Sequence record: MK373774.1
Length of the DNA stretch: 64,000 nucleotides
Reading direction: 5' to 3' (one strand)
From: Escherichia phage vB_EcoM_WFL6982
Positions 1 to 64,000 of the stretch are shown here, piece by piece (positions within the stretch are counted from its first letter, which is position 1; every line of letters begins with the position of its first letter). The position numbers were made by a program, and so were the translations under genes. The notes beneath the pieces were generated by a model, which saw only the letters and a program-made list of their open reading frames with translations, did not search any database and was not told the origin of the DNA.

Positions 1-125
1 ACTAGCAAGTTCAGAAATACGTGCTAATAGACTTTCAGCTTCAACCAAAGCTGCACCTAGCTTAGTTGCAAATGTGTCAGTAGCTTCGTTAAGAATAGAT
101 TCTGATAAAAATTCACTATATGTTT

Positions 126-614
126 TCATATATACGCTTTCCAAGTTCCTGTTTTAAATGTTGAGATTACGCGTTTCGCGCGATTAGGTGTCTGACGATA
201 CCATTTAGATTGGGCTAGATTTACTGCCGCTTCATCCCAACGTTTCTGTTGAAGCATACGAAGAGAATTAGTAAAACCGGCGACTCCTGCTACACCCATT
301 TGGAAGACCATATTGACCAATGCACACCGACGAACTGCATCTAAAGAATCATATACCGGTTTAAGTTTAGCATTACCCAAGATTCCGCGGACGGCTTTAT
401 CAACGTCTTCATTAAATAGCTTTTCAGCCTCATCAAGGGTAATTGTACCGTTGCATTTACGACCGATCATTCTGTCAAGTTCAGCTTTAGCTACGGCTAA
501 AGACGGGTTCTTTGTTACTAAATGGCCTATGCCAATAGTCCAAAAGCCTTCGGTGTCTTTGTATAAAGTCAGTCTAAGACCTTCGTCATTACGAAGCATT
601 TCAAATATATTCAT
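126..614 (-). CDS. e: T4-type lysozyme (endolysin)
   Basis: Translation [21 protein letters not shown] matches T4 lysozyme nearly end to end; GGAGG SD upstream of ATG at 614. Confidence 0.95.
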
Positions 615-648
615 AATACCTCCCACGTTTATAGGAGGTATTTATTAC

Positions 649-1077
649 TTATAGGAGTGTAGTGAGCACCTTATATAATGATTTGCCCATTACATATTCC
701 CATTGAGAAGGTTTAATTAAAGCGAATGCATCAAATTCAGGAATCTGTCGTCCGTCTGGGAATGTATGATAGGAATTACAAACACTGTTTCTGAATTGCT
801 CGTGCTCTACAGGGATGGTATATAGGAACAGATGAATATTCTTATTGTCTGAGTAATGATGTTCACCTAGGTCTTTCAGGAAGGCAGGGTCATATTGTGT
901 AAACCCAGTTTCTTCTTCGCATTCACGAAGAGCTTCAAGGCCACACATAGGCTCGATACCAGTAATGTGAACTTGATTAATCTGATACTCTACATCTTCT
1001 AACTGAGCGAAAACATAACGACGTTCTGCTGCACAACCAGGTTTAGCTTTACCGAAACGTTTATTCAAAGTAGTCAT
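649..1077 (-). CDS. nudE: Nudix hydrolase
   Basis: Position immediately downstream of e as in T4; start MTTLNKR preceded by GGAGA; assigned mainly by synteny. Confidence 0.7.
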   Translation of the reverse strand: MTTLNKRFGKAKPGCAAERRYVFAQLEDVEYQINQVHITGIEPMCGLEALRECEEETGFTQYDPAFLKDLGEHHYSDNKNIHLFLYTIPVEHEQFRNSVCNSYHTFPDGRQIPEFDAFALIKPSQWEYVMGKSLYKVLTTLL

Positions 1078-1099
1078 TTTTATATCTCCATTCACTCAT

Positions 1100-1150
1100 T
1101 TGTTTTGATAGGTCTATAGTATCAACAACTACAGACCTTGTAAACTGTTT
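1100..1150 (-). promoter_or_regulatory. T4-type early promoter (GTTTAC -35, TACTAT -10) with inverted repeat
   Basis: Minus strand GTTTAC-N18-TACTAT followed by CCTATCAA box; one of eight copies of the same architecture. Confidence 0.55.
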
Positions 1151-1157
1151 TGTGAAA

Positions 1158-2114
1158 TTATTTGAAAGGTTTTACCATATGAAAGTTTTGTTTGAAACGC
1201 TTGACGTAATCGTCGTGTCCTAAGCTTTGGTACATACTTACTACTTTGCTATAATTTTCCCAAGCGAACTCACGGAACCATCCTGATGTGATTGATGTAC
1301 AGACCTTTTCAAGGGCCATCATAAAACTATCACGTGGATGGATTTTAAAGTCGTTAGGAATCTGTGAACGTTCAAGAGCTAATACACAAGCTTCTTCATA
1401 TACACCGGCTAATTTAACCATTTCTGGTAATGATTCGAACTTCTCGCGTGATGTCATAACTTCTGAGCCTTCTTTCATATAAAACTTATAAGCAGGCTGG
1501 TCAGTTAGTGCAATGGCTTCATGGATAGTATCATGGTCATACGTATAGATGTCATCTTTAAAGAACGCACTTTTAGAAGTGTCAAGAACTGGGTGAGCAT
1601 AATTCAAGGTTTCTTTCTGGCGTTTCAGCATAATTTCAGTAAGTTCATCGTTCAGTGTAACACCTTTACCACGAAGATACTGAATATGGTTCATAGTCTT
1701 TAAAAAGAATGGATTATTTTTCTTGAAACGATGAGACATCTTAATTGCAAGACATATCTCAGGAGTTGCCCAGTAAAACCCGTTCAAACGGTCTTTAGTC
1801 AAATTTTTCTTGGCGTATTTTAAAAGGTCATAAGAAGACGTGAAATCTTCAGGAGTGAGTTCACCGACTAATTCACGGACATTAGTGATTGCCGGAACAA
1901 TATATGCTTCAAAATGAGTTTCGCGTCCATTATGGAAGCATTTGAAAACTTGGACATCAGGGTTATCTTGGTGAACATATACACCCATCATTTGATTTTT
2001 GAATGTATTCCAAGAACCTTGGTCCGCAATAAAGTCCCAATCACTATTTTTAATAGCGCTAGAATCAATAAGACCGTGATAGTGAAGTGCACGAGAACCA
2101 ATAACTAACATCAT
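1158..2114 (-). CDS. hypothetical protein, possible minimal nucleotidyltransferase fold
   Basis: 318-aa ORF with GAGGAAA SD; N-terminal IGSRAL...SDWDFIAD resembles the hG[GS]...DxD polymerase-beta-like motif (spacing longer than typical). Confidence 0.6.
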   Translation of the reverse strand: MMLVIGSRALHYHGLIDSSAIKNSDWDFIADQGSWNTFKNQMMGVYVHQDNPDVQVFKCFHNGRETHFEAYIVPAITNVRELVGELTPEDFTSSYDLLKYAKKNLTKDRLNGFYWATPEICLAIKMSHRFKKNNPFFLKTMNHIQYLRGKGVTLNDELTEIMLKRQKETLNYAHPVLDTSKSAFFKDDIYTYDHDTIHEAIALTDQPAYKFYMKEGSEVMTSREKFESLPEMVKLAGVYEEACVLALERSQIPNDFKIHPRDSFMMALEKVCTSITSGWFREFAWENYSKVVSMYQSLGHDDYVKRFKQNFHMVKPFK

Positions 2115-2142
2115 AATATTTTCCTCGGATTAATTCATTAAC

Positions 2143-2382
2143 TTAAATTTCACGACATGCGATATTATATTCATCCCAGAGGTCATCATGTGAAGCCTCT
2201 ACCAATGGAACGATTGTACCGTTTATGTCTTCATTATAAGGGCAAATTGTACAGTGCGCATCTTCGAATCGGATGCCTTTGTGTTCAGATTTTTTATAAC
2301 GCATATCGAATATCTTTGCAAACTTTTCACGAGTAATGGTTTTACCAACCACTTTGGTTCCGATACTTTCGTAATAAATCAT
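2143..2382 (-). CDS. hypothetical protein
   Basis: ORF with GGAG SD before MIYYES start; early promoter immediately upstream. Confidence 0.5.
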   Translation of the reverse strand: MIYYESIGTKVVGKTITREKFAKIFDMRYKKSEHKGIRFEDAHCTICPYNEDINGTIVPLVEASHDDLWDEYNIACREI

Positions 2383-2397
2383 TGTGGACTCCATTTG

Positions 2398-2445
2398 GTT
2401 TGATAGGACTACTATAACATAGCCCTATCTTGTTGTAAACTGTTT
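2398..2445 (-). promoter_or_regulatory. T4-type early promoter with inverted repeat
   Basis: Minus strand GTTTAC-N18-TATAGT-AGTCCTATCAA. Confidence 0.55.
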
Positions 2446-2642
2446 TAGCAAGAATAACTAGATGATACCCAGCCTTGAACAGTGATACTATTGTGGGATA
2501 ATGAGATCGCGTCCTGGAGATTCAGACCTGCGTTATCTTCAATCCATAATGTAACTTCTTCGCGTTCTTCTGTTGCAATTTGGAACAGGTTTTCCAGAGC
2601 AGCTACTGTCGTACGTACAGCACAATCTAATTCACGAGACAT
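2445..2642 (-). CDS. small protein, C-terminal GWVSSSxxC family member
   Basis: 65 aa; C-terminus QGWVSSSYSC shared with two neighbouring ORFs. Confidence 0.5.
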   Translation of the reverse strand: MSRELDCAVRTTVAALENLFQIATEEREEVTLWIEDNAGLNLQDAISLSHNSITVQGWVSSSYSC

Positions 2643-2651
2643 ATTGTTTCC

Positions 2652-2924
2652 TTAGCAAGTGTGAGAAGATGCGACCCAACCACCAGTTTCGAGGCTCAGG
2701 TTGTAGTCGTATTGGTAAACGTCAGCCCATTCAGCATAGCCGTTTTTTGTACAACGTTCAAGATCGGCTTTAAGATGTCCGGGTGAATGATAGGTTCCAC
2801 CCATACCATAAGCTGGATACAAGACGAATGTTGTGTTTTGTTTATCAGCAATTTCTTTGGCAGCCTCAATAGCTGCATAAATTTTTGCTACAGCTTCAGC
2901 CAGTTCGGTTTGTTCTTTAGACAT
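2652..2924 (-). CDS. small protein, C-terminal GWVSSSxxC family member
   Basis: 90 aa; KEIADK..YGMGGTYHSPG and C-terminal GGWVASSHTC paralogous to 2934-3239. Confidence 0.55.
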   Translation of the reverse strand: MSKEQTELAEAVAKIYAAIEAAKEIADKQNTTFVLYPAYGMGGTYHSPGHLKADLERCTKNGYAEWADVYQYDYNLSLETGGWVASSHTC

Positions 2925-2933
2925 AATGATTCC

Positions 2934-3239
2934 TTAGCACAACGCAGAAGACGAAACCCAAGCACCTTCAGTAATAACGTAACCATTACCTTCACGCTTA
3001 ACATCGCCACCATTATTTTCAATTTCATCTTTCATCCACTGGGATACGATTTCACCCTTAGGATAATAAGTACGACCGCTACCATAATCACCTACAGAAA
3101 ATGATACGGCATATTGGTCTGCGATCTTTGTTGCTTCTTCTTCGATACGTTCAGCTTGATTCAGAAGTTTATAAATTGCATCTGAAGCGGATTTGGCATC
3201 ATTAAACTCTGGTACTTTAATTTCAATAATCTTACTCAT
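2934..3239 (-). CDS. small protein, C-terminal GWVSSSxxC family member
   Basis: 101 aa; TKIADQ..YGSGRTYYPKG and C-terminal GAWVSSSALC. Confidence 0.55.
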   Translation of the reverse strand: MSKIIEIKVPEFNDAKSASDAIYKLLNQAERIEEEATKIADQYAVSFSVGDYGSGRTYYPKGEIVSQWMKDEIENNGGDVKREGNGYVITEGAWVSSSALC

Positions 3240-3595
3240 TTTCTACATTCCTTAATAAAGTTTTCGATTGTTTCATTTTCACGTCTAGCTAGGAGTTCAT
3301 TATAACTAATCATTTGAGAAGCGTAAACCTTTTTATTTTTCTTGTTATGGTTTATAAAATCGTAGTAAAAATAGACTACAGTACAAAAGGATGCGATGGA
3401 TGCAAAGGCTTGGGTATACCGTAAGTCCTGCCATTGGTCTGTGAATCCACCAGTGTTCCCTATAAATCCTAACACAACGCCATCAATAAGAAATCCAACT
3501 AATCCAAAGGCAAATCCCATGCCGGCGCTCATGATAAAAATTAAAATATTCTCACCAAGAGAAGGCCATACGGTTAAGAGTTGAGGCTTTTGCAT
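3236..3595 (-). CDS. small membrane protein
   Basis: Hydrophobic stretch MSAGMGFAFGLVGFLIDGVVLGFIG in the translation; overlaps neighbours by a few nt. Confidence 0.5.
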   Translation of the reverse strand: MQKPQLLTVWPSLGENILIFIMSAGMGFAFGLVGFLIDGVVLGFIGNTGGFTDQWQDLRYTQAFASIASFCTVVYFYYDFINHNKKNKKVYASQMISYNELLARRENETIENFIKECRK

Positions 3596-3933
3596 CTTAT
3601 TTCCTTAACGAATTCCATAGCTTCTTCATATTCATACTTTTTAACAGCTTCATCATACTGAGCTTGGGCTTTTGCGCACTGAACTTTCCACTCGCGAACT
3701 CGAGCTCTGTGATGACGGCCTTGGTGCCAATATCCTGCCCAATTAATAGGCATTAATAAAAATGGTACAATAAGTGGGGCGACGAACATTAATGAAAATG
3801 CTGCATCAGACGATATAACTTTACTAGAATCTAAAACAGCTCCTATAATCATAAAGATTAAAAATGCTAAAGCTAAAATAGGGCCAAATAGTACTTCGTT
3901 TGGGATTAATTTACGTTTGTATTCGTATGCCAA
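3574..3933 (-). CDS. small membrane protein (start uncertain, possibly TTG)
   Basis: Translation has YKRK followed by a hydrophobic helix; first codon in frame is TTG just after a hairpin plus T-tract; no ATG until codon 28. Confidence 0.4.
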   Translation of the reverse strand: MAYEYKRKLIPNEVLFGPILALAFLIFMIIGAVLDSSKVISSDAAFSLMFVAPLIVPFLLMPINWAGYWHQGRHHRARVREWKVQCAKAQAQYDEAVKKYEYEEAMEFVKEIRCKSLNS

Positions 3934-3960
3934 AAAGCCCCAACCTTTCGGAAGGGGCTA
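3934..3960 (-). terminator. stem-loop plus U-tract immediately upstream of the 3933 ORF
   Basis: Minus strand GCCCCTTCC-GAAA-GGTTGGGGC followed by TTTTT. Confidence 0.4.
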
Positions 3961-4010
3961 TGCCTTGCGGCAACCTTGTCGGGGTTCCACCTGCTAAGGC
4001 AAGTGTTTGT

Positions 4011-4102
4011 ACGAAACGCCGGGATTTGAACCCGGTTATTAAGTAGTTGACGCTACTCAATATTTTTAAAAGGCCATATCTCGACCATATCCGAACGTTC
4101 CG
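4011..4102 (-). ncRNA. tRNA-like structured RNA candidate (not a canonical tRNA)
   Basis: Minus strand has a canonical T-arm CCGGG-TTCAAAT-CCCGG and a 7-bp acceptor-like pairing 92 nt apart, but D and anticodon arms do not fold canonically. Confidence 0.25.
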
Positions 4103-4270
4103 TCAAAAACGCTACTCGGCTTACGGCAAAGATATTTCCTCGAATCGATAATTCTGTGCGCCGTTTCTGCTGTGATGTAAGGGGATATTAACAAATCGTA
4201 AAGATTTATTAAGACCAGTCCTTACTCAGGGAACATCAGTCCGACGACTTACCGGTAGCGACCCGGCTTC

Positions 4271-4615
4271 TTATTTTGACATATCATCAATTTGCTCTCG
4301 ACGCCGACGCCATAGATTAATCGCTTCATTAACACATTCGGCGTTTGGTATATGACGGCAATAATATAATGATTCGCGTTTCTGGAACCGATGTTGCAAC
4401 GGGATTTCGTTTAAAAGGTCTTTACGGTCAAAGTATTCAAAACTAGTTAACCCAGAACGATTTTTAAGAAACTTCCAATGTCCGAATTCATTTTGAAAAT
4501 AGACATAATCAGCATGCTGATACAGCGAATTAATTAACCTATCGGAAATAACTGTTTCACGTTCGTTAAAATAAAATGTTAAGTCATGAACTACCAGATA
4601 AATATTGCCTTTCAT
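4271..4615 (-). CDS. hypothetical protein
   Basis: ORF taken from internal Met MKGNIYLVVHD so that it does not overlap tRNA-Arg. Confidence 0.5.
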   Translation of the reverse strand: MKGNIYLVVHDLTFYFNERETVISDRLINSLYQHADYVYFQNEFGHWKFLKNRSGLTSFEYFDRKDLLNEIPLQHRFQKRESLYYCRHIPNAECVNEAINLWRRRREQIDDMSK

Positions 4616-4633
4616 ATTTTCCTCACTTAAAGT

Positions 4634-4709
4634 TGGTGCCTCTAGAAAGATTTGAACTCTCACCATTAACCTTAGAATGATTATATGCTATCCATTACAC
4701 TATAGAGGC
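4634..4709 (-). tRNA. tRNA-Arg (anticodon TCT)
   Basis: Hand-folded cloverleaf: perfect 7-bp acceptor GCCTCTA/TAGAGGC, T-arm GAGAG-TTCAAAT-CTTTC, anticodon loop ATTCTAA, encoded CCA; 76 nt. Confidence 0.8.
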
Positions 4710-5366
4710 AATTAAATTATTTACAATATCTTCTTTATAAACTTCAGCATAATGAAGTTCATATATTTCCCATCCTAATGATTTTATAATATCATGGCGT
4801 TCTTTATAATAAGGGGCCAAAATCTTTTTCTTAGGATTGGAGTAATGTTGGTTTCCATTAACTTCAATAATAATCTTTTTATCTATTAAAGCAATATCCG
4901 TGCAATACGCTCGGTTTTTAACCGGTTGGTATTCTTCAATAAATGAAATTCCATTTTCTATTAATTTAGATTTCAAAAATTCACAAGGCACAGATTTAAA
5001 TTTTGTATTTTTCTTCCAAGGATGTTTATCGGGGTTTTCATTCAACCATTTTTTCCGAGCATTAGATATTTTTATTCTAGCTTCCTCAGAGTGTTCTCTA
5101 CCTAATGAAGCGGCTGACAATTTTTGTCTAGTCTCTTCCGAAATTACTACAGGAACACCAGTCTTTTTAGATACAACATACTGGTTTAAATTACCTGAAG
5201 CTATACGTGCTTTATTCATTGCTGCAATGGCTGATTTAGAACTTTCTTTATACAATTCCAATTTAGGGTTGGATTTACACCATCTAGTGTGGTTAGCCAT
5301 CCATCCTTTAGGTTTATTAGAAATATCAAATTCCATATTACAATGTTTACAAATGCTCATTACCAA
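4695..5366 (-). CDS. putative homing endonuclease (zinc ribbon, NUMOD3 repeats, Vsr/DUF559-like C-terminal region)
   Basis: N-terminal CKHC..HTRWC; tandem ISEETRQKLSAA and HSEEARIKISNA NUMOD3-like motifs; C-terminal IIEVNGNQH...SLGWEIYEL; sits where segB sits in T4 as I recall. Confidence 0.6.
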   Translation of the reverse strand: MVMSICKHCNMEFDISNKPKGWMANHTRWCKSNPKLELYKESSKSAIAAMNKARIASGNLNQYVVSKKTGVPVVISEETRQKLSAASLGREHSEEARIKISNARKKWLNENPDKHPWKKNTKFKSVPCEFLKSKLIENGISFIEEYQPVKNRAYCTDIALIDKKIIIEVNGNQHYSNPKKKILAPYYKERHDIIKSLGWEIYELHYAEVYKEDIVNNLIASIV

Positions 5367-5434
5367 TTATCTCCTATAAAATATAGGAGTATTTATTATT
5401 TGGATAGAGCACTTAATTTACTTCGTTTAAATTA

Positions 5435-5506
5435 CTGGCGCACTTGGACTCGAACCAAGATAAAGGAGTTAACAGCTCCCCGTAATAACCTTTATACGAT
5501 GCACCA
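5435..5506 (-). tRNA. tRNA-Asn (anticodon GTT)
   Basis: Hand-folded: acceptor TGGTGCA/TGCGCCA, anticodon arm GGGAG-CTGTTAA-CTCCT, T-arm CTTGG-TTCGAGT-CCAAG; 72 nt. Confidence 0.7.
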
Positions 5507-5512
5507 TTTGTT

Positions 5513-5587
5513 TGGTGACCCTGGCTGGTTTCGATCCAGCTACCTATCAGTTATGAGCTGACAGCTCTCCCATTGAGCTACAGGGCC
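5513..5587 (-). tRNA. tRNA with CAT anticodon (Met, or Ile if lysidine-modified)
   Basis: Hand-folded: acceptor GGCCCTG/CAGGGTC, D-arm GCTC..GAGC, anticodon loop CTCATAA, T-arm GCTGG-ATCGAAA-CCAGC, encoded CCA; 75 nt. Confidence 0.75.
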
Positions 5588-5666
5588 TAAATAACTTTCT
5601 ATTATGAAAGGCACTTTAGAGCACCTTTGGTAATAGAGGGTATGAATTAATAATAACACATAATTC

Positions 5667-6182
5667 TTAAAGCAAATCAATCATTTTAACAGTTGGCAAA
5701 ACGATTTCTTCTTCAATATAAGCAAATTCAACACATTCAACTACACGCAAGAAATCATAATCATAATATTCAGAAGCATGACCAAGAATATCAATGAGAC
5801 CTTCTGATACTAAATATCCATTCTCATGGAACAGGTCAAATACACGCGATTCGTCTTCTTCAGATTTATTACCAAGGTCGACTTCAATATCAAAGACCTT
5901 TTTAATGAATTCTGGATAAAGCTGGTCTGAGAACAATCCTTCAACCAAGTATTCATAGATTAAAAGCGAACAATCACTGAATAGTGTATTACCACAGTAA
6001 TGTTCAGCTTTAGTGCTAGAATGACGACTCTTAAATTTCTTCAAGAGATATTTAAACTGTTGGAGCTCATGCTCTTCCACTTCAAACAATGTTTTGGTTT
6101 TATAGTTGTCACCATCATTTTCATAGGTAGTGACATCAATTACGTAACCCTTAGGAATTGTACTGCCTAAACAAATATTCAT
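5667..6182 (-). CDS. hypothetical protein (acidic)
   Basis: 171-aa ORF in the early operon between the tRNA cluster and ipI. Confidence 0.5.
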   Translation of the reverse strand: MNICLGSTIPKGYVIDVTTYENDGDNYKTKTLFEVEEHELQQFKYLLKKFKSRHSSTKAEHYCGNTLFSDCSLLIYEYLVEGLFSDQLYPEFIKKVFDIEVDLGNKSEEDESRVFDLFHENGYLVSEGLIDILGHASEYYDYDFLRVVECVEFAYIEEEIVLPTVKMIDLL

Positions 6183-6186
6183 TTAC

Positions 6187-6477
6187 TCACCGTACCATAT
6201 TAATGTAATTATATTCAATGCAACGTAATTTCAAAGGATTCTTGAAAATATCATATTCAAGAGGACCTTTTTCTGTTTCAATAAAGAAATCAAAGTTCAC
6301 ACTATTAAATTTGCGGTCTTCCCAAAGTAATTTAACCTGTGAAGATGAACGGTCGACGTAAACCTTTTCAACTTCAAAGTGGGTCAAAATACCATAGTAA
6401 TCGACTAGTGCTTTAGCTGCAGCTCGGTCGCTTTCATATCCATTCTCAACGGATTTTACCTTAGCATAAAGAATCAT
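6187..6477 (-). CDS. hypothetical protein
   Basis: 96-aa ORF, tightly packed with neighbours. Confidence 0.45.
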   Translation of the reverse strand: MILYAKVKSVENGYESDRAAAKALVDYYGILTHFEVEKVYVDRSSSQVKLLWEDRKFNSVNFDFFIETEKGPLEYDIFKNPLKLRCIEYNYINMVR

Positions 6478-6842
6478 GAATGTTCCACCATTTCAAAGGT
6501 ATGAGCATCAACAATATGATACCAGTCAAAATTTTCTTCTGCGTTTTTATAAATTTCGCGAAGAGCTTCAACAGTTTTTCCTGTAGCAACAAGGTCGTCA
6601 ATACCGCCAAGAGGATAACAGTCACCAGCAAACAGAAGGAAATTAATAGTTTCTGTAGGTTCTGTAGGTTCTGGATGCAGAACACCATTATCATCTACTA
6701 CTTCAAAGAATGTGTAAGAAGGAGTACAAGTTTTAATCCAGGCCCATGCTTGAGCTGCTGAATCAAACGGATTACGGAATAAACGACAATCCGGGTCTTT
6801 AGAAGGATTTGCTTCAAAATCCGCATATATGTGATATTTCAT
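6474..6842 (-). CDS. hypothetical protein
   Basis: Start MKYHIY preceded by AAGGTGAG SD. Confidence 0.5.
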   Translation of the reverse strand: MKYHIYADFEANPSKDPDCRLFRNPFDSAAQAWAWIKTCTPSYTFFEVVDDNGVLHPEPTEPTETINFLLFAGDCYPLGGIDDLVATGKTVEALREIYKNAEENFDWYHIVDAHTFEMVEHS

Positions 6843-6843
6843 T

Positions 6844-7041
6844 TTACTCACCTTTTGCAATTTTATCCATAACGATAGCGATTAAGCCGATTAGAAATGC
6901 TACTACCAATGAGATAGAGTTTTCAGTTGTTGTCAGTAGTCCACAAATGAATCCTACAAACATCGAAAAACTAAAAGCCATTGAAGCAATTACTACAGCA
7001 ACATTACGAATCAGTTCAGCGCGTTTCATTTTATTCTCCAT
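6844..7041 (-). CDS. small membrane protein
   Basis: 65 aa, almost entirely hydrophobic; early promoter directly upstream. Confidence 0.45.
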   Translation of the reverse strand: MENKMKRAELIRNVAVVIASMAFSFSMFVGFICGLLTTTENSISLVVAFLIGLIAIVMDKIAKGE

Positions 7042-7051
7042 TTACTCATTT

Positions 7052-7100
7052 GATTTGATAGGACTACTATAACATAGTCCTATCAGCATGTAAACTACTT
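7052..7100 (-). promoter_or_regulatory. T4-type early promoter with perfect 9-bp inverted repeat
   Basis: Minus strand GTTTAC-N18-TATAGT; GATAGGACT/AGTCCTATC arms flank the -10. Confidence 0.55.
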
Positions 7101-7386
7101 ACAGAAGAGTTTTTGCAATAATTTTAAGCTGAGCTACAGAAATATGCTTAGCTTTAAACAGTGCAGTCTCTTCGGCCGGAGAGATAACAATAGTAGCGCC
7201 GTCTTTCTTAGCAGACCATCCATCCCCTAAGTAAACAGTACCTTTTACTTCTTCGCCGTCAACCAGGCTAATCATTGGTTTACCCTCACGTCCTTTATTT
7301 GCTTTAATAACTTCGGAAGTAAGGGTTGCTTCGGTCAGAGTAGAAACGTTAGCAAAAGGTGATATAAATTCTTTATAGGATTTCAT
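7099..7386 (-). CDS. ipI: internal protein I (anti-restriction, packaged)
   Basis: Translation ..GREGKPMISLVDGEEVKGTVYLGDGWSAKKDGATIVISPAEETALFKAKHIS.. matches T4 IPI. Confidence 0.85.
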   Translation of the reverse strand: MKSYKEFISPFANVSTLTEATLTSEVIKANKGREGKPMISLVDGEEVKGTVYLGDGWSAKKDGATIVISPAEETALFKAKHISVAQLKIIAKTLL

Positions 7387-7407
7387 TTTATTTCCTTGAG
7401 GTTATTT

Positions 7408-7455
7408 ATTTGATAGGATGATAGTATCACACCATCATCCTTATGTAAACTGTTT
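7408..7455 (-). promoter_or_regulatory. T4-type early promoter with inverted repeat
   Basis: Minus strand GTTTAC-N18-TACTAT; AGGATGATG/CATCATCCT arms. Confidence 0.55.
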
Positions 7456-7463
7456 TGTGAAAA

Positions 7464-8149
<686 letters not shown>

Positions 8150-8153
8150 TTTA

Positions 8154-8888
8154 TTACCTTAAGATTGTTTCAATTTTAGAATAAAGCTCTTCTAAAGAGC
8201 CGTCGTTTGTAATAACTAAATCGCCTTCTTCAATAGGCAACCCAGCTTCTGTAATATGTTTATCGGTGGATTCCGTACCAGAGCGAACCACATGAATAAC
8301 TGTAGCACCCATCGCTCTAGCGGTTTCCATTTCATGGACTTGGCGTGTATCGGTCACAACGTAGTAATCGAAATCACTTCCAATATAATCCATATAGTTT
8401 AATGCAAAAAGCTTAACCCAATACATACGGTCAAATAAATTAACGACAACATCCGTACCGAGGGCTTGCATAAGACGGCGGATCGACCACGTGTCGTTGA
8501 TATTATTTATAGCTTCACGCAGGGCTTCGTACGGTTTAATATCTAGATATGAGTATCCACCTTCTAGTGATGATAATACGTTAACACCATTAATTGGCAG
8601 GTATTGTCGTTGTAAATAAATTAGCGTTTCTTCCATTAATTCAATAACATCCAATTTATTGAGATTTAATGGTGTTTCACGGTCGTATCCAATGCCTTCA
8701 AAGTATTCATATTTCAACTCGGTGAATACATCAGGGTTTTCGGCATGTTTACGCTCCCAAGCTATTGCTAGAGCGTCTTTAATTGGATATGCTAATTGAT
8801 ATTTTACGGATTTAAAGTTTGAATTGATGTAATCAGCAGTGGTGTCTTTACCACTACGTTTGATGCCGCTTAAAAAGATTAGCTCCAT
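8154..8888 (-). CDS. 1: deoxynucleoside monophosphate kinase
   Basis: P-loop GIKRSGKDT; T4 gene order. Confidence 0.85.
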   Translation of the reverse strand: MELIFLSGIKRSGKDTTADYINSNFKSVKYQLAYPIKDALAIAWERKHAENPDVFTELKYEYFEGIGYDRETPLNLNKLDVIELMEETLIYLQRQYLPINGVNVLSSLEGGYSYLDIKPYEALREAINNINDTWSIRRLMQALGTDVVVNLFDRMYWVKLFALNYMDYIGSDFDYYVVTDTRQVHEMETARAMGATVIHVVRSGTESTDKHITEAGLPIEEGDLVITNDGSLEELYSKIETILR

Positions 8889-8941
8889 AGGTTTTCCTCA
8901 TATAATTTATGAGTGATTATAACATACGGAGCTAGAAGCGA

Positions 8942-9526
8942 TTAACGCAAGGAAGGGTGACTAGAAATGGATTTAGATTCGGCAGCTTGACGTGGTTGTT
9001 GAGATACAATGACTTCACCGTCTTTTTCTATCGTCATATACGCGTAATGAATAGTTGCTACGCAAGTAACGGCAGGGTCAGAATCTTCAGTGTAACTAAA
9101 TTCAATTTCGCTCAGATCGGAAATCCATGGTTTATAGAAATTTGCCGTCAAAACTACTTCTGTTTTATTGTTGTTTAAAATGTGCAAAGTAACAAACTCA
9201 GGACCATCGGCATGGGCTGTATTATGACCAGTTATATAGTTATTAGTGCTGAGCATCCATTTATACATGTTCATCCAGGACGTCATGTCTTCATCAACTA
9301 TAAATCGTACAATAAAAGGGTCATATTCAAATGTAGTGCCTGCGCGCATTGCACGTCCTAACCCCATTGTGCCAGTCACAGTTTCAACAACAGGAATTCT
9401 CACACCTGGCAGTGGAGCCGTTTGGGCATTGAGCACAAAACCTGAAGTTCGTGTACTATCTGGGATATCCACAACAAAGTTTGTTATATTTGTTTGGTTA
9501 AAAATCTGTCTCGCTGGACGAGTCAT
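8942..9526 (-). CDS. 3: tail completion / sheath stabiliser protein
   Basis: T4 gene order 1-3-2-4; ATG at 9526 with GAGGTG SD (longer frame begins with GTG). Confidence 0.75.
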   Translation of the reverse strand: MTRPARQIFNQTNITNFVVDIPDSTRTSGFVLNAQTAPLPGVRIPVVETVTGTMGLGRAMRAGTTFEYDPFIVRFIVDEDMTSWMNMYKWMLSTNNYITGHNTAHADGPEFVTLHILNNNKTEVVLTANFYKPWISDLSEIEFSYTEDSDPAVTCVATIHYAYMTIEKDGEVIVSQQPRQAAESKSISSHPSLR

Positions 9527-9628
9527 AAGCACCTCAAAAACGCTTTAATAAAAATGCAGTATAATGGTTTTAGGTCTCTTCCATTAATCTGGTTCAACAG
9601 AATATCAGAAGAACGGAAGAGAATAGAA

Positions 9629-10450
9629 TTAAGATTTCCAAACAGTATTCGCAGAGAAACGTTTTCCTTTTGACATAAACTGCTGAGTAGGTAACATGAT
9701 TATGTTAGCCCAGTCTTTAGGAGCTATTTCTGTTATTGTTCCTCTAATGTGGCCTGGCAGGTATGCTTTAATCATTTTGTCAGCACCTTGAAATCCTTTC
9801 ACCTTGCTCCAGTCTATCTTCAACTTTGTGTTATTAGTAATAGTAGTTGTGCTAGCATATTGCTTCAGCAATTCTTCAAGAAACTGTTGACGTGCTTTAG
9901 GTGGGATATAGTGCAAGTTTAACCCGTACATCAAATTATGTTTACCTAATCCTAAATAAATAATCAAAGGATATCGGTCCCAATACGGCAGAGTATCTTT
10001 ATGTTTAGCATCATACACGTAAGTATAAATTTTGCCTGGCGTAGGCTTGACTACTTTATGACCTTTTACACTTTTCTTAATTGTTTCAACAAACCACTTA
10101 GATGATTTGTTGTTTACTGCTGCGCCTTCATTTCTAATCTTTTCTCGTATTGAACTGCGAAACGAGTTTATCATCAGAAGTTGACGTTCTTGCTTATTGA
10201 GTTTATTTTTAGGTTTAGATTCAAGCGTTTCAATTTTCTGTGCAGTCTTAATAGATGATGCATATCTAGACATTGCAGATGTAAACGACGAGTATTTTAT
10301 TCCTTTTGATTCTGCAAATGCTTTTGCAGTGATTCCTTTCTCTTTAGCTTTCTTGTATTCTAATCCTATCTCAATCCATTTTCTTTCATTCATAGACTGA
10401 GCAATCTTAGGGGCTTGTACGCCTTCAGATATAATTTGGAATATGCTCAT
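9629..10450 (-). CDS. 2: DNA end protector protein
   Basis: 273 aa, T4 gene order. Confidence 0.8.
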
Positions 10451-10452
10451 AA

Positions 10453-10902
10453 TTACCCCTTGTATCCGAGTTTTCTAAGACCGTCTTCGGTTAGAACTCG
10501 AAATTTTATATTTCTCTTTTCTGCGACAGCAGAAGCAGCTTTCCATTTATCACAGTTCACAGACCACACGTAGATCTCGTTCATATAACGTTTCTTTGCT
10601 GCAGTCGTAAGATTCGCCGGTTTAATAGGTGGCTGAGTTTCTTTCTTTGGTTTTATTTCTACAAAAAACTCTTGACCTGATGCATCTTTCATCCATATGT
10701 CCATATAGTATCGACGTTTCTTACCTTCGGCATTACAAAAATATGGAATTACTGCTGTTTCACTACCCCATGCAATAATTTCTGGATTTTTATCCAACCA
10801 TTCGAAAAAGAATTTTTCCCAGTTTGAACGATACGTTATTTTGGTATGGTCTCCACGGTATTTTTTTAAATTTTTTGGGACCCATTTACCAGAGTAGGCC
10901 AT
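10453..10902 (-). CDS. 4: head completion protein
   Basis: Start MAYSGKW with GGAGGA SD gives 150 aa; upstream in-frame extension rejected. Confidence 0.8.
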
Positions 10903-10913
10903 GTTGTCCTCCT

Positions 10914-10921
10914 TATAAATA
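10914..10921 (+). promoter_or_regulatory. late promoter TATAAATA
   Basis: Exact TATAAATA upstream of gene 53. Confidence 0.6.
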
Positions 10922-10963
10922 GTATTATTATTTATACCAATTTCATATTGGAAGGAGACTATC

Positions 10964-11539
10964 TTGTTATTTACATTCTTCGACCCAATAGGATATAGTG
11001 CTAAAACCATTAATAAGAATGCACCTACTATTCCTATGACAGACATATTTCGTAACTATAAAGAGTACTTTAAGCGTGTTGCTGCCAATTATAGATTACG
11101 TTCTTATTATATTAAAGGCTCTCCACGTCCTGAAGAACTAGCGAATATCATTTATGGCAACCCTCAATTATACTGGGTTCTTTTGATGTGCAACGATAAC
11201 TACGACCCGTATTATGGTTGGATTACATCTCAGGAAGCAGCGTATCAAGCTTCTATTCAGAAATATGCAAATGCAGGCGGCGACCAAATTCTTTATCATA
11301 TTAATGAAAATCGTGAGAAATTTTACAACTTAGTTTCATATCCAGATGAGCCATTAGTATGGTATGATAAAGGCGATAAAGCTCGTAAGTATCCGCAATA
11401 TAAAGGACCTTTAGCTGCAGTAGATACTTATGAAGCGGCAGTATTAGATAATGAAAAACTTCGTAAAATAAAAATTGTTGCAAAAGAAGATATAAACTCG
11501 TTTATCACAGATTTGATTCGTGAGATGGAGATTGCATAA
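10964..11539 (+). CDS. 53: baseplate wedge subunit
   Basis: Translation MLFTFFDP.. matches T4 gp53; apparent TTG start with GAAGGAG SD. Confidence 0.85.
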   Translation: MLFTFFDPIGYSAKTINKNAPTIPMTDIFRNYKEYFKRVAANYRLRSYYIKGSPRPEELANIIYGNPQLYWVLLMCNDNYDPYYGWITSQEAAYQASIQKYANAGGDQILYHINENREKFYNLVSYPDEPLVWYDKGDKARKYPQYKGPLAAVDTYEAAVLDNEKLRKIKIVAKEDINSFITDLIREMEIA

Positions 11540-13272
11540 TGGAAATGATTAGTAGTAGCCTTAATTGGTTTGTGGGTGTTGTTGAAGACAGAATGGACCC
11601 ATTGAAACAAGGGCGTGTTCGAGTACGAGTCGTAGGCCTGCATCCAGCACAGAGAGCACAAGGTGATGTACAAGGTATTCCTACAGAAAAACTTCCATGG
11701 ATGACTGTTATTCAACCTATTACGTCTGCATCAATGTCGGGTATTGGCGGATCTGTTACAGGCCCTGTTGAAGGAACTCGAGTATATGGTCATTTCTTAG
11801 ACAAATGGAAAACAAACGGTATTGTACTCGGTACGTATGGCGGAATTGTACGTGAAAAACCTAATAGACTAGAAGGTTTTTCCGACCCGACAGGTCAGTA
11901 TCCGCGACGTTTAGGTAATGATACGAACGTATTAAACCAAGGTGGTGAAGCTGGTTATTATTCGAACTCTAACGTAATTCAAGATAACAACTTAGATTAT
12001 GGTATAAACCCAGATGATACAGATTTAGCAAATATTCCAGAAGATGATGACCCTAATTTTACAATAACAGAAATGTTACGTCGTGACGAAGGTCTTCGTG
12101 ATAAAGTGTATTGGGACCATCTCGGGTATCCTACAGTAGGTATTGGACACCTTATCGTAATGGAAAAGACCCGAGATATGTCTCGAATTAATAAATTGTT
12201 ATCTGATCAAGTAGGGCGTGAAGTAACAGGAAATCCGGGAACTATTACATTAGAAGAAGCAACAGCGTTATTTGAGAAAGACCTTGCTAAGATGCAGAAA
12301 GACATTCGTTCTAATTCTAAAGTAGGTCCTGTTTATGCTAAAATGAACAGATCTCGCCAAATGGCATTAGAAAACATGTGCTTCCAAATGGGCGTTGGTG
12401 GCGTAGCAAAATTCAATACTATGCTTAACGCAATGGCCGCAGGTGATTGGAAAACTGCATACAAATCTGGGCGCGATTCATTATGGTTCCAACAGACTAA
12501 AGGACGCGCTTCACGTGTAACAACAATTATTTTAACCGGTAACATGGAATCATACGGTGTTCCTGTTAAAACACCGCCTTCACCAGGAGTTGGTGCTGAT
12601 TTAGTTACTAGAAATACCGATCCAGAAGACCCGGCTGGTCCTCCTGTTCCATTAGATTCACGTATCCTTTTTAAAGAACCGGAATCAAGTTATCGTGGTG
12701 AGTATCCATACGTTCATGCTATGGAAACAGAAAGTGGTCATATCCAAGAATTTGATGACACTCCAGGTAATGAACGTTATCGCTTAGTTCATCCAACAGG
12801 GTCATATGAGGAAGTTTCTCCATCCGGCCGTCGTACTCGTAAAACTGTAGAAGACCTTTTTGACATCACTAATGGTGATGGGAACTTCTTGATTTCTGGC
12901 GATAAGCTTGTTAACGTTGGTGCTAATGAAATATACTATAACATGGCAGACCGCCTCCATCAAATAGACGGCAATGACACAATCTTTATTCGTGGTAACC
13001 AAGCTAAAACTGTTGAAGGCGATGGAACTCTTTACGTTAAGGGTAATATCAAAATAGTTGTTGACGGAAATGCAGATATTCTTGTTAAAGGCGATGCTAA
13101 AACTCAGGTAGAAGGGAATCATGATTACACCGTCAACGGAAACGTTAAATGGACTGTTAATGGTAATGTTGATATGACTGTTGCCGGGGATTGGGCAGAA
13201 ACAATGTCTACAATGAGCTCAGTAGCTTCAGGACAATACACCGTTGACGGATCTCGTATTGATATTGGGTAA
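11539..13272 (+). CDS. 5: baseplate hub and tail lysozyme
   Basis: Lysozyme segment DEGLRDKVYWDHLGYPTVGIGHL and C-terminal VxGN beta-helix repeats. Confidence 0.95.
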   Translation: MEMISSSLNWFVGVVEDRMDPLKQGRVRVRVVGLHPAQRAQGDVQGIPTEKLPWMTVIQPITSASMSGIGGSVTGPVEGTRVYGHFLDKWKTNGIVLGTYGGIVREKPNRLEGFSDPTGQYPRRLGNDTNVLNQGGEAGYYSNSNVIQDNNLDYGINPDDTDLANIPEDDDPNFTITEMLRRDEGLRDKVYWDHLGYPTVGIGHLIVMEKTRDMSRINKLLSDQVGREVTGNPGTITLEEATALFEKDLAKMQKDIRSNSKVGPVYAKMNRSRQMALENMCFQMGVGGVAKFNTMLNAMAAGDWKTAYKSGRDSLWFQQTKGRASRVTTIILTGNMESYGVPVKTPPSPGVGADLVTRNTDPEDPAGPPVPLDSRILFKEPESSYRGEYPYVHAMETESGHIQEFDDTPGNERYRLVHPTGSYEEVSPSGRRTRKTVEDLFDITNGDGNFLISGDKLVNVGANEIYYNMADRLHQIDGNDTIFIRGNQAKTVEGDGTLYVKGNIKIVVDGNADILVKGDAKTQVEGNHDYTVNGNVKWTVNGNVDMTVAGDWAETMSTMSSVASGQYTVDGSRIDIG

Positions 13273-13275
13273 TAT

Positions 13276-13791
13276 ATGGCACAAATACTTCCTTTAAATA
13301 CCGACTTAGGAGAAGACATGGAAGGGGCGTCTATTGACGTCCTTTTTACTCCGCAGTTAGAAACAACCGAAACTTTAGTGTCAATAAATATAACAGATTA
13401 TGAACCGACACAAGGCATTACGGTAGATGGCAATCGTTTATATGGAACATATGAAAGTGTGTTTAGCTTTTCTTCAGATGCATTGAAATACCGATTAAAT
13501 GATGATTTTGAAACCGCATCTTCATGGGATGATTTACCAAAAGATGAATCCACACAGTTATATTTGTGGAGAGCTCCTCAGAATCTTCGTAAAGTGTTTA
13601 GTTATACGGTTGAAATGATTTATAACTACCAAGAAGAAAGTTCATCAGGCGGTTCTAGAAGTGACTCTGGTACAGAACCTCCACCGGCTCCAGTACAAAA
13701 AACTCTTACTAAGGTTTATACAAAAACTATAGTAGGAAATTGGAGCAAATGGGCTCAACAATTACGAAACTATGTTTATGCGAGGCCATAA
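13276..13791 (+). CDS. 5.1: gp5.1-like protein
   Basis: Position after gene 5. Confidence 0.7.
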
Positions 13792-13793
13792 AA

Positions 13794-14087
13794 ATGTCTG
13801 GATTAAGTTACGACAAGTGCGTTACAGCAGGTCATGAAGCATGGCCTCCTACTGTAATAAATGCTTCACAATCTAAAGTGTTCACCGGCGGTATTCCTGT
13901 TCTTGTGGCAGGAGACCAAATAACACCTCATACAGAAATTAAAAAACCATACGAGACTCATGGAGGTGTTACTGAACCTCGTACATCTAAAGTATACGTC
14001 ACCGGTAAAAAGGCCGTTCAAATGGCTGACCCAATTTCATGCGGGGATACTGTTTCTCAGGCCTCGTCAAAAGTCTTTATAAAATAG
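13794..14087 (+). CDS. 5.4: PAAR-like spike tip protein
   Basis: Start MSGLSYDK; about 97 aa; position between 5.1 and 6. Confidence 0.75.
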
Positions 14088-14095
14088 GAATTAAA

Positions 14096-16066
14096 ATGGC
14101 AAACACTCCTGTAAATTATCAATTAACCCGAACAGCGAATGCTATTCCCGAGATTTTTATCGGGGGCACATTTGCCGAAATCAAACAGAACATTATCGAA
14201 TGGCTTAATGGGCAGAATGAATTTCTTGATTATGATTTTGAAGGTTCACGCTTAAACGTATTGTGTGACCTTTTAGCATATAATACTCTTTATATCCAAC
14301 AGTTCAGTAATAGTGCAGTGTATGAAAGCTTTATGCGTACTGCTAACTTGCGCAGTTCCGTTGTACAAGCGGCTCAGGATAATGGATATCTGCCTGCATC
14401 TAAATCAGCAGCACAAACAGAAATTATGCTCACATGTACGGATGCATTAAATAGAAACTATATCACTATTCCACGTGGTACTCGTTTCCTGGCGTATGCT
14501 AAAGGTACTTCTGTAAATCCATATAACTTTGTTTCCACCGAAGACGTCATTGTAGTTAAAGACAAAAATAATCAATATTTCCCACGTCTTAGGTTAGCTC
14601 AGGGACGTATTGTTCGTACTGAATTAATATTTGATAAATTAAAACCTATCATTATTCGTGATAAGAACATCGACCGTAATTTGGTTAAATTGTATGTTGA
14701 CGGAGCAGAATGGATTAACTGGACTCGCAAATCGATGGTTCATGCTGGTTCTACTTCAACCATTTATTATATGCGAGAAACTGTTGACGGGAACACTGAA
14801 TTTTATTTTGGTGAAGGTGAAATCTCTATTAACACATCAGAAGGTGCTTTAACATCCAACTACATTGGTGGCCTTAAACCTGTCCAGGGTTCTAAAATCG
14901 TAATTGAATATATTTCTACTAATGGTGCTGAAGCAAATGGTGCAGTAGGATTCTCTTATGCTGATACATTAGCTAATATCACAGTTATTGGAATTAATGA
15001 AAACCCAAGTAATAACCCTGACTTCGTTGGTGCGGATGGCGGTGGCGACCCTGAAGATATTGAACGTATCCGTGAATTAGGTACAATTAAACGTGAAACT
15101 CAACAACGATGTGTGACTGCGACCGATTACGACACATTCGTCTCTGAACGATTTGGTTCTATTATTCAAGCGGTTCAGACATTTACGGATTCATCTAAGC
15201 CTGGGTACGCATTTATTGCTGCTAAACCTAAGTCTGGGTTATATTTGACTTCCGTCCAACGAGATGATATTAAAAATTATCTTAATGAGTATAACTTAGG
15301 GACGATAACTCCTGTTGTTATTTCTCCTGATTATTTGTTTATTAAAATGAATATTCGCGTTACGTATGCATTGAACAAATTACAGGAATCTGAACAATGG
15401 TTAGAAGGCCAAATTATTAATAAAATCGACCGTTATTATATTGAAGACGTGGAAATTTTTAACTCGTCATTCGCAAAATCTAAAATGTTAACGTATGTCG
15501 ATGACGCAGATATTTCTATCATTGGTTCGTCTGCGACTATTCAAATGGTTCGCGAGGTACAGAACTTCTACAAAACACCTGAAACATGTATTAAATACAA
15601 TAACCAGATTAAAGATAGAACATTAGAATCTAACGTGTTTTCATTTGATAGTTTACGCGTTGACCCTGAAACAGAAGCTACTATTAAATACGACGTTCGC
15701 ATTGTAGGTTCAGATAGAAATGACCGTGGCATTGGACAAGTTATCATTGGTCCGTTTGCAGATGGCGACGTTATAGAAAATGCTTATATTCAACCATATA
15801 CTGGTGACGATTTTAATAAACTTCATGTTACGGACGGAAGAAACAAATATTACTCTATAGGTGAAGTAAATTATCCGGCTGATTCAATTTATTGGAATAT
15901 AGCTAAAATTGATTTAACTTCTGATAGGTTTGAAGTTCAAACTATTGAACTCTATTCAGACCCAGCTGATGATGTTATCTTTACTAAAGACGGGTCGTTA
16001 ATTGTATTTGAAAATGACTTACGTCCGCAATATTTAACCATAGATTTGGAGCCTATTTCACAATGA
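14096..16066 (+). CDS. 6: baseplate wedge subunit
   Basis: Start MANTPVNYQ; size and order as T4 gp6. Confidence 0.9.
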   Translation: MANTPVNYQLTRTANAIPEIFIGGTFAEIKQNIIEWLNGQNEFLDYDFEGSRLNVLCDLLAYNTLYIQQFSNSAVYESFMRTANLRSSVVQAAQDNGYLPASKSAAQTEIMLTCTDALNRNYITIPRGTRFLAYAKGTSVNPYNFVSTEDVIVVKDKNNQYFPRLRLAQGRIVRTELIFDKLKPIIIRDKNIDRNLVKLYVDGAEWINWTRKSMVHAGSTSTIYYMRETVDGNTEFYFGEGEISINTSEGALTSNYIGGLKPVQGSKIVIEYISTNGAEANGAVGFSYADTLANITVIGINENPSNNPDFVGADGGGDPEDIERIRELGTIKRETQQRCVTATDYDTFVSERFGSIIQAVQTFTDSSKPGYAFIAAKPKSGLYLTSVQRDDIKNYLNEYNLGTITPVVISPDYLFIKMNIRVTYALNKLQESEQWLEGQIINKIDRYYIEDVEIFNSSFAKSKMLTYVDDADISIIGSSATIQMVREVQNFYKTPETCIKYNNQIKDRTLESNVFSFDSLRVDPETEATIKYDVRIVGSDRNDRGIGQVIIGPFADGDVIENAYIQPYTGDDFNKLHVTDGRNKYYSIGEVNYPADSIYWNIAKIDLTSDRFEVQTIELYSDPADDVIFTKDGSLIVFENDLRPQYLTIDLEPISQ

Positions 16067-19000
16067 CAGTAAAAGCGCCAGCAGTCACGAGTCTCAGATT
16101 ATCTAAATTGTCCGCAAACCAAGTTCAAATTCGCTGGGATGAGGTTGGCGCTAATTTCTACTATTTTGTGGAAATAGCTGAGACCAAAACAGCTAACGGG
16201 GAAGTAATTCCACGTAATAGCTATAGATGGACTAATTTAGGATATACCGCTGATAACAATTTCTTTGAGTCTGGTTTAAATTCATTAACAACATATATGA
16301 TGCGTGTGGCTACAGCAGCGGAGGGATTTGAGCAGTCTGATTGGAGATACACCGAAGAGTTTGAAACATTTGAAATAAACGCTTACACATTCCAACATAT
16401 GATTGAAATGCAATTAGCTAATGAGTTTATTTCTGAAAAATTTACAAAAAATAATACAAACTACGTTGATTTTAATAATGACACGATCATGGCAGCACTG
16501 ATGAGCGAGTCGTTCCAATTTAGTCCTGCATACACCGATGTGTCGTCGATTAGAAATTTTATAATTGGTGAAAATCAGTATCATGAAATCCAGGGGCATA
16601 TCCAGGACGTATGTAAAGATATAAATCGAGTATATCTAATGGAATCTGAAGGAATTCTTTACCTTTTTGAAAGATTCCAACCTATTGTAAAAGTGTCTAA
16701 TGATAAAGGCCAAACATGGAAAGCTGTTAAATTGCTTAATGACCGTGTAGGATATCCACTTTCACGAACTGTATATTACCAATCAGAATATACGACGTAT
16801 TTGCTCGGCTATGATAAGATTTTTTATGGGCGTAAATCATCCGATATTCGTTGGTCTGCTGATGATGTTCGTTTCAGTTCACAAGATGTAACATTTGCTA
16901 AAATCGGGGACCGATTAAATTTAGGTTTTGATGTAGAGATTTTCGGCACATACGCGTCATTACCAGGAAACGTATCACGTATTGCAGAAGCTATTACTTG
17001 TAATGATGACTATGTTTATATTGCGGCCAGAGATAAAGTTCGCTTCGTTAAAACCAGTAACGCTCCTATTGATTCAGATCCATTATCTCCGACCTATTCC
17101 GAACGGTTGTTTGAACCTGAGACGTTTACAATAACAGGCAACCCTAAAGCAGTTTGTTATAAAATGGATTCTGTTGGTGGAAGAATATTCGCTCTTATTA
17201 TTGGTGAAGTCGAAAACGTTAATGACGACCCAAGAACAAAGCCTATTTTGGATTCCGTTGATAAAGGTGTATACGTTTTAGACCATGACGCTGGAACATT
17301 TAAAAGGATATTTGGTAATACCGAAGAAGAACGCCGTCGTATAGAACCGGCTTTCACCAATATGTCTACTGATGGTGTTGAGCTTTATATCTCTTCTAGT
17401 AATTTTAAATTTTTAGAATCTGATATTGTTGACGACCCAGAAACGCAATCTAAGTATGGACTTTTAGAAGCAGTTAAGTATGAATATCCTAGAGAATGGC
17501 TCGCAGATAAACATTACCATATGATGATTTTCGCATCAAACGAAGAAAGTAATTGGGAAACTTTTTCACCAACTCCTATGCAGTATTATGCAGAACCTTT
17601 CTTTAGTTATTCTAGAAAATCAGGCACACGTTCTTGGATTAATAACTCTGATAGAGCGGTAGTGATTTATTCTGATTTGCTTTACACAAAGGTAGTGGAA
17701 AGCCACCCTAGCACTTCACCTGATCGTAAAGTTCATGAATACTGGAATGACGGCGATTGTAAGATTGTTATGCCGAATATAGAATTCACTGGATTTAAAA
17801 AATACGCATCTGGTATGTTGTTTTATAAATCATCAGGTGAAATAATTTCATATTACGATTTTAGTTATCGTGTTAGAGATAACGTTTCTATAATTTGGAA
17901 GCCCACTAACGTATTCTTGACCGCCTCATTACAAAACCAAGAAAAAGAAACTTCTTGGGTTCCTGTTGAAGAGACAGGTCTATCTGACCCGGATTTACGC
18001 CCATTACTCACTACAATGATGCCAGAGTCTTATCTGTTGGATAATACAAACTTTGAAGCATTTTGTGAAGCGTATATTCAATATCTTTCTGATGGATACG
18101 GGACTCATTATAATAACTTATTGAATTTGATTAAAAATAAATACCCGCGAGAAGAACACGCATGGGAATATCTTTGGTCTGAAATTTATAAACGGAACAT
18201 TTATTTGAATGCTGAGAAACGTGATTTAGTTTCTAGGTTCTTTGAGTCCAGAAGTTACGATTTTTATTCTACTAAAGGAACTGAAGCGTCGTATAAGTTT
18301 TTGTTTAAAGTTCTTTATAACGAAGACGTTGAAGTGGAAATTGAGTCATCTGCTGGAACAGAGTACGATATCATAATTCAATCTGATTCTATAAGTGAAG
18401 ATTTGGTTGGACAAACTATATACACCGCTACAGGTAGATGTAATGTTACATATTTAGAAAGAAGCTATTCTAAAGGTAAATTACAATGGACTGTGACTAT
18501 TCATAACCTTTTAGGTAGGCTTTTAGTCGGTCAAGAAGTAAAAGCCGAAAGACTAGCAGATTTTGAAGGTGAAATAGTTCGCGGTATTAAAGGTAAAGAA
18601 CTTGCCCAAAACACTATCGATTATTTTAATCGTGGTAGAGCTTATTACGTCATGAAAATAAAGTCAAATCTTCCATCCTCTCGTTGGAAATCTGACGTAC
18701 TACGTTTTGTACATCCGGTAGGATTTGGATTTATTGCAATAACCTTATTAACAATGTTTATTAATACAGGATTAACGCTTAAACATGTTGAAACTATTAT
18801 TAATAAATATAAAAATTATAAGTGGGATTCCGGACTGCCTACGGAATATGCAGACCGAGTCGCTCGTTTAGACCCTCAAGGTAATGTGGAATTCAATCCT
18901 GTTACAGGTGAAGTAATTTATGATGCTGGTCCTTATGCTGGTATCGAATACCCTTTACCTGCAAATTATAACGAAGAAAATGATAACTCTATTTTCCAAG

Positions 19001-19161
19001 GACAATTACCGTCCGAACGACGCAAGCCAATGAGCCCATTATTTGATGCATCAGGTACAACGTTCTCTAGATTTAGAGAGCTTGTTAATGAAAGATTGTT
19101 AGATAACGTGGGAAATCCTAGAGACCCGATTAATCCACCACAGGTTAAATTAGATGAATGA
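16063..19161 (+). CDS. 7: baseplate wedge initiator
   Basis: 1032 aa, same length as I recall for T4 gp7. Confidence 0.9.
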   Translation: MTVKAPAVTSLRLSKLSANQVQIRWDEVGANFYYFVEIAETKTANGEVIPRNSYRWTNLGYTADNNFFESGLNSLTTYMMRVATAAEGFEQSDWRYTEEFETFEINAYTFQHMIEMQLANEFISEKFTKNNTNYVDFNNDTIMAALMSESFQFSPAYTDVSSIRNFIIGENQYHEIQGHIQDVCKDINRVYLMESEGILYLFERFQPIVKVSNDKGQTWKAVKLLNDRVGYPLSRTVYYQSEYTTYLLGYDKIFYGRKSSDIRWSADDVRFSSQDVTFAKIGDRLNLGFDVEIFGTYASLPGNVSRIAEAITCNDDYVYIAARDKVRFVKTSNAPIDSDPLSPTYSERLFEPETFTITGNPKAVCYKMDSVGGRIFALIIGEVENVNDDPRTKPILDSVDKGVYVLDHDAGTFKRIFGNTEEERRRIEPAFTNMSTDGVELYISSSNFKFLESDIVDDPETQSKYGLLEAVKYEYPREWLADKHYHMMIFASNEESNWETFSPTPMQYYAEPFFSYSRKSGTRSWINNSDRAVVIYSDLLYTKVVESHPSTSPDRKVHEYWNDGDCKIVMPNIEFTGFKKYASGMLFYKSSGEIISYYDFSYRVRDNVSIIWKPTNVFLTASLQNQEKETSWVPVEETGLSDPDLRPLLTTMMPESYLLDNTNFEAFCEAYIQYLSDGYGTHYNNLLNLIKNKYPREEHAWEYLWSEIYKRNIYLNAEKRDLVSRFFESRSYDFYSTKGTEASYKFLFKVLYNEDVEVEIESSAGTEYDIIIQSDSISEDLVGQTIYTATGRCNVTYLERSYSKGKLQWTVTIHNLLGRLLVGQEVKAERLADFEGEIVRGIKGKELAQNTIDYFNRGRAYYVMKIKSNLPSSRWKSDVLRFVHPVGFGFIAITLLTMFINTGLTLKHVETIINKYKNYKWDSGLPTEYADRVARLDPQGNVEFNPVTGEVIYDAGPYAGIEYPLPANYNEENDNSIFQGQLPSERRKPMSPLFDASGTTFSRFRELVNERLLDNVGNPRDPINPPQVKLDE

Positions 19162-20158
19162 TTCAAGTGTTGTCTATCGTTCGATAGTTACTTCAAAATT
19201 TAGAACTGAAAAAATGTTGAATTTCTACAATTCAATAGGTGATGGTGATAATAAAAACACCATCTTTATAACGTTTGGTCGGTCTGAACCATGGGCTGCT
19301 AATGAAAATGAGGTGGGCTTCGCCCCGCCGTATCCAACAGACTCGGTTTTAGGCGTAACAGATATGTGGACTAACATGATGGGTTTAGTTAAAGTTATCC
19401 CATCTATGTTAGACTCGGTTATTCCTAGACGTGACTGGGGAGATATTCGTTATCCGGACCCTTATACATTCAAAATAAATGATATAGTCGTATGTAATAC
19501 AGCCCCTTATAATGCTACTGAAGTCGGTGCCGGATGGTTAGTATATCGTTGCGTAGATGTTCCTGATGTTGGGATGTGTTCTATTGAGTCTCTCGACAAC
19601 AAAGAAGAATGTCTTAAATTAGGTGGTAAATGGACTCCGTCTGTTAGGTCTTTAACCCCTCCTGAAGGCCGTGGAGATGCTGAAGGGATTATCGAAGTTG
19701 GTGATGGATATATATGGGAGTATCTTTATGAGATTCCACCTGATGTGTCTATAAACCGATGTACTAATGAATATATAGTCGTTCCATGGCCGGAAGAAGT
19801 TAAAGAAGACCCTGCTCGTTGGGGATATGAAAACAATCTAACCTGGCAACAAGATGATTTTGGCCTTGTGTATAGAGTTAAAGCAAACATAATTCGTTTT
19901 AAAGCCTATTTAGACTCAGTTTATTTCCCTAATGCAGCACTGCCTGGTAATAAAGGATTTAGACAAATTTCTATTATCACAAACCCGTTGGAAGCTAAAC
20001 TCCGTCCTAATGACCCTAATATAAAAGCTGAAAAGGATTATTATGACCCCAGAGATTTACAGCGTCATTCTGGTGAAATGATTTATATGGAAAACCGTCC
20101 ACCTATTATTATGGCAATGGACCAAACCGAAGAGATCAATATTTTGTTTATGTTCTAA
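19154..20158 (+). CDS. 8: baseplate wedge subunit
   Basis: 334 aa, order. Confidence 0.9.
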   Translation: MNDSSVVYRSIVTSKFRTEKMLNFYNSIGDGDNKNTIFITFGRSEPWAANENEVGFAPPYPTDSVLGVTDMWTNMMGLVKVIPSMLDSVIPRRDWGDIRYPDPYTFKINDIVVCNTAPYNATEVGAGWLVYRCVDVPDVGMCSIESLDNKEECLKLGGKWTPSVRSLTPPEGRGDAEGIIEVGDGYIWEYLYEIPPDVSINRCTNEYIVVPWPEEVKEDPARWGYENNLTWQQDDFGLVYRVKANIIRFKAYLDSVYFPNAALPGNKGFRQISIITNPLEAKLRPNDPNIKAEKDYYDPRDLQRHSGEMIYMENRPPIIMAMDQTEEINILFMF

Positions 20159-20162
20159 TTTA

Positions 20163-20180
20163 GGGAGACTTCGGTCTCCC
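20163..20180 (+). terminator. GGGAGACUUCGGUCUCCC hairpin terminator
   Basis: 7-bp GC-rich stem with UUCG loop, followed by TTTCG then late promoter. Confidence 0.7.
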
Positions 20181-20187
20181 TTTCGTG

Positions 20188-20195
20188 TATAAATA
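20188..20195 (+). promoter_or_regulatory. late promoter TATAAATA
   Basis: Exact TATAAATA 25 nt upstream of gene 9 start. Confidence 0.65.
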
Positions 20196-20220
20196 GTATA
20201 AACTATTAAGGATTAGCCAC

Positions 20221-21084
20221 ATGTATATTCAAACTCCAAAACAATTGATTGACGTTGGCGAAATTGGTAACGCTTCTACAGGCGATATCCTTTTTGACGG
20301 CGGTGTTAAAATAAACAATGATATAAATGCTATTTACAATGCGTTTGGTGATCAACGAAAAATGGCAACTGCTAATGGGACAGGACCAAATGGACAAATA
20401 ATCCATGCCACTGGATACTACCAAAAAGGAGGTCCTACTGATTATTTCACCCCTGTTCCAGTAGGAAGTAGACACGACATAGATGCTTCTACCGGTGGTG
20501 TTATTGTTACTGTTGCTAGAGGTGAACTCGGCGATTCCGTGGAATTTATAAATTCAAACGGATCAATTTCGGTAAACAACCCATTAAGTATCCAAGCATT
20601 AGATTCTATTAAAGGTGTTGCAGGTAATTTAGTTATAACCACACCTTATACTAAAGTTACTCTTCGTTGTATTTCTTCTGGTGCAGGCGGTTCAATATGG
20701 GATTATTCTACAGAAAGTATGTTTAGTCATACCGAAATTCCTGTAGACGGGACATGGAATATTATTTCAGACTATGTCAATATTCCTCTATTTTATAAAA
20801 CTGAATATAATGCTGCTAAACTTTTGGTTACATGCCAATCTGCCAACGGCAGAAAAATTAAATCATGTGAAATAAATATTCTAATAGATACAATTAATTC
20901 AAGAGTTATTTCAACCGAATACGCCGTGATGCGCGTTGGTAATGATAACGAAGAAGATGAAATTGCGAATATTAGTTTTTCGATAATTAACAATTTTGCC
21001 ACTATGACAGTTTCTTCACATATAAATGGTCTTCGAGTGGCAGCTAAAGTTATTTCAACTCAGAAAATTAGGGTCGCTCAATAA
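20221..21084 (+). CDS. 9: baseplate wedge, long tail fiber socket
   Basis: 287 aa, order. Confidence 0.9.
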   Translation: MYIQTPKQLIDVGEIGNASTGDILFDGGVKINNDINAIYNAFGDQRKMATANGTGPNGQIIHATGYYQKGGPTDYFTPVPVGSRHDIDASTGGVIVTVARGELGDSVEFINSNGSISVNNPLSIQALDSIKGVAGNLVITTPYTKVTLRCISSGAGGSIWDYSTESMFSHTEIPVDGTWNIISDYVNIPLFYKTEYNAAKLLVTCQSANGRKIKSCEINILIDTINSRVISTEYAVMRVGNDNEEDEIANISFSIINNFATMTVSSHINGLRVAAKVISTQKIRVAQ

Positions 21085-22898
21085 TGAAACAAAATATTAA
21101 AATTGGGAACGTCGTTGATGACGGACAAGGCGATTACCTTCGTCGTGGTGGTGCAAAAATTAATGAAAACTTTGATGAGTTGTATTACGAATTAGGCGAT
21201 GGCGAAGTTCCATATTCCGCTGGTGCCTGGAAAACATACCATTCTTCAGATGGACTTAATTTAGCTGCTGAATGGGGTAAATCATACGCAATTGATACTT
21301 CAACAGGGCGTGTTTCTATAAATTTACCTAAAGGAACAGTGGAAGATTATAATAAAGTAATTAGAGCCCGTGATGTATTCGCCACATGGAATATTAACCC
21401 TGTAACATTAATTGCTGCCGGCGGTGATACTATTAAAGGTTCTTCTAGCCCAGTAGAAATCAATGTGCAGTTTTCAGACTTAGAATTAGTTTACTGTTCT
21501 CCTGGGCGCTGGGAATACGTTAAAAATAAACAAATAGACAAAATTACTAGTTCTGATATTAGTAGTGTAGCTCGTAAAGAATTTTTAGTCGAAGTTCAAG
21601 GTCAAACTGATTTTCTTGATGTATTTGGGCCTGTTTCTTATAATGTGAATAATATCCGTGTAAAACATCGTGGTAACGAATTATACTACGGTGACGTGTT
21701 CAGTGACAATAGTGACTTTGGTTCTCCAGGAGCTAATCCTGGCGAAATCGTTGCATTAGATGGTAAAAACATCCGTTTAAGACAACCATGTAATATCGGC
21801 GACACCGTACAAATTGAAACCTTTTTAGATGGGATTACACAATTACGTAGTTCTTATTCTCGCCGCCAAATACGTATTTTAGATTCGAAATTAACAACCC
21901 GTCCTTCCTTAGAAGGAAGTGTATATGTCGCGGATTTGTCAACTTTGAAATCTATTCCTTTTTCGGCATTTGGAGTTAATCCTTCAGAACCGGTCAATAC
22001 CAATTCTTTAGAAGTTCGTTTTAACGGTATTCTTCAAGAATTAGCTGGTACTGTTGGTTTACCTATGTTCAGATGTGAAGGTGCTGATGCAGAAACTTCT
22101 ACCGAGTGTTCAGCTTTAGGTGGGACTTGGGTTACATCTAACACCGATTATTCTATTGAATATGATGATAACGATGCAACTATTGCACGTGCTTTAGTCT
22201 TTGACCGTAAGTTTGAAGACCAAGACATTATTGATATTACATGGTTTAATAACGATTTAGGCACTTTATTAAGTATCGATGACATTTTAGATACAACTGA
22301 TGAAAGGTATGTCGCACAAGGTGCAGCCGTAAATGTGACCGGCGATGTGGCTTTGACCGATTTCAATAATATCGGATGGCCTAATGTAGAATCTGTTCCT
22401 GCATATAGCAGGGAATTCTCGTCTATTGCAAATATTTTTAACACCATTTACCCTGTCGGTACTATTTACGAAAATGCAGTGAACCCTAATAACCCAGCCA
22501 CGTATTTAGGATTTGGCTCTTGGAAATTATGGGGACAAGGAAAAGTATTAGTTGGATGGAACGACGATATTAGCGATCCTAATTTTGCATTAAATAATAA
22601 CGACCTTGATTCTAGCGGGAATCCTACACATACCGCCGGTGGAACAGTCGGAACAACGTCTAACACACTAACTAATTCTGATTTACCTCCTACTCAAACT
22701 GACGAGAAAGTTCTTATTTCCGATGAGAACGGTACAATTATTATTGGTGGTTGTCAATACGACCCTGATGCAGAAGGTCCTATATACACCAAATACCGTG
22801 AAGGCCACGCCACAACGAATAGTACACACATACCGCCTCAAGCCGTAAATAATATTCAACCGTCAATTACCGTATACCGTTGGGTAAGGATTGCATAA
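21084..22898 (+). CDS. 10: baseplate wedge subunit and tail pin
   Basis: 604 aa, order. Confidence 0.9.
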
Positions 22899-23557
22899 TG
22901 ACCATACTTAATACTAAAGCGGGAGTAATATCCCGCGAAGCAGATTTTTTAGGATTTAGAAAAAATCCTACTCAAATTGATATTTTAAACAACCAAGGTG
23001 TAGGTTCTGTAACCATTTCTCAATTGGCAAAAGGATTCTACGATGATAACGTAGAATCTGCAATAAACGATGTTCATAATATTGCTAGAGCAGATGTAGG
23101 AACAGTTACAATTAACACCTCAGGTGTATCTCCTGAAGGAACTTCACAGGTAGATTATTGGACCTTTAGTGGAAGTGTAACTGACCCTAGTTTGCCCGAT
23201 GGAAGCCCTGTTATTGTAAAAGTTTACGGGCTTCCTGTTAATGCTACTGTAGGTATGACAGCCGACGAATTTGTTGTACAATTACGTACTACTCTCCGGA
23301 ATGCGATTTCCGACCAATTGGCTATTGCAGAGTATAAAGATGACCCTACTGTTGGGACTAAATTACAAATAACATATTTAGATAACCAAAGACACGTACT
23401 CCCAACGTATTCCTCTTATGGTATCACGGTTTCTCAAGAAATAGTGTCTCAGGCTAAGTCTGGGTACGGTACTTGGAATTTACTAGGTGCGCAAACCATT
23501 ACTCTTGACAACCATATTTCACCTACAACCTTTTATTATTTTGTGAGAACCGCATGA
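22898..23557 (+). CDS. 11: baseplate wedge subunit and tail pin
   Basis: Start MTILNTKAG in TAATG overlap with gene 10 stop; matches T4 gp11. Confidence 0.9.
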
Positions 23558-25104
23558 GTAATAATACATATCAACACGTTTCGAACGAATCGGTATATGT
23601 TGAATTTGACCCGGTAGGGTCAAATTTTGATAGTTCAATAACCAATGTCCAGGCAGCCTTAGCCTCAATTAGCGCATATGGTGTTAAAGGTGTTCCGGAC
23701 GCAAGTGAAACAGAAAAAGGTGTAATTCAATTAGCGACGGAACAAGAAGTTCTTGACGGTTTTAATAGTACTAAGGCCGTTACACCTGCCACATTAAATG
23801 CAAGACTTCAGTATCCGAATGCATCAGAAACACAATACGGCGTAACTAAATATGCAACACAAGAGGAGGCCATTGCTGGCACTTTAGACACTGTTTCTAT
23901 TACTCCGCTTAAATTAAACCAAACTATTGATAACACGTTCTCTACTCGTTATTCAACAGAAACAACTAACGGTGTTATTAAAATTGCATCTCAAACCGCT
24001 GCACTTGCCGGGTCTGATGACACCACGGCAATGACTCCGCTTAAAACGCAACAATTAGCAATAAAATTAATTTCTCAAATAGCTCCTAATAACGACCCGG
24101 CTTCAGAATCTATTACCGGTGTTGTGCGTTTAGCTACGGTGGCTCAAACACGTCAAGGAACTCTTCGCGAAGGATATGCAATTTCCCCGTATACCTTTAT
24201 GAATTCTGTTGCAACGCAAGAATATAAAGGTGTTATACGTCTAGGAACACAAGCGGAAATTAATAGTAATTTAGGGGATGTTGCAGTAACAGGTGAAACG
24301 CTAAATGGTAGAGGAGCTACCGGTTCTATACGTGGAGTCGTTAAATTAACGACGCAGGCTGGTATTGCCCCTGAAGGCGATAGCTCCGGAGCATTAGCAT
24401 GGAACGCAGATGTAATTAATACACGCGGTGGACAAACTATTAATGGTTCTTTAAATTTAGATCACCTCACAGCAAATGGAATTTGGTCGCGTGGCGGAAT
24501 GTGGAAAAACGGTGACCAGCCAGTTGCAACAGAGAGATATGCATCTGAACGTGTTCCTGTTGGAACAATTCAAATGTTCGCAGGTGATAGCGCTCCTCCA
24601 GGTTGGGTTTTATGTCATGGTGGGACCATTTCTGGAGACCAATTTCCGGACTATCGAAATGTGGTTGGAACAAGATTTGGCGGTGATTGGAATAATCCTG
24701 GAATTCCGGATATGCGCGGCCTTTTTGTTAGAGGAGCTGGTACTGGCAGTCATATTTTAAATAATCGTGGCCAAGACGGCTATGGAAAGGATAGATTAGG
24801 TGTAGGATGTGACGGCATGCATGTTGGCGGTGTCCAAGCACAGCAAATGTCATATCATAAACACGCTGGTGGATGGGGCGAACTTCAACGTCATGAGGCA
24901 CCATTCGGAGCATCCGTATATCAAGGTTATTTGGGTACTAGAAAATATTCCGACTGGGACAATGCTTCATACTTCACCAATGATGGATTTGAATTAGGTG
25001 GACCGAGAGATGCCCTTGGTACACTTAATCGTGAAGGACTTATCGGATATGAGACTCGTCCATGGAATATATCTTTAAATTATATTATTAAAGTCCATTA
25101 CTAA
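23554..25104 (+). CDS. 12: short tail fiber
   Basis: 516 aa, order. Confidence 0.9.
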
Positions 25105-25113
25105 GGGTAAAAA

Positions 25114-26556
25114 ATGATCGAATTAAAAAGTCTACCATATGTTGATGGCCCTCCTGACGAGGGTCAAAAACGTTTAAACTGGATTAAAAATTCAGAAGAA
25201 ATAACTGGTGCTGACACGTTATATGGTTCTGAAGGAGTAATGAACCGTCCAATAACAGAAGTTCAACGAAATGTGGAAACAATTAACGATAATGTTAAGA
25301 CTATCGCAGAATCTTTAGATACCGCTAATGCCGATATTGCCACAATTAAAGGTATCTTGGATGTTTCTGGTGACGTAGATGCTTTAGCACAAATTGGACA
25401 TAACACTGATGATATTGAAGTATTAAAACACACTGTAAATTCACACAGTGTTGATATTTTAAACACTGAAGAAAAACTAGATGATACTATTGCTAATATC
25501 GGAGTAGTTAATCCAGAAACAGATTCGGTGTATCGTACGGTGCGTAACGACCTTCTTTGGATTAAAACCGAATTAGGGCAATATACTGGACAAGATATTA
25601 ATGGAGTCCCGACCGAAGGTAATGAAAGCACCGGGATGAAACGACGTATTATTACTAACAGCTCAGTGTTGGTTGACCAAGGCGTTCGTTTAACCGAGTT
25701 GGAAAATAAATTTGCCGATTCTGATGTTGGGGCTCTGACAACTGAAGTTGAAAACCTCCGCCAAGAAATGGGTCCTAGACCATCGTTAACAGTACCGGTT
25801 TACACTCGTTTATCTGGTATTGATTCATCCATTTCTATCCAAACCAGAGATATTGCGGCATTAAAAGATTTTGTTGGATATCCTAATTCAACCGCTATTA
25901 AAACTCAAGTCGAGGCCAATCGTCTTTCTATATCAACAATAAATTCAGACATTAACTCGCCTGGTGGTATTAAACCACGTTTGACAACGTTAGAAACTAC
26001 TATAGGCTCTCCAGATTTACCGACTACTCTTCAGGGTAAGATCAAATTAAATACCGATTCCATTTCAGGTATTAACACAGTTTTAGGTGTTGATTCTTCT
26101 AGTGGTTTACGTTTTAACGTAGCATGGCTTAATCAGGTGGTTGGCGTTGATTCAAATGGTGGACAACCTGAACCGGCTGGTTCACTTTTATATAGGACTC
26201 GTATTCTTGAAACTGGTGTTACTGACCTAGGCAATAACATTCAAAACGTTCAAACCGAATTGGGAACTAATTCGTCCGGTATTAAAGGACAAGTGACTAG
26301 TTTAAATAAACTTATAAGCGGCACTAACCCAAACGGTCAAACCATAGAAGAACGTGGTATATTGCCAACAGTTAAAAACCATGACACGACAATTACGGAT
26401 TTAACTACGCGTGTTACCACTTTGGAAACAGACCTTGCTGCAGCAGAAGCAGAAATTCAAGCCCTTAAAGAGGCCGGATATATCGAAGACGCTCCTTCAG
26501 ACGGTAAATTCTATGTTCGTAAAGATGGTGCTTGGGTTGAACTTCCTACAGCTTAA
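25114..26556 (+). CDS. wac: fibritin (whisker)
   Basis: Coiled-coil-rich; C-terminal foldon GYIEDAPSDGKFYVRKDGAWVELP. Confidence 0.9.
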   Translation: MIELKSLPYVDGPPDEGQKRLNWIKNSEEITGADTLYGSEGVMNRPITEVQRNVETINDNVKTIAESLDTANADIATIKGILDVSGDVDALAQIGHNTDDIEVLKHTVNSHSVDILNTEEKLDDTIANIGVVNPETDSVYRTVRNDLLWIKTELGQYTGQDINGVPTEGNESTGMKRRIITNSSVLVDQGVRLTELENKFADSDVGALTTEVENLRQEMGPRPSLTVPVYTRLSGIDSSISIQTRDIAALKDFVGYPNSTAIKTQVEANRLSISTINSDINSPGGIKPRLTTLETTIGSPDLPTTLQGKIKLNTDSISGINTVLGVDSSSGLRFNVAWLNQVVGVDSNGGQPEPAGSLLYRTRILETGVTDLGNNIQNVQTELGTNSSGIKGQVTSLNKLISGTNPNGQTIEERGILPTVKNHDTTITDLTTRVTTLETDLAAAEAEIQALKEAGYIEDAPSDGKFYVRKDGAWVELPTA

Positions 26557-26562
26557 TGAAAA

Positions 26563-26576
26563 GGGCCTTCGGGCCC
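26563..26576 (+). terminator. GGGCCUUCGGGCCC hairpin
   Basis: GC stem with UUCG loop after wac. Confidence 0.5.
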
Positions 26577-26588
26577 TAAAGGATTTAT

Positions 26589-27515
26589 ATGTCAGGTTAT
26601 AATGCACAAAACCCTAAAGAATTAAAGGATGTAATATTACGTCGTTTAGGCGCTCCTATTGTAAATGTTGAATTAACTACAGACCAAATTTATGATTGTA
26701 TTTCACGGGCGTTAGAACTTTATGGTGAATATCATTTTGACGGATTGAATAAAGGTTTTCACGTATTTTTTGTTGATGACGAAGAAAAATACCGTCACGG
26801 CGTATTTGATATGCGCGGTTCTAATGTATTTGCTGTAACAAGAATTATAAGAACAAACGTTGGCTCTATTACTTCAATGGATGGTAATGCAACTTATCCT
26901 TGGTTCACTGATTTCCTTTTAGGAATGGCAGGTGTTTCTGGTGGTATGGGTAGTAATTGTGGTAAATTCTACGGTCCGAACGCTTTTGGTGCCGACCTCG
27001 GGTATTATTCTCAATTAGTATCTTATATGGGTATGCTTCAAGATATGATTGCTCCTCTTCCAGATTTTTGGTTTAACTCTGCAAACGAGCAATTAAAAGT
27101 AATGGGTAACTTTAGACAGAAAGATGTCATTATCGTTGAATCGTATGTTCGCTCTTATATCGAGACCCATAAGATGGTAGGAAATACAGTAGGGTACGGT
27201 CAGGTCGGTCCTCGTGATTCATGGTCTATTTCTGAACGTTATGATAATCCAGACCATAATTTGGTAGGACGTCGAGTTGGTGAAGATCCTGCAACCAAAC
27301 AAGGCGCATATAACAACCGCTGGGTTAAAGATTATGCAACTGCATTAGCTAAAGAGCTTAATGGACAAATTCTTGCTAAACATCAAGGTATGATGTTACC
27401 GGGTGGCGTCACTGTTGATGGTGTTCGATTAATTGAAGAAGCTCGTTTAGAGAAGGAAGCTTTACGAGAAGAGTTATATTTACTGGACCCTCCTGCAGGT
27501 ATTTTGGTAGGTTAA
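26589..27515 (+). CDS. 13: neck protein
   Basis: 308 aa, order. Confidence 0.9.
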
Positions 27516-27516
27516 T

Positions 27517-28281
27517 ATGGCAACTTATGATAAAAATCTTTTCGCCAAGCTAGAAAATCGTGGTGGGTATTCTCAGACAAATGAGACCGAAATCCTCAAT
27601 CCATTTGTCAATTTTAATAACTATGAGAATAGTCAGACATTAGCCGATGTTCTAGTGGCAGAAAGCATACAGATGCGCGGTATTGAGTGTTTTTATGTTC
27701 CACGTGAATATGTTGCCGTGGACCTTATCTTTGGTGAGGACCTTAAAAATAAATTTACTAAAGCATGGAAATTTGCTGCATATCTGAACTCTTTTGAAGG
27801 TTATGAAGGAGCGAAATCGTTCTTCAGCAACTTCGGAATGCAAGTTCAAGACGAAGTTACATTATCTATTAACCCGGGTCTTTTCAAACACCAGGTCAAC
27901 AATCAGGAGCCCAAGGAAGGTGATTTAATATACTTCCCAATGGATAACAGTTTGTTTGAGATTAACTGGGTTGAACCATATGACCCATTCTATCAAGTAG
28001 GTAAAAATGCGATTCGTAAAATTACTGCAGGCAAGTTTATTTACTCTGGCGAAGAAATCAATCCGGTGCTTCAGAAAAATGAAGGTATCAATATACCTGA
28101 ATTTAGTGACTTGGAACTTAACCCTGTTAGAAATCTTGACGGTATCCATGACATTAATATCGATGAATATTCTGAAGTTGAGCAAATCAATTCAGAGGCA
28201 AGTGAATACGTTGAACCGTACGTAGTAGTTAACAACCGTGGTAGACAAAATTCACCATTTGACGATGGGTTTATGAATTAA
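27517..28281 (+). CDS. 14: neck protein
   Basis: 254 aa, order. Confidence 0.9.
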
Positions 28282-28330
28282 TAAATAGATAAGATAAAGC
28301 AAACACCGGTCGAAAGGCCGGTTAGGAGAA

Positions 28331-29155
28331 ATGATGTTTGGCTATTTTTACAACTCGTCGTTCAGGCGATATATCACAATGATGGGCGATTTGTTTTCAA
28401 ATATCCAAGTTAACCGTCAATTGTCTACAGGCAATAAATTAATTAGAGTTCCTATTACGTATGCATCTAAAGAGCACTTTATGATGAAACTTAATAAATG
28501 GACCTCTATAAACTCACAAGAAGATGTGGCTAAAGTCGAAACTATTCTACCACGTATAAATCTCCAAATGGTAGATTTCGTTTATAACCCAACGTTTAAA
28601 ACGAATATATTGAATAACTCTCTTTTGAGTAAATCGACTAAGGATATTGTAGATCAATACAACCCATCACCAATTAAAATGATTTTTGAACTGAGCATCT
28701 TTACTCGTTATGAAGATGATATGTTCCAAATCGTTGAGCAAATTATTCCATATTTTCAGCCGCATTTTAATACGACTATGATTGAGCAATATGGGCAGGA
28801 TATTCCATTTGAAAGGGATATTAAAGTCGTATGGATGGCAGCAGCAATGGATGAACAAATAGACGGTGATAATTTATCTCGTCGACGTTTAGAGTGGTCA
28901 TTAACATTTGAAGTAAATGGATGGATGTATCCTCCGGTAGGCGCAGCAGAAGGCCTTATTAAAACGACTTATCTTGATTTTCATGCTAATGAACGAGACC
29001 TTCAAACAGCCGCCCGCGTTTTTGAATCAGTTGATACAGAAATTAAACCGAGAGACGTTGAAGCACAAGATTGGAATGGTGAAGTTGAACAAACTTATAC
29101 TCATGATATTCCAATCCCTACTCCACCAACCCCTCCTGGTCCTAGAAAACAATAA
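28331..29155 (+). CDS. 15: tail sheath stabiliser and completion protein
   Basis: MFGYFYNSSFRRY matches T4 gp15; true start may be the second ATG at 28334. Confidence 0.9.
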   Translation: MMFGYFYNSSFRRYITMMGDLFSNIQVNRQLSTGNKLIRVPITYASKEHFMMKLNKWTSINSQEDVAKVETILPRINLQMVDFVYNPTFKTNILNNSLLSKSTKDIVDQYNPSPIKMIFELSIFTRYEDDMFQIVEQIIPYFQPHFNTTMIEQYGQDIPFERDIKVVWMAAAMDEQIDGDNLSRRRLEWSLTFEVNGWMYPPVGAAEGLIKTTYLDFHANERDLQTAARVFESVDTEIKPRDVEAQDWNGEVEQTYTHDIPIPTPPTPPGPRKQ

Positions 29156-31481
<2,326 letters not shown>

Positions 31482-31508
31482 AAATAAAGCAAATTAAGAG
31501 GAATTAAA

Positions 31509-33491
31509 ATGGCACTTCTCTCTCCGGGCGTTGAGCTCAAAGAAACTACCGTACAGAGTACGGTAGTTAATAACTCCACTGGTACTGCTGCCCTGGCTGG
31601 AAAATTCCAATGGGGGCCGGCATTCCAGATTAAACAAATCACTGATGAAGTTGCATTAGTTGATATGTTTGGTACTCCTAATACGGATACAGCAGATTAT
31701 TTCATGTCTGCTATGAACTTCCTTCAATATGGTAATGACCTTCGTGTTGTACGCGCAGTTGATCGTGATACTGCTAAGAACTCATCTCCTGTGGCAGGAA
31801 ACATTAATTTTACTATTTCTTCGGCTGGCACCAACTACAGAGTCGGTGATAAAGTTGTAGTTAAATATTCTACAGATATTATCGAACCAGACGGTGAAGT
31901 TACTTCAGTTGATTCTGACGGTAAAATTTTGAATATCTTTATTCCTTCAGGTAAAATTATCGCTAAAGCGAAAGAAATCGGCGAATATCCTGAATTAGGT
32001 TCAAACTGGACTGCCGAAATGTCTGGGTCTTCTTCTGGTCTGTCTGCAGTAATTACTATTGATTCCGTTATAATGGATTCGGGTATTCTGTTAACTGAAG
32101 TTGAAACTTCTGAAGAAGCTATTACTTCTCTAACTTTCCAAGAATCTATTAAAAAATATGGTGTCCCAGGCATAGTTGCTCTTTATCCTGGTGAACTTGG
32201 CGACCAGCTCGAAATTGAAATCGTATCTAAAGCAGACTATGACAAAGGTGCTTCAGCCCAGTTAAAAATTTATCCTGATGGTGGTACTCGTGCATCTACT
32301 GCTAAAGCAATCTTTGGGTACGGCCCACAAACTGATGACCAATATGCAATTATCGTTCGTCGTAACGATGCTGTAGTCCAGAGTGTAGTTCTTTCTACTA
32401 AACGTGGTGAACGAGATATTTATGGTAGCAATATCTTCATTGATGATTTCTTTGCTAAAGGCGCAAGCAATTATATTTTCGCTACGGCACAAGGTTGGCC
32501 AAAAGGTTTCTCTGGTGTAATCAAACTGAATGGTGGCTTATCATCTAATGAAACTGTTGAAGCCGGTGATTTAATGGAAGCTTGGGATTTGTTTGCTGAC
32601 CGTGAATCGGTTAATGCACAGTTGTTTATTGCTGGTTCTTGTGCTGGTGAATCTTTAGAAGTTGCTTCTACAGTTCAGAAACATGTTGTAGCAATTGGTG
32701 ATTCTCGTCAAGATTGCTTGGTTCTTTGCTCGCCTCCACGTGCAGCTGTAGTTGGTATTCCTGTTAATCGTGCAGTTGATAATCTGGTTGATTGGCGTAC
32801 AGCGTCAGGAACTTACACCGATAATAACTTTAATATAAGTTCTACTTATGCTGCTATTGATGGTAACTATAAATATCAATATGACAAATATAACGATGTG
32901 AATCGTTGGGTTCCATTAGCTGCTGATATCGCCGGTCTTTGTGCTCGAACAGACAATATTTCTCAGCCTTGGATGTCTCCAGCCGGTTATAACCGTGGAC
33001 AAATTCTTAACGTTATTAAGCTTGCAATTGAAACTCGTCAAGCACAACGAGATCGTTTGTATCAGGAAGCTATTAACCCTGTTACTGGTACCGGTGGTGA
33101 TGGGTATGTTCTGTACGGCGATAAAACTGCCACTTCTGTTCCTTCGCCATTTGACCGTATTAACGTTCGTCGTTTGTTCAATATGGTTAAAACGAACATT
33201 GGTTCAGCATCTAAATATCGCCTTTTTGAATTGAACAACGCATTTACCCGTTCTTCTTTCCGTACAGAGACTTCTCAATATCTACAGGGTATTAAAGCTC
33301 TTGGTGGTGTATATAACTTTAAAGTTGTTTGTGATACTACCAATAACACTCCAGCAGTTATCGACCGTAATGAATTTGTAGCTACTTTCTACTTACAACC
33401 TGCCCGCTCGATAAATTATATTACGTTGAACTTTGTAGCAACAGCAACTGGTGCCGATTTCGACGAACTGATTGGTGCTGTAGGTGGTTAA
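31509..33491 (+). CDS. 18: tail sheath protein
   Basis: 660 aa, order. Confidence 0.95.
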   Translation: MALLSPGVELKETTVQSTVVNNSTGTAALAGKFQWGPAFQIKQITDEVALVDMFGTPNTDTADYFMSAMNFLQYGNDLRVVRAVDRDTAKNSSPVAGNINFTISSAGTNYRVGDKVVVKYSTDIIEPDGEVTSVDSDGKILNIFIPSGKIIAKAKEIGEYPELGSNWTAEMSGSSSGLSAVITIDSVIMDSGILLTEVETSEEAITSLTFQESIKKYGVPGIVALYPGELGDQLEIEIVSKADYDKGASAQLKIYPDGGTRASTAKAIFGYGPQTDDQYAIIVRRNDAVVQSVVLSTKRGERDIYGSNIFIDDFFAKGASNYIFATAQGWPKGFSGVIKLNGGLSSNETVEAGDLMEAWDLFADRESVNAQLFIAGSCAGESLEVASTVQKHVVAIGDSRQDCLVLCSPPRAAVVGIPVNRAVDNLVDWRTASGTYTDNNFNISSTYAAIDGNYKYQYDKYNDVNRWVPLAADIAGLCARTDNISQPWMSPAGYNRGQILNVIKLAIETRQAQRDRLYQEAINPVTGTGGDGYVLYGDKTATSVPSPFDRINVRRLFNMVKTNIGSASKYRLFELNNAFTRSSFRTETSQYLQGIKALGGVYNFKVVCDTTNNTPAVIDRNEFVATFYLQPARSINYITLNFVATATGADFDELIGAVGG

Positions 33492-33603
33492 TAAGACGCC
33501 TGATGGGCTATTTCGGTAGCCCATATAAATATACTATATCGTTTAAAAATTAATTCTATGGGCATCCGGTTAATCCTAAGCCCATATTACTACAGAGGCT
33601 AAT

Positions 33604-34095
33604 ATGTTTGTAGATGACGTAACTCGTGCCTTCGAATCTGGTGATTTCGCTCGCCCTAACCTGTTCGAAGTAGAAATCTCTTATCTTGGGCAAAACTTTA
33701 GCTTCCAGTGTCGTGCTACTGCTCTTCCTGCTGCGATCGTTGAAAAGGTTCCTGTTTCTTATATGAACCGTAAAATTAACGTGGCCGGTGATCGTACATT
33801 CGATGATTGGACTATTACAGTAATGAATGATGATGCTCATAGCATTCGTCAGAAATTTGTTGATTGGCAAGGTATTGCAGCAGGACAAGGTAATGAAATT
33901 ACCGGTGGTAAACCTGCTGAATATAAAAAGTCTGCTATCGTTCGTCAATTTGCTCGTGATGCTAAAACGGTCACTAAAGAAGTTGAAATTGTCGGCTTGT
34001 GGCCTACTAACGTTGGCGAAGTATCTCTTGACTGGGACAGCAATAACGAGATTGAAACGTTCGAAGTAACTCTTGCTCTTGATTGGTGGGAATAA
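33604..34095 (+). CDS. 19: tail tube protein
   Basis: 163 aa, order; terminator hairpin and TATAAATA in the upstream intergenic region. Confidence 0.95.
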   Translation: MFVDDVTRAFESGDFARPNLFEVEISYLGQNFSFQCRATALPAAIVEKVPVSYMNRKINVAGDRTFDDWTITVMNDDAHSIRQKFVDWQGIAAGQGNEITGGKPAEYKKSAIVRQFARDAKTVTKEVEIVGLWPTNVGEVSLDWDSNNEIETFEVTLALDWWE

Positions 34096-34179
34096 TCTGG
34101 TTGGGGAGAAATCCCCAGCTTCCCGTGATGACGGAGAAGTCCATATAAATATAACTATAATTCCCATTCGGAGAATACA

Positions 34180-35751
34180 ATGAAATTTAATATCTTAAGT
34201 TTGTTTGCTCCATGGGCAAAAATGGACGAACGTGATTACAAAGACCAAGAAAAAGAAAATTTAGAATCTATCACCGCACCAAAATTAGACGACGGCGCTA
34301 AAGAATACGAAGTATCTGAAAATGAAGCACAGCAAACATATAATGCTATGTTTCAGAGAATGTTCGGTAGTCAAGAACCAGGGCTCAAATCAACCCGTGA
34401 ATTAATCGATACGTATCGAAATTTGATGACGAACTATGAAGTGGATAATGCAGTCTCTGAAATAGTTTCCGATGCTATTGTATATGAAGATGATACAGAA
34501 GTCGTTTCTATAAATTTAGACAACACAAAATTTAGTCCAAATATAAAATCAATGATGTTGGATGAATTTAACGAAGTGTTGAATCATTTATCTTTCCAAC
34601 GTAAAGGTTCAGACCATTTTAGGCGTTGGTATGTAGATTCTCGAATTTTCTTCCATAAAATTATTGACCCTAAACGCCCTAAAGAAGGTATTAAAGAGCT
34701 TCGTCGTTTAGACCCACGTCAAGTTCAATATGTCCGTGAAGTTATTACAACCACTGAAGCCGGTGTTAAAATAGTCAAGGGTTATAAAGAATATTTCATT
34801 TACGACACATCACACGAATCTTATGCTTGTGATGGTCGCATATATGAAGCTGGCACAAAAATAAAAATCCCTAAAGCCGCGATTGTTTATGCCCATTCTG
34901 GTTTAGTTGATTGTTGTGGTAAAAATATCATCGGTTATTTGCATCGGGCTATTAAGCCAGCGAACCAATTAAAACTTCTTGAAGATGCTGTCGTAATTTA
35001 TCGTATTACTCGTGCTCCCGATCGTCGTGTATGGTACGTTGATACAGGTAATATGCCTTCAAGAAAAGCAGCAGAACATATGCAACATGTTATGAATACG
35101 ATGAAAAACCGTATTGCATACGATGCTACTACAGGCAAGATTAAAAACCAGCAGCATATTATGTCGATGACCGAAGATTATTGGTTACAACGACGTGATG
35201 GTAAAGCAGTAACAGAAGTTGACACATTACCAGGTGCAGATAATACTGGAAATATGGAAGATGTACGTTGGTTCCGTAATGCGCTTTATATGGCTTTACG
35301 TATTCCTATTACCCGTATTCCAAGTGACCAAGGTGGTATACAGTTTGATGCTGGTACTTCTATTACACGAGATGAATTATCATTTGGTAAATTTATTCGT
35401 GAGCTGCAACATAAATTTGAAGAGATATTCCTAGACCCGCTTAAAACTAATTTAATTCTTAAAGGAATTATTACAGAAGATGAGTGGAATGATGAAATAA
35501 ATAATATTAAGATAAAATTTCATCGGGATAGTTATTTCTCGGAATTAAAGGATGCTGAGATTCTGGAGCGTCGCATTAATATGCTTCAGATGGCCGAACC
35601 ATTTATTGGTAAATATATTTCTCACAGAACAGCTATGAAAGATATTCTTCAGATGTCTGACGAGGAAATTGAACAAGAGGCTAAGCAAATTGAAGAAGAG
35701 TCGAAAGAGGCTCGTTTCCAAGACCCCGACCAAGAACAAGAGGATTTTTAA
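34180..35751 (+). CDS. 20: portal vertex protein
   Basis: 523 aa; TATAAATA at 34144-34151. Confidence 0.95.
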
Positions 35752-35987
35752 TGGACGATTTAATTCAAGCTATTAAATCAAACGACCTCGTTGCTACTCG
35801 AAAGTTTTTTGAAAGTGCAATGGCAGAAAAAACGGTTCGTTTGATTGAAGCACGCAAAGCAGAAATCGCTTCTCAATTTTTGATTGAAGGCGAAGAACCT
35901 GAAGAAGAAAAGAAAGCTAAAGCTTCGGAAGACGACGCTGATGAAGGCGATGACGACGAAGACGAAGATGATGAGGACGATGAATAA
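35751..35987 (+). CDS. 67: prohead core protein
   Basis: 78 aa with acidic tail; order. Confidence 0.85.
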
Positions 35988-36412
35988 TGTATCTTATCCC
36001 TGAATCTTATGAATTGGTACTCGAAAATGTCGAAGCACTTATTCCTGAAGCACAGGGCCGAATCGATGCATTGTCTTCTGCTCTCGATATTGACGATATA
36101 AATACTATTATCGAGAACATGCTTGAAACTGAAACGGATTTAGCTGTTGCAATGGCTTCCATTATTAATGAAGAACAGTTAAATGAGTTTATCGTTAAAC
36201 ATGTTTCTTCTCGTGGTGAAGTCACCCGCACTAAAGACCGTAAAACTCGTGAACGTACCGCGTTCCAAACCACCGGTCTTTCTAAAGCAAAACGTAGACA
36301 AATCGCTCGTAAGGTCGTTAAAGCTAAAAAAGCTAACCCTTCAGGCCAAGTTAAAGGCTTGCGTAAGCGTAAAAAAGCTCTTAAACGTCGTAAAGCATTA
36401 GGATTAAGCTAA
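35987..36412 (+). CDS. 68: prohead core protein
   Basis: 141 aa, order. Confidence 0.85.
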
Positions 36413-37053
36413 TGAATAAACCCGAGTTACTTATTGAAACTTGGGGTCAACCCGGTGAGATTATTGATGGTGTTCCAATGTTGGAATCTCATGATGGAAA
36501 AGATTCTGGCTTAAAACCAGGGCTTTATATAGAAGGTATTTTTCTTCAGGCAGAGGTTGTTAACCGAAATAAACGTTTATATCCTAAACGCGTTTTGGAA
36601 AAAGCAGTAAGTGACTATATTAAAGAACAAGTCGCAACCAAACAAGCCCTTGGAGAATTAAACCATCCACCTCGTGCAAATGTTGACCCTATGCAAGCCG
36701 CTATCATTATTGAAGATATGTGGTGGAAAGGAAACGATGTATATGGACGTGCTAGAATTATTGAAGGAGACCATGGTCCCGGTGATAAATTAGCTGCTAA
36801 TATACGAGCTGGTTGGATTCCAGGTGTTTCCTCTCGTGGTCTTGGTTCTTTAACCGACACCAATAAAGGGTACCGTATCGTGAACGAAGGATTTAAATTA
36901 ACCGTCGGCGTAGATGCCGTATGGGGACCTTCTGCTCCAGATGCTTGGGTTACTCCTAAACAAATATCAGAATCAGAAAATTCGGTGGAAATCACCAAAA
37001 ACAGTGCTGACGAAGCATTTAAAGCTCTCGCAGAGAGTTTAAAAGCATTATAA
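36412..37053 (+). CDS. 21: prohead core scaffold protein and protease
   Basis: 213 aa, order. Confidence 0.9.
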   Translation: MNKPELLIETWGQPGEIIDGVPMLESHDGKDSGLKPGLYIEGIFLQAEVVNRNKRLYPKRVLEKAVSDYIKEQVATKQALGELNHPPRANVDPMQAAIIIEDMWWKGNDVYGRARIIEGDHGPGDKLAANIRAGWIPGVSSRGLGSLTDTNKGYRIVNEGFKLTVGVDAVWGPSAPDAWVTPKQISESENSVEITKNSADEAFKALAESLKAL

Positions 37054-37086
37054 ATAATAATGTAATCTAAACCACAGGACACTAAA

Positions 37087-37899
37087 ATGATCAAAGAACA
37101 ACTTTTGAAAGAAGCTCAGAACATCGAGACTTCAGTTGCTCTTAATAGTGTTTTCGAATCAGTAGAACTGTCTCCGGACGTTAAAGCTAATTTCAGCACT
37201 GTATTCGAAGCCACCGTTAAGCAGGAAGCAGTCAAACTTGCTGAATCTCATATCAAAGCCATCGCCGAAAAGGCCGAAGAAGAAGTTGAAAAGGCTAAAG
37301 AAGATGCTGAAGAGAAAGCTGATAAAAAATTGGCTGAACAAGCTTCTAAATTCCTAGACCATCTTGCAAAAGAATGGCTCGCAGAAAACCAAATCGCAGT
37401 TGATAAAGGCATTAAAGCTGATTTGTTCGAATCCATGCTTGGTGGTCTGAAAGAACTGTTTGTTGAACATAACGTTGTTGTTCCAGAAGAATCTGTAGAT
37501 GTTGTAGCAGAAATGGAAGAAGAGCTGGCCGAACATAAAGAAGAAACCGCTCGTTTGTTCGAAGAAGTTACCAAACGTGATGCATATATCAATTACGTTC
37601 AGCGTGAAACCGCTATTAATGAAAGCGTAAAAGACCTGACTGAATCTCAGAAAGAAAAAGTTATTGGCCTGGTTGAAGGTATGGATTATTCTGACGCATT
37701 TGGTACTAAGTTAACTGCTATTGTAGAAATGGTTAAAGGTTCTACTAAAGAAGAAGCCGCTATTACCGAAAGTATAAATACAGTTGACAATGACGCTGCC
37801 GGTCTTAATTTTGTTGCCGAAGCAGTTGACACTACCACAACTCAGGTAGAACAGAATTCTAATGTAAGTTTATATGCGAAAGTCGCATCTCGTTTCTAA
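37087..37899 (+). CDS. 22: prohead core scaffold protein
   Basis: 270 aa, Glu/Ala/Lys-rich; TATAAATA at 37049-37056. Confidence 0.9.
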   Translation: MIKEQLLKEAQNIETSVALNSVFESVELSPDVKANFSTVFEATVKQEAVKLAESHIKAIAEKAEEEVEKAKEDAEEKADKKLAEQASKFLDHLAKEWLAENQIAVDKGIKADLFESMLGGLKELFVEHNVVVPEESVDVVAEMEEELAEHKEETARLFEEVTKRDAYINYVQRETAINESVKDLTESQKEKVIGLVEGMDYSDAFGTKLTAIVEMVKGSTKEEAAITESINTVDNDAAGLNFVAEAVDTTTTQVEQNSNVSLYAKVASRF

Positions 37900-37916
37900 T
37901 TTAAAGGTTAACACAA

Positions 37917-39485
37917 ATGACTACTATCAAAACTAAAGCTCAGCTCGTAGACAAATGGAAAGAACTGCTGGAAGGTGAAGGCCTGCCGGAAATCGCTAAT
38001 AGCAAGCAGGCTATTATCGCTAAAATCTTCGAAAACCAGGAAAAAGATTTCGAAGTATCCCCTGAATATAAAGACGAGAAAATCGCTCAGGCATTTGGTT
38101 CTTTCTTGACCGAAGCTGAAATTGGCGGTGACCACGGTTATAACGCTCAGAACATCGCAGCAGGTCAAACCTCTGGTGCAGTAACCCAAATTGGGCCGGC
38201 AGTTATGGGTATGGTTCGTCGTGCTATTCCTAATCTGATCGCTTTTGATATTTGTGGTGTTCAGCCTATGAACAGCCCTACCGGTCAGGTATTTGCTCTC
38301 CGTGCAGTATATGGTAAAGACCCTATCGCTGCCGGCGCTAAAGAAGCTTTCCATCCGATGTATGCTCCAGATGCGATGTTCTCTGGTCAGGGTGCTGCTA
38401 AGAAATTCCCAGCTCTGGCTGCTAGCACACAAACCACAGTAGGTGATATCTATACTCACTTCTTCCAAGAAACTGGTACTGTATATCTGCAAGCTTCTGC
38501 TGTCGTAACACTTGATTCTGGTGCAACTGATGCAGCTAAATTAGATGCAGAAGTTAAGAAACAAATGGAAGCTGGTGCACTGGTAGAAATCGCTGAAGGT
38601 ATGGCTACTTCTATCGCTGAACTCCAGGAAGGTTTCAACGGTTCTACCGATAACCCATGGAATGAAATGGGCTTCCGTATCGATAAACAAGTTATCGAAG
38701 CTAAATCTCGCCAGCTGAAAGCTGCTTACTCTATCGAATTAGCACAAGACCTCCGTGCAGTACACGGTATGGATGCTGATGCTGAATTGAGTGGTATTCT
38801 GGCTACAGAAATTATGCTAGAAATCAACCGTGAAGTTGTTGATTGGATTAACTACTCTGCACAGGTTGGTAAATCTGGTATGACCCTGACTCCGGGTTCT
38901 AAAGCTGGTGTATTTGACTTCCAGGACCCGATTGATATCCGTGGTGCTCGTTGGGCCGGTGAAAGCTTTAAATCTCTGTTGTTCCAGATTGATAAAGAAG
39001 CAGTTGAAATTGCTCGTCAAACCGGTCGCGGTGAAGGTAACTTCATTATCGCTTCCCGTAACGTAGTTAACGTACTGGCTTCAGTTGATACTGGTATTTC
39101 TTACGCTGCACAGGGTCTGGCTTCTGGTTTTAATACCGACACTACTAAGTCTGTATTTGCCGGTGTCCTTGGTGGTAAATACCGCGTATACATCGACCAG
39201 TATGCTAAACAGGATTACTTCACCGTTGGTTACAAAGGCGCTAACGAAATGGATGCAGGTATCTACTATGCTCCTTACGTTGCACTTACCCCGCTGCGTG
39301 GTTCCGATCCTAAGAACTTCCAGCCGGTAATGGGCTTTAAAACTCGTTACGGTATCGGTGTTAACCCGTTTGCTGAAAGTTCCCTGCAGGCTCCAGGTGC
39401 TCGCATCCAGTCCGGTATGCCGTCTATCCTGAACAGCCTTGGTAAGAACGCTTACTTTAGACGCGTCTACGTTAAAGGAATTTAA
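37917..39485 (+). CDS. 23: major capsid protein
   Basis: 522 aa, order. Confidence 0.95.
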   Translation: MTTIKTKAQLVDKWKELLEGEGLPEIANSKQAIIAKIFENQEKDFEVSPEYKDEKIAQAFGSFLTEAEIGGDHGYNAQNIAAGQTSGAVTQIGPAVMGMVRRAIPNLIAFDICGVQPMNSPTGQVFALRAVYGKDPIAAGAKEAFHPMYAPDAMFSGQGAAKKFPALAASTQTTVGDIYTHFFQETGTVYLQASAVVTLDSGATDAAKLDAEVKKQMEAGALVEIAEGMATSIAELQEGFNGSTDNPWNEMGFRIDKQVIEAKSRQLKAAYSIELAQDLRAVHGMDADAELSGILATEIMLEINREVVDWINYSAQVGKSGMTLTPGSKAGVFDFQDPIDIRGARWAGESFKSLLFQIDKEAVEIARQTGRGEGNFIIASRNVVNVLASVDTGISYAAQGLASGFNTDTTKSVFAGVLGGKYRVYIDQYAKQDYFTVGYKGANEMDAGIYYAPYVALTPLRGSDPKNFQPVMGFKTRYGIGVNPFAESSLQAPGARIQSGMPSILNSLGKNAYFRRVYVKGI

Positions 39486-39514
39486 TGCTTTAACGTTAAA
39501 ATACATAACCTTAT

Positions 39515-39532
39515 GGGAGACTTCGGTCTCCC
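39515..39532 (+). terminator. GGGAGACUUCGGUCUCCC hairpin terminator
   Basis: Identical 18-nt hairpin to 20163-20180, followed by ATTTTTGG. Confidence 0.75.
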
Positions 39533-39542
39533 ATTTTTGGTT

Positions 39543-39812
39543 TTATTTCTGTGCAATTTCGATGTAAGTTTTCAAAATATTTTGCCAATTAGGCATACCT
39601 TCTTGGGCATATGCCGGAGAACCATCTTTGTTTTTGAATGATGCAAGTTTATCAGTGGCCCAATAACCTTTAGCTCGAGCTTCAGAATCAACTTTCATCC
39701 ATACTTTGTTGAAGGCATTACCATTAACTTTTGCACCATATTTTTCTACTAACTTAACTGCTTCAGCTTCCAGAACTTTTAAAGTATCTCGTAAGAAACG
39801 TGCTTTAGTCAT
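39543..39812 (-). CDS. hypothetical small basic protein (early gene inside the late capsid block)
   Basis: 89-aa ORF with GAGGAG SD and its own early promoter; no match to any T4 protein I recall. Confidence 0.65.
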   Translation of the reverse strand: MTKARFLRDTLKVLEAEAVKLVEKYGAKVNGNAFNKVWMKVDSEARAKGYWATDKLASFKNKDGSPAYAQEGMPNWQNILKTYIEIAQK

Positions 39813-39824
39813 TTTGTTTACTCC

Positions 39825-39875
39825 TCTGTAGTTGATAAGTCTATAGTATCACATACCAAATACGTTGTAAACAAT
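39825..39875 (-). promoter_or_regulatory. T4-type early promoter
   Basis: Minus strand GTTTAC-N18-TACTAT-AGACTTATCAA. Confidence 0.55.
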
Positions 39876-39878
39876 CTT

Positions 39879-39886
39879 TATAAATA
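39879..39886 (+). promoter_or_regulatory. late promoter TATAAATA
   Basis: Exact TATAAATA upstream of gene 24, back to back with the early promoter. Confidence 0.65.
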
Positions 39887-39913
39887 ATCTATATCACATA
39901 AGGAAAAAATGCA

Positions 39914-41197
39914 ATGAGTAAAATCCAAAAATTATTGCGTGAATCTACAACGTCTACTAGCAACTCAATTGGTCGCCCAAATCTCGTTGCTTTGACTCGC
40001 GCTACGACTAAATTAATATATTCTGACATTGTAGCAACACAAAGAACTAATCAACCTGTTGCTGCTTTTTATGGTATCAAATATCTTAACCCAGATAACG
40101 AATTCACATTTAAAACTGGCGCTACTTATGCTGGTGAAGCTGGATACGTAGACCGAGAAAAAATTACTGAGCTCACAGAAGAATCAAAAGTCACACTAAA
40201 TAAAGGCGATTTTTTCAAATATAATAATATCGTCTATAAAGTGTTAGAAGATACACCATTTGCAGATATTCAAGAAAGTGATCTAGAATTAGCTCTTCAG
40301 ATTGCAGTCGTTCATTTAAAGGTACGGTTATTTTCAGATGCAGCGGTAACAAGCAAATTTGAAAGCTCTGATAGCGAAATTTCTGATGCAAGATTCCAGA
40401 TTAATAAATGGCAAACTTCAGTCAAATCTCGTAAACTTAAAACTGGTCTCACGGTTGAATTAGCGCAAGATTTGGAAGCGAATGGATTTGATGCCCCTAA
40501 CTTCTTAGAAGATTTGCTTGCTACTGAAATGGCAGATGAAATTAATAAAGATATTCTTCAGTCTTTAATTACTGTATCGAAACGTTATAAAGTTACTGGA
40601 ATTACTGACACCGGATTTATTGACTTGAGCTATGCATCCGCTCCAGAAGCAGGTCGTTCGTTATATCGAATGGTGTGTGAAATGGTATCACACATCCAAA
40701 AAGAGACAACTTATACTGCAACGTTTTGTGTAGCCTCAGCTCGTGCAGCTGCTATTCTTGCTGCTTCCGGTTGGTTAAAACATAAGCCAGAAGATGACAA
40801 GTATCTTTCACAAAATGCTTATGGATTCTTGGCAAATGGATTACCTCTTTACTGCGATACCAACAGCCCGTTAGATTATGTTATTGTGGGTGTTGTAGAA
40901 AATCTCGGCGAAAAAGAAATTGTAGGGTCCATCTTTTATGCTCCATACACTGAAGGAGTGGATTTAGATGACCCGGAACATGTCGGTGCATTTAAAGTTG
41001 TAGTTGATCCGGAAAGCTTGCAACCGTCTATTGGATTATTGGTTAGATATGCTTTATCAGCAAATCCTTACACAGTAGCAAAAGATGAAAAAGAAGCGAG
41101 AGTAATTGATGGCGGGGACATGGATAAAATGGCGGGACGTTCAGACTTGTCTGTTTTACTCGGTGTTAAATTGCCTAAAATTATTATAGATGAATAA
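39914..41197 (+). CDS. 24: capsid vertex protein
   Basis: 427 aa, order. Confidence 0.9.
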   Translation: MSKIQKLLRESTTSTSNSIGRPNLVALTRATTKLIYSDIVATQRTNQPVAAFYGIKYLNPDNEFTFKTGATYAGEAGYVDREKITELTEESKVTLNKGDFFKYNNIVYKVLEDTPFADIQESDLELALQIAVVHLKVRLFSDAAVTSKFESSDSEISDARFQINKWQTSVKSRKLKTGLTVELAQDLEANGFDAPNFLEDLLATEMADEINKDILQSLITVSKRYKVTGITDTGFIDLSYASAPEAGRSLYRMVCEMVSHIQKETTYTATFCVASARAAAILAASGWLKHKPEDDKYLSQNAYGFLANGLPLYCDTNSPLDYVIVGVVENLGEKEIVGSIFYAPYTEGVDLDDPEHVGAFKVVVDPESLQPSIGLLVRYALSANPYTVAKDEKEARVIDGGDMDKMAGRSDLSVLLGVKLPKIIIDE

Positions 41198-41208
41198 ACA
41201 AAAAAAAA

Positions 41209-41224
41209 GGGACCGTAAGGTCCC
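41209..41224. terminator. bidirectional terminator hairpin
   Basis: A9-GGGACCGTAAGGTCCC-T7 between convergent genes 24 and rnlB. Confidence 0.75.
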
Positions 41225-41233
41225 TTTTTTTCG

Positions 41234-42232
41234 TTATGATACTAATTCAATCCATGCAGGACGCAGAACATCTTGCACCATTCGGACTAATTCTTTCTTA
41301 ACAAGATTCGGATTATCAGATGATGTTAATACAATACCTTCACGAGAAGTTTCTTCCAGAATATCTTGAACAGTCAATCCCATCACTTTGCCAAAAGATT
41401 TTGGCGTTACAGCCCCAATCTTAGAAATAACATTATTAACACGATTTAATGTAACATAACAAGCTAGAACATCAAGCAAGTTTTTGTCAATTTCGGTTAA
41501 TGGAACCTGAGTTTTAATAGGCTTATCAGACTTTTTCTTTTCACTGAATTTAGAGTTCTTGCACTTAATAGCTACACGAGTACCGTTTGGCAGCCATTTA
41601 GGGAAACAAGGCTTCAGAACATAACCTTCTGCCGTATTATCGCCAATAACATTAGCATCAAATACACAATTATTTGCTTCGACAAGGTCTTCTGACGCAG
41701 TAGCATTATAAGCGGCTAAGACGGAATCAAGGTCATTTGGAATCATGATAAGAGAATCAAATGTTCCACGACCAAGCATTGGTGCCATTTTAAAACCGAA
41801 TTCATTACAGAAATCTTGCATTTCGTAATCGGTCAAATACGTATTATCACCACTTTCTGTATTGATAAGGATATCGAACACATAAAAATCTTTTTCACCG
41901 TAGTCAACACCTTTCTGGATTCCACCACCAGCAAATTCACCGAATACTTGATATGATACGGCTCGAGCTGTGTACATGAATTCCTGAACGGCTTTAATAG
42001 CTTTATCATACTTCTTGAGTACGATTTCATAACCATAAAAATCTTCTGCTGGAAGAATAGGGCCTGTGCGCTTGGCGCATGTGACGTTGCCACGTTCAAT
42101 TATTAACGAGAAGTTGGTCCCATGGATTTTCTCACGTGCTACCCAAACACCAGTAGTCAAACCATTAGTGTAGAGTTTTTCAATAAACTTAGAGTTGTAG
42201 TGGTTTTCAAGACTGCTGTATTTCTTAAACAT
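41234..42232 (-). CDS. rnlB: RNA ligase 2
   Basis: [21 protein letters not shown].. and ligase motif [11 protein letters not shown] match T4 Rnl2. Confidence 0.9.
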
Positions 42233-42309
42233 AAATCACCATTATAAATAATAATATCAAAATAATTAGCAGAGACTCTATCTCTGACCGGATGTTTAAT
42301 TTGAATGGA

Positions 42310-42345
42310 TAGAACCTAGATTCATTATACCATCAAAAAATGTAA
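42310..42345 (-). promoter_or_regulatory. candidate MotA-dependent middle promoter
   Basis: Minus strand TATGCTTTACA followed 13 nt later by TATAAT, upstream of rnlB. Confidence 0.4.
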
Positions 42346-42351
42346 AGCATA

Positions 42352-42603
42352 CTAGAACTTGATTTCTATCCAGTGCCCATCACGCTGGTCGTGATTAATT
42401 TTGTACTGAAAGCCGTTATCACGAAGCCATTGACCGACTTGTTCAGTTATAGTTAAATCGTTCTTTGACGGGTAGTACGTGAATTGTGTCTGGCCTTTAT
42501 CAGCGGCTTTCTCTGCTATCACAGAGAAGTTAGTAATAAAATCACTCAACAAATTAGCTTTAGCGGCCAGAGCCCTTTCTCTTAATTCCTGTGCAAAACT
42601 CAT
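42352..42603 (-). CDS. hypothetical protein (24.2 position)
   Basis: 83-aa ORF, synteny. Confidence 0.55.
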   Translation of the reverse strand: MSFAQELRERALAAKANLLSDFITNFSVIAEKAADKGQTQFTYYPSKNDLTITEQVGQWLRDNGFQYKINHDQRDGHWIEIKF

Positions 42604-42800
42604 TTCTTCACCTTTTTGTTAATCAAACGTTTACGGTATACAACTTTTTCTTTTGCTTTAAACTTTGACCGAGCTGTCTCGGCTTTAGTCCATAGTAATC
42701 CAACTTCTTTAGGTTGTAAACCAATTTTTTGAGCAATTTCTACGAATGAAAATCCCGCCTCATGTAATGTATAAACTTCAACTTCAGCTCTCATAATCAA
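42600..42800 (-). CDS. hypothetical protein (24.3 position)
   Basis: 66-aa basic ORF, synteny. Confidence 0.5.
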   Translation of the reverse strand: MIMRAEVEVYTLHEAGFSFVEIAQKIGLQPKEVGLLWTKAETARSKFKAKEKVVYRKRLINKKVKK

Positions 42801-42875
42801 TCCCGTATTATTTGGTTTGTGCCATTATATACATCAATCTCAAGATGTGTTTTGTATGCTTTAAAAACGAAGAAA

Positions 42876-42889
42876 GGGGCCGAAGCCCC
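42876..42889 (-). terminator. GGGGCUUCGGCCCC hairpin
   Basis: Hairpin then T-rich run downstream of hoc on the minus strand. Confidence 0.5.
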
Positions 42890-42893
42890 TTGA

Positions 42894-43388
42894 TTATGGA
42901 TATGTATAGATGATACCAGTTTCCAAAGCAGTTTTATGGATGATGTATCCATTACGTGATTCTTGAACATCAACTTCTGGATAGTCTTTCATCATCTTCT
43001 GAAGCGTATAACGATGCAAGTAATACTTACTATCTGGATCTTCAGTTTTCCAATCTTTACCTTCTTCAGTCATTTTTTGGATTTCATCCATAACCCACCA
43101 ACCGCACCAGATGTAAGCTGAAGTACGATGTGGAAGAGGATGAACATAAGGTAATTCACCTTCTGGAACTGTATTTGTTGCAACTACTTTAATAGTCTTT
43201 TGACCGGCAGGTCCTTTTAGTACATAACTAAAAGTTGCTTCAGCTCCATCTTGCGGAACATCATCTACAGACCAAGCATATGTAATAGTTCCACCTCCAG
43301 TTTCACCACCGGGAGTAGCAGTAAACTGCTTAGTCTCATCTATAACTCCAGTAGGTGTTTTAGGAGTTATATCAACTGTAAAAGCCAT
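42894..43388 (-). CDS. hoc: highly immunogenic outer capsid protein, short single-Ig form
   Basis: N-terminal MAFTVDITPKTPTGVIDETKQF.. and C-terminal ..PYVHPLPHRTSAYIWCGWWVMDEIQ.. match T4 Hoc ends; only 164 aa. Confidence 0.8.
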   Translation of the reverse strand: MAFTVDITPKTPTGVIDETKQFTATPGGETGGGTITYAWSVDDVPQDGAEATFSYVLKGPAGQKTIKVVATNTVPEGELPYVHPLPHRTSAYIWCGWWVMDEIQKMTEEGKDWKTEDPDSKYYLHRYTLQKMMKDYPEVDVQESRNGYIIHKTALETGIIYTYP

Positions 43389-43397
43389 AAGTTATCC

Positions 43398-44066
43398 TTA
43401 TTTTAATGTTACGAAAGAAGAATTACGAGTTTCACGAATTAGAACTGATCCATCGCGATTAATATAATAAATTAAGCTAAATAATGTTTGGTGAGCAGAA
43501 GCGTGCACAAAACTGGTTGGGCGAGATTTCCAATCTGGGGTTTCGGCTATCCATTGATAAATCCACCAAGGAACAGTAACATATCCTGGGCCTTTGCCTA
43601 ATTTAATGAGTGTAGGACTAAAATTTTCAGGCAGAACAAATTTTACTTCTTTATTTACCTCTGGATCAGGCTCTTTTTCAGATTCAACAACCTGAGTAAT
43701 TGCTTCTTCGAATTTATCATGGTCGAATTCTTTTTCTTGTTCGACAACTTCTAATACTTCAACTTGTTCTGTTGGAGAATCAAACAACAGAATAGCTTCT
43801 TCTTTAACTTCTTCGTTGGTGAAATTAACACCGTCCACATCATCTGCGGCAGTAATTAAATCGGTGATAGATAATCCATCGGTTTCAGGTAATGGTTCAT
43901 CAGCCAGTGCGTTAAGAGCTTCTTCGATATCAATAACAATATTATCGAATGATTTTGTTTTCTTAACACTAATGCCAAATTGTTTCGCATATTCGAACAG
44001 TTTAGCTTTGGCTTCCTTTTTATCAGAAAGAGCACGTAACTCTTCAATATAGTCTTTATCGATCAT
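43398..44066 (-). CDS. inh: inhibitor of prohead protease
   Basis: 222 aa adjacent to hoc as in T4. Confidence 0.65.
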   Translation of the reverse strand: MIDKDYIEELRALSDKKEAKAKLFEYAKQFGISVKKTKSFDNIVIDIEEALNALADEPLPETDGLSITDLITAADDVDGVNFTNEEVKEEAILLFDSPTEQVEVLEVVEQEKEFDHDKFEEAITQVVESEKEPDPEVNKEVKFVLPENFSPTLIKLGKGPGYVTVPWWIYQWIAETPDWKSRPTSFVHASAHQTLFSLIYYINRDGSVLIRETRNSSFVTLK

Positions 44067-44079
44067 GGTATTTCCTCAT

Positions 44080-44087
44080 TATAAATA
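44080..44087 (+). promoter_or_regulatory. late promoter TATAAATA
   Basis: Exact TATAAATA upstream of uvsW. Confidence 0.6.
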
Positions 44088-44116
44088 TAACTATATTTAT
44101 TACATGGTAATTTGAC

Positions 44117-45631
44117 ATGACTGACATTAAAGTACATTTTTATGATTTTAGTCACGTGCGCATTGAATGCGACGAAAGTACGTTTTACGAACTTCGTGAC
44201 TTTTTTAGCTTTGAAGCTGACGGGTATAAATTTAACCCAAAATATCGCTATGGGAACTGGGATGGTAGAATTCGACTTTTAGATTACAACCGTTTGTTAC
44301 CATATGGACTTGTAGGACAAATAAAAAAGTTCTGTAGCAATATGAGTTATTCTGTATGGATTGACCCTAAAATCTTTGAGACCGAAGACCTTACCAGAGA
44401 AGATTTTGACGCATGGCTTTCTAAACAAGAAATTTATTCAGGCAACGCCAAAATCGAACCACATTGGTATCAAAAAGATGCAGTATATGAAGGACTAGTT
44501 AATCGTCGTCGAATTTTAAACCTTCCGACATCAGCAGGTAAATCACTAATCCAAGCACTTTTAGCTCGATATTATCTAGAGAATTATGAAGGTAAAATTC
44601 TCATTATCGTCCCTACAACAGCATTGACAACCCAGATGGCTAATGATTTTGTTGATTATCGCTTGTTTAGTCATTCGATGATTAAGAAAATTGGCGGTGG
44701 TGCTGATAAAGCAGACAAATCTAAAAACGACGCTCCAATTATTGTTGGCACATGGCAAACAGTAGTTAAGCAGCCTAAAGAATGGTTCTCTCAGTTCGGT
44801 ATGATGATGAACGATGAATGCCACTTAGCAACAGGCAAAAGTATTTCTTCAATCATCGCAGGATTAAATAATTGTATGTTTAAATTCGGTTTATCTGGCT
44901 CATTAAGAGACGGAAAAGCCAATGTAATGCAGTACGTAGGTATGTTCGGCGAAATCTTCCGTCCTGTTAGCACGTCTAAATTAATGGAAGACGGACAGGT
45001 AACTGAGCTTAAGATTAACAGTATTTTCCTTCGTTATCCGGACGAATTCACCGTTAAATTAAAAGGTAAAACATACCAAGAAGAAGTTAAAATTATTACC
45101 GGACTAAAACGACGTACAAAGTGGATTGCTCAACTTTCAGTCAAATTGGCTAAGAAAGACGAGAACGCCTTTGTAATGTTTAAACACGTTACACATGGTA
45201 AAGAAATATTTGAAGCTATTAAAGAGCTTGGATACGAAAAAGTTTATTACGTATCGGGTGAAGTTGATACTGAAACACGTAACGCGCTTAAAGTCATGGC
45301 AGAAAATGGTAAAGGCATTATTATTGTCGCATCATATGGAGTATTCTCTACTGGTATTTCAGTCAAGAATCTTCATCATGTTATTTTCGCTCATGGTGTT
45401 AAATCAAAAATTATCGTACTTCAAACCGTAGGTCGCGTACTTCGTAAGCATGGTTCTAAAGCTGTTGCTACAGTTTGGGATCTCATCGATGACGCAGGTG
45501 TAAAACCTAAATCATTAAATACTAAAAAGAAGTATACTCATCTTAATTACTTGTTAAAACACGGTATTGATCGTATCCAACGTTACGCTGATGAGAAATT
45601 TAACTATGTAATGAAAACAATTAATTTATAA
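44117..45631 (+). CDS. uvsW: DNA/RNA helicase
   Basis: Helicase motifs LPTSAGKS and MMNDECH; strong match to T4 UvsW. Confidence 0.95.
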   Translation: MTDIKVHFYDFSHVRIECDESTFYELRDFFSFEADGYKFNPKYRYGNWDGRIRLLDYNRLLPYGLVGQIKKFCSNMSYSVWIDPKIFETEDLTREDFDAWLSKQEIYSGNAKIEPHWYQKDAVYEGLVNRRRILNLPTSAGKSLIQALLARYYLENYEGKILIIVPTTALTTQMANDFVDYRLFSHSMIKKIGGGADKADKSKNDAPIIVGTWQTVVKQPKEWFSQFGMMMNDECHLATGKSISSIIAGLNNCMFKFGLSGSLRDGKANVMQYVGMFGEIFRPVSTSKLMEDGQVTELKINSIFLRYPDEFTVKLKGKTYQEEVKIITGLKRRTKWIAQLSVKLAKKDENAFVMFKHVTHGKEIFEAIKELGYEKVYYVSGEVDTETRNALKVMAENGKGIIIVASYGVFSTGISVKNLHHVIFAHGVKSKIIVLQTVGRVLRKHGSKAVATVWDLIDDAGVKPKSLNTKKKYTHLNYLLKHGIDRIQRYADEKFNYVMKTINL

Positions 45632-45656
45632 GGGCTTCGGCCCTTAGGAGATAAAA

Positions 45657-45890
45657 ATGGTACTTGAATTTAAACAATTTTTATACGAAGCATCTATTGA
45701 CGAATTCATGGGTAAAATTGCTAGTTGTCATACCTTAGAAGGGCTTGAAGAATTGGAAGCTTATTATAAGAAACGTATAAAAGAAACGGAATTAAAAGAT
45801 ACAGATGATATTTCTGTCAGGGATGCCTTAGCAGGTAAGCGTGCCGAACTTGAAGGCGACGATGATGAGGATGAGGAAGAAGACTTCTAA
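45657..45890 (+). CDS. uvsW.1: UvsW.1 protein
   Basis: 77 aa with acidic tail; follows uvsW. Confidence 0.8.
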   Translation: MVLEFKQFLYEASIDEFMGKIASCHTLEGLEELEAYYKKRIKETELKDTDDISVRDALAGKRAELEGDDDEDEEEDF

Positions 45891-45947
45891 TTAAAAAAAG
45901 GCCCTTCCAAAAAGGTCGGGCCAAAACCATAGGCAAAAAAGGTAACA

Positions 45948-46115
45948 CTATAGTAAAAGTTTGGTTTCGTTCAATTGCTCTTCTGAACTTTCTGAAACCG
46001 GCATTTGTTGGACATAATTATAACAAGGCCCAGGATGTGCTGGACCTTTGTCTGTTTCAACAACCAATACAGAATCGATTGGAGTTTTACAGACAACACA
46101 AATCTTATCTGACAT
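45948..46115 (-). CDS. hypothetical Cys-rich small protein (uvsY.-2 position)
   Basis: Start MSDKICVVCK with AGGAG SD; minus-strand TATAAATA upstream at 46141-46148. Confidence 0.55.
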   Translation of the reverse strand: MSDKICVVCKTPIDSVLVVETDKGPAHPGPCYNYVQQMPVSESSEEQLNETKLLL

Positions 46116-46238
46116 GATTGTCTCCTTTTGAATATAGTAATATTTATAAACCCATTTTAATCCGCATTTCTTGTACACGGATTAAGCAAGCTTCCATCTC
46201 TGCTAATAGTCGAAATACTTCTTTATAATCTGTCATAT

Positions 46239-46466
46239 TTACCCCATATCTCTCATATGCATATCAATGCCCATATCTTTTGTATAAAAATACTCGTCGA
46301 TGTACCCAGCAAACTTCCCTTTAATATAAAGGACGTCTTCACCACAGGGGTGGTCTGCCAGGATACGAATATCCTGACGTCGTAGACGATACTTTTCCAT
46401 TAAGAATTTAATTTCAGTTTCAAATTCTTCATCATTATTAAAGGCATCTTCAATTGAATAACGCAT
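46239..46466 (-). CDS. hypothetical protein (uvsY.-1 position)
   Basis: 75 aa, synteny. Confidence 0.55.
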   Translation of the reverse strand: MRYSIEDAFNNDEEFETEIKFLMEKYRLRRQDIRILADHPCGEDVLYIKGKFAGYIDEYFYTKDMGIDMHMRDMG

Positions 46467-46879
46467 TATTGTCCCGCTTCAAATTCTCGCATATCTTGAA
46501 TATGTTTAAGTGCAAAACTACGAGACTTGACTGCATCAAGTGCACCACTACAGAACTCAAGTAAAATTCCCCAGTATTGTAAAGTAGTCTCTATTTTAAG
46601 CACATCTTTATCTGCGGCCAGGACAGTTTTCATTTCAGATTTCTCATATCGGTCCATACTGAATTCATCACCGTCACCTCGTCCCGAGTAGTAGTCTAAT
46701 CTTGCTTTTAGAGCAGTTTTCTTCTGAGTCTCTATACGCAACATTTCTTTACGAATAAATGAGTGCTTACGTAGCCATTTGCTGTATAACTTAACATTAT
46801 TCGCCGTCTCGTATTGCAACTTTGTCGTATCAATAGCTAAGTCTGCGTCTAACTCTTCCTGTAAATCTTCCAGCTTCAT
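46466..46879 (-). CDS. uvsY: recombination mediator protein
   Basis: Start MKLEDLQEEL; ..LDYYSGRGDGDEFSMDRYEKSEMK.. matches T4 UvsY. Confidence 0.9.
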   Translation of the reverse strand: MKLEDLQEELDADLAIDTTKLQYETANNVKLYSKWLRKHSFIRKEMLRIETQKKTALKARLDYYSGRGDGDEFSMDRYEKSEMKTVLAADKDVLKIETTLQYWGILLEFCSGALDAVKSRSFALKHIQDMREFEAGQ

Positions 46880-46959
46880 AATGTTCTCTCTTTTAACTAA
46901 TAATCTCCCGGCTGTATCGGAAGGACCTAAAACCATTATACATAGGTTGCCTTGAAGCA

Positions 46960-47358
46960 TTACACTCTATTGCTTGAAGCCAACTGAAGTTTAATTTGTT
47001 CAATATCGTCAGGGTTGTCTACGACCGAAAATCTAATCTCTACTATAACCGTATAGTCATCATATACTGGCGTTACACTTACAGAAAGTTTGTCGATGCG
47101 TGGCTCATAGTTACGAACAGCTGCCTGGATATTACGCTCAATCGTATCGGCTGTAAGTGGTGTCATGTTCTCGAAAAGTTCATCGACCAAATCACATCCA
47201 AATTCAGGGTCGAAGGGGCGTGAGCCTTTTCTAGTTGTCACTATGCCAAGAAGACTATTTTTAATAGAACGAAGTCCTACAGAACGAGCAACGTCCTTGT
47301 TCCAATCCATACGCATTTCTGGGTCGATATCTGAATAAAGTTTATTGATATTAGACAT
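46960..47358 (-). CDS. 25: baseplate wedge subunit
   Basis: MSNINKLYSDIDPEM.. matches T4 gp25; 132 aa. Confidence 0.95.
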   Translation of the reverse strand: MSNINKLYSDIDPEMRMDWNKDVARSVGLRSIKNSLLGIVTTRKGSRPFDPEFGCDLVDELFENMTPLTADTIERNIQAAVRNYEPRIDKLSVSVTPVYDDYTVIVEIRFSVVDNPDDIEQIKLQLASSNRV

Positions 47359-47984
47359 TATAGTAACTCAAAGAATTCTTTGAGGCCTCGTATTGTGTGA
47401 ACGTGTGACGCCCCACATTTGGGACATTTAATAGGGGTTGCTAGATAAATTGACGGTGATACTAAAAGATTTTTAATATTGATCATGTCATCTTCCGTTA
47501 TAAGGCCATAAAGGTCGTTTATTTCTGCTTCAGTTAAATCTTCAACAGGGATGGACTCTCCATTGACAAAAACGGCCTCAATACATGAAGCAATCATTAA
47601 TGCGATATTTTTATCGTCAAATAATTTAGGTTGACGGAACTTAATTTTAATACCACTGAACGAATACCAGGGATCGGCCTGTTCATCTAATTGAGTGTGC
47701 AATAAATTCATATAGACTTGAAATGAATGCCCACAGGAACAATTCCAGGTGTGTTCTTGATTCACTTCACCTAATGAATGGGCCCACAGATTTACCAACA
47801 ATAACTCGGCTTCTTGTTTAGTCAAGTTTTTAGCGTTAGAACAATTAGTGATAATATTGTTCACTGCGGATTCAATAGTACCGGTAGCCCGCGCACCTAT
47901 GAGTCCTAAATATTCTTTTAAAGTAAAGGCTCTACAATTCACTTCTTTATCGCCTAAACGTACGGTAAACGTATATTTGTACAT
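47358..47984 (-). CDS. 26: baseplate hub subunit
   Basis: 208 aa, order. Confidence 0.85.
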   Translation of the reverse strand: MYKYTFTVRLGDKEVNCRAFTLKEYLGLIGARATGTIESAVNNIITNCSNAKNLTKQEAELLLVNLWAHSLGEVNQEHTWNCSCGHSFQVYMNLLHTQLDEQADPWYSFSGIKIKFRQPKLFDDKNIALMIASCIEAVFVNGESIPVEDLTEAEINDLYGLITEDDMINIKNLLVSPSIYLATPIKCPKCGASHVHTIRGLKEFFELL

Positions 47985-48002
47985 GTTAACTCCTTTATTG
48001 TG

Positions 48003-48014
48003 TATTTATAAATA
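48003..48014. promoter_or_regulatory. divergent overlapping late promoters (TATTTATAAATA)
   Basis: Palindromic core gives TATAAATA on both strands, serving gene 26 (minus) and gene 51 (plus). Confidence 0.6.
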
Positions 48015-48031
48015 ATAGAAAAGGAGTAATT

Positions 48032-48784
48032 ATGGCTAATATAATTCGTTGTAAATTACCGGATGGTGTTCATCGTTTTAAGCCGTTCACCGTGGCGGAT
48101 TATAGAGACTTTTTACTAGTTAGAAATGATATCGAACATCGTTCGCCACAAGAACAAAAAGAAATAATTGCCGATCTGATTGATGATTATTTTGGCGAGT
48201 ACCCTAAAACATGGCAACCATTTATATTCCTGCAAGTTTTTGCAGGCTCTATAGGCAAAACAAAAGTTCCCGTTATTTTCACTTGCCCTAAATGCTCTAA
48301 AGAAAAAACTGCGCCATTTGAGATATATCAAAAAGAACTAGTCGAACCTGAACTTGATGTTGCTGGTATAAAAATACGTTTTTCTTTCCCTGAAAAGTTT
48401 TATGACAACAAAGCATTAATGATAAGTGAAAACATAAAAGAAATATATTATAATGATGAATGGTACCCATGGAATGATTTGACTGAAGAGAACCAAATCC
48501 AAGTAATAGAAGCAATAGACATTGACTCACTCGAGAAGGTTATTGCTTCTATGAACCCTATTAATTTGACCCTTAGATTAGGTTGTTGTGAACGTCATGT
48601 TAAAACATATACTGATATCTTAGAGGTTTTTAAATTGTTAGTTAACCCTGATGAGATTTTTACATTCTATCAGATAAACCATTCACTAGTAAAGAGTCAA
48701 TACACATTGGATTCTATTATGCAAATGATTCCTGTTGAACGTGGTATTGCTTTAACATTAGTAGAAAAGGACCATAAAAAATGA
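48032..48784 (+). CDS. 51: baseplate hub assembly catalyst
   Basis: 250 aa, order. Confidence 0.85.
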
Positions 48785-49953
48785 CAGTATTCCAACGTCC
48801 AGGATATCCTAACTTAAGCGTTAAATTATACCAAGATTATTCAGCTTGGCAAGAAAATAGATACGTTGAACTCGCGGCAACAATAACAACTTTAACCATG
48901 CGAGATTCGTTATATGGAAGAAATGAAGGGATTCTTCAATTTTATGACACTAAAAACATCCACACTAAAATGGATGGTAGACAGATAGTCCAAATCTCTG
49001 TTTCAAATTCAAACACACCTCTCCAAGTTAGAACTCGAATTTACGGATGCAGACATTATTCTGTGTCTGTGGACTCAAAAGGTGACAATATTATTGCAAT
49101 TGAGCTTGGAACAATACATTCTATAGAGAACCTTAAATTTGGGCGTCCATTCTTCCCGGATGCAGGCGAATCTATACGTGAAATGTTAGGTGTCATATAC
49201 AAAGACCGTGCGTTAATTACTCCGCCAATAAACACTATTAATGCTTATGTTCCTGATATCCCTTGGACAAGCACATTTGATGATTATTTGGCATATGTCA
49301 GAGAATTAGGACTTGCTACAGCGAGTGATAAGTTCGTATTCGTATGGCAAGATATTTTAGGCGTAAACATGATTGACTACGATACTCTTATTGGTCAGGA
49401 AGGCATTAAGATGATTGTAGGTGAGCCAAATACTGTAGGTCAGTATATTCAAGAGCTTGAGTATCCATTAGTATGGGATTTTACCTGGATGACTAAAGCC
49501 AACCAATTTACAAGAGACCCTATTAAAAACGCCACGATATTCGCTCATTCATTTTTAGATACATCTATTCCGGTTATTGTTACAGGCGATGGTGATAATG
49601 CTATTCTTGTGTCAAGATCCGGTGGATATTCCGAAATGACCTATCGTAATGGATTTGAAGAAGCAAGTCGTCTTCAGACAATGGCTCAATATGACGGATA
49701 TGCTAAATGCACTACTACAGGCAATTTTAACATAACGCCTGCTACTAAAATTATATTTGTTGACCAAAAGAACCAATTCAAATCCGAATTTTACGTAGAT
49801 GAAGTTATTCATGAGTTATCAAATAACAACTCACAAACTCATCTGTACATGTTTACCAACTCAATGGTGTTAGAACCTGTTAACCCAGTTAAGGTTAAAA
49901 ATGAACTTAAATCTGATTCTACCTCTAAAGAAAATAATTCTACCACAGTCTAA
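48781..49953 (+). CDS. 27: baseplate hub subunit
   Basis: 390 aa, order. Confidence 0.9.
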
Positions 49954-50434
49954 TAAAAAGGTAATGATTCCTAAATTAGGGCTCAAACATTATAATCTTT
50001 TAAAGGACGTTAAAGGCCCTGATGAAAACATGAAAATCTTAGCTGATTCTATTTGTAAAAATATGAGTCCCGCAGATTTTGATTTTGCATGTCTACACAT
50101 ATTGGAATTTAATAACAAACTTAAGTCTGAAGTTGAAAAAGATGGATTCACTTATAAACTAGATGACGTCTATGTATGCCAACGAACAGAATTCCAATTC
50201 CAAGGTAATACTTTTTATTTTAGACCCCCAGGCAAATTTGAACAATTCGCTACAATCAGTGAAATGCTATCAAATTGCTTAATAAAAGTTAATGACGAAG
50301 AGAAAGAAATTTCTTTCCTTGAGATGCCTGCTTTTGTAATCAAATGGGCAGAAGACCTTTCGACAACTATTGCTATTCCAGGCCCTAATGGTCCTATTAA
50401 GGGTATAGCAGAAATTATTGGATTGCTTGAATGA
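49901..50434 (+). CDS. 28: baseplate hub distal subunit
   Basis: 177 aa; overlaps gene 27 by 53 nt. Confidence 0.8.
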
Positions 50435-52203
50435 AACCTGAAGAAATGAAATCCATGCGTAGAAATAAGGTCATTGCCGATAATAAACCACAAAAAGTAG
50501 CTGCAACAGCAGCTACCGATTCATTAGAAGCATTGAATGACATTTCATCAAAACTAGACGATGTCCAAGCCGCGTCTGAACTCACATCACAAAGTGTAGA
50601 AGATAAAGGCAATGGAATTATTGAATCAATTGGAGACTTAAAGAATTCGACAGATAATACTGCTGAAGGCACAGAGCTTATCGCAGAAGTTATTGAAAAA
50701 CAAACTGAAGTCACTAAAAGTATAAACGAAGTTTCTAGTGCAATAAGCTCTAAGTTAGACCGATTAGCTACATTATTAGAGCAAAAATTACAAACATCTA
50801 CCGCTATTCAAAATACAGGAGGCACCTCTCTTGAAGTAATTGAGAACGCAATACCTGTTAAAGTTGTTGAGAATGAAACTTCTGATGAGCTGTTTAAAGC
50901 ATTCCCTACACCTGAAAAGATTGATAATAAGCCAGACGAAGATTTCTTCCCAGCACCGGTTCAAGAAAGTGCTAATTCTACTTCTGATTCTAAAGGCGGA
51001 ATTAGCTTTAAATTGAGCGATAAAATTGCAATGCTCACCAAAACAGTTCAAGCCGGGTTTAATAAATCAATATCAATTTCAGACAGAATTGCTGGAATGC
51101 TTTTCAAATACACTATAACGGCTGCTATTGAAGCAGCAAAAATGGCCGCACTTATTCTTGGTATTGTTATCGGTATTGATTTATTGATAGTCCATTTCAA
51201 ATATTGGACAGACAAGTTCACTTCTGCCTGGGATTTATTTGATGAAAACTTTACTAAATTCTCTGATGAAGCTAAAGAGTGGGGTAAATTCTTAAGTGAT
51301 ATATTCACTTCTATTGACTCTATAAAACAATTGTGGGAAGCTGGAGACTGGGGTGGTTTAACCGTTGCTATTGTCAAAGGTGTAGGAACAGCATTAATGA
51401 ACTTAGGTGAACTAATTCAATTAGGAATGGCTAAACTCTCTGCGTCTATATTGCGTGCTATAGGTTTTGGCGATACCGCGGACGAAATAGAAGGACGTGC
51501 TTTAGAAGGATTCCAAGAAACTACTGGGAACAAATTAAAGAAAGAAGACCAAGAGAAAGTCGCTAAATATCAAATGAAACGTGACGATGGGGAATTAGGA
51601 ACCGTTTCTAAAGGTCTTGATATGTTACAACGCGGCAAAACATTCGTTACTAACTGGGTTCGTGGTAATGACAATAAAGAAGAGTTTAGTACAAGCGATG
51701 AGCGTGCTGCGGAATCAGCAAAATTAAAAGAGTTACCTGAAGAGGAGCGTAAAGAGGCGTATATAAAAGCTAATGAAACTCGTGCGGCACTGGTTAGATT
51801 TGAGGATTATATCGATAAAATCGATATGACTAACCCAGAAAATGCTAAAAACGTCGAGAAGTCTTATGCTGATTTAAGTAAACTTATTAAAGACCCTGAA
51901 CTTAATAAAACTCCTGCTGTTAAAAAGGAAATAGATGCTAGATTTGAAAAGCTAAATAATAAAATGGCTGAAGCCAAAAAGGCTCAGACAACAGTTAAGC
52001 CTGAATCTTCGTCTAAATCTCCGGAAGCAAAACAAGTTCAGTCAATAGAGAAAGGACGTGCTTCTGAATCTAAACAACAGCAACCGGTAGCGGCGATTAG
52101 TAACACAAATAATGTCGTCAAAAAGAATACCGTAGTCCAGAATATGACCCCTGTAACAAGTACAACGGCTCCTGGAATTTTCCATGCCACCGGTGTTAAT
52201 TAA
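50431..52203 (+). CDS. 29: baseplate hub subunit, tail length determinator
   Basis: 590 aa, order. Confidence 0.9.
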   Translation: MKPEEMKSMRRNKVIADNKPQKVAATAATDSLEALNDISSKLDDVQAASELTSQSVEDKGNGIIESIGDLKNSTDNTAEGTELIAEVIEKQTEVTKSINEVSSAISSKLDRLATLLEQKLQTSTAIQNTGGTSLEVIENAIPVKVVENETSDELFKAFPTPEKIDNKPDEDFFPAPVQESANSTSDSKGGISFKLSDKIAMLTKTVQAGFNKSISISDRIAGMLFKYTITAAIEAAKMAALILGIVIGIDLLIVHFKYWTDKFTSAWDLFDENFTKFSDEAKEWGKFLSDIFTSIDSIKQLWEAGDWGGLTVAIVKGVGTALMNLGELIQLGMAKLSASILRAIGFGDTADEIEGRALEGFQETTGNKLKKEDQEKVAKYQMKRDDGELGTVSKGLDMLQRGKTFVTNWVRGNDNKEEFSTSDERAAESAKLKELPEEERKEAYIKANETRAALVRFEDYIDKIDMTNPENAKNVEKSYADLSKLIKDPELNKTPAVKKEIDARFEKLNNKMAEAKKAQTTVKPESSSKSPEAKQVQSIEKGRASESKQQQPVAAISNTNNVVKKNTVVQNMTPVTSTTAPGIFHATGVN

Positions 52204-52211
52204 GGATTATT

Positions 52212-53321
52212 ATGATTAGTGTAAAAGAAATAGTAGTAGATGCAAAGGATTTAAATAAAGCGATACCAGTCACAGAAAGTGCTGGGCAAAGCACTAAAAC
52301 CGAAACAACTACTAAAACTTATGTTGCTCAATTTCCTACAGGAAGAGCAGCCGGAAATGACTCCACAGGAGACTTCCAGGTAACAGACCTTTATAAGAAT
52401 GGATTATTATTTACCGCGTACAATATGTCTGCACGCGATTCAGGATCCCTCAGGAATTTACGTCCGGCGTATGCCGGGACTTCATCTAATGGTATCATAT
52501 CAGATTTAACTGATAACGTGAAAGATGCAGTGACTAAATTCTCAAATGGCTTGCTTCCTGCCGGAGCTAATAAGTCTACTATAAACAAAACTCCTGTTGC
52601 TAATATACTTTTGCCACGTTCCAAATCTGATGTTGATACAACTTCACATCGTTTTAATGATATCGGTGATAGCCTTATTACTAAAGGTGGAGGTACTGCT
52701 ACGGGTGTTTTAAGTAACATTGCTTCTACTGCAGTTTTTGGTGCATTAGATTCTATTACTCAAGGGCTTATGGCTGATAATAACGAACAGATTTATACGA
52801 CTTCTCGTAGTATGTATGGCGGTGCTGAGAACCGTACTAAAGTCTTTACATGGGATTTAACTCCACGTTCAACTGAAGACCTTATGGCTATTATAAACAT
52901 TTACCAGTATTTTAACTATTTCTCATATGGTGAGACCGGTAAATCACAGTACGCCCAAGAGATTAAAAGTTATTTAGACGAATGGTACCGTTCAACGTTT
53001 ATTGAGCCTATGACGCCAGATGATGCAGTAAAAAATAAGACATTGTTTGAAAAGATTACTGCGTCATTAACAAATGTATTAGTTGTAAGCAACCCTACAA
53101 TTTGGATGGTTAAAAACTTTGGTTATACGTCTAAATTTGATGGATTAACTGACGTATTTGGTCCATGCCAAATTCAAAGCGTACGTTTTGATAAAACTCC
53201 AAATGGACAATTTAATGGTCTTGCTGTTGCTCCTAACTTACCATCAACATTTACGTTAGAGATAACAATGCGAGAAATTATTACATTAAACCGTTCTTCA
53301 CTTTATGCGGGGACTTTCTAA
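52212..53321 (+). CDS. 48: baseplate tail tube cap
   Basis: 369 aa, order. Confidence 0.9.
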   Translation: MISVKEIVVDAKDLNKAIPVTESAGQSTKTETTTKTYVAQFPTGRAAGNDSTGDFQVTDLYKNGLLFTAYNMSARDSGSLRNLRPAYAGTSSNGIISDLTDNVKDAVTKFSNGLLPAGANKSTINKTPVANILLPRSKSDVDTTSHRFNDIGDSLITKGGGTATGVLSNIASTAVFGALDSITQGLMADNNEQIYTTSRSMYGGAENRTKVFTWDLTPRSTEDLMAIINIYQYFNYFSYGETGKSQYAQEIKSYLDEWYRSTFIEPMTPDDAVKNKTLFEKITASLTNVLVVSNPTIWMVKNFGYTSKFDGLTDVFGPCQIQSVRFDKTPNGQFNGLAVAPNLPSTFTLEITMREIITLNRSSLYAGTF

Positions 53322-54283
53322 TGTACTCTTTAGAAGAATTTAATAACCAAGCTATAAATGCAGATTTCCAACGAAACAATATGTTTAGTTGTGTATTTGC
53401 TACTACACCATCAACCAAATCGTCTTCACTAATTTCGTCAATTGGTAGTTTTGCTTATAATAACTTAGGGTTGGATTCAGATTGGCTAGGATTGTCTCAA
53501 GGTGATATCAATCAGGGCGTAACAACCCTGATTACAGCAGGAACACAGAAATTAATTCGAAAATCAGGTATAAGTAAATATCTGATTGGAGCAATGAGTC
53601 AACGTACGGTACAAAGCTTGTTAGGTGAGTTCACAGTAGGAGCTTATCTGATAGACTTCTTCAATATGGCATATAATAATACAGGTTTAATGATTTATTC
53701 TGTAAAAATGCCTGAGAACCGATTATCTTATGAAACGGATTTCAACTATAACTCACCGAACATCCGAATTACCGGCCGTGAAATGGACCCGTTAGTAATA
53801 AGCTTTAGAATGGATTCCGAAGCATCTAACTTTAGAGCAATGCAAGACTGGGTAAACTCAGTCCAAGACCCTGTAACAGGTCTTCGCGCTTTACCACAAG
53901 ACGTCGAAGCAGATATTCAGGTTAATTTACATGCACGAAATGGTTTACCACATACCGCTGTCATGTTCACTGGATGTATTCCTGTTAGTGTCTCTTCTCC
54001 TGAGTTAACGTATGATGGTGATAATCAGATAACAGTTTTTGACGTAACATTTGCCTATCGCGTTATGCAATCAGGTGCTGTAAATAGACAGGCTGCTTTA
54101 GAATGGCTGGAATCAGGACTTATTAGTAGTGTTTCAGGAATGTTTGGAAATAATCAGAATGATTCTGGACTAGGAAGTGCAGTATCAAGACTTTCTAGAT
54201 TAGGTGGGACTGCTGGTGGTGTGTCTAATATAAACACATTGACAGGTGTGGTGAATTCTGCGTCAAGAGTTTTAGGACTATAA
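53321..54283 (+). CDS. 54: baseplate tail tube initiator
   Basis: 320 aa, order. Confidence 0.9.
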   Translation: MYSLEEFNNQAINADFQRNNMFSCVFATTPSTKSSSLISSIGSFAYNNLGLDSDWLGLSQGDINQGVTTLITAGTQKLIRKSGISKYLIGAMSQRTVQSLLGEFTVGAYLIDFFNMAYNNTGLMIYSVKMPENRLSYETDFNYNSPNIRITGREMDPLVISFRMDSEASNFRAMQDWVNSVQDPVTGLRALPQDVEADIQVNLHARNGLPHTAVMFTGCIPVSVSSPELTYDGDNQITVFDVTFAYRVMQSGAVNRQAALEWLESGLISSVSGMFGNNQNDSGLGSAVSRLSRLGGTAGGVSNINTLTGVVNSASRVLGL

Positions 54284-54289
54284 GAAAAA

Positions 54290-54306
54290 GGGAGACGTTG
54301 TCTCCC
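54290..54306. terminator. GGGAGACGUUGUCUCCC hairpin, bidirectional
   Basis: Variant of the GGGAGAC...GUCUCCC hairpin between convergent gene 54 and the 54316 ORF. Confidence 0.6.
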
Positions 54307-54315
54307 TTTAGGGGT

Positions 54316-54609
54316 TTATTTACGGAATGAAAGGAATGCTGGTGCTCGGAATGGAGTATCATCTTTAGAGTATTTAACTAATACGACCATTGGTACCTCT
54401 GTTTCTAAATGACCTGTCACTACACCGACAAAAATTTGATCAGTGTGCTCAGGGTCACGAAAGTTTTTAAGAGGTTCCATAGCAATATGGAATGCACCTG
54501 GGAATACTCGATTCAATTCGTCAATCACAGCTTCGTTAAAAACATCATCTGCCGGGATAGCATCTTCAACTACTAGTTCTTGACCATTAAAGCGAAGCAT
54601 AGATTTCAT
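54316..54609 (-). CDS. hypothetical protein (alt.-1 position)
   Basis: Start MKSMLRF with GAGGAAAA SD; early promoter upstream. Confidence 0.55.
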   Translation of the reverse strand: MKSMLRFNGQELVVEDAIPADDVFNEAVIDELNRVFPGAFHIAMEPLKNFRDPEHTDQIFVGVVTGHLETEVPMVVLVKYSKDDTPFRAPAFLSFRK

Positions 54610-54624
54610 AACGTTTTCCTCATG

Positions 54625-54670
54625 TTGTTGATAGGATAATAGTATCACACATCCATGTGTTTGTAAACTA
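54625..54670 (-). promoter_or_regulatory. T4-type early promoter
   Basis: Minus strand GTTTAC-N18-TACTAT-TATCCTATCAA; overlaps the alt 3' end. Confidence 0.5.
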
Positions 54671-56755
54671 TCCTTGGACAAATTTAAACGGAACTGATTC
54701 TAAATCCATTAAAGATGCTAACAATTTCAAACCTTTAGGTGCACTAGTTTTTTCTACAAATGAAGAGAACGATACCGGCTCATCCGATTCGATTTCACCC
54801 GTCATAGCAACCACCTCGCCTGTTTCCATGAGAACATCACCATCGTAAATGACAGCTTCATCCAACTGGTCTGAGGACATGACTTCAGCTTGAATAAATT
54901 TAAGGTTAGATTCTAAACCTGCACCAGTGTCAGATGACGCATCTGTAATTTTATTTATCTGCAAGAGAATGCCTCTAGGCAAAATAATTTCTTGCTCATT
55001 AGGGTGATTACTCAACTGTCCTGGATAAATCACGTTAACTTTATGGGCGCCGTCAATAGCCCATCCAACGTTAACACGGATTTGTTCTGGCGCATGCATA
55101 GCGGTACGCACCAGACTAGGAGAAATAGTAACACCTTCATCATTATTGTCAATGTTAAGCTCTTTGCGAACTTCTTCAGGAGCAAGTCCAAGGGCAACGT
55201 TCTCTTTAAACCCACCGAAAATAATAGGAGCTAGTGAAGTGGAAACATAGTTTCTGAAGTAGAATACCTTATTTTTAACCATTGCTTCGTAAATAGGCAT
55301 TCTGATAGACTGAGCTCTATATAACGTTAGTCCTTCAGGTAAACGGTCTCCATTTAAAAACGCCGAATCAAGACCATCAATAGCGCGTTTAACTTCATCT
55401 TCATCTGCAACATCGTAAAAATCTGGTTTATAACGACCTAACAACATATTATTGATATCGGTATACGCAGAAGAGGCATATTCACGAATAGCTCGTTTTT
55501 CAGCAACAGAGTATTGTTTAGGGTCCCGATTCATTGTTATATTAAAGGTGCCTCTAGCCGATTCTCGTGCATAAGTATACATCACACTAGACAAGAACGC
55601 TGATTTACGTTGTTTCCAAGTTTTTTCAGATACTTCAGCTAAAACATCGTCGGCCAGTTGGAAATTATCACGTCTAAAATCTTCAAACCATTCGTCTTTA
55701 ATAGAGTCCGCAATTTCGTTTGCAGCTTCAACAAAAGCAGCTAATGCTTTAACAGATGTTGTTTTTTCAGTTTTAATTTTCTTAGCAAACTTTTCTAAAG
55801 TTGGCTTAATAACACTACCATAAGAAACTTCATCAGCAAATCTAAAGGATTCATCAATACGATTATAAATCTTATTTTCGATATCAGCAACTAAAGTGCC
55901 TTTTGCTGTGGATGATGCTTGGGCTAGTACGATTTCATATGCTTCAGGAAGTAATTCGGCTGTAGCCGGGCCACTAACTTCTTTAGCAGAATTTTCGTAT
56001 TTCTGGAATAACTCACCTTCTTGGCGGTCAGCTTCTAAAGATTGGCTTGCGGCAATAGCACGACGAGAAATTTTAGTACGAGCAATAACAGGCTTATCTT
56101 TACGTTTTTCTTCTACAGCAGCAATAGAACCGGCGATAGCCGTTTCTTTGGTGACCTTTTCGCCAGTCTTTTTACTCACATAAACTTCGCCAACATCAGA
56201 ATCTACTTTCGCGTACAACTCTGTGTTAATGTTAGGGATGCCTTTAATATCTTCAATGTTGGCATTTTTACGAACCATCATCACATAGGTGTGTTTACCT
56301 GTGAATTGATACATTGCCGACAATACTTTAAAACGACCACCGGTTTTAGTAGAAACTAAACGAGCAAGAAGAGTTTGAAGCTGCTGTCCACGTCCTTTCA
56401 ATTTCTTGGTAGGGAATCGGAATAGAACCGCATCCATACGAAGAGCTTTAACCTGTTCATATACTGTATTGAAAATGGTGTTGATTGCATCAATAGGAGC
56501 AGGACCAAGGCCATTTTTCAATTCAGCGAGATTACCCTTTTCAGACAGACTCATAATAACAACATGAGCGTATTTGTCGCCAAGTTTAACTTGTTTTACA
56601 GCGTCGCCTTCGGAAAGGTAAGAGAATAAACGAACTACGATGTTTGTATCAACATCACCAATTTTCCAGACTTGTGGAACTTTAGCTTTAGGGTTCAAAT
56701 TGACGACAGGAAGACTGCCTTCAGATTCAAACACTTCATTTAATTGTTCAGACAT
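54668..56755 (-). CDS. alt: ADP-ribosyltransferase Alt
   Basis: 695 aa; C-terminal R-S-E type motifs (LYRAQ, STSL, QEIILP); position between 54 and 30. Confidence 0.85.
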   Translation of the reverse strand: MSEQLNEVFESEGSLPVVNLNPKAKVPQVWKIGDVDTNIVVRLFSYLSEGDAVKQVKLGDKYAHVVIMSLSEKGNLAELKNGLGPAPIDAINTIFNTVYEQVKALRMDAVLFRFPTKKLKGRGQQLQTLLARLVSTKTGGRFKVLSAMYQFTGKHTYVMMVRKNANIEDIKGIPNINTELYAKVDSDVGEVYVSKKTGEKVTKETAIAGSIAAVEEKRKDKPVIARTKISRRAIAASQSLEADRQEGELFQKYENSAKEVSGPATAELLPEAYEIVLAQASSTAKGTLVADIENKIYNRIDESFRFADEVSYGSVIKPTLEKFAKKIKTEKTTSVKALAAFVEAANEIADSIKDEWFEDFRRDNFQLADDVLAEVSEKTWKQRKSAFLSSVMYTYARESARGTFNITMNRDPKQYSVAEKRAIREYASSAYTDINNMLLGRYKPDFYDVADEDEVKRAIDGLDSAFLNGDRLPEGLTLYRAQSIRMPIYEAMVKNKVFYFRNYVSTSLAPIIFGGFKENVALGLAPEEVRKELNIDNNDEGVTISPSLVRTAMHAPEQIRVNVGWAIDGAHKVNVIYPGQLSNHPNEQEIILPRGILLQINKITDASSDTGAGLESNLKFIQAEVMSSDQLDEAVIYDGDVLMETGEVVAMTGEIESDEPVSFSSFVEKTSAPKGLKLLASLMDLESVPFKFVQG

Positions 56756-56796
56756 AGTGTTTTCCTTTTAGTAATAATTTATATTTATGCCAAAAA

Positions 56797-56810
56797 GAGC
56801 CCGAAGGCTC
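56797..56810 (-). terminator. hairpin GAGCCUUCGGGCUC
   Basis: Hairpin plus T-run directly after the stop of the 56811 ORF. Confidence 0.45.
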
Positions 56811-56999
56811 TTAATCCACAATCGGAAGCAAAGTACGATAAACTTCAAAATTAGAGCCTTTTTCGTACTTATCGAAATTGTCCATAAAAATATGATAGGA
56901 ATCGTTATTAGGAAAATCTAATATAATCTGAGAGCAAGAGGTGGAAACATCTCCACCATCCTTCTTAGCTACAATAACTGTTTCTAAATAAGCTTTCAT
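56811..56999 (-). CDS. hypothetical small protein
   Basis: Start MKAYLET in TAATG overlap with the ligase stop. Confidence 0.5.
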   Translation of the reverse strand: MKAYLETVIVAKKDGGDVSTSCSQIILDFPNNDSYHIFMDNFDKYEKGSNFEVYRTLLPIVD

Positions 57000-58492
57000 T
57001 ATAAACCTGTCTGGGACCACGGTCCAAATACGTCTTCAAACGAATCCGCTTCTGTTTTATCAAAACGGAACCCTTTAATAATTGGGAGGAAAATACCTAC
57101 AGTGCCTTCACGTCCTTTAGAATGAACCCAACCATTGCATTCACAATCAGCAATACGTCCAATCAATTTACCTTCACGAGCTTCGGTCATTAATCGTTCA
57201 CGGTCCAAATCATGTCGCTCATCTAAAGGAATAAGAACCTTTACACCATCAACTGTTTTATGAGTTGTATCTTTAAACCCTGAACCACAATCGGTTGTAA
57301 TACGACGACAACGTGATACGAGTTCGACACCACCTAATTTGTTAGGGTCTTTAGAGTGTTCATAGTATCCTACAACTTCTAAAGCGATATCAATAACTTC
57401 TTTAAATTTAATTAGGTTCTTAGAACGTTTGTTTTCCCAATATGAATCACGGTTTTTAAGGATAATACCTTCAAGACCTTGGTCAACATATTTTTTATAA
57501 ACCACTTTAGCTTCGTCAAGATTACGAACTAACTGATTTTCAATTGGCTCAATTCGTTTAAAGCCTTCAGCCATATTTTCAAGAGCAGCAAAACGAACAT
57601 CGTATTTCTGACCTTTAATTTTGCCATCAGAATAGACTTCATCTAAAGGAACATAGTCCCAGGCTTGAAGAACCATACCTTCAGCTTCTTTAGGAGAAAT
57701 AGTCCCTTGAAGAGATTTATTTGCTAAACCGTTTGAAGTGCTACGGTCCGCAACTTGTACTTCTTCGGATTCTTCATTATCACCAAATAAGAACGACAGG
57801 TCATTTCCTGAGCTCACAGCCTTTTTAATATCAAATGAATGGTAAACTAATTCACCGTCGATTAAAACCCCATTAGGGTGTCTTTCACGAGCTTCTTTAG
57901 TCATTTCCATTAGTTCATCCGCTAATAGAGTAAGACCATGATATTCGTTGCCGGCACGAGAAAAGAATTGAACACCATCATCGCGAACTTCAGCGAAACA
58001 ACGAGCACCATCTGCTTTTAATTGGGCAAATGCGGGCCATTTAATATTTTTAGTAATCAATTTCTCGTCATATGCAGATGCTAACATCTGTGGTTGCAAT
58101 TGAATAAGTCCAGGCCACACCTTATTCGCGATAGACACTGAAGCACCTACTTCAAGATCGCGCATCATTACACGACGAAGGACTTCTACATCATCAGGTT
58201 TACCATCAGCGATATAACCCATGAGCTCTTTAATTGCAGCATTACCAGTGAGTTTACGAGTGGCTAATGTGAACTCAATAAAATCCAACATGTCATCTAA
58301 TTCAAGAAGACCATACGCTTGAGACCTTTCACCTGGTCCTGGCCATTTCTTAATATAATACTGGATACCACGTGCATATGTTAAACGATACACACGTTCA
58401 AGTAATTTGTTGTCCTTATTTTTCTTAAGGATTTCCTGTTTTGTTTTAGTAGAACCAATCGCAGCTATTTGGTTTAAAATATCTAAAATCAT
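56999..58492 (-). CDS. 30: ATP-dependent DNA ligase
   Basis: MILDILNQIAAIGSTK.. and adenylation motif KADGAR match T4 DNA ligase. Confidence 0.95.
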   Translation of the reverse strand: MILDILNQIAAIGSTKTKQEILKKNKDNKLLERVYRLTYARGIQYYIKKWPGPGERSQAYGLLELDDMLDFIEFTLATRKLTGNAAIKELMGYIADGKPDDVEVLRRVMMRDLEVGASVSIANKVWPGLIQLQPQMLASAYDEKLITKNIKWPAFAQLKADGARCFAEVRDDGVQFFSRAGNEYHGLTLLADELMEMTKEARERHPNGVLIDGELVYHSFDIKKAVSSGNDLSFLFGDNEESEEVQVADRSTSNGLANKSLQGTISPKEAEGMVLQAWDYVPLDEVYSDGKIKGQKYDVRFAALENMAEGFKRIEPIENQLVRNLDEAKVVYKKYVDQGLEGIILKNRDSYWENKRSKNLIKFKEVIDIALEVVGYYEHSKDPNKLGGVELVSRCRRITTDCGSGFKDTTHKTVDGVKVLIPLDERHDLDRERLMTEAREGKLIGRIADCECNGWVHSKGREGTVGIFLPIIKGFRFDKTEADSFEDVFGPWSQTGL

Positions 58493-58758
58493 TTGATGTC
58501 CTCGATTTTGGTTACGGTTCTATTATAAGCCACTTCATCTAGAAGCGATTTCAGCGTTTTCTGATAAGTTGTAATCCATTTACCGAGTCCTTCAACATAG
58601 TATTCTGAAATGTAGATGAACCCTTGTTCAACACACTCTTTAAATATTTCTGCGTCTTTTACTGAACGAAACAATGGCCAGTCTCGAAAGAACATGTTAA
58701 CGTGACCGTAGTCACGTGTGGTATTTTTGCCATCTGTAATATCATGAACTACAAACAT
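58489..58758 (-). CDS. hypothetical protein (30.1 position)
   Basis: 89-aa ORF, ATGA overlap with ligase start. Confidence 0.55.
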   Translation of the reverse strand: MFVVHDITDGKNTTRDYGHVNMFFRDWPLFRSVKDAEIFKECVEQGFIYISEYYVEGLGKWITTYQKTLKSLLDEVAYNRTVTKIEDIK

Positions 58759-58767
58759 AATTAACCC

Positions 58768-59592
58768 TTAACAATTTATAGACCAAGTCCATTTAGACGA
58801 ATCTAAAGGAAAGTTTTGAATCGTCCACCACGGCTGCATATCAGTTGGTCCTGGGGTTCGCCAGGTATATGGAGTACGTGTTGTCGAGGGGCCACCAATT
58901 TGATTAGGCCATGCACCTGGACTTGTTGCACCAGATTCTTTAAGCAAATCCGCCAATCGTTTTAAAAGGTCTTCACGATCTGAATCTGAATTATTCTTAG
59001 GCAGAACCAAACGAGATTCAATATCATCCCACGTGTGTACACGTTGTGCAGTACGAGGAATGGCATCACGTTCACCACGAGCCAACCAATAAATCGGTAC
59101 ATTAAGAATTTCTGCCGCATGGTCACAATGATGAGCTAAATCGTCAACGTAACAAATTACGTTATATTTTGTTTTAGCTAGTTCGAATAATTGTTCCTTT
59201 GAAGAATCATGACCACACATCATTACTTCAGAGAAAGCGCCTGGGAACAAAGCATTCAAATTAAATTGTCTATTCAATCGAGCATCAATTGAATCACCTA
59301 GCGCCGTCACGGCTACAAAATTATAGTCTTCTTTTAGTTTATTGATAACTCGAAGAGCATCAGAATAAGGCGCTAAGTAACGAATAAAATCAGAGCTATT
59401 ATATTTTTCTATTAATTGTTTACCAAGGTTATCGTCGGTGTTGAACAGTTTACCAGGAGAAATAAATTTTTCGTCCTGAATCATTTTTAAAATATGTTCT
59501 AATGGAAGGTTATATTTTTGGGCAAAATAAGGAAGTCCAGATTGCCAGCTTAAACATACACCATCAATATCAGTCAAAATAGTAGGCTTCAT
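58768..59592 (-). CDS. HAD-superfamily phosphatase-like protein with Trp/Pro-rich tail
   Basis: N-terminal ILTDIDGV (DxDG[TV] motif); C-terminal PGAWPNQIGGPSTTRTPYTWRTPGPTDMQPWWTIQNF. Confidence 0.6.
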   Translation of the reverse strand: MKPTILTDIDGVCLSWQSGLPYFAQKYNLPLEHILKMIQDEKFISPGKLFNTDDNLGKQLIEKYNSSDFIRYLAPYSDALRVINKLKEDYNFVAVTALGDSIDARLNRQFNLNALFPGAFSEVMMCGHDSSKEQLFELAKTKYNVICYVDDLAHHCDHAAEILNVPIYWLARGERDAIPRTAQRVHTWDDIESRLVLPKNNSDSDREDLLKRLADLLKESGATSPGAWPNQIGGPSTTRTPYTWRTPGPTDMQPWWTIQNFPLDSSKWTWSINC

Positions 59593-60056
59593 AAAGAGTC
59601 TCTTAATAGGTTTAACACGTCAATAAATTCATCTTCAGTTAGTATTGTATCATCTTTTGTTAGGTGGCTGGCCATGCTGTGCTTCAAAATTTTTCCTTTA
59701 GAGGCTTGTAAGGCATCACGAAACCCCTTGTTTTGGATCGCGGCTTCAAAATATGCATTTGTGTATAATTCTTTCCATGCTTCGGAGTATCTTGAAAATG
59801 GAACTCCTAACCAGAAGAGAGTCCCACGGTCCTGAGCTCTTGCGTAAGACCTTCCAGCTTGCTGTGCAGCCAATCCAGACAACCAAAATATACGTCTTTG
59901 TTGTTCAACATTTTTCACCTTACATCCTTGGAGAAATCCTTCAAGACCTCCGAATTGAATACCATCCATAACAAAAGGCCATTGAGCAAAGTTACTTAAT
60001 GCACATGACGGCCATTTGAAATTACTTCTTATTTCTAATTCAGACATCTTTAACAC
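59589..60056 (-). CDS. NADAR/YbiA-like (DUF1768) protein
   Basis: ALSNFAQWPFVMDGIQFGGLEGFLQGCK resembles the YbiA core FSNFAAWP..DG...SEHYFQAQK. Confidence 0.55.
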   Translation of the reverse strand: MLKMSELEIRSNFKWPSCALSNFAQWPFVMDGIQFGGLEGFLQGCKVKNVEQQRRIFWLSGLAAQQAGRSYARAQDRGTLFWLGVPFSRYSEAWKELYTNAYFEAAIQNKGFRDALQASKGKILKHSMASHLTKDDTILTEDEFIDVLNLLRDSL

Positions 60057-60258
60057 TTATAATTTCAACATCAGCCCAATGTCCGTATCCAGGTATACGG
60101 TCTTCGATAGATAAATTTCTGTCATTTTTAGGCATTTTAATTGACGTAACGTATGGTTCTAAACGGTTTTCCGCGTAATATGGAAAAACGTCGGTTACAC
60201 GATAAGTAACTTCAATCATTTCCGTACCAAACAATTTCTGGATTAATTTATTCAACAT
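60040..60258 (-). CDS. hypothetical small protein
   Basis: 72-aa ORF in operon. Confidence 0.4.
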   Translation of the reverse strand: MLNKLIQKLFGTEMIEVTYRVTDVFPYYAENRLEPYVTSIKMPKNDRNLSIEDRIPGYGHWADVEIISVKDV

Positions 60259-60445
60259 GTTTCAACCCTTTAATAGGAGATAACTCTTTACCCATACGTA
60301 TGTCAGAAGTCCCATCAACCCATTGAACAGCATACGCTTCATTGATAATTCCAGCGGCAGTTTTAAATTCGTTGAGAACTTTAAAAATCATCCCAGGGAT
60401 TCCAACACCTTTTAATTGGACTGTTTGTGCTATTAAAAATTTCAT
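60248..60445 (-). CDS. hypothetical small protein
   Basis: 65-aa ORF in operon. Confidence 0.4.
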   Translation of the reverse strand: MKFLIAQTVQLKGVGIPGMIFKVLNEFKTAAGIINEAYAVQWVDGTSDIRMGKELSPIKGLKHVE

Positions 60446-60499
60446 ATTTTTCCACTTACTAAAGAAATCATTATACTCTAATCCGTCCTTGGATGTACA

Positions 60500-61114
60500 C
60501 TACTTAATGAAATTAATTTCTACCGGATGAACAACAGGTTGAGCAGTGATATATTGAGTAATTGCTTTCATGACTAGAGCTTCAGAACCAGGATTTTTCT
60601 CAACGAATTCACGTGCTAGGTTATGAGCTTCGAGTTCACTCAATAAACCGGAACGCTGGCATCCACGGTCTTGAGTACCCTGTTCAGATAAAAGGACTAC
60701 TACATATTTTTCATCGTCGTAGGGCTTAGCCAGTTGAGCAAATGTTCCTTTACTTCCAAAAGGAGAGTTATGTCGCCACATCACGCCGTGAGGAGTTTCA
60801 ACCTTCGTATATTCGTGCGGTCCATTTTTCTTAGTTTCTTGATGTGGAACTTCATAGACTTTAGGGTTAGGACATTCAATAAAATGCTCATCTAAATCGG
60901 TCGAGAATATTAAAGTAAAACAATTACTGAATTTACCAACACCGGCCTGATAAATTTTACCTTCAGAAGTTCTAATTTCACAAACTGAGCCGGCATCAGT
61001 AACTTCTAAAACTTCAAAAGGCTCAATAAGGTCATATGAGAACATGTTTTTAAGGCGTGGAGTAATATCCCCATTTTTAAAATTCATTTTATAAAAAGTA
61101 TTAACTTTAAACAT
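60500..61114 (-). CDS. hypothetical protein
   Basis: Start MFKVNTFYK with GAGGAAA SD; longer frame would read through the upstream terminator hairpin. Confidence 0.55.
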   Translation of the reverse strand: MFKVNTFYKMNFKNGDITPRLKNMFSYDLIEPFEVLEVTDAGSVCEIRTSEGKIYQAGVGKFSNCFTLIFSTDLDEHFIECPNPKVYEVPHQETKKNGPHEYTKVETPHGVMWRHNSPFGSKGTFAQLAKPYDDEKYVVVLLSEQGTQDRGCQRSGLLSELEAHNLAREFVEKNPGSEALVMKAITQYITAQPVVHPVEINFIK

Positions 61115-61126
61115 AATTTCCTCAGT

Positions 61127-61142
61127 GGGAGCCGAAGCTCCC
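61127..61142 (-). terminator. hairpin GGGAGCUUCGGCUCCC
   Basis: UUCG-loop hairpin between the 61150 and 60500 ORFs. Confidence 0.45.
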
Positions 61143-61149
61143 AATTAAT

Positions 61150-61515
61150 TTAGATATCAAATTCGTTAAGAACTACATCAAAGATTGCTTCGAGATGTTC
61201 AGGTTTAGCTCGGTTACTCAGGATATGACGAATCCAAGTTTTAACCAGAAGTTTACGATTAACACCATTCCAGCAAGGATGAGTACCTAAATCACGCTGA
61301 CGGAAATCATCATCTAATGCAATTTTAAAATTTGAACCTTCCATCGTGATTGAAACCGTGATACCATTTTCAAATCGCATATAAACGTAATTAGGAGTCA
61401 TGCACTGTTCGATTTCACAAACTGTACCGTTTTCGTGTTTCCATAAGCAAATAACTTCAGAAGAACCAGCAATACCGTTAGAAACATATTTACGTTCGAA
61501 GTTGGTGTAGTTCAT
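61150..61515 (-). CDS. hypothetical protein
   Basis: Start MNYTNFERKY with GGAGA SD; longer frame begins with TTG and covers a promoter-like element. Confidence 0.5.
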   Translation of the reverse strand: MNYTNFERKYVSNGIAGSSEVICLWKHENGTVCEIEQCMTPNYVYMRFENGITVSITMEGSNFKIALDDDFRQRDLGTHPCWNGVNRKLLVKTWIRHILSNRAKPEHLEAIFDVVLNEFDI

Positions 61516-61534
61516 TTTATTCTCCAGATGTTTA

Positions 61535-61590
61535 AGTTGTTTGTTGGTACAGGTCTCTATAATAACATAACCTGTACCAAAGTAAACTGT
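61535..61590 (-). promoter_or_regulatory. T4-type early promoter with inverted repeat
   Basis: Minus strand GTTTAC-N17-TATTAT with GGTACAGG/CCTGTACC arms. Confidence 0.45.
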
Positions 61591-61591
61591 T

Positions 61592-61960
61592 TTATGCAAC
61601 TTTAATCCAATTGTCTAAATTTAAAACACCTTTGGCTTTCATTTTTTCTATCAGGTTATCTGCTGTAATGCGTCCATTTTGATACCATGTAACATCTTCA
61701 GAGTAACCAGTTTCTTCGTCAACATATGTTTCTGAACGAATTTTACCGGTAATAATAGTTTTTAATTCGTATGTGTCACCTGTGAAAAAGTTTGCTAACA
61801 CAATTTTCCAAGAGAAATCATCAGAAGGACCTTCAGGGGTCATACAACCTACGAACTCAAATTGCTCTTTGTATAACATCCACTGGAATTCTTTAATTTC
61901 GATAGCTTTATAACCATCGTGGTCTTTACATTTGATGTATGAGTTCAGATTGATTTTCAT
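61592..61960 (-). CDS. hypothetical protein
   Basis: 122-aa ORF downstream of an early promoter. Confidence 0.5.
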   Translation of the reverse strand: MKINLNSYIKCKDHDGYKAIEIKEFQWMLYKEQFEFVGCMTPEGPSDDFSWKIVLANFFTGDTYELKTIITGKIRSETYVDEETGYSEDVTWYQNGRITADNLIEKMKAKGVLNLDNWIKVA

Positions 61961-61984
61961 TTTGTTCTCCAGGTTGTTTTATTG

Positions 61985-62035
61985 ATTAGATGGTACAAGT
62001 CTATAGTAACACATCCTACAGGAGAGTAAACATCT
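61985..62035 (-). promoter_or_regulatory. T4-type early promoter
   Basis: Minus strand GTTTAC-N17-TACTAT-AGACTTGTACC. Confidence 0.5.
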
Positions 62036-62067
62036 TTTTAAACTTTTTCTGCCCTAAACGCACAAAA

Positions 62068-62085
62068 GGGAGACCGAAGTCTCCC
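62068..62085 (-). terminator. GGGAGACUUCGGUCUCCC hairpin terminator (minus strand)
   Basis: Third identical copy; followed by TTTTGTGCG on the minus strand. Confidence 0.7.
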
Positions 62086-62090
62086 TAAAA

Positions 62091-62270
62091 TTATGCAACA
62101 ACCTTTCCAAAACGAGAAGCATCATCTCGAAGAACTGCACGTGCTCTGCGCATGATCTTCTCAACTGTTTGATTAATACGAGAGTTCGACCCACGCTTGT
62201 ATCCAGCGCGTTTAGAGGTACCATCAACTTTCTTTTCAACTGCTTTCTTTGCTTTAGCTTGTTTTGCCAT
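62091..62270 (-). CDS. small lysine-rich basic protein (59 aa, below ORF-track threshold)
   Basis: Hand-translated minus frame MAKQAKAKKAVEKKVDGTSKRAGYKRGSNSRINQTVEKIMRRARAVLRDDASRFGKVVA; terminator immediately downstream. Confidence 0.5.
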   Translation of the reverse strand: MAKQAKAKKAVEKKVDGTSKRAGYKRGSNSRINQTVEKIMRRARAVLRDDASRFGKVVA

Positions 62271-62565
62271 TATAAATTCTCTTTAAATGAAAATGCAGGA
62301 CTTATTGACATTGCCTGCGCAAGCCCTCAAGGGGAACATAGGTTTTGGATATTTAACGACAGGATAACCATAAACCCGTCATCATACCAACCACGACTTA
62401 GACAGATAACCTTTTTCTGACGCGTGATAGTACAAAATACATTCAAGAGGTACACCGTAAAACTGCCGGGGCCTTAAAACTATAATGATTCGCAAATCAT
62501 TAATCAGACAGTTCGACGGCTCCTCGATTTTCTAGCCGCACTTAAGGTAGCGAATCACCTAAAAC

Positions 62566-62814
62566 TTATTTAAGGGTAATAACAAAATGACGTACTGCTT
62601 TACGAGCTGCAGAAGCCAAAGGCTTAGCATATTTCAGTTCATCTTTTGCTTCCAGTTCAGAGGCCAAAGCTGCCTGTACCGGGTTCAGATGTTTGAAATA
62701 ATGCAGGATTTCCAGTGCTTCGGCTTCAACATCAATCGACGCGCCGTAGTTTTCGTGACCGTTATTCCATGCGTTTCGTTGCAGTTCAAGAGCGTGTTGT
62801 AATTGTTTAATCAT
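62566..62814 (-). CDS. rIII: lysis inhibition accessory protein
   Basis: MIKQLQHALELQRNAWNNGHENYGASIDVEAEALEIL.. matches T4 RIII; 82 aa. Confidence 0.9.
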   Translation of the reverse strand: MIKQLQHALELQRNAWNNGHENYGASIDVEAEALEILHYFKHLNPVQAALASELEAKDELKYAKPLASAARKAVRHFVITLK

Positions 62815-62938
62815 TTTAAATTCTCAATTCGAGATAATATTTAGTAGCCACGTTCGTCTGAATTTCACCTTCTTTCGACAAGTCTCTCAGTTGTAGGCTA
62901 CCGCTTAGAAGAGTGTTCTCTTCATATAGTTATTTATA

Positions 62939-63271
62939 TCACTTATAAAGACACGGAATAGCTTTATAGTGGCATGTTACGAATTTCTGTTTAATTTCTT
63001 TAGGTTGTTTAAGTCCCAAAGCCACAAATGGATGTGGAACATTTCGAATTTGTCCAACTGGTAGTGGAGTCAAATCACCGACTTCAACAAAACCTTCAGG
63101 AACATCAGGACCTACAGAATGAACTACACATAGTTCAGGAACTTCACCTTGAACACGTTTACCAATCACAAGTCCTGATTCGGTAACTTCTTCATCACCT
63201 GCTTGAGCGGGTTCAGAAACCAGAATGACATATTCACCAACAGCACGAATTGGGAGTTGTACTTCAGACAT
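62939..63271 (-). CDS. 31: co-chaperonin (GroES analogue)
   Basis: [33 protein letters not shown].. matches T4 gp31. Confidence 0.95.
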
Positions 63272-63328
63272 CTTATTTCCTTGTTGTTTGACGATAGATT
63301 AATAATACCATACTATTCGTAAAGCATA

Positions 63329-63637
63329 TTACATAAGAAGCAAACGTTCTACCGGAGTACCATCAACCGAAATTACTTTATCAAGGCGGAAAGAACGCCA
63401 CTGACCTAACTTGGTATCGAATGCTCGAACTGATTCACGAGGTTCAGAACGAACTTCTGATGCCGGATTGTTATTTTCATATTTGACTTCAAGTTCATCG
63501 CGAGAAGCAAACATAGTGCGTACCTCACCGTTAGCCTTTTCAAATACAACACAATGAACGCCTACAGACAGAATAGTTTTAATACGTTCACGAAGAACCA
63601 TAGTTTCTTGTTCAGTTAAAATCATATTATTCACCAC
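63329..63637 (-). CDS. hypothetical protein (31.1/31.2 position)
   Basis: 102-aa ORF between 31 and cd. Confidence 0.5.
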   Translation of the reverse strand: MVNNMILTEQETMVLRERIKTILSVGVHCVVFEKANGEVRTMFASRDELEVKYENNNPASEVRSEPRESVRAFDTKLGQWRSFRLDKVISVDGTPVERLLLM

Positions 63638-64000
63638 AAAAGTTTCGGATTTGTTCCCAATTCAGAGAACGAAGATTATTACGAGAGTACTGAATTACTT
63701 CAATACCGGCTTGTTTTAGAATGTCTGCCCAATTTTCAGGAGATCGGTCGTATAATTCTGCATATACAACCTTTTTAATACCTGACTGTGTAATAGCTTT
63801 AGTGCAATCAGGACACGGAGAAAGCGTCGTATATAACGTAGCACCTTCAATAGAATTACCTTTACGAGCTGCAAATAAAATTGCATTCAGTTCAGCATGG
63901 ATTTCATTATTAGCAGACCATGCACTATGAGCGGCCCGATGTTCTTTAGCCAAAACAAAATTATCCACCCGTCCAAATGCTGTAGTGCCTTCTTTATGCC
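63627..64000 (-). CDS. cd: dCMP deaminase, 5' end beyond window
   Basis: Zinc-binding motifs HAELNAI and SPCPDC; frame remains open to the window edge. Confidence 0.85.
   Translation of the reverse strand, partial: HKEGTTAFGRVDNFVLAKEHRAAHSAWSANNEIHAELNAILFAARKGNSIEGATLYTTLSPCPDCTKAITQSGIKKVVYAELYDRSPENWADILKQAGIEVIQYSRNNLRSLNWEQIRNFCGE

Follow-up and report, generated by a model that had tools for sequence, protein, structure and literature searches.

Intergenic cassettes that join an early promoter to a stem-loop, termed PeSL (promoter-early stem-loop), are known from RB49/phi1, T4/PST and KVP40/nt-1 (Arbiol et al. 2010, PMC2839356; Comeau et al. 2014, PMC4122927). They start right after the upstream stop codon and run from an A/T-rich stretch through a sigma-70-type early promoter with an N17 spacer and a stem-loop to a Shine-Dalgarno sequence and ATG, are present in many copies per genome, and sit at gene-content breakpoints between close relatives. 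The stem-loop is most often placed between -35 and -10 or overlaps the -10, and with one of them lacZ expression downstream fell to a degree similar to that caused by rrnB T1 (PMC2839356). The early promoters of T4 and RB69, which lie in front of early genes and novel ORFs, combine an A-rich upstream element with GTTTAC from -36 to -31 and TAnnnT from -12 to -7, and C is preferred from -3 to -1 (Liebig and Rüger 1989; Nolan et al. 2006, PMC1524935; Hinton 2010, PMC2988021). In these descriptions the spacer is taken to be free of constraint, and the terms 'stem-loop', 'hairpin' and 'inverted repeat' are absent from the text of Nolan et al. (PMC1524935). Finally, in the leader hairpins of T4 e, soc, 49 and I-TevI (Uzan and Miller 2010, PMC3014915) the 5' arm precedes the start of the proximal promoter, so that only long, upstream-initiated transcripts fold.

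Here we analyse a 64,000-nucleotide stretch of record MK373774.1 (the window), which is 100% identical to positions 64001-128000 of MK373775.1 (vB_EcoM_WFK, Mosigvirus, RB69-like; hereafter WFK). Its early-promoter sites share the above features of the PeSL cassettes, including a fit to the T4/PST consensus TTTACW-N17-TAYWAT, as well as those of T4 and RB69 early promoters. They differ from PeSL in belonging to an RB69-like phage, a group outside those in which PeSL was described, and in having mixed-sequence arms tied to an aga-CCTATC start-site box, whereas the RB49/phi1 stems are polyG/polyC. Moreover, the PeSL papers make no mention of covariation, G·U bias, translation or Shine-Dalgarno pairing, and assign the stem a terminator or attenuator role, whereas the window hairpins are without a U-tail. 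With the T4 leader hairpins they share a 5' arm upstream of the proximal start and, in a second class outside the eight sites, a 3' arm formed by the Shine-Dalgarno sequence; however, the internal promoter of the T4 genes is late and the purpose temporal, silencing early read-through, while here the internal promoter is early.

Results

All eight minus-strand GTTTAC sites listed by an earlier note on this DNA are present (Table 1), each immediately 3' of the preceding gene's stop codon, in the order A-rich upstream element, GTTTAC at -35, spacer, TGn-TAnnnT at -10 and start-site consensus aga-CCTATCAA with A at +1. The spacer is, as claimed, 17-18 nt long: 61587 and 62031 have 17 nt and the other six copies 18 nt. 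Five copies carry TACTAT as the -10 and two TATAGT, the hexamers named earlier for all copies; 61587 has TATTAT. A downstream box is indeed usual, with CCTATCAA exact in 5/8 copies at a constant offset of 3 nt from the -10, replaced by CTTATCAA in 39872 and missing from 61587 and 62031. Comparison with published predictions bears out the family assignment: every site has a counterpart among the 58 RB69 early promoters of Nolan et al. 2006 (PMC1524935, supplementary file), seven as orthologs and one, that of 1145, as a positional equivalent. The family is nevertheless larger than the eight proposed, with at least two further members in the window, 3328 and 42721.

Table 1. Early promoters of the window, named by the first base of the -35, with their folds, and members of a second class elsewhere. 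Predicted +1 positions follow a rule (7 nt after the -10); dG in kcal/mol.
Feature	Position	Strand	Context	RB69 counterpart	-35	-10	Box	Predicted +1	5' arm	3' arm	Fold
1145, early promoter with embedded hairpin	1105..1145	-	upstream of nudE-like gene (ORF 649-1077)		GTTTAC 1140-1145	TACTAT 1116-1121	CCTATCAA 1105-1112	A 1109	1128-1138 AGGTCTGTAGT	1110-1120 ACTATAGACCT	11 bp, one G·U; dG -16.6, z -4.83
2440, early promoter with embedded hairpin	2400..2440	-	upstream of ORF 2143-2382 (RB69ORF135c-like)	Pe:69254	2435-2440	TATAGT 2411-2416	2400-2407	2404	2419-2429 GATAGGGCTAT	2402-2412	11 bp including G·U pairs; dG -16.0, z -5.29
7095, early promoter with embedded hairpin	7055..7095	-	upstream of trna.4-like gene (6844-7029)	Pe:76459	7090-7095	TATAGT 7066-7071	7055-7062	7059	7074-7085 TGATAGGACTAT	7056-7067	12 bp; dG -17.7, z -5.47
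7450, early promoter with embedded hairpin	7410..7450	-	upstream of internal-head-protein / 'nuclease inhibitor' gene (7099-7386)	Pe:77187	7445-7450	TACTAT 7421-7426	7410-7417	7414	7430-7441 AGGATGATGGTG	7415-7426 TACTATCATCCT	dG -15.4, z -4.28
61587, early promoter with embedded hairpin	61544..61587	-	upstream of gene 30.7 homolog	Pe:131670	61582-61587	TATTAT 61559-61564			61569-61580 TTGGTACAGGTT	61544-61555 GACCTGTACCAA	dG -18.3, z -4.10
54668, early promoter with two-level fold	54628..54674	-	upstream of alt.-3-like gene; -35 overlapped by alt stop codon	Pe:125323	54663-54668	54639-54644	54628-54635		outer 54667-54674 AGGATAGT; inner ACACA 54656-54660	outer 54633-54640 ATTATCCT; inner TGTGT 54647-54651	moderate; dG -13.3, z -2.06
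39872, early promoter without significant spacer/downstream repeat	39814..39874	-	upstream of small ORF 39543-39812, between genes 23 and 24	Pe:109605	39867-39872	TACTAT 39843-39848	CTTATCAA 39832-39839		39867-39874 TTGTTTAC	39814-39821 GTAAACAA, directly before ATG	weak long-range pairing, z -1.76; local fold not significant, z -0.39
62031, early promoter with weak imperfect fold	61988..62035	-	upstream of gene 30.8 homolog	Pe:132117	62026-62031	TACTAT 62003-62008			CUGUAG and others	CUAUAG and others	not significant; dG -11.0, z -1.33
3328, additional family member	3299..3328	-	weak	Pe:70143 (ortholog, scored only 4.9)	GTTTAC, N18	TATAAT					no repeat
42721, additional family member	42692..42721	-	within gene 24.3 homolog, upstream of 24.2	Pe:112451 (ortholog, scored 24.2)	GTTTAC, N18	TACTAT					
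Second-class members	WFK genome 60551, 20353, 7428; T4 65413, 130310									Shine-Dalgarno sequence	

An inverted repeat between the spacer and the sequence downstream, which had been reported for most copies, is strong in five of the eight (1145, 2440, 7095, 7450 and 61587), where it forms hairpins of 11-12 bp with dG of -15.4 to -18.3 kcal/mol and z of -4.1 to -5.5. The arms quoted earlier require correction: CATCATCCT is absent from the sequence, the real arm TATCATCCT giving eight Watson-Crick pairs and one G·U, and the pair quoted as GGTCTGTAG/CTATAGACC likewise comes to eight pairs and one G·U. As the 3' arm of promoter 7450 covers 7415-7426, its stem contains the entire -10, and its spacer matches its own downstream region better than that of any of the 38 other promoters.

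Three of the window promoters (39872, 54668 and 62031) are without a clear repeat. The outer stem of 54668 encloses the promoter and the inner one lies inside the spacer; orthologs retain the in-spacer stem with other sequences (CCACA/TGTGG, GCAC/GTGC). At 62031 the spacer TCTCC is complementary to the Shine-Dalgarno sequence GGAGA, but not above the cross-promoter background. The upstream neighbour of 39872 is the divergent late gene 24.

The complementarity is specific to each promoter. For the eight window sites, the longest Watson-Crick run averages 6.88 against the promoter's own downstream region and 4.77 against those of other promoters (p = 5e-5). Congruent with this, the 39 WFK promoters give 6.21 versus 4.69 in permuted pairings (z 8.5) and the T4 promoters 6.08 versus 4.51 (z 9.4), the signal appearing in the inverted orientation only, with none in the direct and reverse orientations of either genome. 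Among 143 distinct promoters of T4-like phages, own-sequence runs of at least 8 occur in 54 (38%), compared with 2.5% of cross pairs. Across ortholog sets, which contain few independent lineages, alignment of the trna.4 promoter shows 87.5% of cells paired versus 79% in shuffles (0/500 as high), and the count of compensatory changes called for earlier yields five pairs altered on both sides, while gene 30.7 promoter orthologs carry at least five unrelated arm pairs that are still complementary. In an unselected promoter set read in a single fixed register the signal is weak, with pairing at 46.7% versus 44.8% in shuffles (17/500 as high). The innermost pairing owes part to the promoter consensus (TGn against TAnnnT). 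Judged from these alignments and permutations, complementarity nonetheless exceeds what the consensus yields, among WFK paralogs, orthologs in other phages and T4, in line with the earlier proposal that it is kept while the sequence varies and reflects more than promoter hexamers.

The repeats are also asymmetric between strands. Mismatches within the helices are G·T in 15 cases and A·C in 4 (p about 0.01), the former being G·U when read on the sense strand, an excess that speaks for an RNA hairpin, and the sense strand folds better than the antisense in 55 of 66 hairpin segments (Wilcoxon p = 4e-7). The G/T-rich consensus just upstream of the -10 may supply part of this energy difference. The 5' arms always lie in the spacer. 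For the 3' arms, the end point is either within -1 to +9 or the Shine-Dalgarno sequence. The latter ending defines the second class, in which the spacer pairs with the Shine-Dalgarno sequence over a distance of 25-35 nt. In five relatives (L010-L014) with about 50% identity in the protein downstream of the 30.7 promoter, it is likewise the Shine-Dalgarno sequence that forms the 3' arm. The mean predicted unpaired probability from Shine-Dalgarno to AUG is 0.47 in read-through RNA versus 0.69 in RNA from the own promoter. Unlike the T4 leader hairpins, the five strong window hairpins leave the Shine-Dalgarno sequence uncovered, and its predicted accessibility shifts little or modestly.

Discussion

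On balance, and with moderate confidence in the two parts taken jointly, we read the eight sites as ordinary T4-type sigma-70 early promoters of an RB69-like coliphage, at which transcription presumably initiates, and the promoter with the hairpin that most of them carry as a PeSL cassette acting on read-through RNA. The 5' arm occupies the otherwise unconstrained -35/-10 spacer, and the 3' arm the end of the -10, the discriminator and the start site. With its 5' arm upstream of +1, the hairpin is precluded in RNA begun at its own promoter; in vivo it would form only in RNA reading through from an upstream promoter. Like a Rho-independent terminator, it is a stable intergenic hairpin directly past a stop codon. 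However, the window stems are not especially G+C-rich and are followed by no U-tract on either strand, and the missing U-tail disfavours a canonical intrinsic terminator.

The same RNA hairpin could instead be mainly an element of mRNA stability or processing, acting on neither transcription nor translation, which we consider unlikely yet the most serious of the alternatives. Following a cut by RNase E or RegB, within the A-rich leader or at GGAG, the hairpin would shield the 3' end of the upstream cistron, or the 5' end of the downstream one, from exonucleases. Hairpins of -15 to -18 kcal/mol placed 4-23 nt past the upstream stop codon without a U-tail would suit such a role, as would the strand asymmetry favouring RNA, and RegB cuts T4 early mRNAs at intergenic GGAG, against which RNA secondary structure shields (PMC3014915). 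It would, however, leave the location of the 5' arm in the spacer without a reason other than a shortage of free sequence, and the class with the 3' arm exactly at the Shine-Dalgarno sequence unexplained.

A role at the DNA level, with the promoter cassettes as recombination modules and the palindrome (a cruciform or single-stranded hairpin) as a hotspot for the gene shuffling proposed for PeSL, is improbable. Two WFK/RB69 homology breakpoints do fall inside promoters, one at 1139, between the -35 and spacer of 1145, and one in the leader of 7450 (7364-7418), at which point RB69 carries an additional gene for an internal protein; in RB49/phi1, PeSL mini-circles and within-PeSL crossovers have been shown (PMC2839356). 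Four other breakpoints in the compared window regions nevertheless lie outside promoters, the substrate of homologous exchange would be the conserved upstream element, -35, -10, box and leader rather than the variable arms, and the widely separated arms of the Shine-Dalgarno class make poor cruciforms. Nor would a symmetric DNA structure be expected to show the excess of G·T over A·C or the sense-strand energy advantage.

More doubtful still is a repeat without its own function, left by quasi-palindrome template-switch mutation or repeated copying of promoter cassettes and tolerated in a free spacer. Quasi-palindrome correction, attributed to Ripley in 1982, is reportedly a known mutational process in T4 and counts in its favour, as do the many paralogous promoters with common arms (at least six WFK promoters have TAGGACTA/TAGTCCTA) and the lack of a clear repeat in 3/8 window promoters and about 60% genome-wide. 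On the other hand, orthologous promoters with unrelated arms, and even different 3'-arm positions, remain complementary, the enrichment is large, orientation-specific and found in two separate genomes, and the G·U bias points to a constraint on one strand.

The earlier note had offered a conserved structure or a dimeric binding site over the -10, of which the structure stands for five, arguably six, of the eight sites. That the repeat serves as operator for a dimeric DNA-binding protein, such as a factor that shuts off early promoters, is very improbable: the symmetry axis of the commonest register does fall between -12 and -11, on the upstream border of the -10, and T4 early-promoter shut-off is not fully understood (PMC3014915), but the arms differ completely between copies and orthologs (at least 15 unrelated pairs), their position and spacing vary, with the 3' arm shifting from the -10/start site to the Shine-Dalgarno sequence, the mismatches are strand-asymmetric G·U, and the sole conserved part is the unpaired, non-palindromic box CCTATCAA.

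Pairing between spacer and downstream sequence is shared across the family of T4-like early promoters rather than peculiar to the eight sites. Under the PeSL reading, a hairpin confined to read-through RNA would mark read-through transcripts, and we infer that it lowers or insulates expression of the downstream gene from upstream-initiated RNA. In the window class this may proceed by attenuation, an analogy drawn from one reporter experiment with a different, G/C-rich RB49/phi1 stem-loop; the related class at other positions of the genome would act by sequestering the Shine-Dalgarno sequence.

Early promoters of the RB69-like type

Both ends of the window are 100% identical to positions 64001-128000 of phage vB_EcoM_WFK (WFK, MK373775.1; megablast), which is classified as Straboviridae, Tevenvirinae, Mosigvirus, the RB69-like group. 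Genome-wide counts refer to the complete 164,590-bp WFK genome, reassembled from the record and the window, and the comparison set comprised the T4 genome, two RB69 stretches and about 40 T4-like phage loci from IMG/VR, retrieved by anchoring on dNMP kinase, DNA ligase and gp30.8. No relatives of the internal-protein-like product of 7099-7386 were recovered from IMG/VR, and the T4 records NC_000866 and AF158101 hold no promoter features.

All eight minus-strand sites listed in the earlier note are present, each with GTTTAC, a spacer of 17-18 nt and TAnnnT at the -10 (see table, where promoters are named by the window position at which the -35 begins). The -10 is TACTAT, TATAGT or TATTAT, often immediately preceded by TGn. 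The box that had been claimed downstream of it, CCTATCAA, is exact in five of the eight copies at a constant 3-nt distance, and represents the start-site consensus of the family, aga-CCTATCAA spanning -6 to +5 in the 39 WFK promoters. An A occupies the predicted +1 in 31 of these 39, and a weaker form of the consensus is found in T4. The WFK consensus is in agreement with the preference for C at -3 to -1 reported for RB69 early promoters (Nolan et al., PMC1524935). As judged by eye, an A-rich upstream element (about -40 to -44; AAAACA or AAAGAT) abuts the 5' side of GTTTAC in most copies. A stop codon is located 0-23 nt ahead of the -35 in 7/8, with 39872 having a divergent neighbour instead, and every copy is followed, in the correct orientation and within about 20-45 nt, by the Shine-Dalgarno and ATG of an early-strand gene. 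Two additional family members are found in the window, at 3328 and 42721.

The 58 early promoters predicted for RB69 (Nolan et al.) include a counterpart for all eight sites, seven being orthologs and one, that of 1145, a positional equivalent; the promoters were thus already known by prediction. Judged by sequence, the eight sites are T4-type early promoters, at which we infer that transcription initiates.

Early promoters of the window (minus strand), their RB69 counterparts (Pe, RB69 early promoters predicted by Nolan et al.) and predicted folds
Promoter	Downstream gene	RB69 counterpart	Spacer (nt)	Predicted fold	dG (kcal/mol)	z
1145	nudE-like	Pe:67959 (positional only)	18	11-12 bp hairpin	-16.6	-4.83
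2440	RB69ORF135c-like ORF	Pe:69254	18	11-12 bp hairpin	-16.0	-5.29
7095	trna.4	Pe:76459	18	11-12 bp hairpin	-17.7	-5.47
7450	internal head protein	Pe:77187	18	11-12 bp hairpin	-15.4	-4.28
39872	small ORF between genes 23 and 24	Pe:109605	18	no significant fold	-6.7	-0.39
54668	alt.-3	Pe:125323	18	outer stem around promoter and in-spacer stem	-13.3	-2.06
61587	30.7	Pe:131670	17	11-12 bp hairpin	-18.3	-4.10
62031	30.8	Pe:132117	17	imperfect fold	-11.0	-1.33

The sole plus-strand look-alike of the family, at 39816-39847 (GTTTAC...TATAGT), is the leader of the 39872 promoter read on the opposite strand; a GTAAAC ahead of the ATG of this leader mirrors the promoter's own -35 hexamer. Several leaders have AAATGAGTAAATGGAGAATAAAATG in common (window 7030-7050 and 1078-1100; WFK genome near 54263). 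Its ATG starts a 7-codon mini-ORF (ATG AGT AAA TGG AGA ATA AAA TGA), with an ATGA overlap with the start codon of the gene, which could be a leader peptide or merely a repeated leader. Since the region is colinear with and 98.5% identical to RB69 65076-66007, ORF 649-1077 is nudE and 126-614 encodes the gene e lysozyme; the annotation of the latter reads 'baseplate hub subunit and tail lysozyme'.

Complementarity beyond the promoter consensus

An inverted repeat had been described for most copies. It is strong in five promoters and moderate in 54668, while 39872 and 62031 gave no significant fold. In the five strong hairpins the 5' arm lies within the spacer, and the 3' arm begins inside the -10 and ends between -1 and +9. 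For 39872, only a weak long-range pairing was detected, of the -35 with GTAAACAA right before the ATG (z -1.76). One of the arms quoted earlier, CATCATCCT, was slightly wrong, the actual pairing consisting of 8 Watson-Crick pairs and one G·U. An Rfam search of the window returned three tRNAs only above the gathering score, and matched no promoter hairpin.

A palindromic promoter consensus could by itself produce such repeats, an alternative that the earlier note had named as refuting its claim, and the pairs nearest the loop (TGn against TAnnnT) indeed derive from it. With a single fixed register, 76 unselected WFK and T4 promoters gave only a weak signal, 46.7% paired positions versus 44.8% in shuffles, 17 of 500 shuffles being as high; the register differs from promoter to promoter, and any one of them suits no more than about a quarter of the set. 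Considering this and that the inner pairs are consensus-derived, we preferred a register-free comparison, in which each spacer was matched to its own downstream sequence (from the -10 to the ATG) and to that of all other promoters, a design that retains the family consensus in the control. For the 39 WFK promoters, the longest complementary run averaged 6.21 with the own sequence and 4.69 after permutation (z 8.5), and the duplex energy was -11.0 versus -7.5 kcal/mol (z -8.3). T4 behaved similarly (6.08 versus 4.51, z 9.4), as did 143 distinct promoters (6.86 versus 4.60, with the z of about 24 inflated by near-duplicate orthologs), where an own run of 8 or more occurred in 38%, compared with 2.5% for cross pairs. 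Taken by themselves, the eight promoters of the window yielded p = 5e-5, and for the spacers of 61587 and 7450 no other promoter's downstream region matches equally well. Neither the direct nor the reversed, non-complemented orientation was enriched (z -1.9 to 1.0); complementing the sequence without reversing it gave z values of 2.9 (WFK) and 0.9 (T4). The covariation is real and exceeds what the consensus alone accounts for.

Sequence that varies while complementarity is kept, as proposed for the window copies, was also observed among orthologs of the 61587 and 7095 promoters. At the gene 30.7 promoter (61587), the arms are TTGGTACAGGTT/AACCTGTACCAA in RB69-like phages, GCTGATTGAGTGT/ACACTCAATCAGC, GGTGAGGGTCT/AGACTCTCACC, TGGTGTAGGAGTA/TACTCTTACACCA and TTTGTAGGAGAC/GTCTCCTACAAA in other phages. 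Five more distant relatives have CTCCGTTGTATGT/ACATACAACGGAG, with the Shine-Dalgarno serving as the 3' arm. Ten orthologs of the trna.4 promoter (7095), representing only about three lineages, showed 87.5% paired cells versus 79% in shuffles (0/500 as high), with both sides changed in five pairs and slid registers reaching 34-57%.

Three positions of the 3' arm

Throughout the family the 5' arm is located in the spacer, with three locations for the 3' arm. The five strong window hairpins fall in the commonest class, in which the end of the -10 and the start site (-8 to +9) form the 3' arm and the axis lies between -12 and -11. In the second, the 3' arm is the Shine-Dalgarno and ends 3-7 nt before the ATG, forming perfect stems of 10-15 bp from arms 25-35 nt apart, such as TTCTCCTCTAGTTG/CAACTAGAGGAGAA upstream of regB and TTCTCCAGTAGTTG/CAACTACTGGAGAA. 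In the third, exemplified by 54668 and its orthologs, both arms are inside the spacer.

Second-class copies were noted outside the window in the WFK genome (60551, 20353, 7428, 57391 and 63846, the last 154 nt before window base 1), in the T4 genome (65413, 130310, 62797 and 53943) and in the five more distant relatives (loci L010-L014, near 8886-8916 and 724-969). Here the spacer right behind GTTTAC (TTCTCC...) and the Shine-Dalgarno region of the driven gene are perfect complements of each other over 10-15 bp, and the variable flanks covary (TCTAG/CTAGA, CAGTAG/CTACTG, TCTGG/CCAGA).

RNA hairpin, DNA cruciform, protein site or terminator

We then considered in which form the repeat may act. 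Helices with one or two mismatches contained 15 G·T, 4 A·C and 3 other mismatches on the sense strand, versus 149, 163 and 567 in the cross-promoter control; the asymmetry of G·T over A·C has a binomial p of about 0.01, with some redundancy in the set. Moreover, the sense RNA was more stable than the antisense in 55 of 66 hairpin segments (Wilcoxon p = 4e-7), an energy advantage to which the G/T-rich consensus ahead of the -10 may contribute. This evidence favours an RNA element over a protein site or a DNA cruciform, the latter being further disfavoured by the 25-35 nt arm separation of the Shine-Dalgarno class, which makes for poor cruciforms. The earlier note had left a choice between a conserved structure and a dimeric binding site over the -10; the structure is upheld, but we reject a dimeric-protein operator, as arm sequences, lengths and registers vary among copies and orthologs. 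A canonical intrinsic terminator is dismissed for want of a T-tail, expected within 0-2 nt of the stem, on either strand: no promoter hairpin was among the terminator-like matches, and the tails are A/C-rich, e.g. ATCAAAACAAA. By contrast, a canonical intrinsic terminator is present at 54287-54309 (-), with a 10-bp stem AAAGGGAGAC...GTCTCCCTTT followed by TTCTT, ending the alt.-3 transcription unit.

Masking of the Shine-Dalgarno was likewise rejected for the five strong window hairpins, whose arms stop 17-30 nt before the ATG, with small or modest change in predicted Shine-Dalgarno accessibility. A 3' arm covering the Shine-Dalgarno is present at other WFK and T4 promoters, and is weak in 39872 and 62031. 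Over all promoters, the mean predicted unpaired probability from the Shine-Dalgarno to the AUG was 0.47 in read-through RNA, started at an upstream promoter and crossing the whole cassette, versus 0.69 in own-promoter RNA. Given predicted stems of about -20 kcal/mol, masking in the Shine-Dalgarno class is clear in thermodynamic terms.

Relation to the PeSL cassette and gene content

The most likely identity of the element is the promoter-early stem-loop (PeSL) cassette of T4-type phages, in an RB69-like version built on already-predicted early promoters. The order of parts is the same: a stop codon of the preceding gene is followed by an A-rich stretch, the early promoter, a stem-loop, and the Shine-Dalgarno and ATG. 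WFK has about 39 copies of the promoter. PeSL stem-loops are "most commonly" found between the -35 and -10 or overlapping the -10 (PMC2839356, PMC4122927), and one from RB49/phi1 lowered downstream lacZ about as strongly as rrnB T1 (PMC2839356). The two PeSL papers do not, however, cover RB69-like phages, nor do they mention covariation, G·U bias or Shine-Dalgarno pairing.

Recombination between PeSL cassettes, with mini-circles, has been linked to gene shuffling in experiments on RB49/phi1 only (PMC2839356). Of the roughly six points at which WFK and RB69 homology breaks in the window regions compared, two fall inside promoters, compatible with cassette-mediated shuffling. One, at 1139 (window 933-1139), lies between the -35 and spacer of 1145, where RB69 ORF133c, ORF132c, e.2 and ORF130c are missing from WFK; the other, at 7364-7418, is in the leader of 7450, where RB69 has one additional internal-head-protein gene. 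Others lie away from early promoters: after 3932, a 3.3-kb RB69 segment (e.5 to ORF149c) is missing from WFK, and at 60261-61108 a region matching T4 genes 30.4-30.6 is replaced. An eLife 2022 paper on T4 recombination did not link junctions to early promoters.

Around 880 nt at 4637-5516 are present in WFK and absent from RB69, containing an ORF (4695-5360) that overlaps a tRNA-Arg gene, as well as a tRNA-Asn gene. The segment may be a seg-type insertion, as the T4 tRNA cluster has the homing endonuclease gene segB at the corresponding position.

Proposed role in read-through transcripts

As the 5' arm precedes +1 in every class, own-promoter RNA cannot form the hairpin and read-through RNA can. 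The hairpin would hence act in sense-strand RNA, and in read-through transcripts alone, shielding each early gene from RNA initiated upstream; folding in vivo and an effect on expression are what we infer from these patterns. In the Shine-Dalgarno class, the ribosome-binding site would be masked in read-through RNA and not in own-promoter RNA. In the start-site class of the window, with its largely open Shine-Dalgarno and no U-tail, the hairpin may act by attenuation, 3'-end protection or 5'-end protection.

A more general proposal, which we put forward tentatively and regard as somewhat doubtful, is that in T4-like phages, T4 included, the spacer of about one third of the early promoters doubles as an RNA arm sensing the origin of the transcript. 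The spacer would pair with its own start-site region or with the Shine-Dalgarno of the driven gene through perfect, covarying stems of 10-15 bp; own-promoter RNA would remain open, and read-through RNA would fold, with its ribosome-binding site either masked or freed only when ribosomes complete the upstream gene. Hairpins masking ribosome sites in T4 in combination with an internal promoter are listed for late promoters only (e, soc, 49 and I-TevI; PMC3014915), and no such origin-sensing spacer system is described in the PeSL papers (PMC2839356, PMC4122927) or by Uzan and Miller 2010 (PMC3014915). If true, this late-gene trick would extend to a genome-wide, promoter-embedded and origin-discriminating system.

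Aggregated, the data form a well-supported yet incremental addition to a known element. The PeSL stem-loop gains statistical and covariation support, and the -35/-10 spacer of a strong phage promoter, supposedly "free", is seen to be constrained a second time, by having to pair with sequence further downstream, which holds across Mosigvirus and Tequatrovirus genomes, including T4. If folding specific to read-through RNA affects expression, it would help to account for the way in which densely packed early genes with their own very strong promoters escape cumulative over-expression from upstream promoters, and would be relevant to the engineering of therapeutic T4-like phages and to re-using these promoters as parts.

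What the first reader, a model, noticed from the sequence alone, without database searches (positions are those of the whole stretch)
1158..2114. 318-aa early ORF with a nucleotidyltransferase-like motif next to nudE
The N-terminus IGSRALHYHGLIDSSAIKNSDWDFIAD fits the hG[GS]...DxD signature of polymerase-beta-type nucleotidyltransferases, with a candidate third acidic residue in THFEAYIV. I do not recognise this protein from T4. Nucleotidyltransferases in phage accessory regions are often involved in signalling-nucleotide or nucleic-acid modification.
Basis: partly seen in the sequence, partly recalled or inferred. Interest (0 to 1): 0.5.

Follow-up and report, generated by a model that had tools for sequence, protein, structure and literature searches.

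The report
Phage nucleotidyltransferase paired with Cys-tailed small proteins

Summary
The 318-aa ORF (1158-2114, minus strand) is real. The window is Escherichia phage vB_EcoM_WFK, a Mosigvirus. The protein matches Pfam DUF7277 plus DUF7275.

The nudE adjacency and tRNA proximity are lineage-specific.

The new result is a conserved two-gene module. In 77 of 87 loci from diverse large phages, the gene is preceded on the same strand by 1-4 small acidic proteins ending in GxW[VILM]SSSxxC-stop. In the window these lie at 2445-3239. Starting from the small proteins instead, all six look-ups found the enzyme gene just downstream.

My preferred mechanism, which is inferred, is NTP-dependent modification of the tail serines by the enzyme. 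The main rival is a MenT-like RNA-end transferase regulated by the small proteins. Neither function has been tested.

The parts
1158..2114 (-). 318-aa gene for the DUF7277+DUF7275 enzyme (WFK_00124)
   Evidence: ORF. Pfam DUF7277 at aa 2-101, E 2.8e-27, and DUF7275 at aa 120-305, E 9e-79. PHROG 2141. AF2 model pLDDT 91.7, pTM 0.86.
1812..2111 (-). N-terminal minimal Pol-beta-type nucleotidyltransferase domain (aa 2-101). Catalytic codons: G6-S7 (2094-2099), D25 (2040-2042), D27 (2034-2036), E69 (1908-1910).
1200..1757 (-). C-terminal all-helical domain (aa 120-305). It holds 48 positions that are at least 90% conserved, including K125, H128, K139, H194-D195, H198, E240-E241, E248-R249, S277-G278 and R281.
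2934..3239 (-). 101-aa small acidic protein ending ...GAWVSSSALC-stop (tail-protein paralogue 1)
   Evidence: ORF. PHROG 899. Family HMM E 9e-23.
2652..2924 (-). 90-aa small acidic protein ending ...GGWVASSHTC-stop (tail-protein paralogue 2)
   Evidence: ORF. PHROG 899. Family HMM E 3e-22.
2445..2642 (-). 65-aa small acidic protein ending ...QGWVSSSYSC-stop (tail-protein paralogue 3)
   Evidence: ORF. PHROG 4882. Family HMM E 2e-9.
2143..2394 (-). 83-aa ORF between the tail proteins and the enzyme gene. It is lineage-specific and probably not a core part of the module.
   Evidence: PHROG 3723. Its cluster is found only in 14 enteric T4-like loci.
2411..2439 (-). Promoter-like site (TTTACA-17-TATAGT, with TG) upstream of the 83-aa ORF and the enzyme gene
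   Evidence: Consensus scan only, not enriched over shuffles.
3299..3327 (-). Promoter-like site (TTTACG-17-TATAAT) upstream of the three tail-protein genes
   Evidence: Consensus scan only.

Best explanation
The ORF encodes an active two-domain enzyme. The N-terminal domain is a minimal polymerase-beta-superfamily nucleotidyltransferase. Its closest structural relatives are the MenT/AbiEii (DUF1814) toxins and small-molecule nucleotidyltransferases. The C-terminal domain is a larger, far more conserved helical domain specific to this family. The enzyme is the downstream gene of a phage-restricted module. The other component is one to four paralogous small acidic proteins (median 88 aa, pI about 4.4) whose only universal feature is the extreme C-terminus G-x-W-[VILM]-S-S-S-x-x-C-COOH. 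Proposed mechanism: the conserved helical domain docks this invariant tail. The D25/D27/E69-Mg2+ centre then uses an NTP to modify a tail serine hydroxyl, most simply by O-nucleotidylylation. The modified small proteins would be the actual effectors during infection. SHOWN: the gene is real, the fold, the conservation of catalytic residues, and the reciprocal gene association. INFERRED: that the small proteins are substrates, the chemistry, and the biological effect. About 0.9 confidence that this is a nucleotidyltransferase-fold enzyme, about 0.85 that the two gene families are functionally linked, and about 0.35 for the substrate-modification mechanism as stated.
Against: The closest solved relatives act on tRNA 3' ends or antibiotics, not proteins. 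Small upstream genes next to MenT-type enzymes are classically antitoxins (PMC10435456). Ten of 87 loci, and the distant actinophage and Vibrio-phage homologues, lack tail proteins. The loci are not phylogenetically independent, so the p-value overstates the significance.
Confidence: 0.35

Rival explanations
1. A MenT/AbiEii-like RNA 3'-end (tRNA) nucleotidyltransferase used for host takeover or RNA repair. The small upstream proteins would be its inhibitors, timers or specificity subunits (antitoxin-like). Their tail could act as a pseudo-substrate that plugs the active site.
For: The best structural matches are the MenT1, MenT3 and MenT4 toxins. MenA1 is a small protein encoded upstream of menT1 that blocks the active site (PMC10435456). 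The gene order, with the small gene first, is typical of toxin-antitoxin pairs. In enteric T4-like phages the gene lies 0.4-7 kb from the tRNA cluster.
Against: Pfam AbiEii does not match: 1 of 150 members at E 0.021, and none for the window protein. tRNA proximity is absent in about 53 of 58 non-enteric loci. Having 1-4 paralogues with an invariant nucleophile-rich tail is unusual for antitoxins, which usually diverge freely. No AbiEi/COG5340-type partner is present.
Confidence: 0.25
2. A RiPP-like tail-maturation enzyme. NTP-dependent activation of a tail Ser would be followed by elimination to dehydroalanine. The C-terminal Cys would then attack it (Ser at -3, Cys at 0, an i/i+3 spacing as in lanthionine rings), giving a thioether-cyclised tail. 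The conserved His/Asp/Glu/Cys residues of the helical domain would do the elimination and cyclisation.
For: The tail has fixed Ser(-5,-4,-3) and a terminal Cys with invariant spacing. Several precursor-like paralogues sit next to one enzyme. The second domain carries invariant H128, H194-D195, H198, E240-E241, E248-R249, and C272 in 145/150.
Against: This rests purely on analogy. No known lanthipeptide dehydratase uses this fold. In RiPPs the core peptide is variable and the leader conserved, which is the reverse of what is seen here. No protease or exporter is conserved nearby.
Confidence: 0.1
3. A stand-alone small-molecule nucleotidyltransferase unrelated to the small proteins. It might inactivate a metabolite or antibiotic, act in nucleotide or NAD metabolism, or synthesise a signalling nucleotide.
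For: ANT(2'') and LnuA are among the top fold matches. nudE is adjacent in this phage, and NAD-salvage genes lie near a distant Vibrio-phage homologue.
Against: The nudE and NAD contexts are not conserved. There is no NCBIfam, PADLOC or CD-NTase match, and cGAS-like and OAS matches are at noise level. This reading leaves the reciprocal association with the tail proteins unexplained.
Confidence: 0.1

Closest known systems
MenT1/MenT3(TglT)/MenT4 and AbiEii (DUF1814 nucleotidyltransferase toxins)
   Different: Sequence identity is 8-11%. The Pfam AbiEii model does not match. There is about 130 aa of additional, highly conserved helical domain with no solved relative. The family is phage-encoded and essentially absent from bacterial genomes: only 8 contigs, all in metagenome-assembled genomes, among 185,579 species genomes. 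The partners are Cys-tailed acidic proteins, not MenA/AbiEi.
ANT(2'')-Ia (AadB) and LnuA antibiotic nucleotidyltransferases
   Different: No sequence-family match in NCBIfam or Pfam. They lack the C-terminal domain and have no partner proteins.
MntA-HepT (MNT-HEPN) type VII toxin-antitoxin system
   Same: A minimal nucleotidyltransferase encoded next to a small partner protein that it covalently (oligo)AMPylates (PMC7641770, PMC11586414). This is the closest mechanistic precedent for the explanation I favour.
   Different: The partner there is a HEPN RNase modified on Tyr. Here there is no HEPN motif or fold match, MNT proteins are not among the listed fold matches, and the gene order and copy number differ.
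CitX/MdcG holo-ACP synthases (from my own knowledge, not tested here)
   Same: A nucleotidyl-transfer-type reaction onto a Ser hydroxyl of a small acidic carrier protein.
   Different: No sequence or fold match was seen here, and the CitG-type partner enzyme is absent. This is an analogy only.
Pfam DUF7277 + DUF7275 / PHROG 2141
   Same: The protein is a full-length member.
   Different: These entries carry no function. A few GenBank records call homologues 'nucleotidyltransferase' (H60, H66, H67). I found no record or paper that mentions the link to the tail proteins.

Membership tests
Polymerase-beta-superfamily nucleotidyltransferases | hG[GS] motif at the start of the first helix | tested here: met
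   I5-G6-S7; G6 150/150 and S7 146/150.
Polymerase-beta-superfamily nucleotidyltransferases | [DE]h[DE]h pair on the next strand, plus a third acidic residue on a neighbouring strand | tested here: met
   D25 148/150 (plus 2 E), D27 150/150, position 69 E 132 and D 16 of 150. These residues lie in predicted strands 26-31 and 64-73.
Polymerase-beta-superfamily nucleotidyltransferases | alpha/beta nucleotidyltransferase fold | tested here: met
Polymerase-beta-superfamily nucleotidyltransferases | Nucleotidyl-transfer activity | not testable with these tools
   Needs biochemistry.
DUF1814 / AbiEii / MenT | Match to the family profile (Pfam PF08843) | tested here: not met
   No hit for the window protein even at E 10. 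One of 150 relatives hits at E 0.021, below the cutoff.
DUF1814 / AbiEii / MenT | C-terminal motifs III and IV forming the catalytic site (PMC7450476) | tested here: inconclusive
   K125 (150/150) and position 143 (D in 137/150, H in this phage) have spacing compatible with MenT1 K137 and D152. No residue-level structural alignment was available.
DUF1814 / AbiEii / MenT | Cognate MenA/AbiEi antitoxin and tRNA acceptor-stem extension | not testable with these tools
   No AbiEi-like gene is nearby. Activity was not assayed.
CD-NTase / cGAS-like signalling synthases | Profile or fold match to CD-NTases | tested here: not met
HD phosphohydrolase (considered for the C-terminal domain) | H...HD...D motif on the HD helical fold | tested here: not met
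Class II CCA-adding enzyme / poly(A) polymerase | Profile or fold match | tested here: not met
Pfam DUF7277 + DUF7275 | Both domains above the gathering score | tested here: met
   95.7 and 264.2 bits against a cutoff of 27.

The most novel reading that the evidence does not exclude
The enzyme and the W-x-S-S-S-x-x-Cys-tailed proteins form a new kind of phage protein-maturation system. A nucleotidyltransferase-fold enzyme would chemically rewrite a genetically encoded C-terminal tag. The product could be nucleotide-tagged proteins, or a dehydroalanine/thioether-cyclised tail. This would produce a family of modified small effectors that act on the host early in infection.
Probability: 0.12. Interest if true: 0.85.

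Novelty: new variant of a known kind. Interest (0 to 1): 0.6.

Why it matters
The family is large: 1578 clusters at 50% identity and 733 phage records. It spans T4-like phages of enterics, Aeromonas and Acinetobacter, rV5-like and jumbo phages, Pseudomonas and Xanthomonas phages and Myxococcus phage Mx1, yet it is annotated only as two DUFs. Showing that it is a conserved enzyme-plus-tagged-partner module turns an anonymous 'hypothetical protein' into a directly testable system, by co-expression and mass spectrometry. If the small proteins are substrates, this would be a new protein modification used by phages. If they are regulators of a MenT-like activity, it would be a phage-borne counterpart of a bacterial toxin-antitoxin or abortive-infection enzyme. 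Either outcome bears on host takeover and counter-defence, and on annotation of thousands of phage genomes.

Tried and rejected
1. tRNA repair or CCA-adding idea, prompted by the nearby tRNA genes and by Pnk and RNA ligase genes in some loci. tRNAs within 10 kb are seen only in the enteric T4-like lineage (conserved synteny) and in about 5 of 58 other loci, which is roughly the chance level. Rejected as a general feature.
2. Link to nudE. Not conserved.
4. Sequence searches of the PDB with the single protein and with profiles found nothing significant.
5. NCBIfam and PADLOC gave nothing.
6. The afdb50 fold library was unavailable.
7. A reverse locus search with the small-protein alignment failed because it had no conserved 7-10-column stretch. 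I replaced it with a profile protein search plus six context look-ups.
8. Other neighbours (RNR, NinI-like phosphatase, Sir2, Pnk, ligases, Nampt) are lineage-specific.
9. I first thought the same tail sat on many unrelated protein bodies. In fact 134 of 148 fall into one BLAST-linked superfamily even without the tail, so I do not claim this.
10. Literature searches for the DUFs, the PHROGs, RB69 ORF names and phage MenT-like enzymes returned nothing relevant.

Full report
OBSERVATION

The window is Escherichia phage vB_EcoM_WFK (Mosigvirus), record positions 64001-128000. The ORF at 1158..2114 is on the minus strand and encodes 318 aa. GenBank annotates it as hypothetical protein WFK_00124. 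Downstream lie nudE (649..1095) and the lysozyme gene e (126..626). Upstream lie small ORFs, and three tRNA genes sit at 4634-5587.

The syntenic T4 locus goes directly from nudE to the unrelated 102-aa e.2. I did not scan the whole T4 genome.

FAMILY

The protein matches Pfam DUF7277 (aa 2-101, E 2.8e-27) and DUF7275 (aa 120-305, E 9e-79), and PHROG 2141, which has no assigned function. NCBIfam, PADLOC and PDB sequence searches gave nothing.

Homologues occur in 733 phage records from many genera. An exhaustive profile search found 1578 clusters at 50% identity, and the 150 best hits listed are about 300 aa long.

A scan of one genome for each of 185,579 bacterial and archaeal species found only 8 loci. 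All are contigs in metagenome-assembled genomes and look like phage DNA. The family is therefore essentially phage-restricted.

IS IT A NUCLEOTIDYLTRANSFERASE?

In 150 representatives, G6 is invariant, S7 is present in 146, D25 in 148 (plus 2 E) and D27 in 150. Position 69 is E in 132 and D in 16.

Foldseek independently ranks MenT1 first with probability 1.0, covering almost the whole 195-aa toxin.

Pfam scans of all 150 relatives show only stray sub-threshold hits to nucleotidyltransferase families: AbiEii in 1, DUF6036 in 3 and DUF4269 in 3. The fold and catalytic motifs of the Pol-beta superfamily are therefore met, but membership of DUF1814 by sequence is not.

cGAS-like and OAS matches are at noise level.

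THE C-TERMINAL DOMAIN

The C-terminal domain is much more conserved than the N-terminal one. It has 48 positions at or above 90% conservation, against 5 in the N-terminal domain. Mean column conservation is 0.61 against 0.30.

Invariant residues include K125, H128, K139, H194-D195, H198, E240-E241, E248-R249, S277-G278 and R281.

By spacing relative to the MenT1 active-site residues D41, K137 and D152 (PMC10435456), K125 and position 143 may correspond to DUF1814 motifs III and IV. Position 143 is D in 137 of 150 and H in this phage. This correspondence is an inference.

CONTEXT: WHAT DID NOT HOLD

nudE adjacency is not conserved. Mosigvirus F31 has five extra ORFs between nudE and the gene.

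tRNA genes lie within 10 kb in all but one of the enteric T4-like loci, which reflects conserved synteny. Among the other 58 loci this is true in only about five.

No annotated neighbour is shared across lineages.

CONTEXT: WHAT DID HOLD

I clustered the neighbouring ORFs of 87 loci. One family stood out: small proteins that are always upstream on the same strand.

These proteins are acidic (median pI 4.4, median 88 aa) and end in G-x-W-[VILM]-S-S-S-x-x-C followed by the stop codon. Each locus carries one to four copies.

An HMM built from them gives 191 hits in the 4-kb upstream same-strand zone and only 1 hit elsewhere. At least one copy is present in 77 of 87 loci.

In the 64-kb window the only three hits are at 2445-2642, 2652-2924 and 2934-3239.

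By regex, 172 of 1523 ORFs in the upstream zone carry the tail, against 8 of 12870 elsewhere. The odds ratio is 205. The loci are not independent, so the nominal p of 2e-159 is overstated.

The association is reciprocal:
- A profile search with the small proteins found 206 proteins, none with a Pfam domain or an informative name.
- Six diverse hits were looked up in their contigs. All six lie directly upstream of a PF23940 gene, including in Myxococcus phage Mx1.
- Genus counts for the 101-aa paralogue track those of the enzyme: Aeromonas 57 versus 59, Enterobacter 34 versus 36, Shigella 17 versus 18. The Escherichia count is lower (196 versus 259). That would not be expected if the several hundred Escherichia records whose DNA matches this region also carried the small protein.
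- The eight contigs from metagenome-assembled genomes show the same arrangement in six to seven cases.

The tail is the only universal feature of the small proteins. The YGxGG(T)YY motif in the body occurs in 78 of 148.

Most of the small proteins (134 of 148) still form one BLAST-linked superfamily when the tail is removed.

DISTANT HOMOLOGUES

Gordonia phage Smoothie gp16, Streptomyces phage Circinus gp181 and Vibrio phage K408_0139 are 248-263 aa long. They keep GS...DxD, KxSH, HDSIH, EE..ALER and TS..KG.

They lack the tail proteins. Instead, each is followed by one to four paralogues of a different small family with a conserved C-terminal ...K.ITV[YWF]E motif. This hints that working with multi-copy small partners is a general property of the enzyme family.

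MECHANISM

Shown:
- a conserved, apparently catalytically competent nucleotidyltransferase
- a second, highly constrained domain
- an obligate-looking genetic partnership with proteins that share a nucleophile-rich C-terminal tag

Inferred, and my preferred reading (about 0.35): the helical domain binds the tail, and the nucleotidyltransferase centre modifies a tail serine using an NTP. The precedents are MntA, which AMPylates HepT (PMC7641770, PMC11586414), and Ser phosphorylation in the MenT active site (PMC11375011).

Main rival (about 0.25): a MenT-like RNA 3'-end transferase whose small partners are inhibitors or specificity factors, by analogy with MenA1-MenT1 (PMC10435456).

Less likely: a lanthionine-like tail cyclisation (about 0.1), or a stand-alone small-molecule or signalling enzyme (about 0.1).

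NOVELTY AND VERDICT

The nucleotidyltransferase reading is not new in itself. A few GenBank records already use the word, and Pfam holds the two DUFs.

I found no description of the family's function or of the tail-protein module in 8 million papers and preprints.

I rate it a new variant of a known kind, with interest 0.6. It is a widespread phage enzyme-partner system that simple co-expression and mass spectrometry could resolve.

Noticed in passing
window 2445-3239 (minus strand): Three tandem paralogous small acidic proteins (65, 90 and 101 aa) all end in W-V-[SA]-S-S-x-x-C-stop. This turned out to be a phage-wide family that is reciprocally linked to the enzyme gene.
   Followed up: yes
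L006 4600-5800; L007 4747-7061; L008 4620-4985: In distant homologue loci (Gordonia phage Smoothie, Streptomyces phage Circinus, Vibrio phage K408) the enzyme gene is followed by 1-4 paralogues of a different small protein family. These share ...GG.G.G...F+K.G.Y.SYSGG.YDG...EV.P..K.ITV[YWF]E near the C-terminus.
   Followed up: partly
window 2143-2394 (minus strand): An 83-aa ORF (PHROG 3723) with an HCTIC motif and a C-terminal Cys sits between the tail proteins and the enzyme gene. It is found only in 14 enteric T4-like loci.
   Followed up: partly
window 1158-1100 region versus L089 1597-3573: The interval between nudE and the enzyme gene is an indel hot spot. Mosigvirus F31 and many relatives carry about 2 kb (five ORFs) there that WFK lacks.
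   Followed up: partly
window 3236-3933 (minus strand): Two overlapping 119-aa predicted membrane proteins (PHROG 2330 and 2604) lie just upstream of the tail-protein genes. The first overlaps the 101-aa gene by 4 nt. The homologue of the first is labelled 'sulfurtransferase' in phage F31, which looks like a mis-annotation.
   Followed up: no
window 4695-5366 (minus strand) and tRNA-Arg 4634-4709: A 223-aa ORF lies between tRNA-Arg and tRNA-Asn, in the position of T4 segB. Its 3' end overlaps the tRNA-Arg gene by about 15 nt.
   Followed up: no
protein residue 143 (window 1686-1688): The position that may correspond to the DUF1814 motif IV Asp is D in 137 of 150 family representatives but H in this phage and its close relatives.
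   Followed up: no
database names of homologues (P0009, P0077, P0353): Source annotations appear wrong. An enzyme homologue is called 'prohead assembly scaffold protein' in Klebsiella phage vB_KpnM-VAC36, another enzyme homologue (P0077) is labelled with an H-NS-dependent expression protein name in nr, and a small tail protein is called 'seryl-tRNA synthetase' by JGI.
   Followed up: no
window 1096-1157 (minus strand): The 62-nt gap before nudE holds a promoter-like site (TTTACA-17-TACTAT, 1144..1116) that overlaps an inverted repeat (GGTCT...AGACC).
   Followed up: no

Follow-up and report, generated by a model that had tools for sequence, protein, structure and literature searches.

In bacteria, nucleotidyltransferases of the MenT/AbiEii type serve as toxins and abortive-infection effectors by disabling tRNAs. 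In the LPXTG/sortase, PEP-CTERM/exosortase and GlyGly-CTERM/rhombosortase systems, a single enzyme gene accompanies many otherwise divergent proteins that have a short terminal motif in common; sortase-type tags are membrane or cell-wall sorting signals that are cut by transpeptidases. The MenT toxins add nucleotides to the 3' ends of tRNAs, and MenT1 is blocked by a 68-aa helical antitoxin (PMC10435456). In HEPN/MNT systems, the minimal nucleotidyltransferase MNT AMPylates the HEPN partner that is encoded by the neighbouring gene (PMC7641770, PMC11586414).

In T4-like phages and many other large lytic phages, small early genes whose function is unknown are grouped in blocks. Here we analysed three such genes in a stretch of 64,000 nucleotides from Escherichia phage vB_EcoM_WFL6982 (MK373774.1; the whole stretch is called the window below). 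They can now be placed in a well-delimited family that is marked by a sharp signature open to testing, a C-terminal tail ending in Cys, and that has a specific candidate enzyme partner.

Three adjacent genes and their C-terminal tail

The open reading frames (ORFs) at 2445-3239 are adjacent, lie on the minus strand and encode proteins of 65, 90 and 101 aa, which end in QGWVSSSYSC, GGWVASSHTC and GAWVSSSALC, respectively, with TAA after each. This arrangement, first described in an earlier note on this DNA, was borne out by the ORF coordinates and translations. The features of the locus are:

3574-3933 and 3236-3595, minus strand: two 119-aa membrane proteins (ORFs; homologs of T4 e.3/e.4)
2934..3239, minus strand: Cys-tail paralog 1, 101 aa (ORF; phrog_899 match)
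2937..2960, minus strand: tail motif codons WVSSSALC of paralog 1 (family logo, codon diversity)
2652..2924, minus strand: Cys-tail paralog 2, 90 aa (ORF; phrog_899 match)
2655..2678, minus strand: tail motif codons WVASSHTC of paralog 2 (family logo, codon diversity)
2445..2642, minus strand: Cys-tail paralog 3, 65 aa (ORF; phrog_4882 match)
2448..2471, minus strand: tail motif codons WVSSSYSC of paralog 3 (family logo, codon diversity)
2411..2439, minus strand: sigma-70-like promoter match TTTACA-17-TATAGT, with TG (consensus match only)
2143..2394, minus strand: 83-aa ORF between the tail genes and the transferase (ORF, PHROG match to phrog_3723)
1158..2114, minus strand: candidate partner, a 318-aa protein of nucleotidyltransferase fold (Pfam DUF7277 and DUF7275, long form, KVCTS motif)

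In the order of minus-strand transcription, the two membrane proteins are followed by the 101-, 90- and 65-aa genes, the 83-aa ORF, the 318-aa ORF, nudE and lysozyme e. The tail genes are thus downstream of the membrane proteins, not upstream of them as the note had placed them. The sigma-70-like match falls between paralog 3 and the 83-aa ORF, and the total of such matches in the region does not rise above the shuffled expectation. The 83-aa ORF has a homolog in JS98 (orf123), and nothing like it stood out between tail genes and transferase in the distant phages that we read. The sequence of the window is also identical to part of GenBank record MK373775.1 (vB_EcoM_WFK, Mosigvirus, RB69-like), with window positions equal to record positions minus 64000. 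All three tail ORFs are hypothetical proteins in that record, and they are the only ORFs in the window that carry the tail motif.

Paralog 1 has a long N-terminal helix, a GDYGSGRTYYPKG loop and the tail AWVSSSALC, while paralog 2, a member of the commonest subtype of the family, has a AYGMGGTYHSPG loop and the tail GWVASSHTC; the two are homologous over ~70 residues (BLASTP E=5e-6). Paralog 3 has another body from which the YGxGG loop is absent, and its tail is still GWVSSSYSC. Its similarity to the other two is confined to the tail (BLASTP E ~1e-3), and 13 tail columns alone align with the main family in hhalign (prob 88%). PHROG HMMs place the 101-aa (E=1.3e-22) and 90-aa (E=2.2e-18) proteins in phrog_899 and the 65-aa protein in phrog_4882 (E=7.9e-36). 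Homologs of the 101-aa protein are present in 391 phage records, at a single place in each, and those of the 65-aa protein in 251.

That the three genes belong to a real gene family was confirmed by a profile of the window paralogs and their first matches, searched against 1.84 billion representative proteins at E<=1e-3: 164 clusters at 50% identity matched, and 155 members were analysed. A word-indexed homolog search, a method weak for such short proteins, gave 7 and 14 matches. We defined membership by the C-terminal signature W-x-[SAP]-S-[S]-x(0-3)-C with one further residue allowed, which all three window proteins fit. Cys-tail members are small and acidic (median length 88 aa, median pI 4.5, median net charge -8). 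The elements KEIADK/TKIADQ and YGxGxTY..PG, which the 90- and 101-aa proteins had been said to share, proved to be motifs of the family at large: EAExIADE is conserved family-wide on an N-terminal helix of ~30 residues, and YGMGGTYYPxG is found in most members, as GDYGSGRTYYPxG in the 101-aa type. Tandem arrays of 2-6 small ORFs are present in each of JS98, PhiKpNIH-6, PG7, Aeromonas phage 25, PsgM04F (Pseudomonas) and phiWec181 (Phapecoctavirus); all of these ORFs end in W..SS(x0-2)C, some with an internal second copy such as DWLNSSCYGE...WYPSSC.

The sole universally conserved feature of the family is the tail itself, with the consensus G-x-W-[VILM]-[SA]-S-S-x-x-Cys. The exact ending W-x6-C was found in 138 of the 155 members, and their logo, G-G-W-[VIML]-[SA]-S-S-x-x-C, has W, S(-5) and C in 138/138 and S(-4) in 135/138. 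The homolog alignment proposed in the earlier note as a check therefore came out in favour of a tail conserved beyond this genome. The claim of a strictly conserved, Cys-ending tail holds for the Cys, which is retained far outside the genome, but not for its terminal position, as ~7% of members have one further residue beyond it.

Over 30 nt, the tail-coding DNA of the three genes is no more than 63-73% identical. Among 122 distinct tails, the full set of six Ser codons, TCN as well as AGY, occurs at the invariant Ser positions, and the Cys is encoded by both TGC and TGT. This codon diversity, together with the low DNA identity, indicates conservation at the protein level and not a repeated DNA element, as the note had argued. 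The motif was absent from control ORFs, with 0 of 2194 on the opposite strand of transferase loci and 0 of 2057 at control loci (~4250 in total); its recurrence is not due to chance. Extra internal copies were detected in 19 of the 155 members (e.g. WLNSSCYGE...WYPSSC), and the terminal Cys is the sole Cys in 74 of them. The tail acts like a portable short motif, being all that the 65-aa paralog shares and recurring internally in some members.

An AlphaFold2 model of the 101-aa protein (pLDDT 89.4, pTM 0.76) predicts a fold made up of a 29-residue helix, a small sheet and a second, short helix, with W-V-S of the tail forming the last beta-strand (pLDDT ~84), followed by a helical turn that ends in the Cys. 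A match to an already characterised family, which the earlier note had named as a refutation, did not appear: searches of the three proteins against Pfam, NCBIfam and PADLOC and of 113 family members against Pfam returned nothing beyond noise, PDB sequence and profile searches with the Cys-tail proteins gave designed helical proteins only, which amounts to noise, and comparison with solved folds gave no match. No known N-terminal domain was recognised in the longer members that bear the tail (125-172 aa). An exact DNA probe for YGMGGTYY retrieved 24 true loci from IMG/VR and two chance matches from 185,579 bacterial and archaeal genomes, so there is no sign of the family in cellular genomes or prophages. 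Within the reach of this probe, which is one family subtype, the alignments having no conserved stretch of 7-10 columns, the Cys-tail family is confined to phages.

Near-obligate coupling of the tail genes to a MenT-like nucleotidyltransferase

In every phage that we read, the tail genes adjoin a homolog of ~300-320 aa of the protein encoded at 1158-2114. A Pfam scan of this 318-aa protein at E<=1 returned DUF7275 and DUF7277 only, and a PDB sequence search returned no match; its fold is similar to that of solved MenT structures. The residues of a Pol-beta nucleotidyltransferase signature, G6, S7, D25 and D27, are invariant in alignments of 17 and 32 sequences, and among long forms E69, the third acidic residue, and R129 are invariant as well. 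Further invariant residues lie in the helical C-domain (K125, H128, K139, H194-D195, H198, E240-E241, E248-R249 and T273), which houses both K125-x-x-H128-R129 and H194-D195. With the right fold and an intact catalytic motif, the transferase looks active, as predicted from its sequence. At the level of sequence, no AbiEii/DUF1814 profile matched in Pfam at E<=1. RlaP was considered and rejected, with no PF10127 match at E<=1 and no adjoining RNA ligase in the window. Pnk or RNA ligase genes were seen a few kb from the transferase in a few distant phages.

We examined 80 IMG/VR loci that were seeded on the transferase and extended 8 kb to each side. The 206 tail ORFs in these loci share the strand of the transferase and lie upstream of it without exception, with a median gap of 858 bp and 98% within 3 kb; none was found downstream and none among the 2194 ORFs of the opposite strand. 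By HMM check, 79 of the 80 long-form loci hold at least one tail gene (1-6 each), and the last, L041, has a remnant only. In the opposite direction, the transferase lies downstream in 17 of the 24 loci found with YGMGGTYY; of the rest, five share a contig with transferase-seeded loci and two hold no downstream DNA. The short form of the enzyme, found in KVP40, in Gordonia and Streptomyces phages and in others, behaves differently: 58 short-form loci contain 0 tail ORFs among 2057 same-strand ORFs. The window itself follows the long-form pattern, with tail genes (2445-3239) and transferase (1158-2114) on the same strand within ~3 kb. The earlier suggestion that the tail points to a shared partner or modification has thereby gained a concrete candidate, the MenT-like transferase.

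The gene order differs in some phages. Those of Xanthomonas phage BUDD and Stenotrophomonas phage Moby have the tail genes immediately downstream of the transferase, and the adjacency of the two thus survives rearrangement. The pair occurs in Straboviridae, Phapecoctavirus, Otagovirus, Menderavirus and jumbo phages, which shows that the association is not only inherited T4-like synteny; among T4-like phages, the synteny is in part inherited and not independently selected. At the syntenic site of T4, neither the tail genes nor the transferase is present, and e.2 stands in their place. One KVCT-type enzyme, that of DSS3_VP1, has no tail ORF within 4 kb. Our data show that the tail genes and a MenT-like nucleotidyltransferase are coupled in the genome in both directions, almost without exception and specifically for the long form. 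The module is widespread: the transferase has 2425 homologs at E<=0.001 and occurs in 734 GenBank phage records, short forms being included in both figures, and the tail proteins make up at least 164 clusters.

Possible roles of the tail

Based on this coupling, we infer that the tail is a motif read by the transferase, either as a modification site or as a plug of its active site; the physical interaction, the contact through the tail and the chemistry are all part of this inference. That the Cys-tail proteins and the MenT/AbiEii-like transferase form a functional module in which the tail is the recognised element is the reading that we tentatively prefer, and we place it somewhat short of an even chance. 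In its acceptor version, the transferase would dock on the C-terminal tail of a client protein and transfer an NMP onto a tail Ser or onto the Cys, and a single enzyme could in this way switch or mark 1-6 otherwise divergent clients early in infection. We lean towards the tail as an acceptor or recognition motif because it alone is shared by otherwise unrelated bodies, can be duplicated within one protein, and is found on 1-6 carriers per enzyme. The full proposal, an unrecognised phage tagging system in which the MenT-like enzyme nucleotidylylates a C-terminal W-x-S-S-x-x-Cys tag on 1-6 divergent small effectors while the phage takes over the host or counters its defences, is a bolder one that we regard as possible but doubtful.

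Several observations speak against this mechanism. The predicted placement of W-V-S in a beta-strand suits a structural role no less than a flexible acceptor; the L041 locus keeps a remnant only, and DSS3_VP1 an enzyme with no tail ORF nearby; and the known enzymes of the MenT family target tRNA 3' ends, not proteins (PMC10435456). The Cys of the KVCTS motif (C272), present in 80/80 long forms and in 0/31 short forms with the motif found, could hint at thiol chemistry with the tail Cys. This is a weak lead, because long and short forms are separate clades and DSS3_VP1 has the Cys without a nearby tail gene.

The same linkage would also be seen if the Cys-tail proteins were antitoxin-like or specificity subunits of a tRNA-directed transferase, their helix and tail plugging a positive tRNA cleft. 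The tail would then be a pseudo-substrate, and the paralogs would tune or time the enzyme. The small size and acidity of the proteins (median net charge -8, pI 4.5) and their ~30-residue helix with EAExIADE agree with such a role, and the tail placement modelled by AlphaFold is compatible with acceptor and plug alike. However, a simple inhibitor leaves the 1-6 divergent paralogs with their invariant W-SS-C tail unexplained, there is no similarity in sequence or fold to MenA1 or COG5340 antitoxins, a toxin-antitoxin scheme would have no evident role in a lytic phage, and L041 retains the enzyme beside a mere tail-gene remnant. On balance, we regard this role, the main rival, as possible but less likely than the preferred reading.

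Less probable still is that the tail proteins work independently of the transferase, as anti-defence proteins, nucleic-acid mimics or thiol carriers (metal, persulfide or disulfide), and are linked to it by common early regulation. Small acidic early proteins are typical of phage counter-defence, and the low median pI of 4.5 is in line with this. The terminal Cys, the only one in nearly half of the members, is reminiscent of the C-terminal Cys arm of the TusE/DsrC sulfur carriers, and the tail is predicted to lie within the fold. Against independence, the linkage is near-absolute in both directions, restricted to one enzyme form, kept after inversion of the gene order and found across unrelated phages. 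Similarity to DsrC/TusE or to metal or sulfur carriers was not found in Pfam, PDB profile or fold searches; the position of the Cys is all that resembles TusE/DsrC. Independent function with mere co-regulation therefore fits the linkage statistics poorly.

The earlier note had also suggested an export signal and a link to the membrane proteins at 3236-3933. The tail genes adjoin such membrane proteins here, in JS98 and in PhiKpNIH-6, and a tail that serves as an export or membrane-targeting signal or as a contact for these proteins would account for this. Yet the membrane proteins are homologs of T4 e.3/e.4 (E=1e-20, 6e-44), which the T4 locus has without tail genes, and distant phages show the reverse, with tail genes but not these membrane proteins in Phapecoctavirus, Otagovirus, Xanthomonas and Aeromonas phages. 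The link to the membrane proteins thus finds no support. An export signal is itself unlikely judging from the sequences and the model, given small acidic proteins with no apparent signal peptide or N-terminal hydrophobic segment and with W-V-S in a predicted beta-strand; taken together, this explanation is very improbable. It is the e.3 homolog that some records label a 'sulfurtransferase', a name for which we found no support.

Finally, we give next to no credence to a chance resemblance or an artefact at the nucleotide level, for instance a ribosome-binding or regulatory element that recurs where genes end: two of the three do close with ...TGCTAAGGA, overlapping the Shine-Dalgarno of the next gene, but the third has no adjacent downstream gene, the motif is missing from all ~4250 control ORFs, the tail DNA is merely 63-73% identical, and the use of six Ser and both Cys codons over 122 tails refutes a DNA repeat.

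Comparison with described systems

We found no description of the family, the tail motif or the transferase pairing in the literature. In PHROGs, the Cys-tail family is split into phrog_899 and phrog_4882 ('unknown function'), with no record of the tail motif or of its association with the transferase. A tail-defined, multi-copy partner family in lytic phages is new here, while the fold of the enzyme was already known, as was the notion of pairing a transferase with a small partner.

The phage transferase resembles the MenT/AbiEii enzymes in fold, but its only Pfam matches are DUF7277 and DUF7275. It differs from MenT/AbiEii in having its own helical C-domain, which is large and extremely conserved (KVCTSITSGWFRE), and in being encoded by lytic phages instead of bacterial toxin-antitoxin loci. 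Unlike in MenAT1, its 1-6 partners carry the W-SS-C tail and are unrelated to MenA1/COG5340. A phage-borne MenT/AbiEii relative with dedicated partners could be a new counter-defence or host-takeover device or, alternatively, could represent a new kind of protein nucleotidylylation.

For the latter, the HEPN/MNT (HepT/MntA, type VII) systems offer a precedent, an enzyme that covalently modifies a specific residue of an adjoining gene's product. In those systems, the modification falls on a Tyr in the Rx4-6H region of a HEPN RNase, whereas the phage proteins lack the HEPN motif and fold: no HEPN match was found in Pfam for the three proteins or the 113 family members, nor by fold comparison. 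The holo-ACP synthases CitX and MdcG carry out a nucleotidyl-type transfer to a Ser of the acidic, ~100-aa proteins CitD and MdcC, giving a thiol-bearing function; in the absence of a sequence or structural match, the likeness is purely conceptual. We also considered and rejected RiPP or lanthipeptide precursors (e.g. AviCys), as the window and 12 annotated phage loci show no dehydratase, cyclase, LanD or radical-SAM gene nearby, and the Cys-tail proteins are predicted to be folded domains.

With sortase-type systems, the comparison is one of analogy only, as the phage proteins appear to be cytoplasmic and are acidic, and the enzyme is a predicted nucleotidyltransferase. The invariant W, SS and C of the tail are immediate targets for mutagenesis. 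If the proposed tagging system is real, it would follow the logic of a tag plus a dedicated enzyme known from sortase and exosortase, but in a cytoplasmic, nucleotide-based form and in lytic phages.

The transferase cysteine and the tail genes

The transferase, a MenT-like nucleotidyltransferase of 318 aa and the candidate partner of the tail genes (the three small ORFs whose products share a Cys-containing C-terminus), carries a cysteine whose occurrence largely follows that of these genes.

1158-2114, minus strand: transferase gene, with C272 in KVCTSITSGWFRE

We found a cysteine at the C272 position, within the KVCTS motif, in 80/80 long-form transferases and in none of the 31 short-form relatives with a recognizable counterpart of this motif; the loci of the short forms have no tail genes. 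The exception is DSS3_VP1, in which the cysteine is present and a tail gene is absent within 4 kb. In Xanthomonas phage BUDD (L010, 3992-6246) and Stenotrophomonas phage Moby (L011, 4001-5960), the gene order is inverted, with the transferase gene followed directly by the tail genes, the first of which overlaps the transferase stop codon in BUDD. One paralog appears to have a natural knockout in the type phage RB69: ORF139c (P0002), the ortholog of the product of 2934-3239, is truncated to 71 aa and ends in ...SQWYEK, having lost the tail.

In the window, the stretch that separates the last tail gene from an 83-aa ORF contains a promoter match.

2411-2439, minus strand: sigma-70-like promoter match (10/12, with TG)

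The position of this candidate promoter suggests that the transferase may also be transcribed separately.

Neighbors and names of distant transferases

In DSS3_VP1 (L014), Streptomyces phage Wakanda (L015), the Erwinia jumbo phage Hallingskeid (L012) and Gordonia phage Toniann (L016), the transferase gene has a gene for polynucleotide kinase or for RNA ligase, or a tRNA array, at most a few kb away, which hints that the enzyme family as a whole has a function related to RNA or tRNA ends. The public names of two homologs, "prohead assembly scaffold protein" and "HNS-dependent expression A" (P0164 and P0213), disagree with the transferase fold and look like annotation errors.

Small stable RNAs

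Close to the membrane-protein genes, we identified homologs of two small stable RNAs of T4, for which Rfam holds no family.

4010-4148, minus strand: rnaC homolog (98.6% identity to T4 rnaC over 139 nt)
4156-4274, minus strand: rnaD homolog (87.5% identity to T4 rnaD)

The GenBank record places two "hypothetical protein" CDSs across these regions, WFK_00131 (3911-4060) and WFK_00132 (4066-4194), both of which are probably spurious.

A second C-terminal motif

3236-3595, minus strand: small membrane protein, e.3/e.4 homolog
3574-3933, minus strand: small membrane protein, e.3/e.4 homolog

The name "sulfurtransferase" that some public records give to the e.3-like membrane protein, for instance to the phage F31 homolog of the product of 3236-3595 (L002, 2145-2504), has no support from Pfam or NCBIfam. 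Both membrane proteins share a C-terminal motif, F-[IV]-x-E-C-[RK], with T4 e.3, e.4 and e.5 (L103, 5958-7271), as in NFIKECRK, EFVKEIRCKSLNS, FVIDCRKIK and FVKECREY..., and the bodies that bear it are membrane and soluble alike. Across T4-like loci, the motif occurs in 48/1102 same-strand ORFs versus 0/309 opposite-strand ORFs. These proteins, T4 e.3, e.4 and e.5 among them, are a further set of paralogs defined by a shared tail, encoded in the region of the Cys-tail genes.

Follow-up and report, generated by a model that had tools for sequence, protein, structure and literature searches.

Orthologues of the T4 small stable RNAs rnaD and rnaC at the 3' end of a Mosigvirus tRNA operon

What does the tRNA operon of a T4-like phage encode at its 3' end, where no protein-coding gene of ordinary size is found? 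The question is raised by the minus strand of the window (the whole 64,000-nt stretch of Escherichia phage vB_EcoM_WFL6982 DNA that was analysed), where the original prediction had pointed, at 3961-4270, to a stretch with no plausible ORF that might be a homologue of T4 rnaC/rnaD, a degenerate tRNA or a tRNA-like element. The source phage is a T4-like Mosigvirus, and among 806 phage records retrieved by BLAST the best, that of Escherichia phage vB_EcoM_WFK, matches the region at 100% identity. The true non-coding stretch is slightly longer than first given, comprising 337 nt (3934-4270, minus strand) between the upstream ORF, which stops at 4271, and the following one, which starts at 3933. 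In agreement with the prediction, no ORF of at least 60 aa was found on the minus strand from 4271 to 3933, and just two smaller ones are present, of 42 aa (4066-4194) and 49 aa (3911-4060), both with TTG starts. Directly upstream there are three tRNA genes identified by ARAGORN, all on the minus strand (Table 1), which confirms the proposed location just downstream of a tRNA cluster. The whole 351 nt folds far below shuffled sequences in energy (z = -5.9), and a BLAST search of the rest of the window revealed no second copy of the region.

Comparison with T4 provides the answer. Almost certainly, 3934-4270 encodes orthologues of the T4 small stable RNAs, species 2 (rnaD) and species 1 (rnaC), given that an alignment with the annotated rnaD and rnaC of T4 and RB7 is colinear from the first rnaD base to the terminator. 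In T4 (NC_000866) the two are annotated as "small stable RNAs" at 71053-71171 (rnaD) and 70908-71046 (rnaC), and the matching DNA of RB7 carries annotations for the ncRNA rnaD (species II RNA) and, behind it, rnaC at 2625-2763. The alignment to T4 rnaC/rnaD that had been proposed as a check thus matches both RNAs, with 137 of 139 nt identical in rnaC and about 87% identity (86.6%) in rnaD, and the suspected homology is upheld; the RNA ends given here for this phage are those transferred from the T4 annotation. The suggestion of a tRNA-like element holds for rnaC, which has an acceptor stem and a T-arm, and fails for rnaD, which has neither. As the 3' end of the phage tRNA operon, the stretch contains, in minus-strand order, rnaD, rnaC and then the trailer and terminator. 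This rnaD/rnaC reading is the best explanation overall, to which we assign a probability of roughly 0.9.

The rnaC/rnaD pair is already known in T4, where the small stable RNAs have been reported since the 1970s, and its presence in a Mosigvirus is expected. T4 transcription crosses the whole tRNA cluster and stops after the species I RNA gene, and the tRNAs as well as the species I and II RNAs derive from a primary transcript of ~1.75 kb (PMC2330249). T4 RNAC and RNAD have been classed as late in a study whose northern blot check used an RNAC riboprobe (PMC9697503), one template oligo of which matches nt 1-58 of rnaC of this phage exactly. Reviews assign no role to either T4 small RNA (PMC3014915).

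The locus, order, strand, predicted fold, trailer and terminator of T4 rnaC (T4s001) are the same as here, and the two substitutions that distinguish the RNAs lie one in the long arm and one in the T-loop (G to A). The operons differ in that three tRNAs are found here, compared with eight in T4, and in that a 114-aa ORF separates tRNA-Arg from rnaD, unlike the T4 arrangement. The 5' neighbour of rnaD is an ORF stop codon here and a tRNA 3' end in T4; the stop codon here, the TAA of the upstream ORF (4271-4273), coincides with nt 2-4 of rnaD. Relative to T4 rnaD (T4s002), almost no differences occur in the first 48 nt and the last 25 nt, which align colinearly, and the apical hairpin is of the same allele type; the 3' end is CACCA in T4 and RB7 and CACAG in this phage. 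Downstream of rnaC, the operon terminator directly precedes the next ORF, and the homologous site carries a terminator annotation in G4507 and PhAPEC2; its internal mismatches kept it from being detected in a promoter/terminator scan.

Table 1. Features of the rnaD/rnaC locus and of the tRNA genes upstream of it (window positions; nt, position within the RNA)
Feature	Position	Strand	Description	Basis
tRNA-Met	5513-5587	-		ARAGORN
tRNA-Asn	5435-5506	-		ARAGORN
tRNA-Arg	4634-4709	-		ARAGORN
rnaD (species 2 RNA) orthologue	4155..4274	-	about 120 nt	alignment to T4 and RB7
rnaD 5' hairpin	4251..4267	-	GCCGG-GUCGCUA-CCGGU	
rnaD apical hairpin	4180..4225 (approximate)	-	hypervariable	
Spacer, rnaD to rnaC	4149..4154	-	6 nt, GAAUUA	alignment to T4 annotation
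rnaC (species 1 RNA) orthologue	4010..4148	-	tRNA-like, 139 nt	alignment to T4
rnaC acceptor stem, 5' strand	4141..4147	-	nt 2-8, CGAUUCG	pairs with 4012-4018
rnaC acceptor stem, 3' strand	4012..4018	-	nt 131-137, CGUUUCG	
rnaC 3-bp helix	4138-4140 with 4071-4073	-	AGG/CCU, nt 9-11 with 76-78; invariant, flanks long arm	
rnaC long arm	4076..4134	-	nt 15-73, irregular 59-nt hairpin in D-loop position	
Long-arm apical loop	4101..4106	-	UUGACG, nt 43-48	proposed kissing partner of 4047-4052
Unpaired GG	4074..4075	-	nt 74-75, candidate equivalent of tRNA G18-G19	would touch U120/C121 (4029/4028)
rnaC helix B	4037..4062	-	nt 87-112, 10-bp stem and 6-nt loop CGUCAA (4047-4052)	
rnaC T-arm	4019..4035	-	nt 114-130, 5 bp and loop UUCAAAU	
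First 3'-trailer hairpin	3988..4005	-	CACUUGC-CUUA-GCAGGUG	conserved in T4, RB7, Dhakavirus
Second trailer hairpin	3962-3971	-		layout transferred from T4
Intrinsic terminator of tRNA/rnaD/rnaC operon	3932..3958	-	GCCCCUUCC-GAAA-GGUUGGGGC then UUUUU	

Homologues of rnaC were found in 750 phage records and those of rnaD in 734, and rnaD is far more variable, given that identity is below 90% in 310 of the 734 rnaD records against 67 of the 750 rnaC records; 683 of the latter are at least 95% identical to rnaC of this phage. Each RNA also occurs alone. In Dhakavirus (JS10, AnYang) rnaD is joined directly to the trailer and rnaC is absent, and Gaprivervirus likewise has only rnaD, while rnaC is present without rnaD in at least seven genera. 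Because each of them occurs alone in different genera, rnaC and rnaD can be regarded as independent modules. Among the genera with rnaC, there are Karamvirus and Gelderlandvirus, in which it lies between tRNA-Trp and tRNA-Gly, as well as Winklervirus, Tegunavirus and Marfavirus, in which it adjoins tRNAs. In the rnaC-only genera, rnaC is usually located 4-7 nt past one tRNA and a few nt ahead of the next; within the arrays, rnaC thus behaves as a tRNA gene would.

The rnaC sequence folds with a minimum free energy of -50.2 kcal/mol (z = -4.43 relative to shuffles), and its structure was derived from homologues gathered by BLAST and by two pattern scans of IMG/VR. Eighteen distinct rnaC sequences were aligned with MAFFT and folded by RNAalifold, which predicted 46 pairs, 21 of them with compensatory changes. 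With the two central acceptor pairs added, the specified structure has 93.9% of its cells paired in these 18 sequences and compensatory changes in 21 of 48 pairs, compared with 38-47% of cells paired in a control with slid partners, and none of 500 shuffles was as good. In a larger set, with 28 distinct sequences and at least 10 genera represented, pairing was found in 92.5% of cells and compensatory change in 32 of the 48 pairs, counts that are somewhat inflated because this alignment was fitted to a covariance model; the MAFFT result is independent of that model. Five of the 18 sequences came solely from a pattern scan in which the helix-B loop, AAAAU and UAAC were obligatory, so that invariance at these elements is in part ascertainment, a bias that the BLAST-derived rnaC sequences do not carry.

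The covariance model built from the 18-sequence alignment (R1) scores 161.7 bits at 4007-4148, which is its sole copy in the window. It also matches the rnaC homologues of Tequatrovirus, Mosigvirus, Karamvirus, Moonvirus and Tegunavirus, and further matches were obtained in Gelderlandvirus, Winklervirus, Kanagawavirus, Marfavirus and an Edwardsiella phage. The second IMG/VR scan, which used the 5' end and the T-arm as anchors, returned mostly unrelated loci, among which the model confirmed only two as new (L056 and L063). Genuine tRNAs are matched by the model as well, weakly.

In these alignments, covariation supports a fold of rnaC that would consist of a 7-bp acceptor stem joining its two ends and stacked beside a canonical T-arm, and of two arms that are not of tRNA type. 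The third acceptor pair switches from A-U to G-C (10 versus 18 sequences), and the two central U.U mismatches that are present in most sequences become U-A and C-G in Tegunavirus. The T-arm, correctly recognised in the original prediction as CCGGG-TTCAAAT-CCCGG, is paired in 100% of cells and has compensatory changes in two of its five pairs (28 distinct sequences). As for the non-tRNA arms, compensatory changes affect 15 of 16 basal and five of seven apical pairs of the long arm, which in Gelderlandvirus, Marfavirus and Kanagawavirus has another sequence with the pairing retained, and nine of the ten pairs of helix B. The part of the molecule containing the long arm is separated from helix B by an A-rich linker, unpaired and variable in length, and a single nucleotide lies between helix B and the T-stem.

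Over all 6 nt, the loop at the tip of the long arm is perfectly complementary to that of helix B. The cells of this pairing are paired in 168 of 168 cases in the 28 distinct sequences, no one-sided changes being found, and two of its pairs show compensatory double changes, to UUGGCG/CGCCAA in Marfavirus and to UUGAUG/CAUCAA in Tegunavirus. On the strength of these two compensatory events, the two non-tRNA arms probably form a 6-bp loop-loop (kissing) interaction, which could equally be intermolecular, holding a dimer together. The invariance of the two loops is accounted for by their pairing with each other. To our knowledge, a kissing pairing between the two rnaC arms has not been described before. 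A second long-range contact is suggested by the unpaired GG next to the 3-bp helix, which is replaced by CG in three sequences whose equivalent of T-loop U55 is G, the G/C56 equivalent being invariant; this covariation, possibly a single event in three sequences, would fit an elbow contact of the tRNA type. A mutual-information scan for further tertiary pairs gave a signal dominated by the split between two clades of the long arm.

How far the likeness to known RNA classes extends was assessed feature by feature. A canonical tRNA (RF00005) has a 7-bp acceptor stem formed by its ends, as does rnaC (nt 2-8 with 131-137), and the 5-bp T-stem, the 7-nt T-loop with the sequence UUCRAAU and the discriminator base are shared too. 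The D-arm and the anticodon arm with its 7-nt loop are absent, a 3-bp helix with a 59-nt hairpin and a 10-bp hairpin being found in rnaC instead; non-canonical D and anticodon arms had been predicted. ARAGORN is silent here, and the Rfam tRNA model matches the T-arm alone. In addition, rnaC differs from tRNAs in its 139-nt length, in the two U.U mismatches of the acceptor stem and in scoring below the thresholds of both ARAGORN and Rfam. At its 3' end, ACA is encoded in the place of CCA: the acceptor stem is followed by the discriminator U (4011) and a conserved ACAA, and a CCA is encoded only by the Marfavirus homologues (U-CCA-A, U-ACA-A in the others). Location in tRNA arrays, and possibly the GG/T-loop contact at the elbow, are also common to rnaC and canonical tRNAs, of which the type II tRNAs with their long variable arm come closest.

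The tRNA-like domain of tmRNA shares with rnaC a topology in which the ends form an acceptor stem beside a T-arm and the anticodon half is replaced. By contrast with tmRNA, rnaC is much smaller, lacks G3.U70 (A-U or G-C is found at pair 3) and has neither a tag frame nor a ring of pseudoknots. The bacterial Y-RNA-like YrlA and other tRNA mimics are also non-coding RNAs with a tRNA-like module that are handled by tRNA enzymes; in YrlA, however, the ends form the Ro-binding stem and not an acceptor stem, and no match to tRNA-mimic families of the YrlA type was obtained with Rfam in the scanned region.

ARAGORN called no tRNA or tmRNA in the rnaC/rnaD stretch. In E-value-mode scans of 3000-6500 and 3925-4275, no Rfam 15 family reached its gathering threshold: the tRNA model (RF00005) gave 13.9 bits on rnaC against a gathering threshold of 29 (E = 4.6), and the sole other match, isrK, is on the wrong strand with 16 bits against 50. 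The Rfam scan that had been suggested as a check therefore yields no family, and taking the lack of a covariance-model hit as a refutation would misfire because Rfam has no family for either RNA, whereas T4 RNAC has been validated as an RNA by northern blot (PMC9697503). Besides being missing from Rfam, both RNAs are unannotated in most T4-like genomes. What is new here is the comparative structure model of rnaC, the candidate kissing loop and the separability of rnaC from rnaD; the model could seed a proper RNA family, and it offers the acceptor stem, the long arm, the kissing loops and the variable rnaD hairpin as targets for mutation.

The second RNA of the pair, rnaD, has a minimum free energy of -36.7 kcal/mol (z = -2.85) and combines a rigid core with a variable tip. 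In 14 diverse sequences the basal stem is invariant, as are the stem and the 7-nt loop of the 5' hairpin, the outermost pair of which covaries (A-U, G-C, G-U). The apical hairpin, on the other hand, exists among phages in three unrelated allele types, each of which can fold independently. A pairing of the rnaD 5' loop (CGCUAC) with GUAGCG of rnaC was considered and dropped, given that phages lacking rnaC show the same invariance of this loop.

During adaptation of the T4-like phage BW-1 to a semi-permissive host, one rnaD SNP was common to all three evolved lines (PMC12685909); placed from the coordinates of that study, it would lie near rnaD nt 73, in the apical hairpin. This convergent SNP is the only functional hint, and what it hints at is a host-specific role for rnaD.

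Regarding biogenesis, we consider it likely that both RNAs are processed from the operon transcript by the host tRNA machinery. We postulate that rnaD and rnaC would be cut out of the long operon transcript, that host RNase P would recognise the acceptor/T-arm minihelix of rnaC and make its 5' end, thereby releasing rnaD, and that the rnaC 3' end would arise, like those of the neighbouring tRNAs, by an endonucleolytic cut in the trailer followed by trimming. Maturation of the tRNA type would fit rnaC because of its position just behind a tRNA in other genera, in most of which it also directly precedes another tRNA. That rnaC would be a substrate of RNase P is plausible, and only plausible because of the absence of CCA, the C1-G72 pair, the two U.U mismatches and a 5' U outside the stem, the annotated 5' end being located one nt beyond the acceptor stem. 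In the 1970s-80s the laboratories of Abelson, McClain and Apirion reportedly described RNase P, RNase III and RNase E steps in T4, and deletions of the whole tRNA region are said to have been viable.

As to function, we tentatively hypothesise that rnaC may act in trans as a tRNA look-alike and that rnaD may be a separate, host-specific accessory RNA. In such a mechanism, rnaC would engage a factor that recognises tRNAs, either by occupying it or as its target, the factor being a defence nuclease directed against tRNAs or a host enzyme of processing or modification, and both rnaD and rnaC would be dispensable in laboratory hosts. A broader proposal, which we regard as more speculative, is that rnaC could represent a widespread family of tRNA-mimic RNAs that retains the acceptor/T-arm of a tRNA, and possibly its elbow contact, carries a two-arm module locked by the kissing loops and serves as a decoy or adaptor for a host factor recognising tRNAs, with rnaD as an independent partner whose hairpin diversifies under pressure from the host; the family would span at least 10 genera of T4-like phages that infect Enterobacterales.

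Among the alternatives, it could be supposed that one or both RNAs are base-pairing sRNAs, with the variable hairpin of rnaD or the conserved, single-stranded AAAAU linker of rnaC as the seed. In T4 rnaC and rnaD are abundant, discrete and non-coding, three unrelated apical alleles of rnaD are what a specificity element would display, and the adaptive SNP recurring in BW-1 falls in rnaD. We nevertheless consider this unlikely, since mutual pairing accounts for the two loops that are best conserved in rnaC, no module of the Hfq type (a U-rich 3' end) would be left after the presumed processing, and T4 was described in a 2010 review as being without any functionally characterised trans-acting regulatory RNA (PMC3014915).

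Improbable as well is a passive origin, in which rnaC would be a decayed pseudo-tRNA without a function of its own, kept only because its acceptor/T-arm still serves as a processing site between neighbouring RNAs, and rnaD a leftover stable leader. The tRNA-like character of rnaC, its location among tRNAs and its absence from Dhakavirus and Gaprivervirus are compatible with such a relic, and descent from a type II tRNA is suggested by one variant in which ARAGORN calls a 94-nt tRNA-Lys with a long extra arm; moreover, T4 rnaD exactly fills the interval from the tRNA 3' end to the rnaC 5' end. A relic, however, would not be expected to have 29 compensated pairs in the non-tRNA arms (out of the 32 in the whole structure) across at least 10 genera, nor two 6-nt loops that stay complementary through double changes. 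It is also at odds with the high identity of rnaC in most of its records while the rnaD hairpin and the flanking genes diverge freely, and with an rnaD core that is invariant even where rnaC is absent.

That the stretch encodes small proteins instead is very improbable. The 42-aa and 49-aa ORFs do exist, are annotated as hypothetical-protein CDS in vB_EcoM_WFK and many relatives, and match phrog_24262 (E = 3e-33) and phrog_28391 (E = 4e-30). Nonetheless, both start with TTG and overlap RNAs annotated in T4, where RNAC was checked by northern blot, and neither has a Pfam match. Substitutions across the homologues track base-pairing and not codons, in Gelderlandvirus the same frame is closed by a stop at most five codons from where rnaC starts, and in other genera the locus lies between tRNAs only a few nt apart. 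The two PHROG families are most simply explained as collections of the same over-called ORFs, and rnaC and rnaD have thus been mis-annotated elsewhere as hypothetical proteins, seeding both families, and occasionally as tRNA-Lys.

Just as improbable is that rnaC, despite its unusual shape, functions as a tRNA that can be charged, for instance a tRNA-Lys(UUU) with a long variable arm, built on the internal pairing that is perfect in T4-type sequences and that underlies the 94-nt tRNA-Lys(ttt) called by ARAGORN in phage G4507, given that ARAGORN is silent in the window, T4, Karamvirus, Tegunavirus and Marfavirus, that the Rfam tRNA model stays so far below its threshold and that the supposed anticodon region is the unpaired linker of variable length. 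The internal pairing itself, CGGAACG (4096-4102) with CGTTTCG (4012-4018), spans about 91-92 nt and corresponds to the 7-bp acceptor with strands 92 nt apart that had originally been predicted: the pairing exists, but as an acceptor it is rejected, as it is not conserved and shows no compensatory pair, its third pair being broken in 10 of 18 distinct homologues, and the same 3' strand forms the true acceptor stem with the 5' end of rnaC. The break in the internal pairing falls exactly at the column where the terminal stem is compensated.

Among all sequences of the 64-kb window, ARAGORN identified only three tRNA genes (Met, Asn and Arg, at 4634-5587 on the minus strand), whereas the homologous region of T4 contains eight. 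Two open reading frames are associated with this cluster and with the RNA genes downstream of it, as indicated in the table below.

Open reading frames near the tRNA genes and rnaD
Feature	Coordinates	Strand	Remarks
223-aa ORF	4695-5366	-	Between tRNA-Asn and tRNA-Arg
114-aa ORF	4271-4615	-	ATG at 4615, good Shine-Dalgarno; phrog_3355; RB69ORF150c-like

The 223-aa ORF occupies the position of segB in T4, and its last 15 nt coincide with nucleotides 1-15 of tRNA-Arg. Its product is unrelated to SegB (BLASTP, E = 2.1). Matches to DUF559, NUMOD3 and homing endonucleases were detected, all of them weak, and the ORF may encode a different homing endonuclease at the same site as T4 segB.

In T4, tRNA-Arg and rnaD abut and the 5' end of rnaD is made by tRNA 3' processing, whereas in the window the two genes are separated by the 114-aa ORF. 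Because the TAA stop codon of this ORF overlaps nucleotides 2-4 of rnaD, the 5' end of rnaD cannot be generated here by tRNA 3' processing, in contrast to T4. In the minimum free energy fold of the whole 351-nt precursor, GAAACG in the 3'-terminal segment of rnaD (within 4155-4167) pairs with CGUUUC in the 3' acceptor strand of rnaC (4012-4018, minus strand). The order in which the RNAs are processed could be influenced by this predicted alternative to the acceptor stem. In phages that carry rnaC but lack rnaD, CGUUUC is replaced by CGUUCC.

The hairpin of the operon terminator (3932-3958, minus strand; GCCCCUUCC...GGUUGGGGC) contains two U.U mismatches, a variant shared with other Mosigvirus-type sequences; in T4 and RB7, by contrast, all 9 bp of the stem are perfectly paired (GCCCCGACC...).

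In many genomes (e.g. MK373775 and PV648364) the rnaD/rnaC DNA, corresponding to 3911-4194 on the minus strand of the window, is carried as two hypothetical proteins. The two ORFs over these genes match phrog_24262 and phrog_28391, which are probably artefacts of ORF calling across RNA genes. Furthermore, in Escherichia phage vB_EcoM_G4507 the 3' 94 nt of rnaC (650-743 of sequence L008) were called tRNA-Lys(ttt) by ARAGORN because the A-run of this rnaC is shorter by a deletion of 1 nt; the call is erroneous, and other records may contain the same mis-annotation.

The rnaC homologues of Klebsiella Marfavirus (L082-L084) terminate in GUCCAA, in which CCA is encoded directly after the discriminator U; in all other genera the 3' end of rnaC is GUACAA or GUUCAA.
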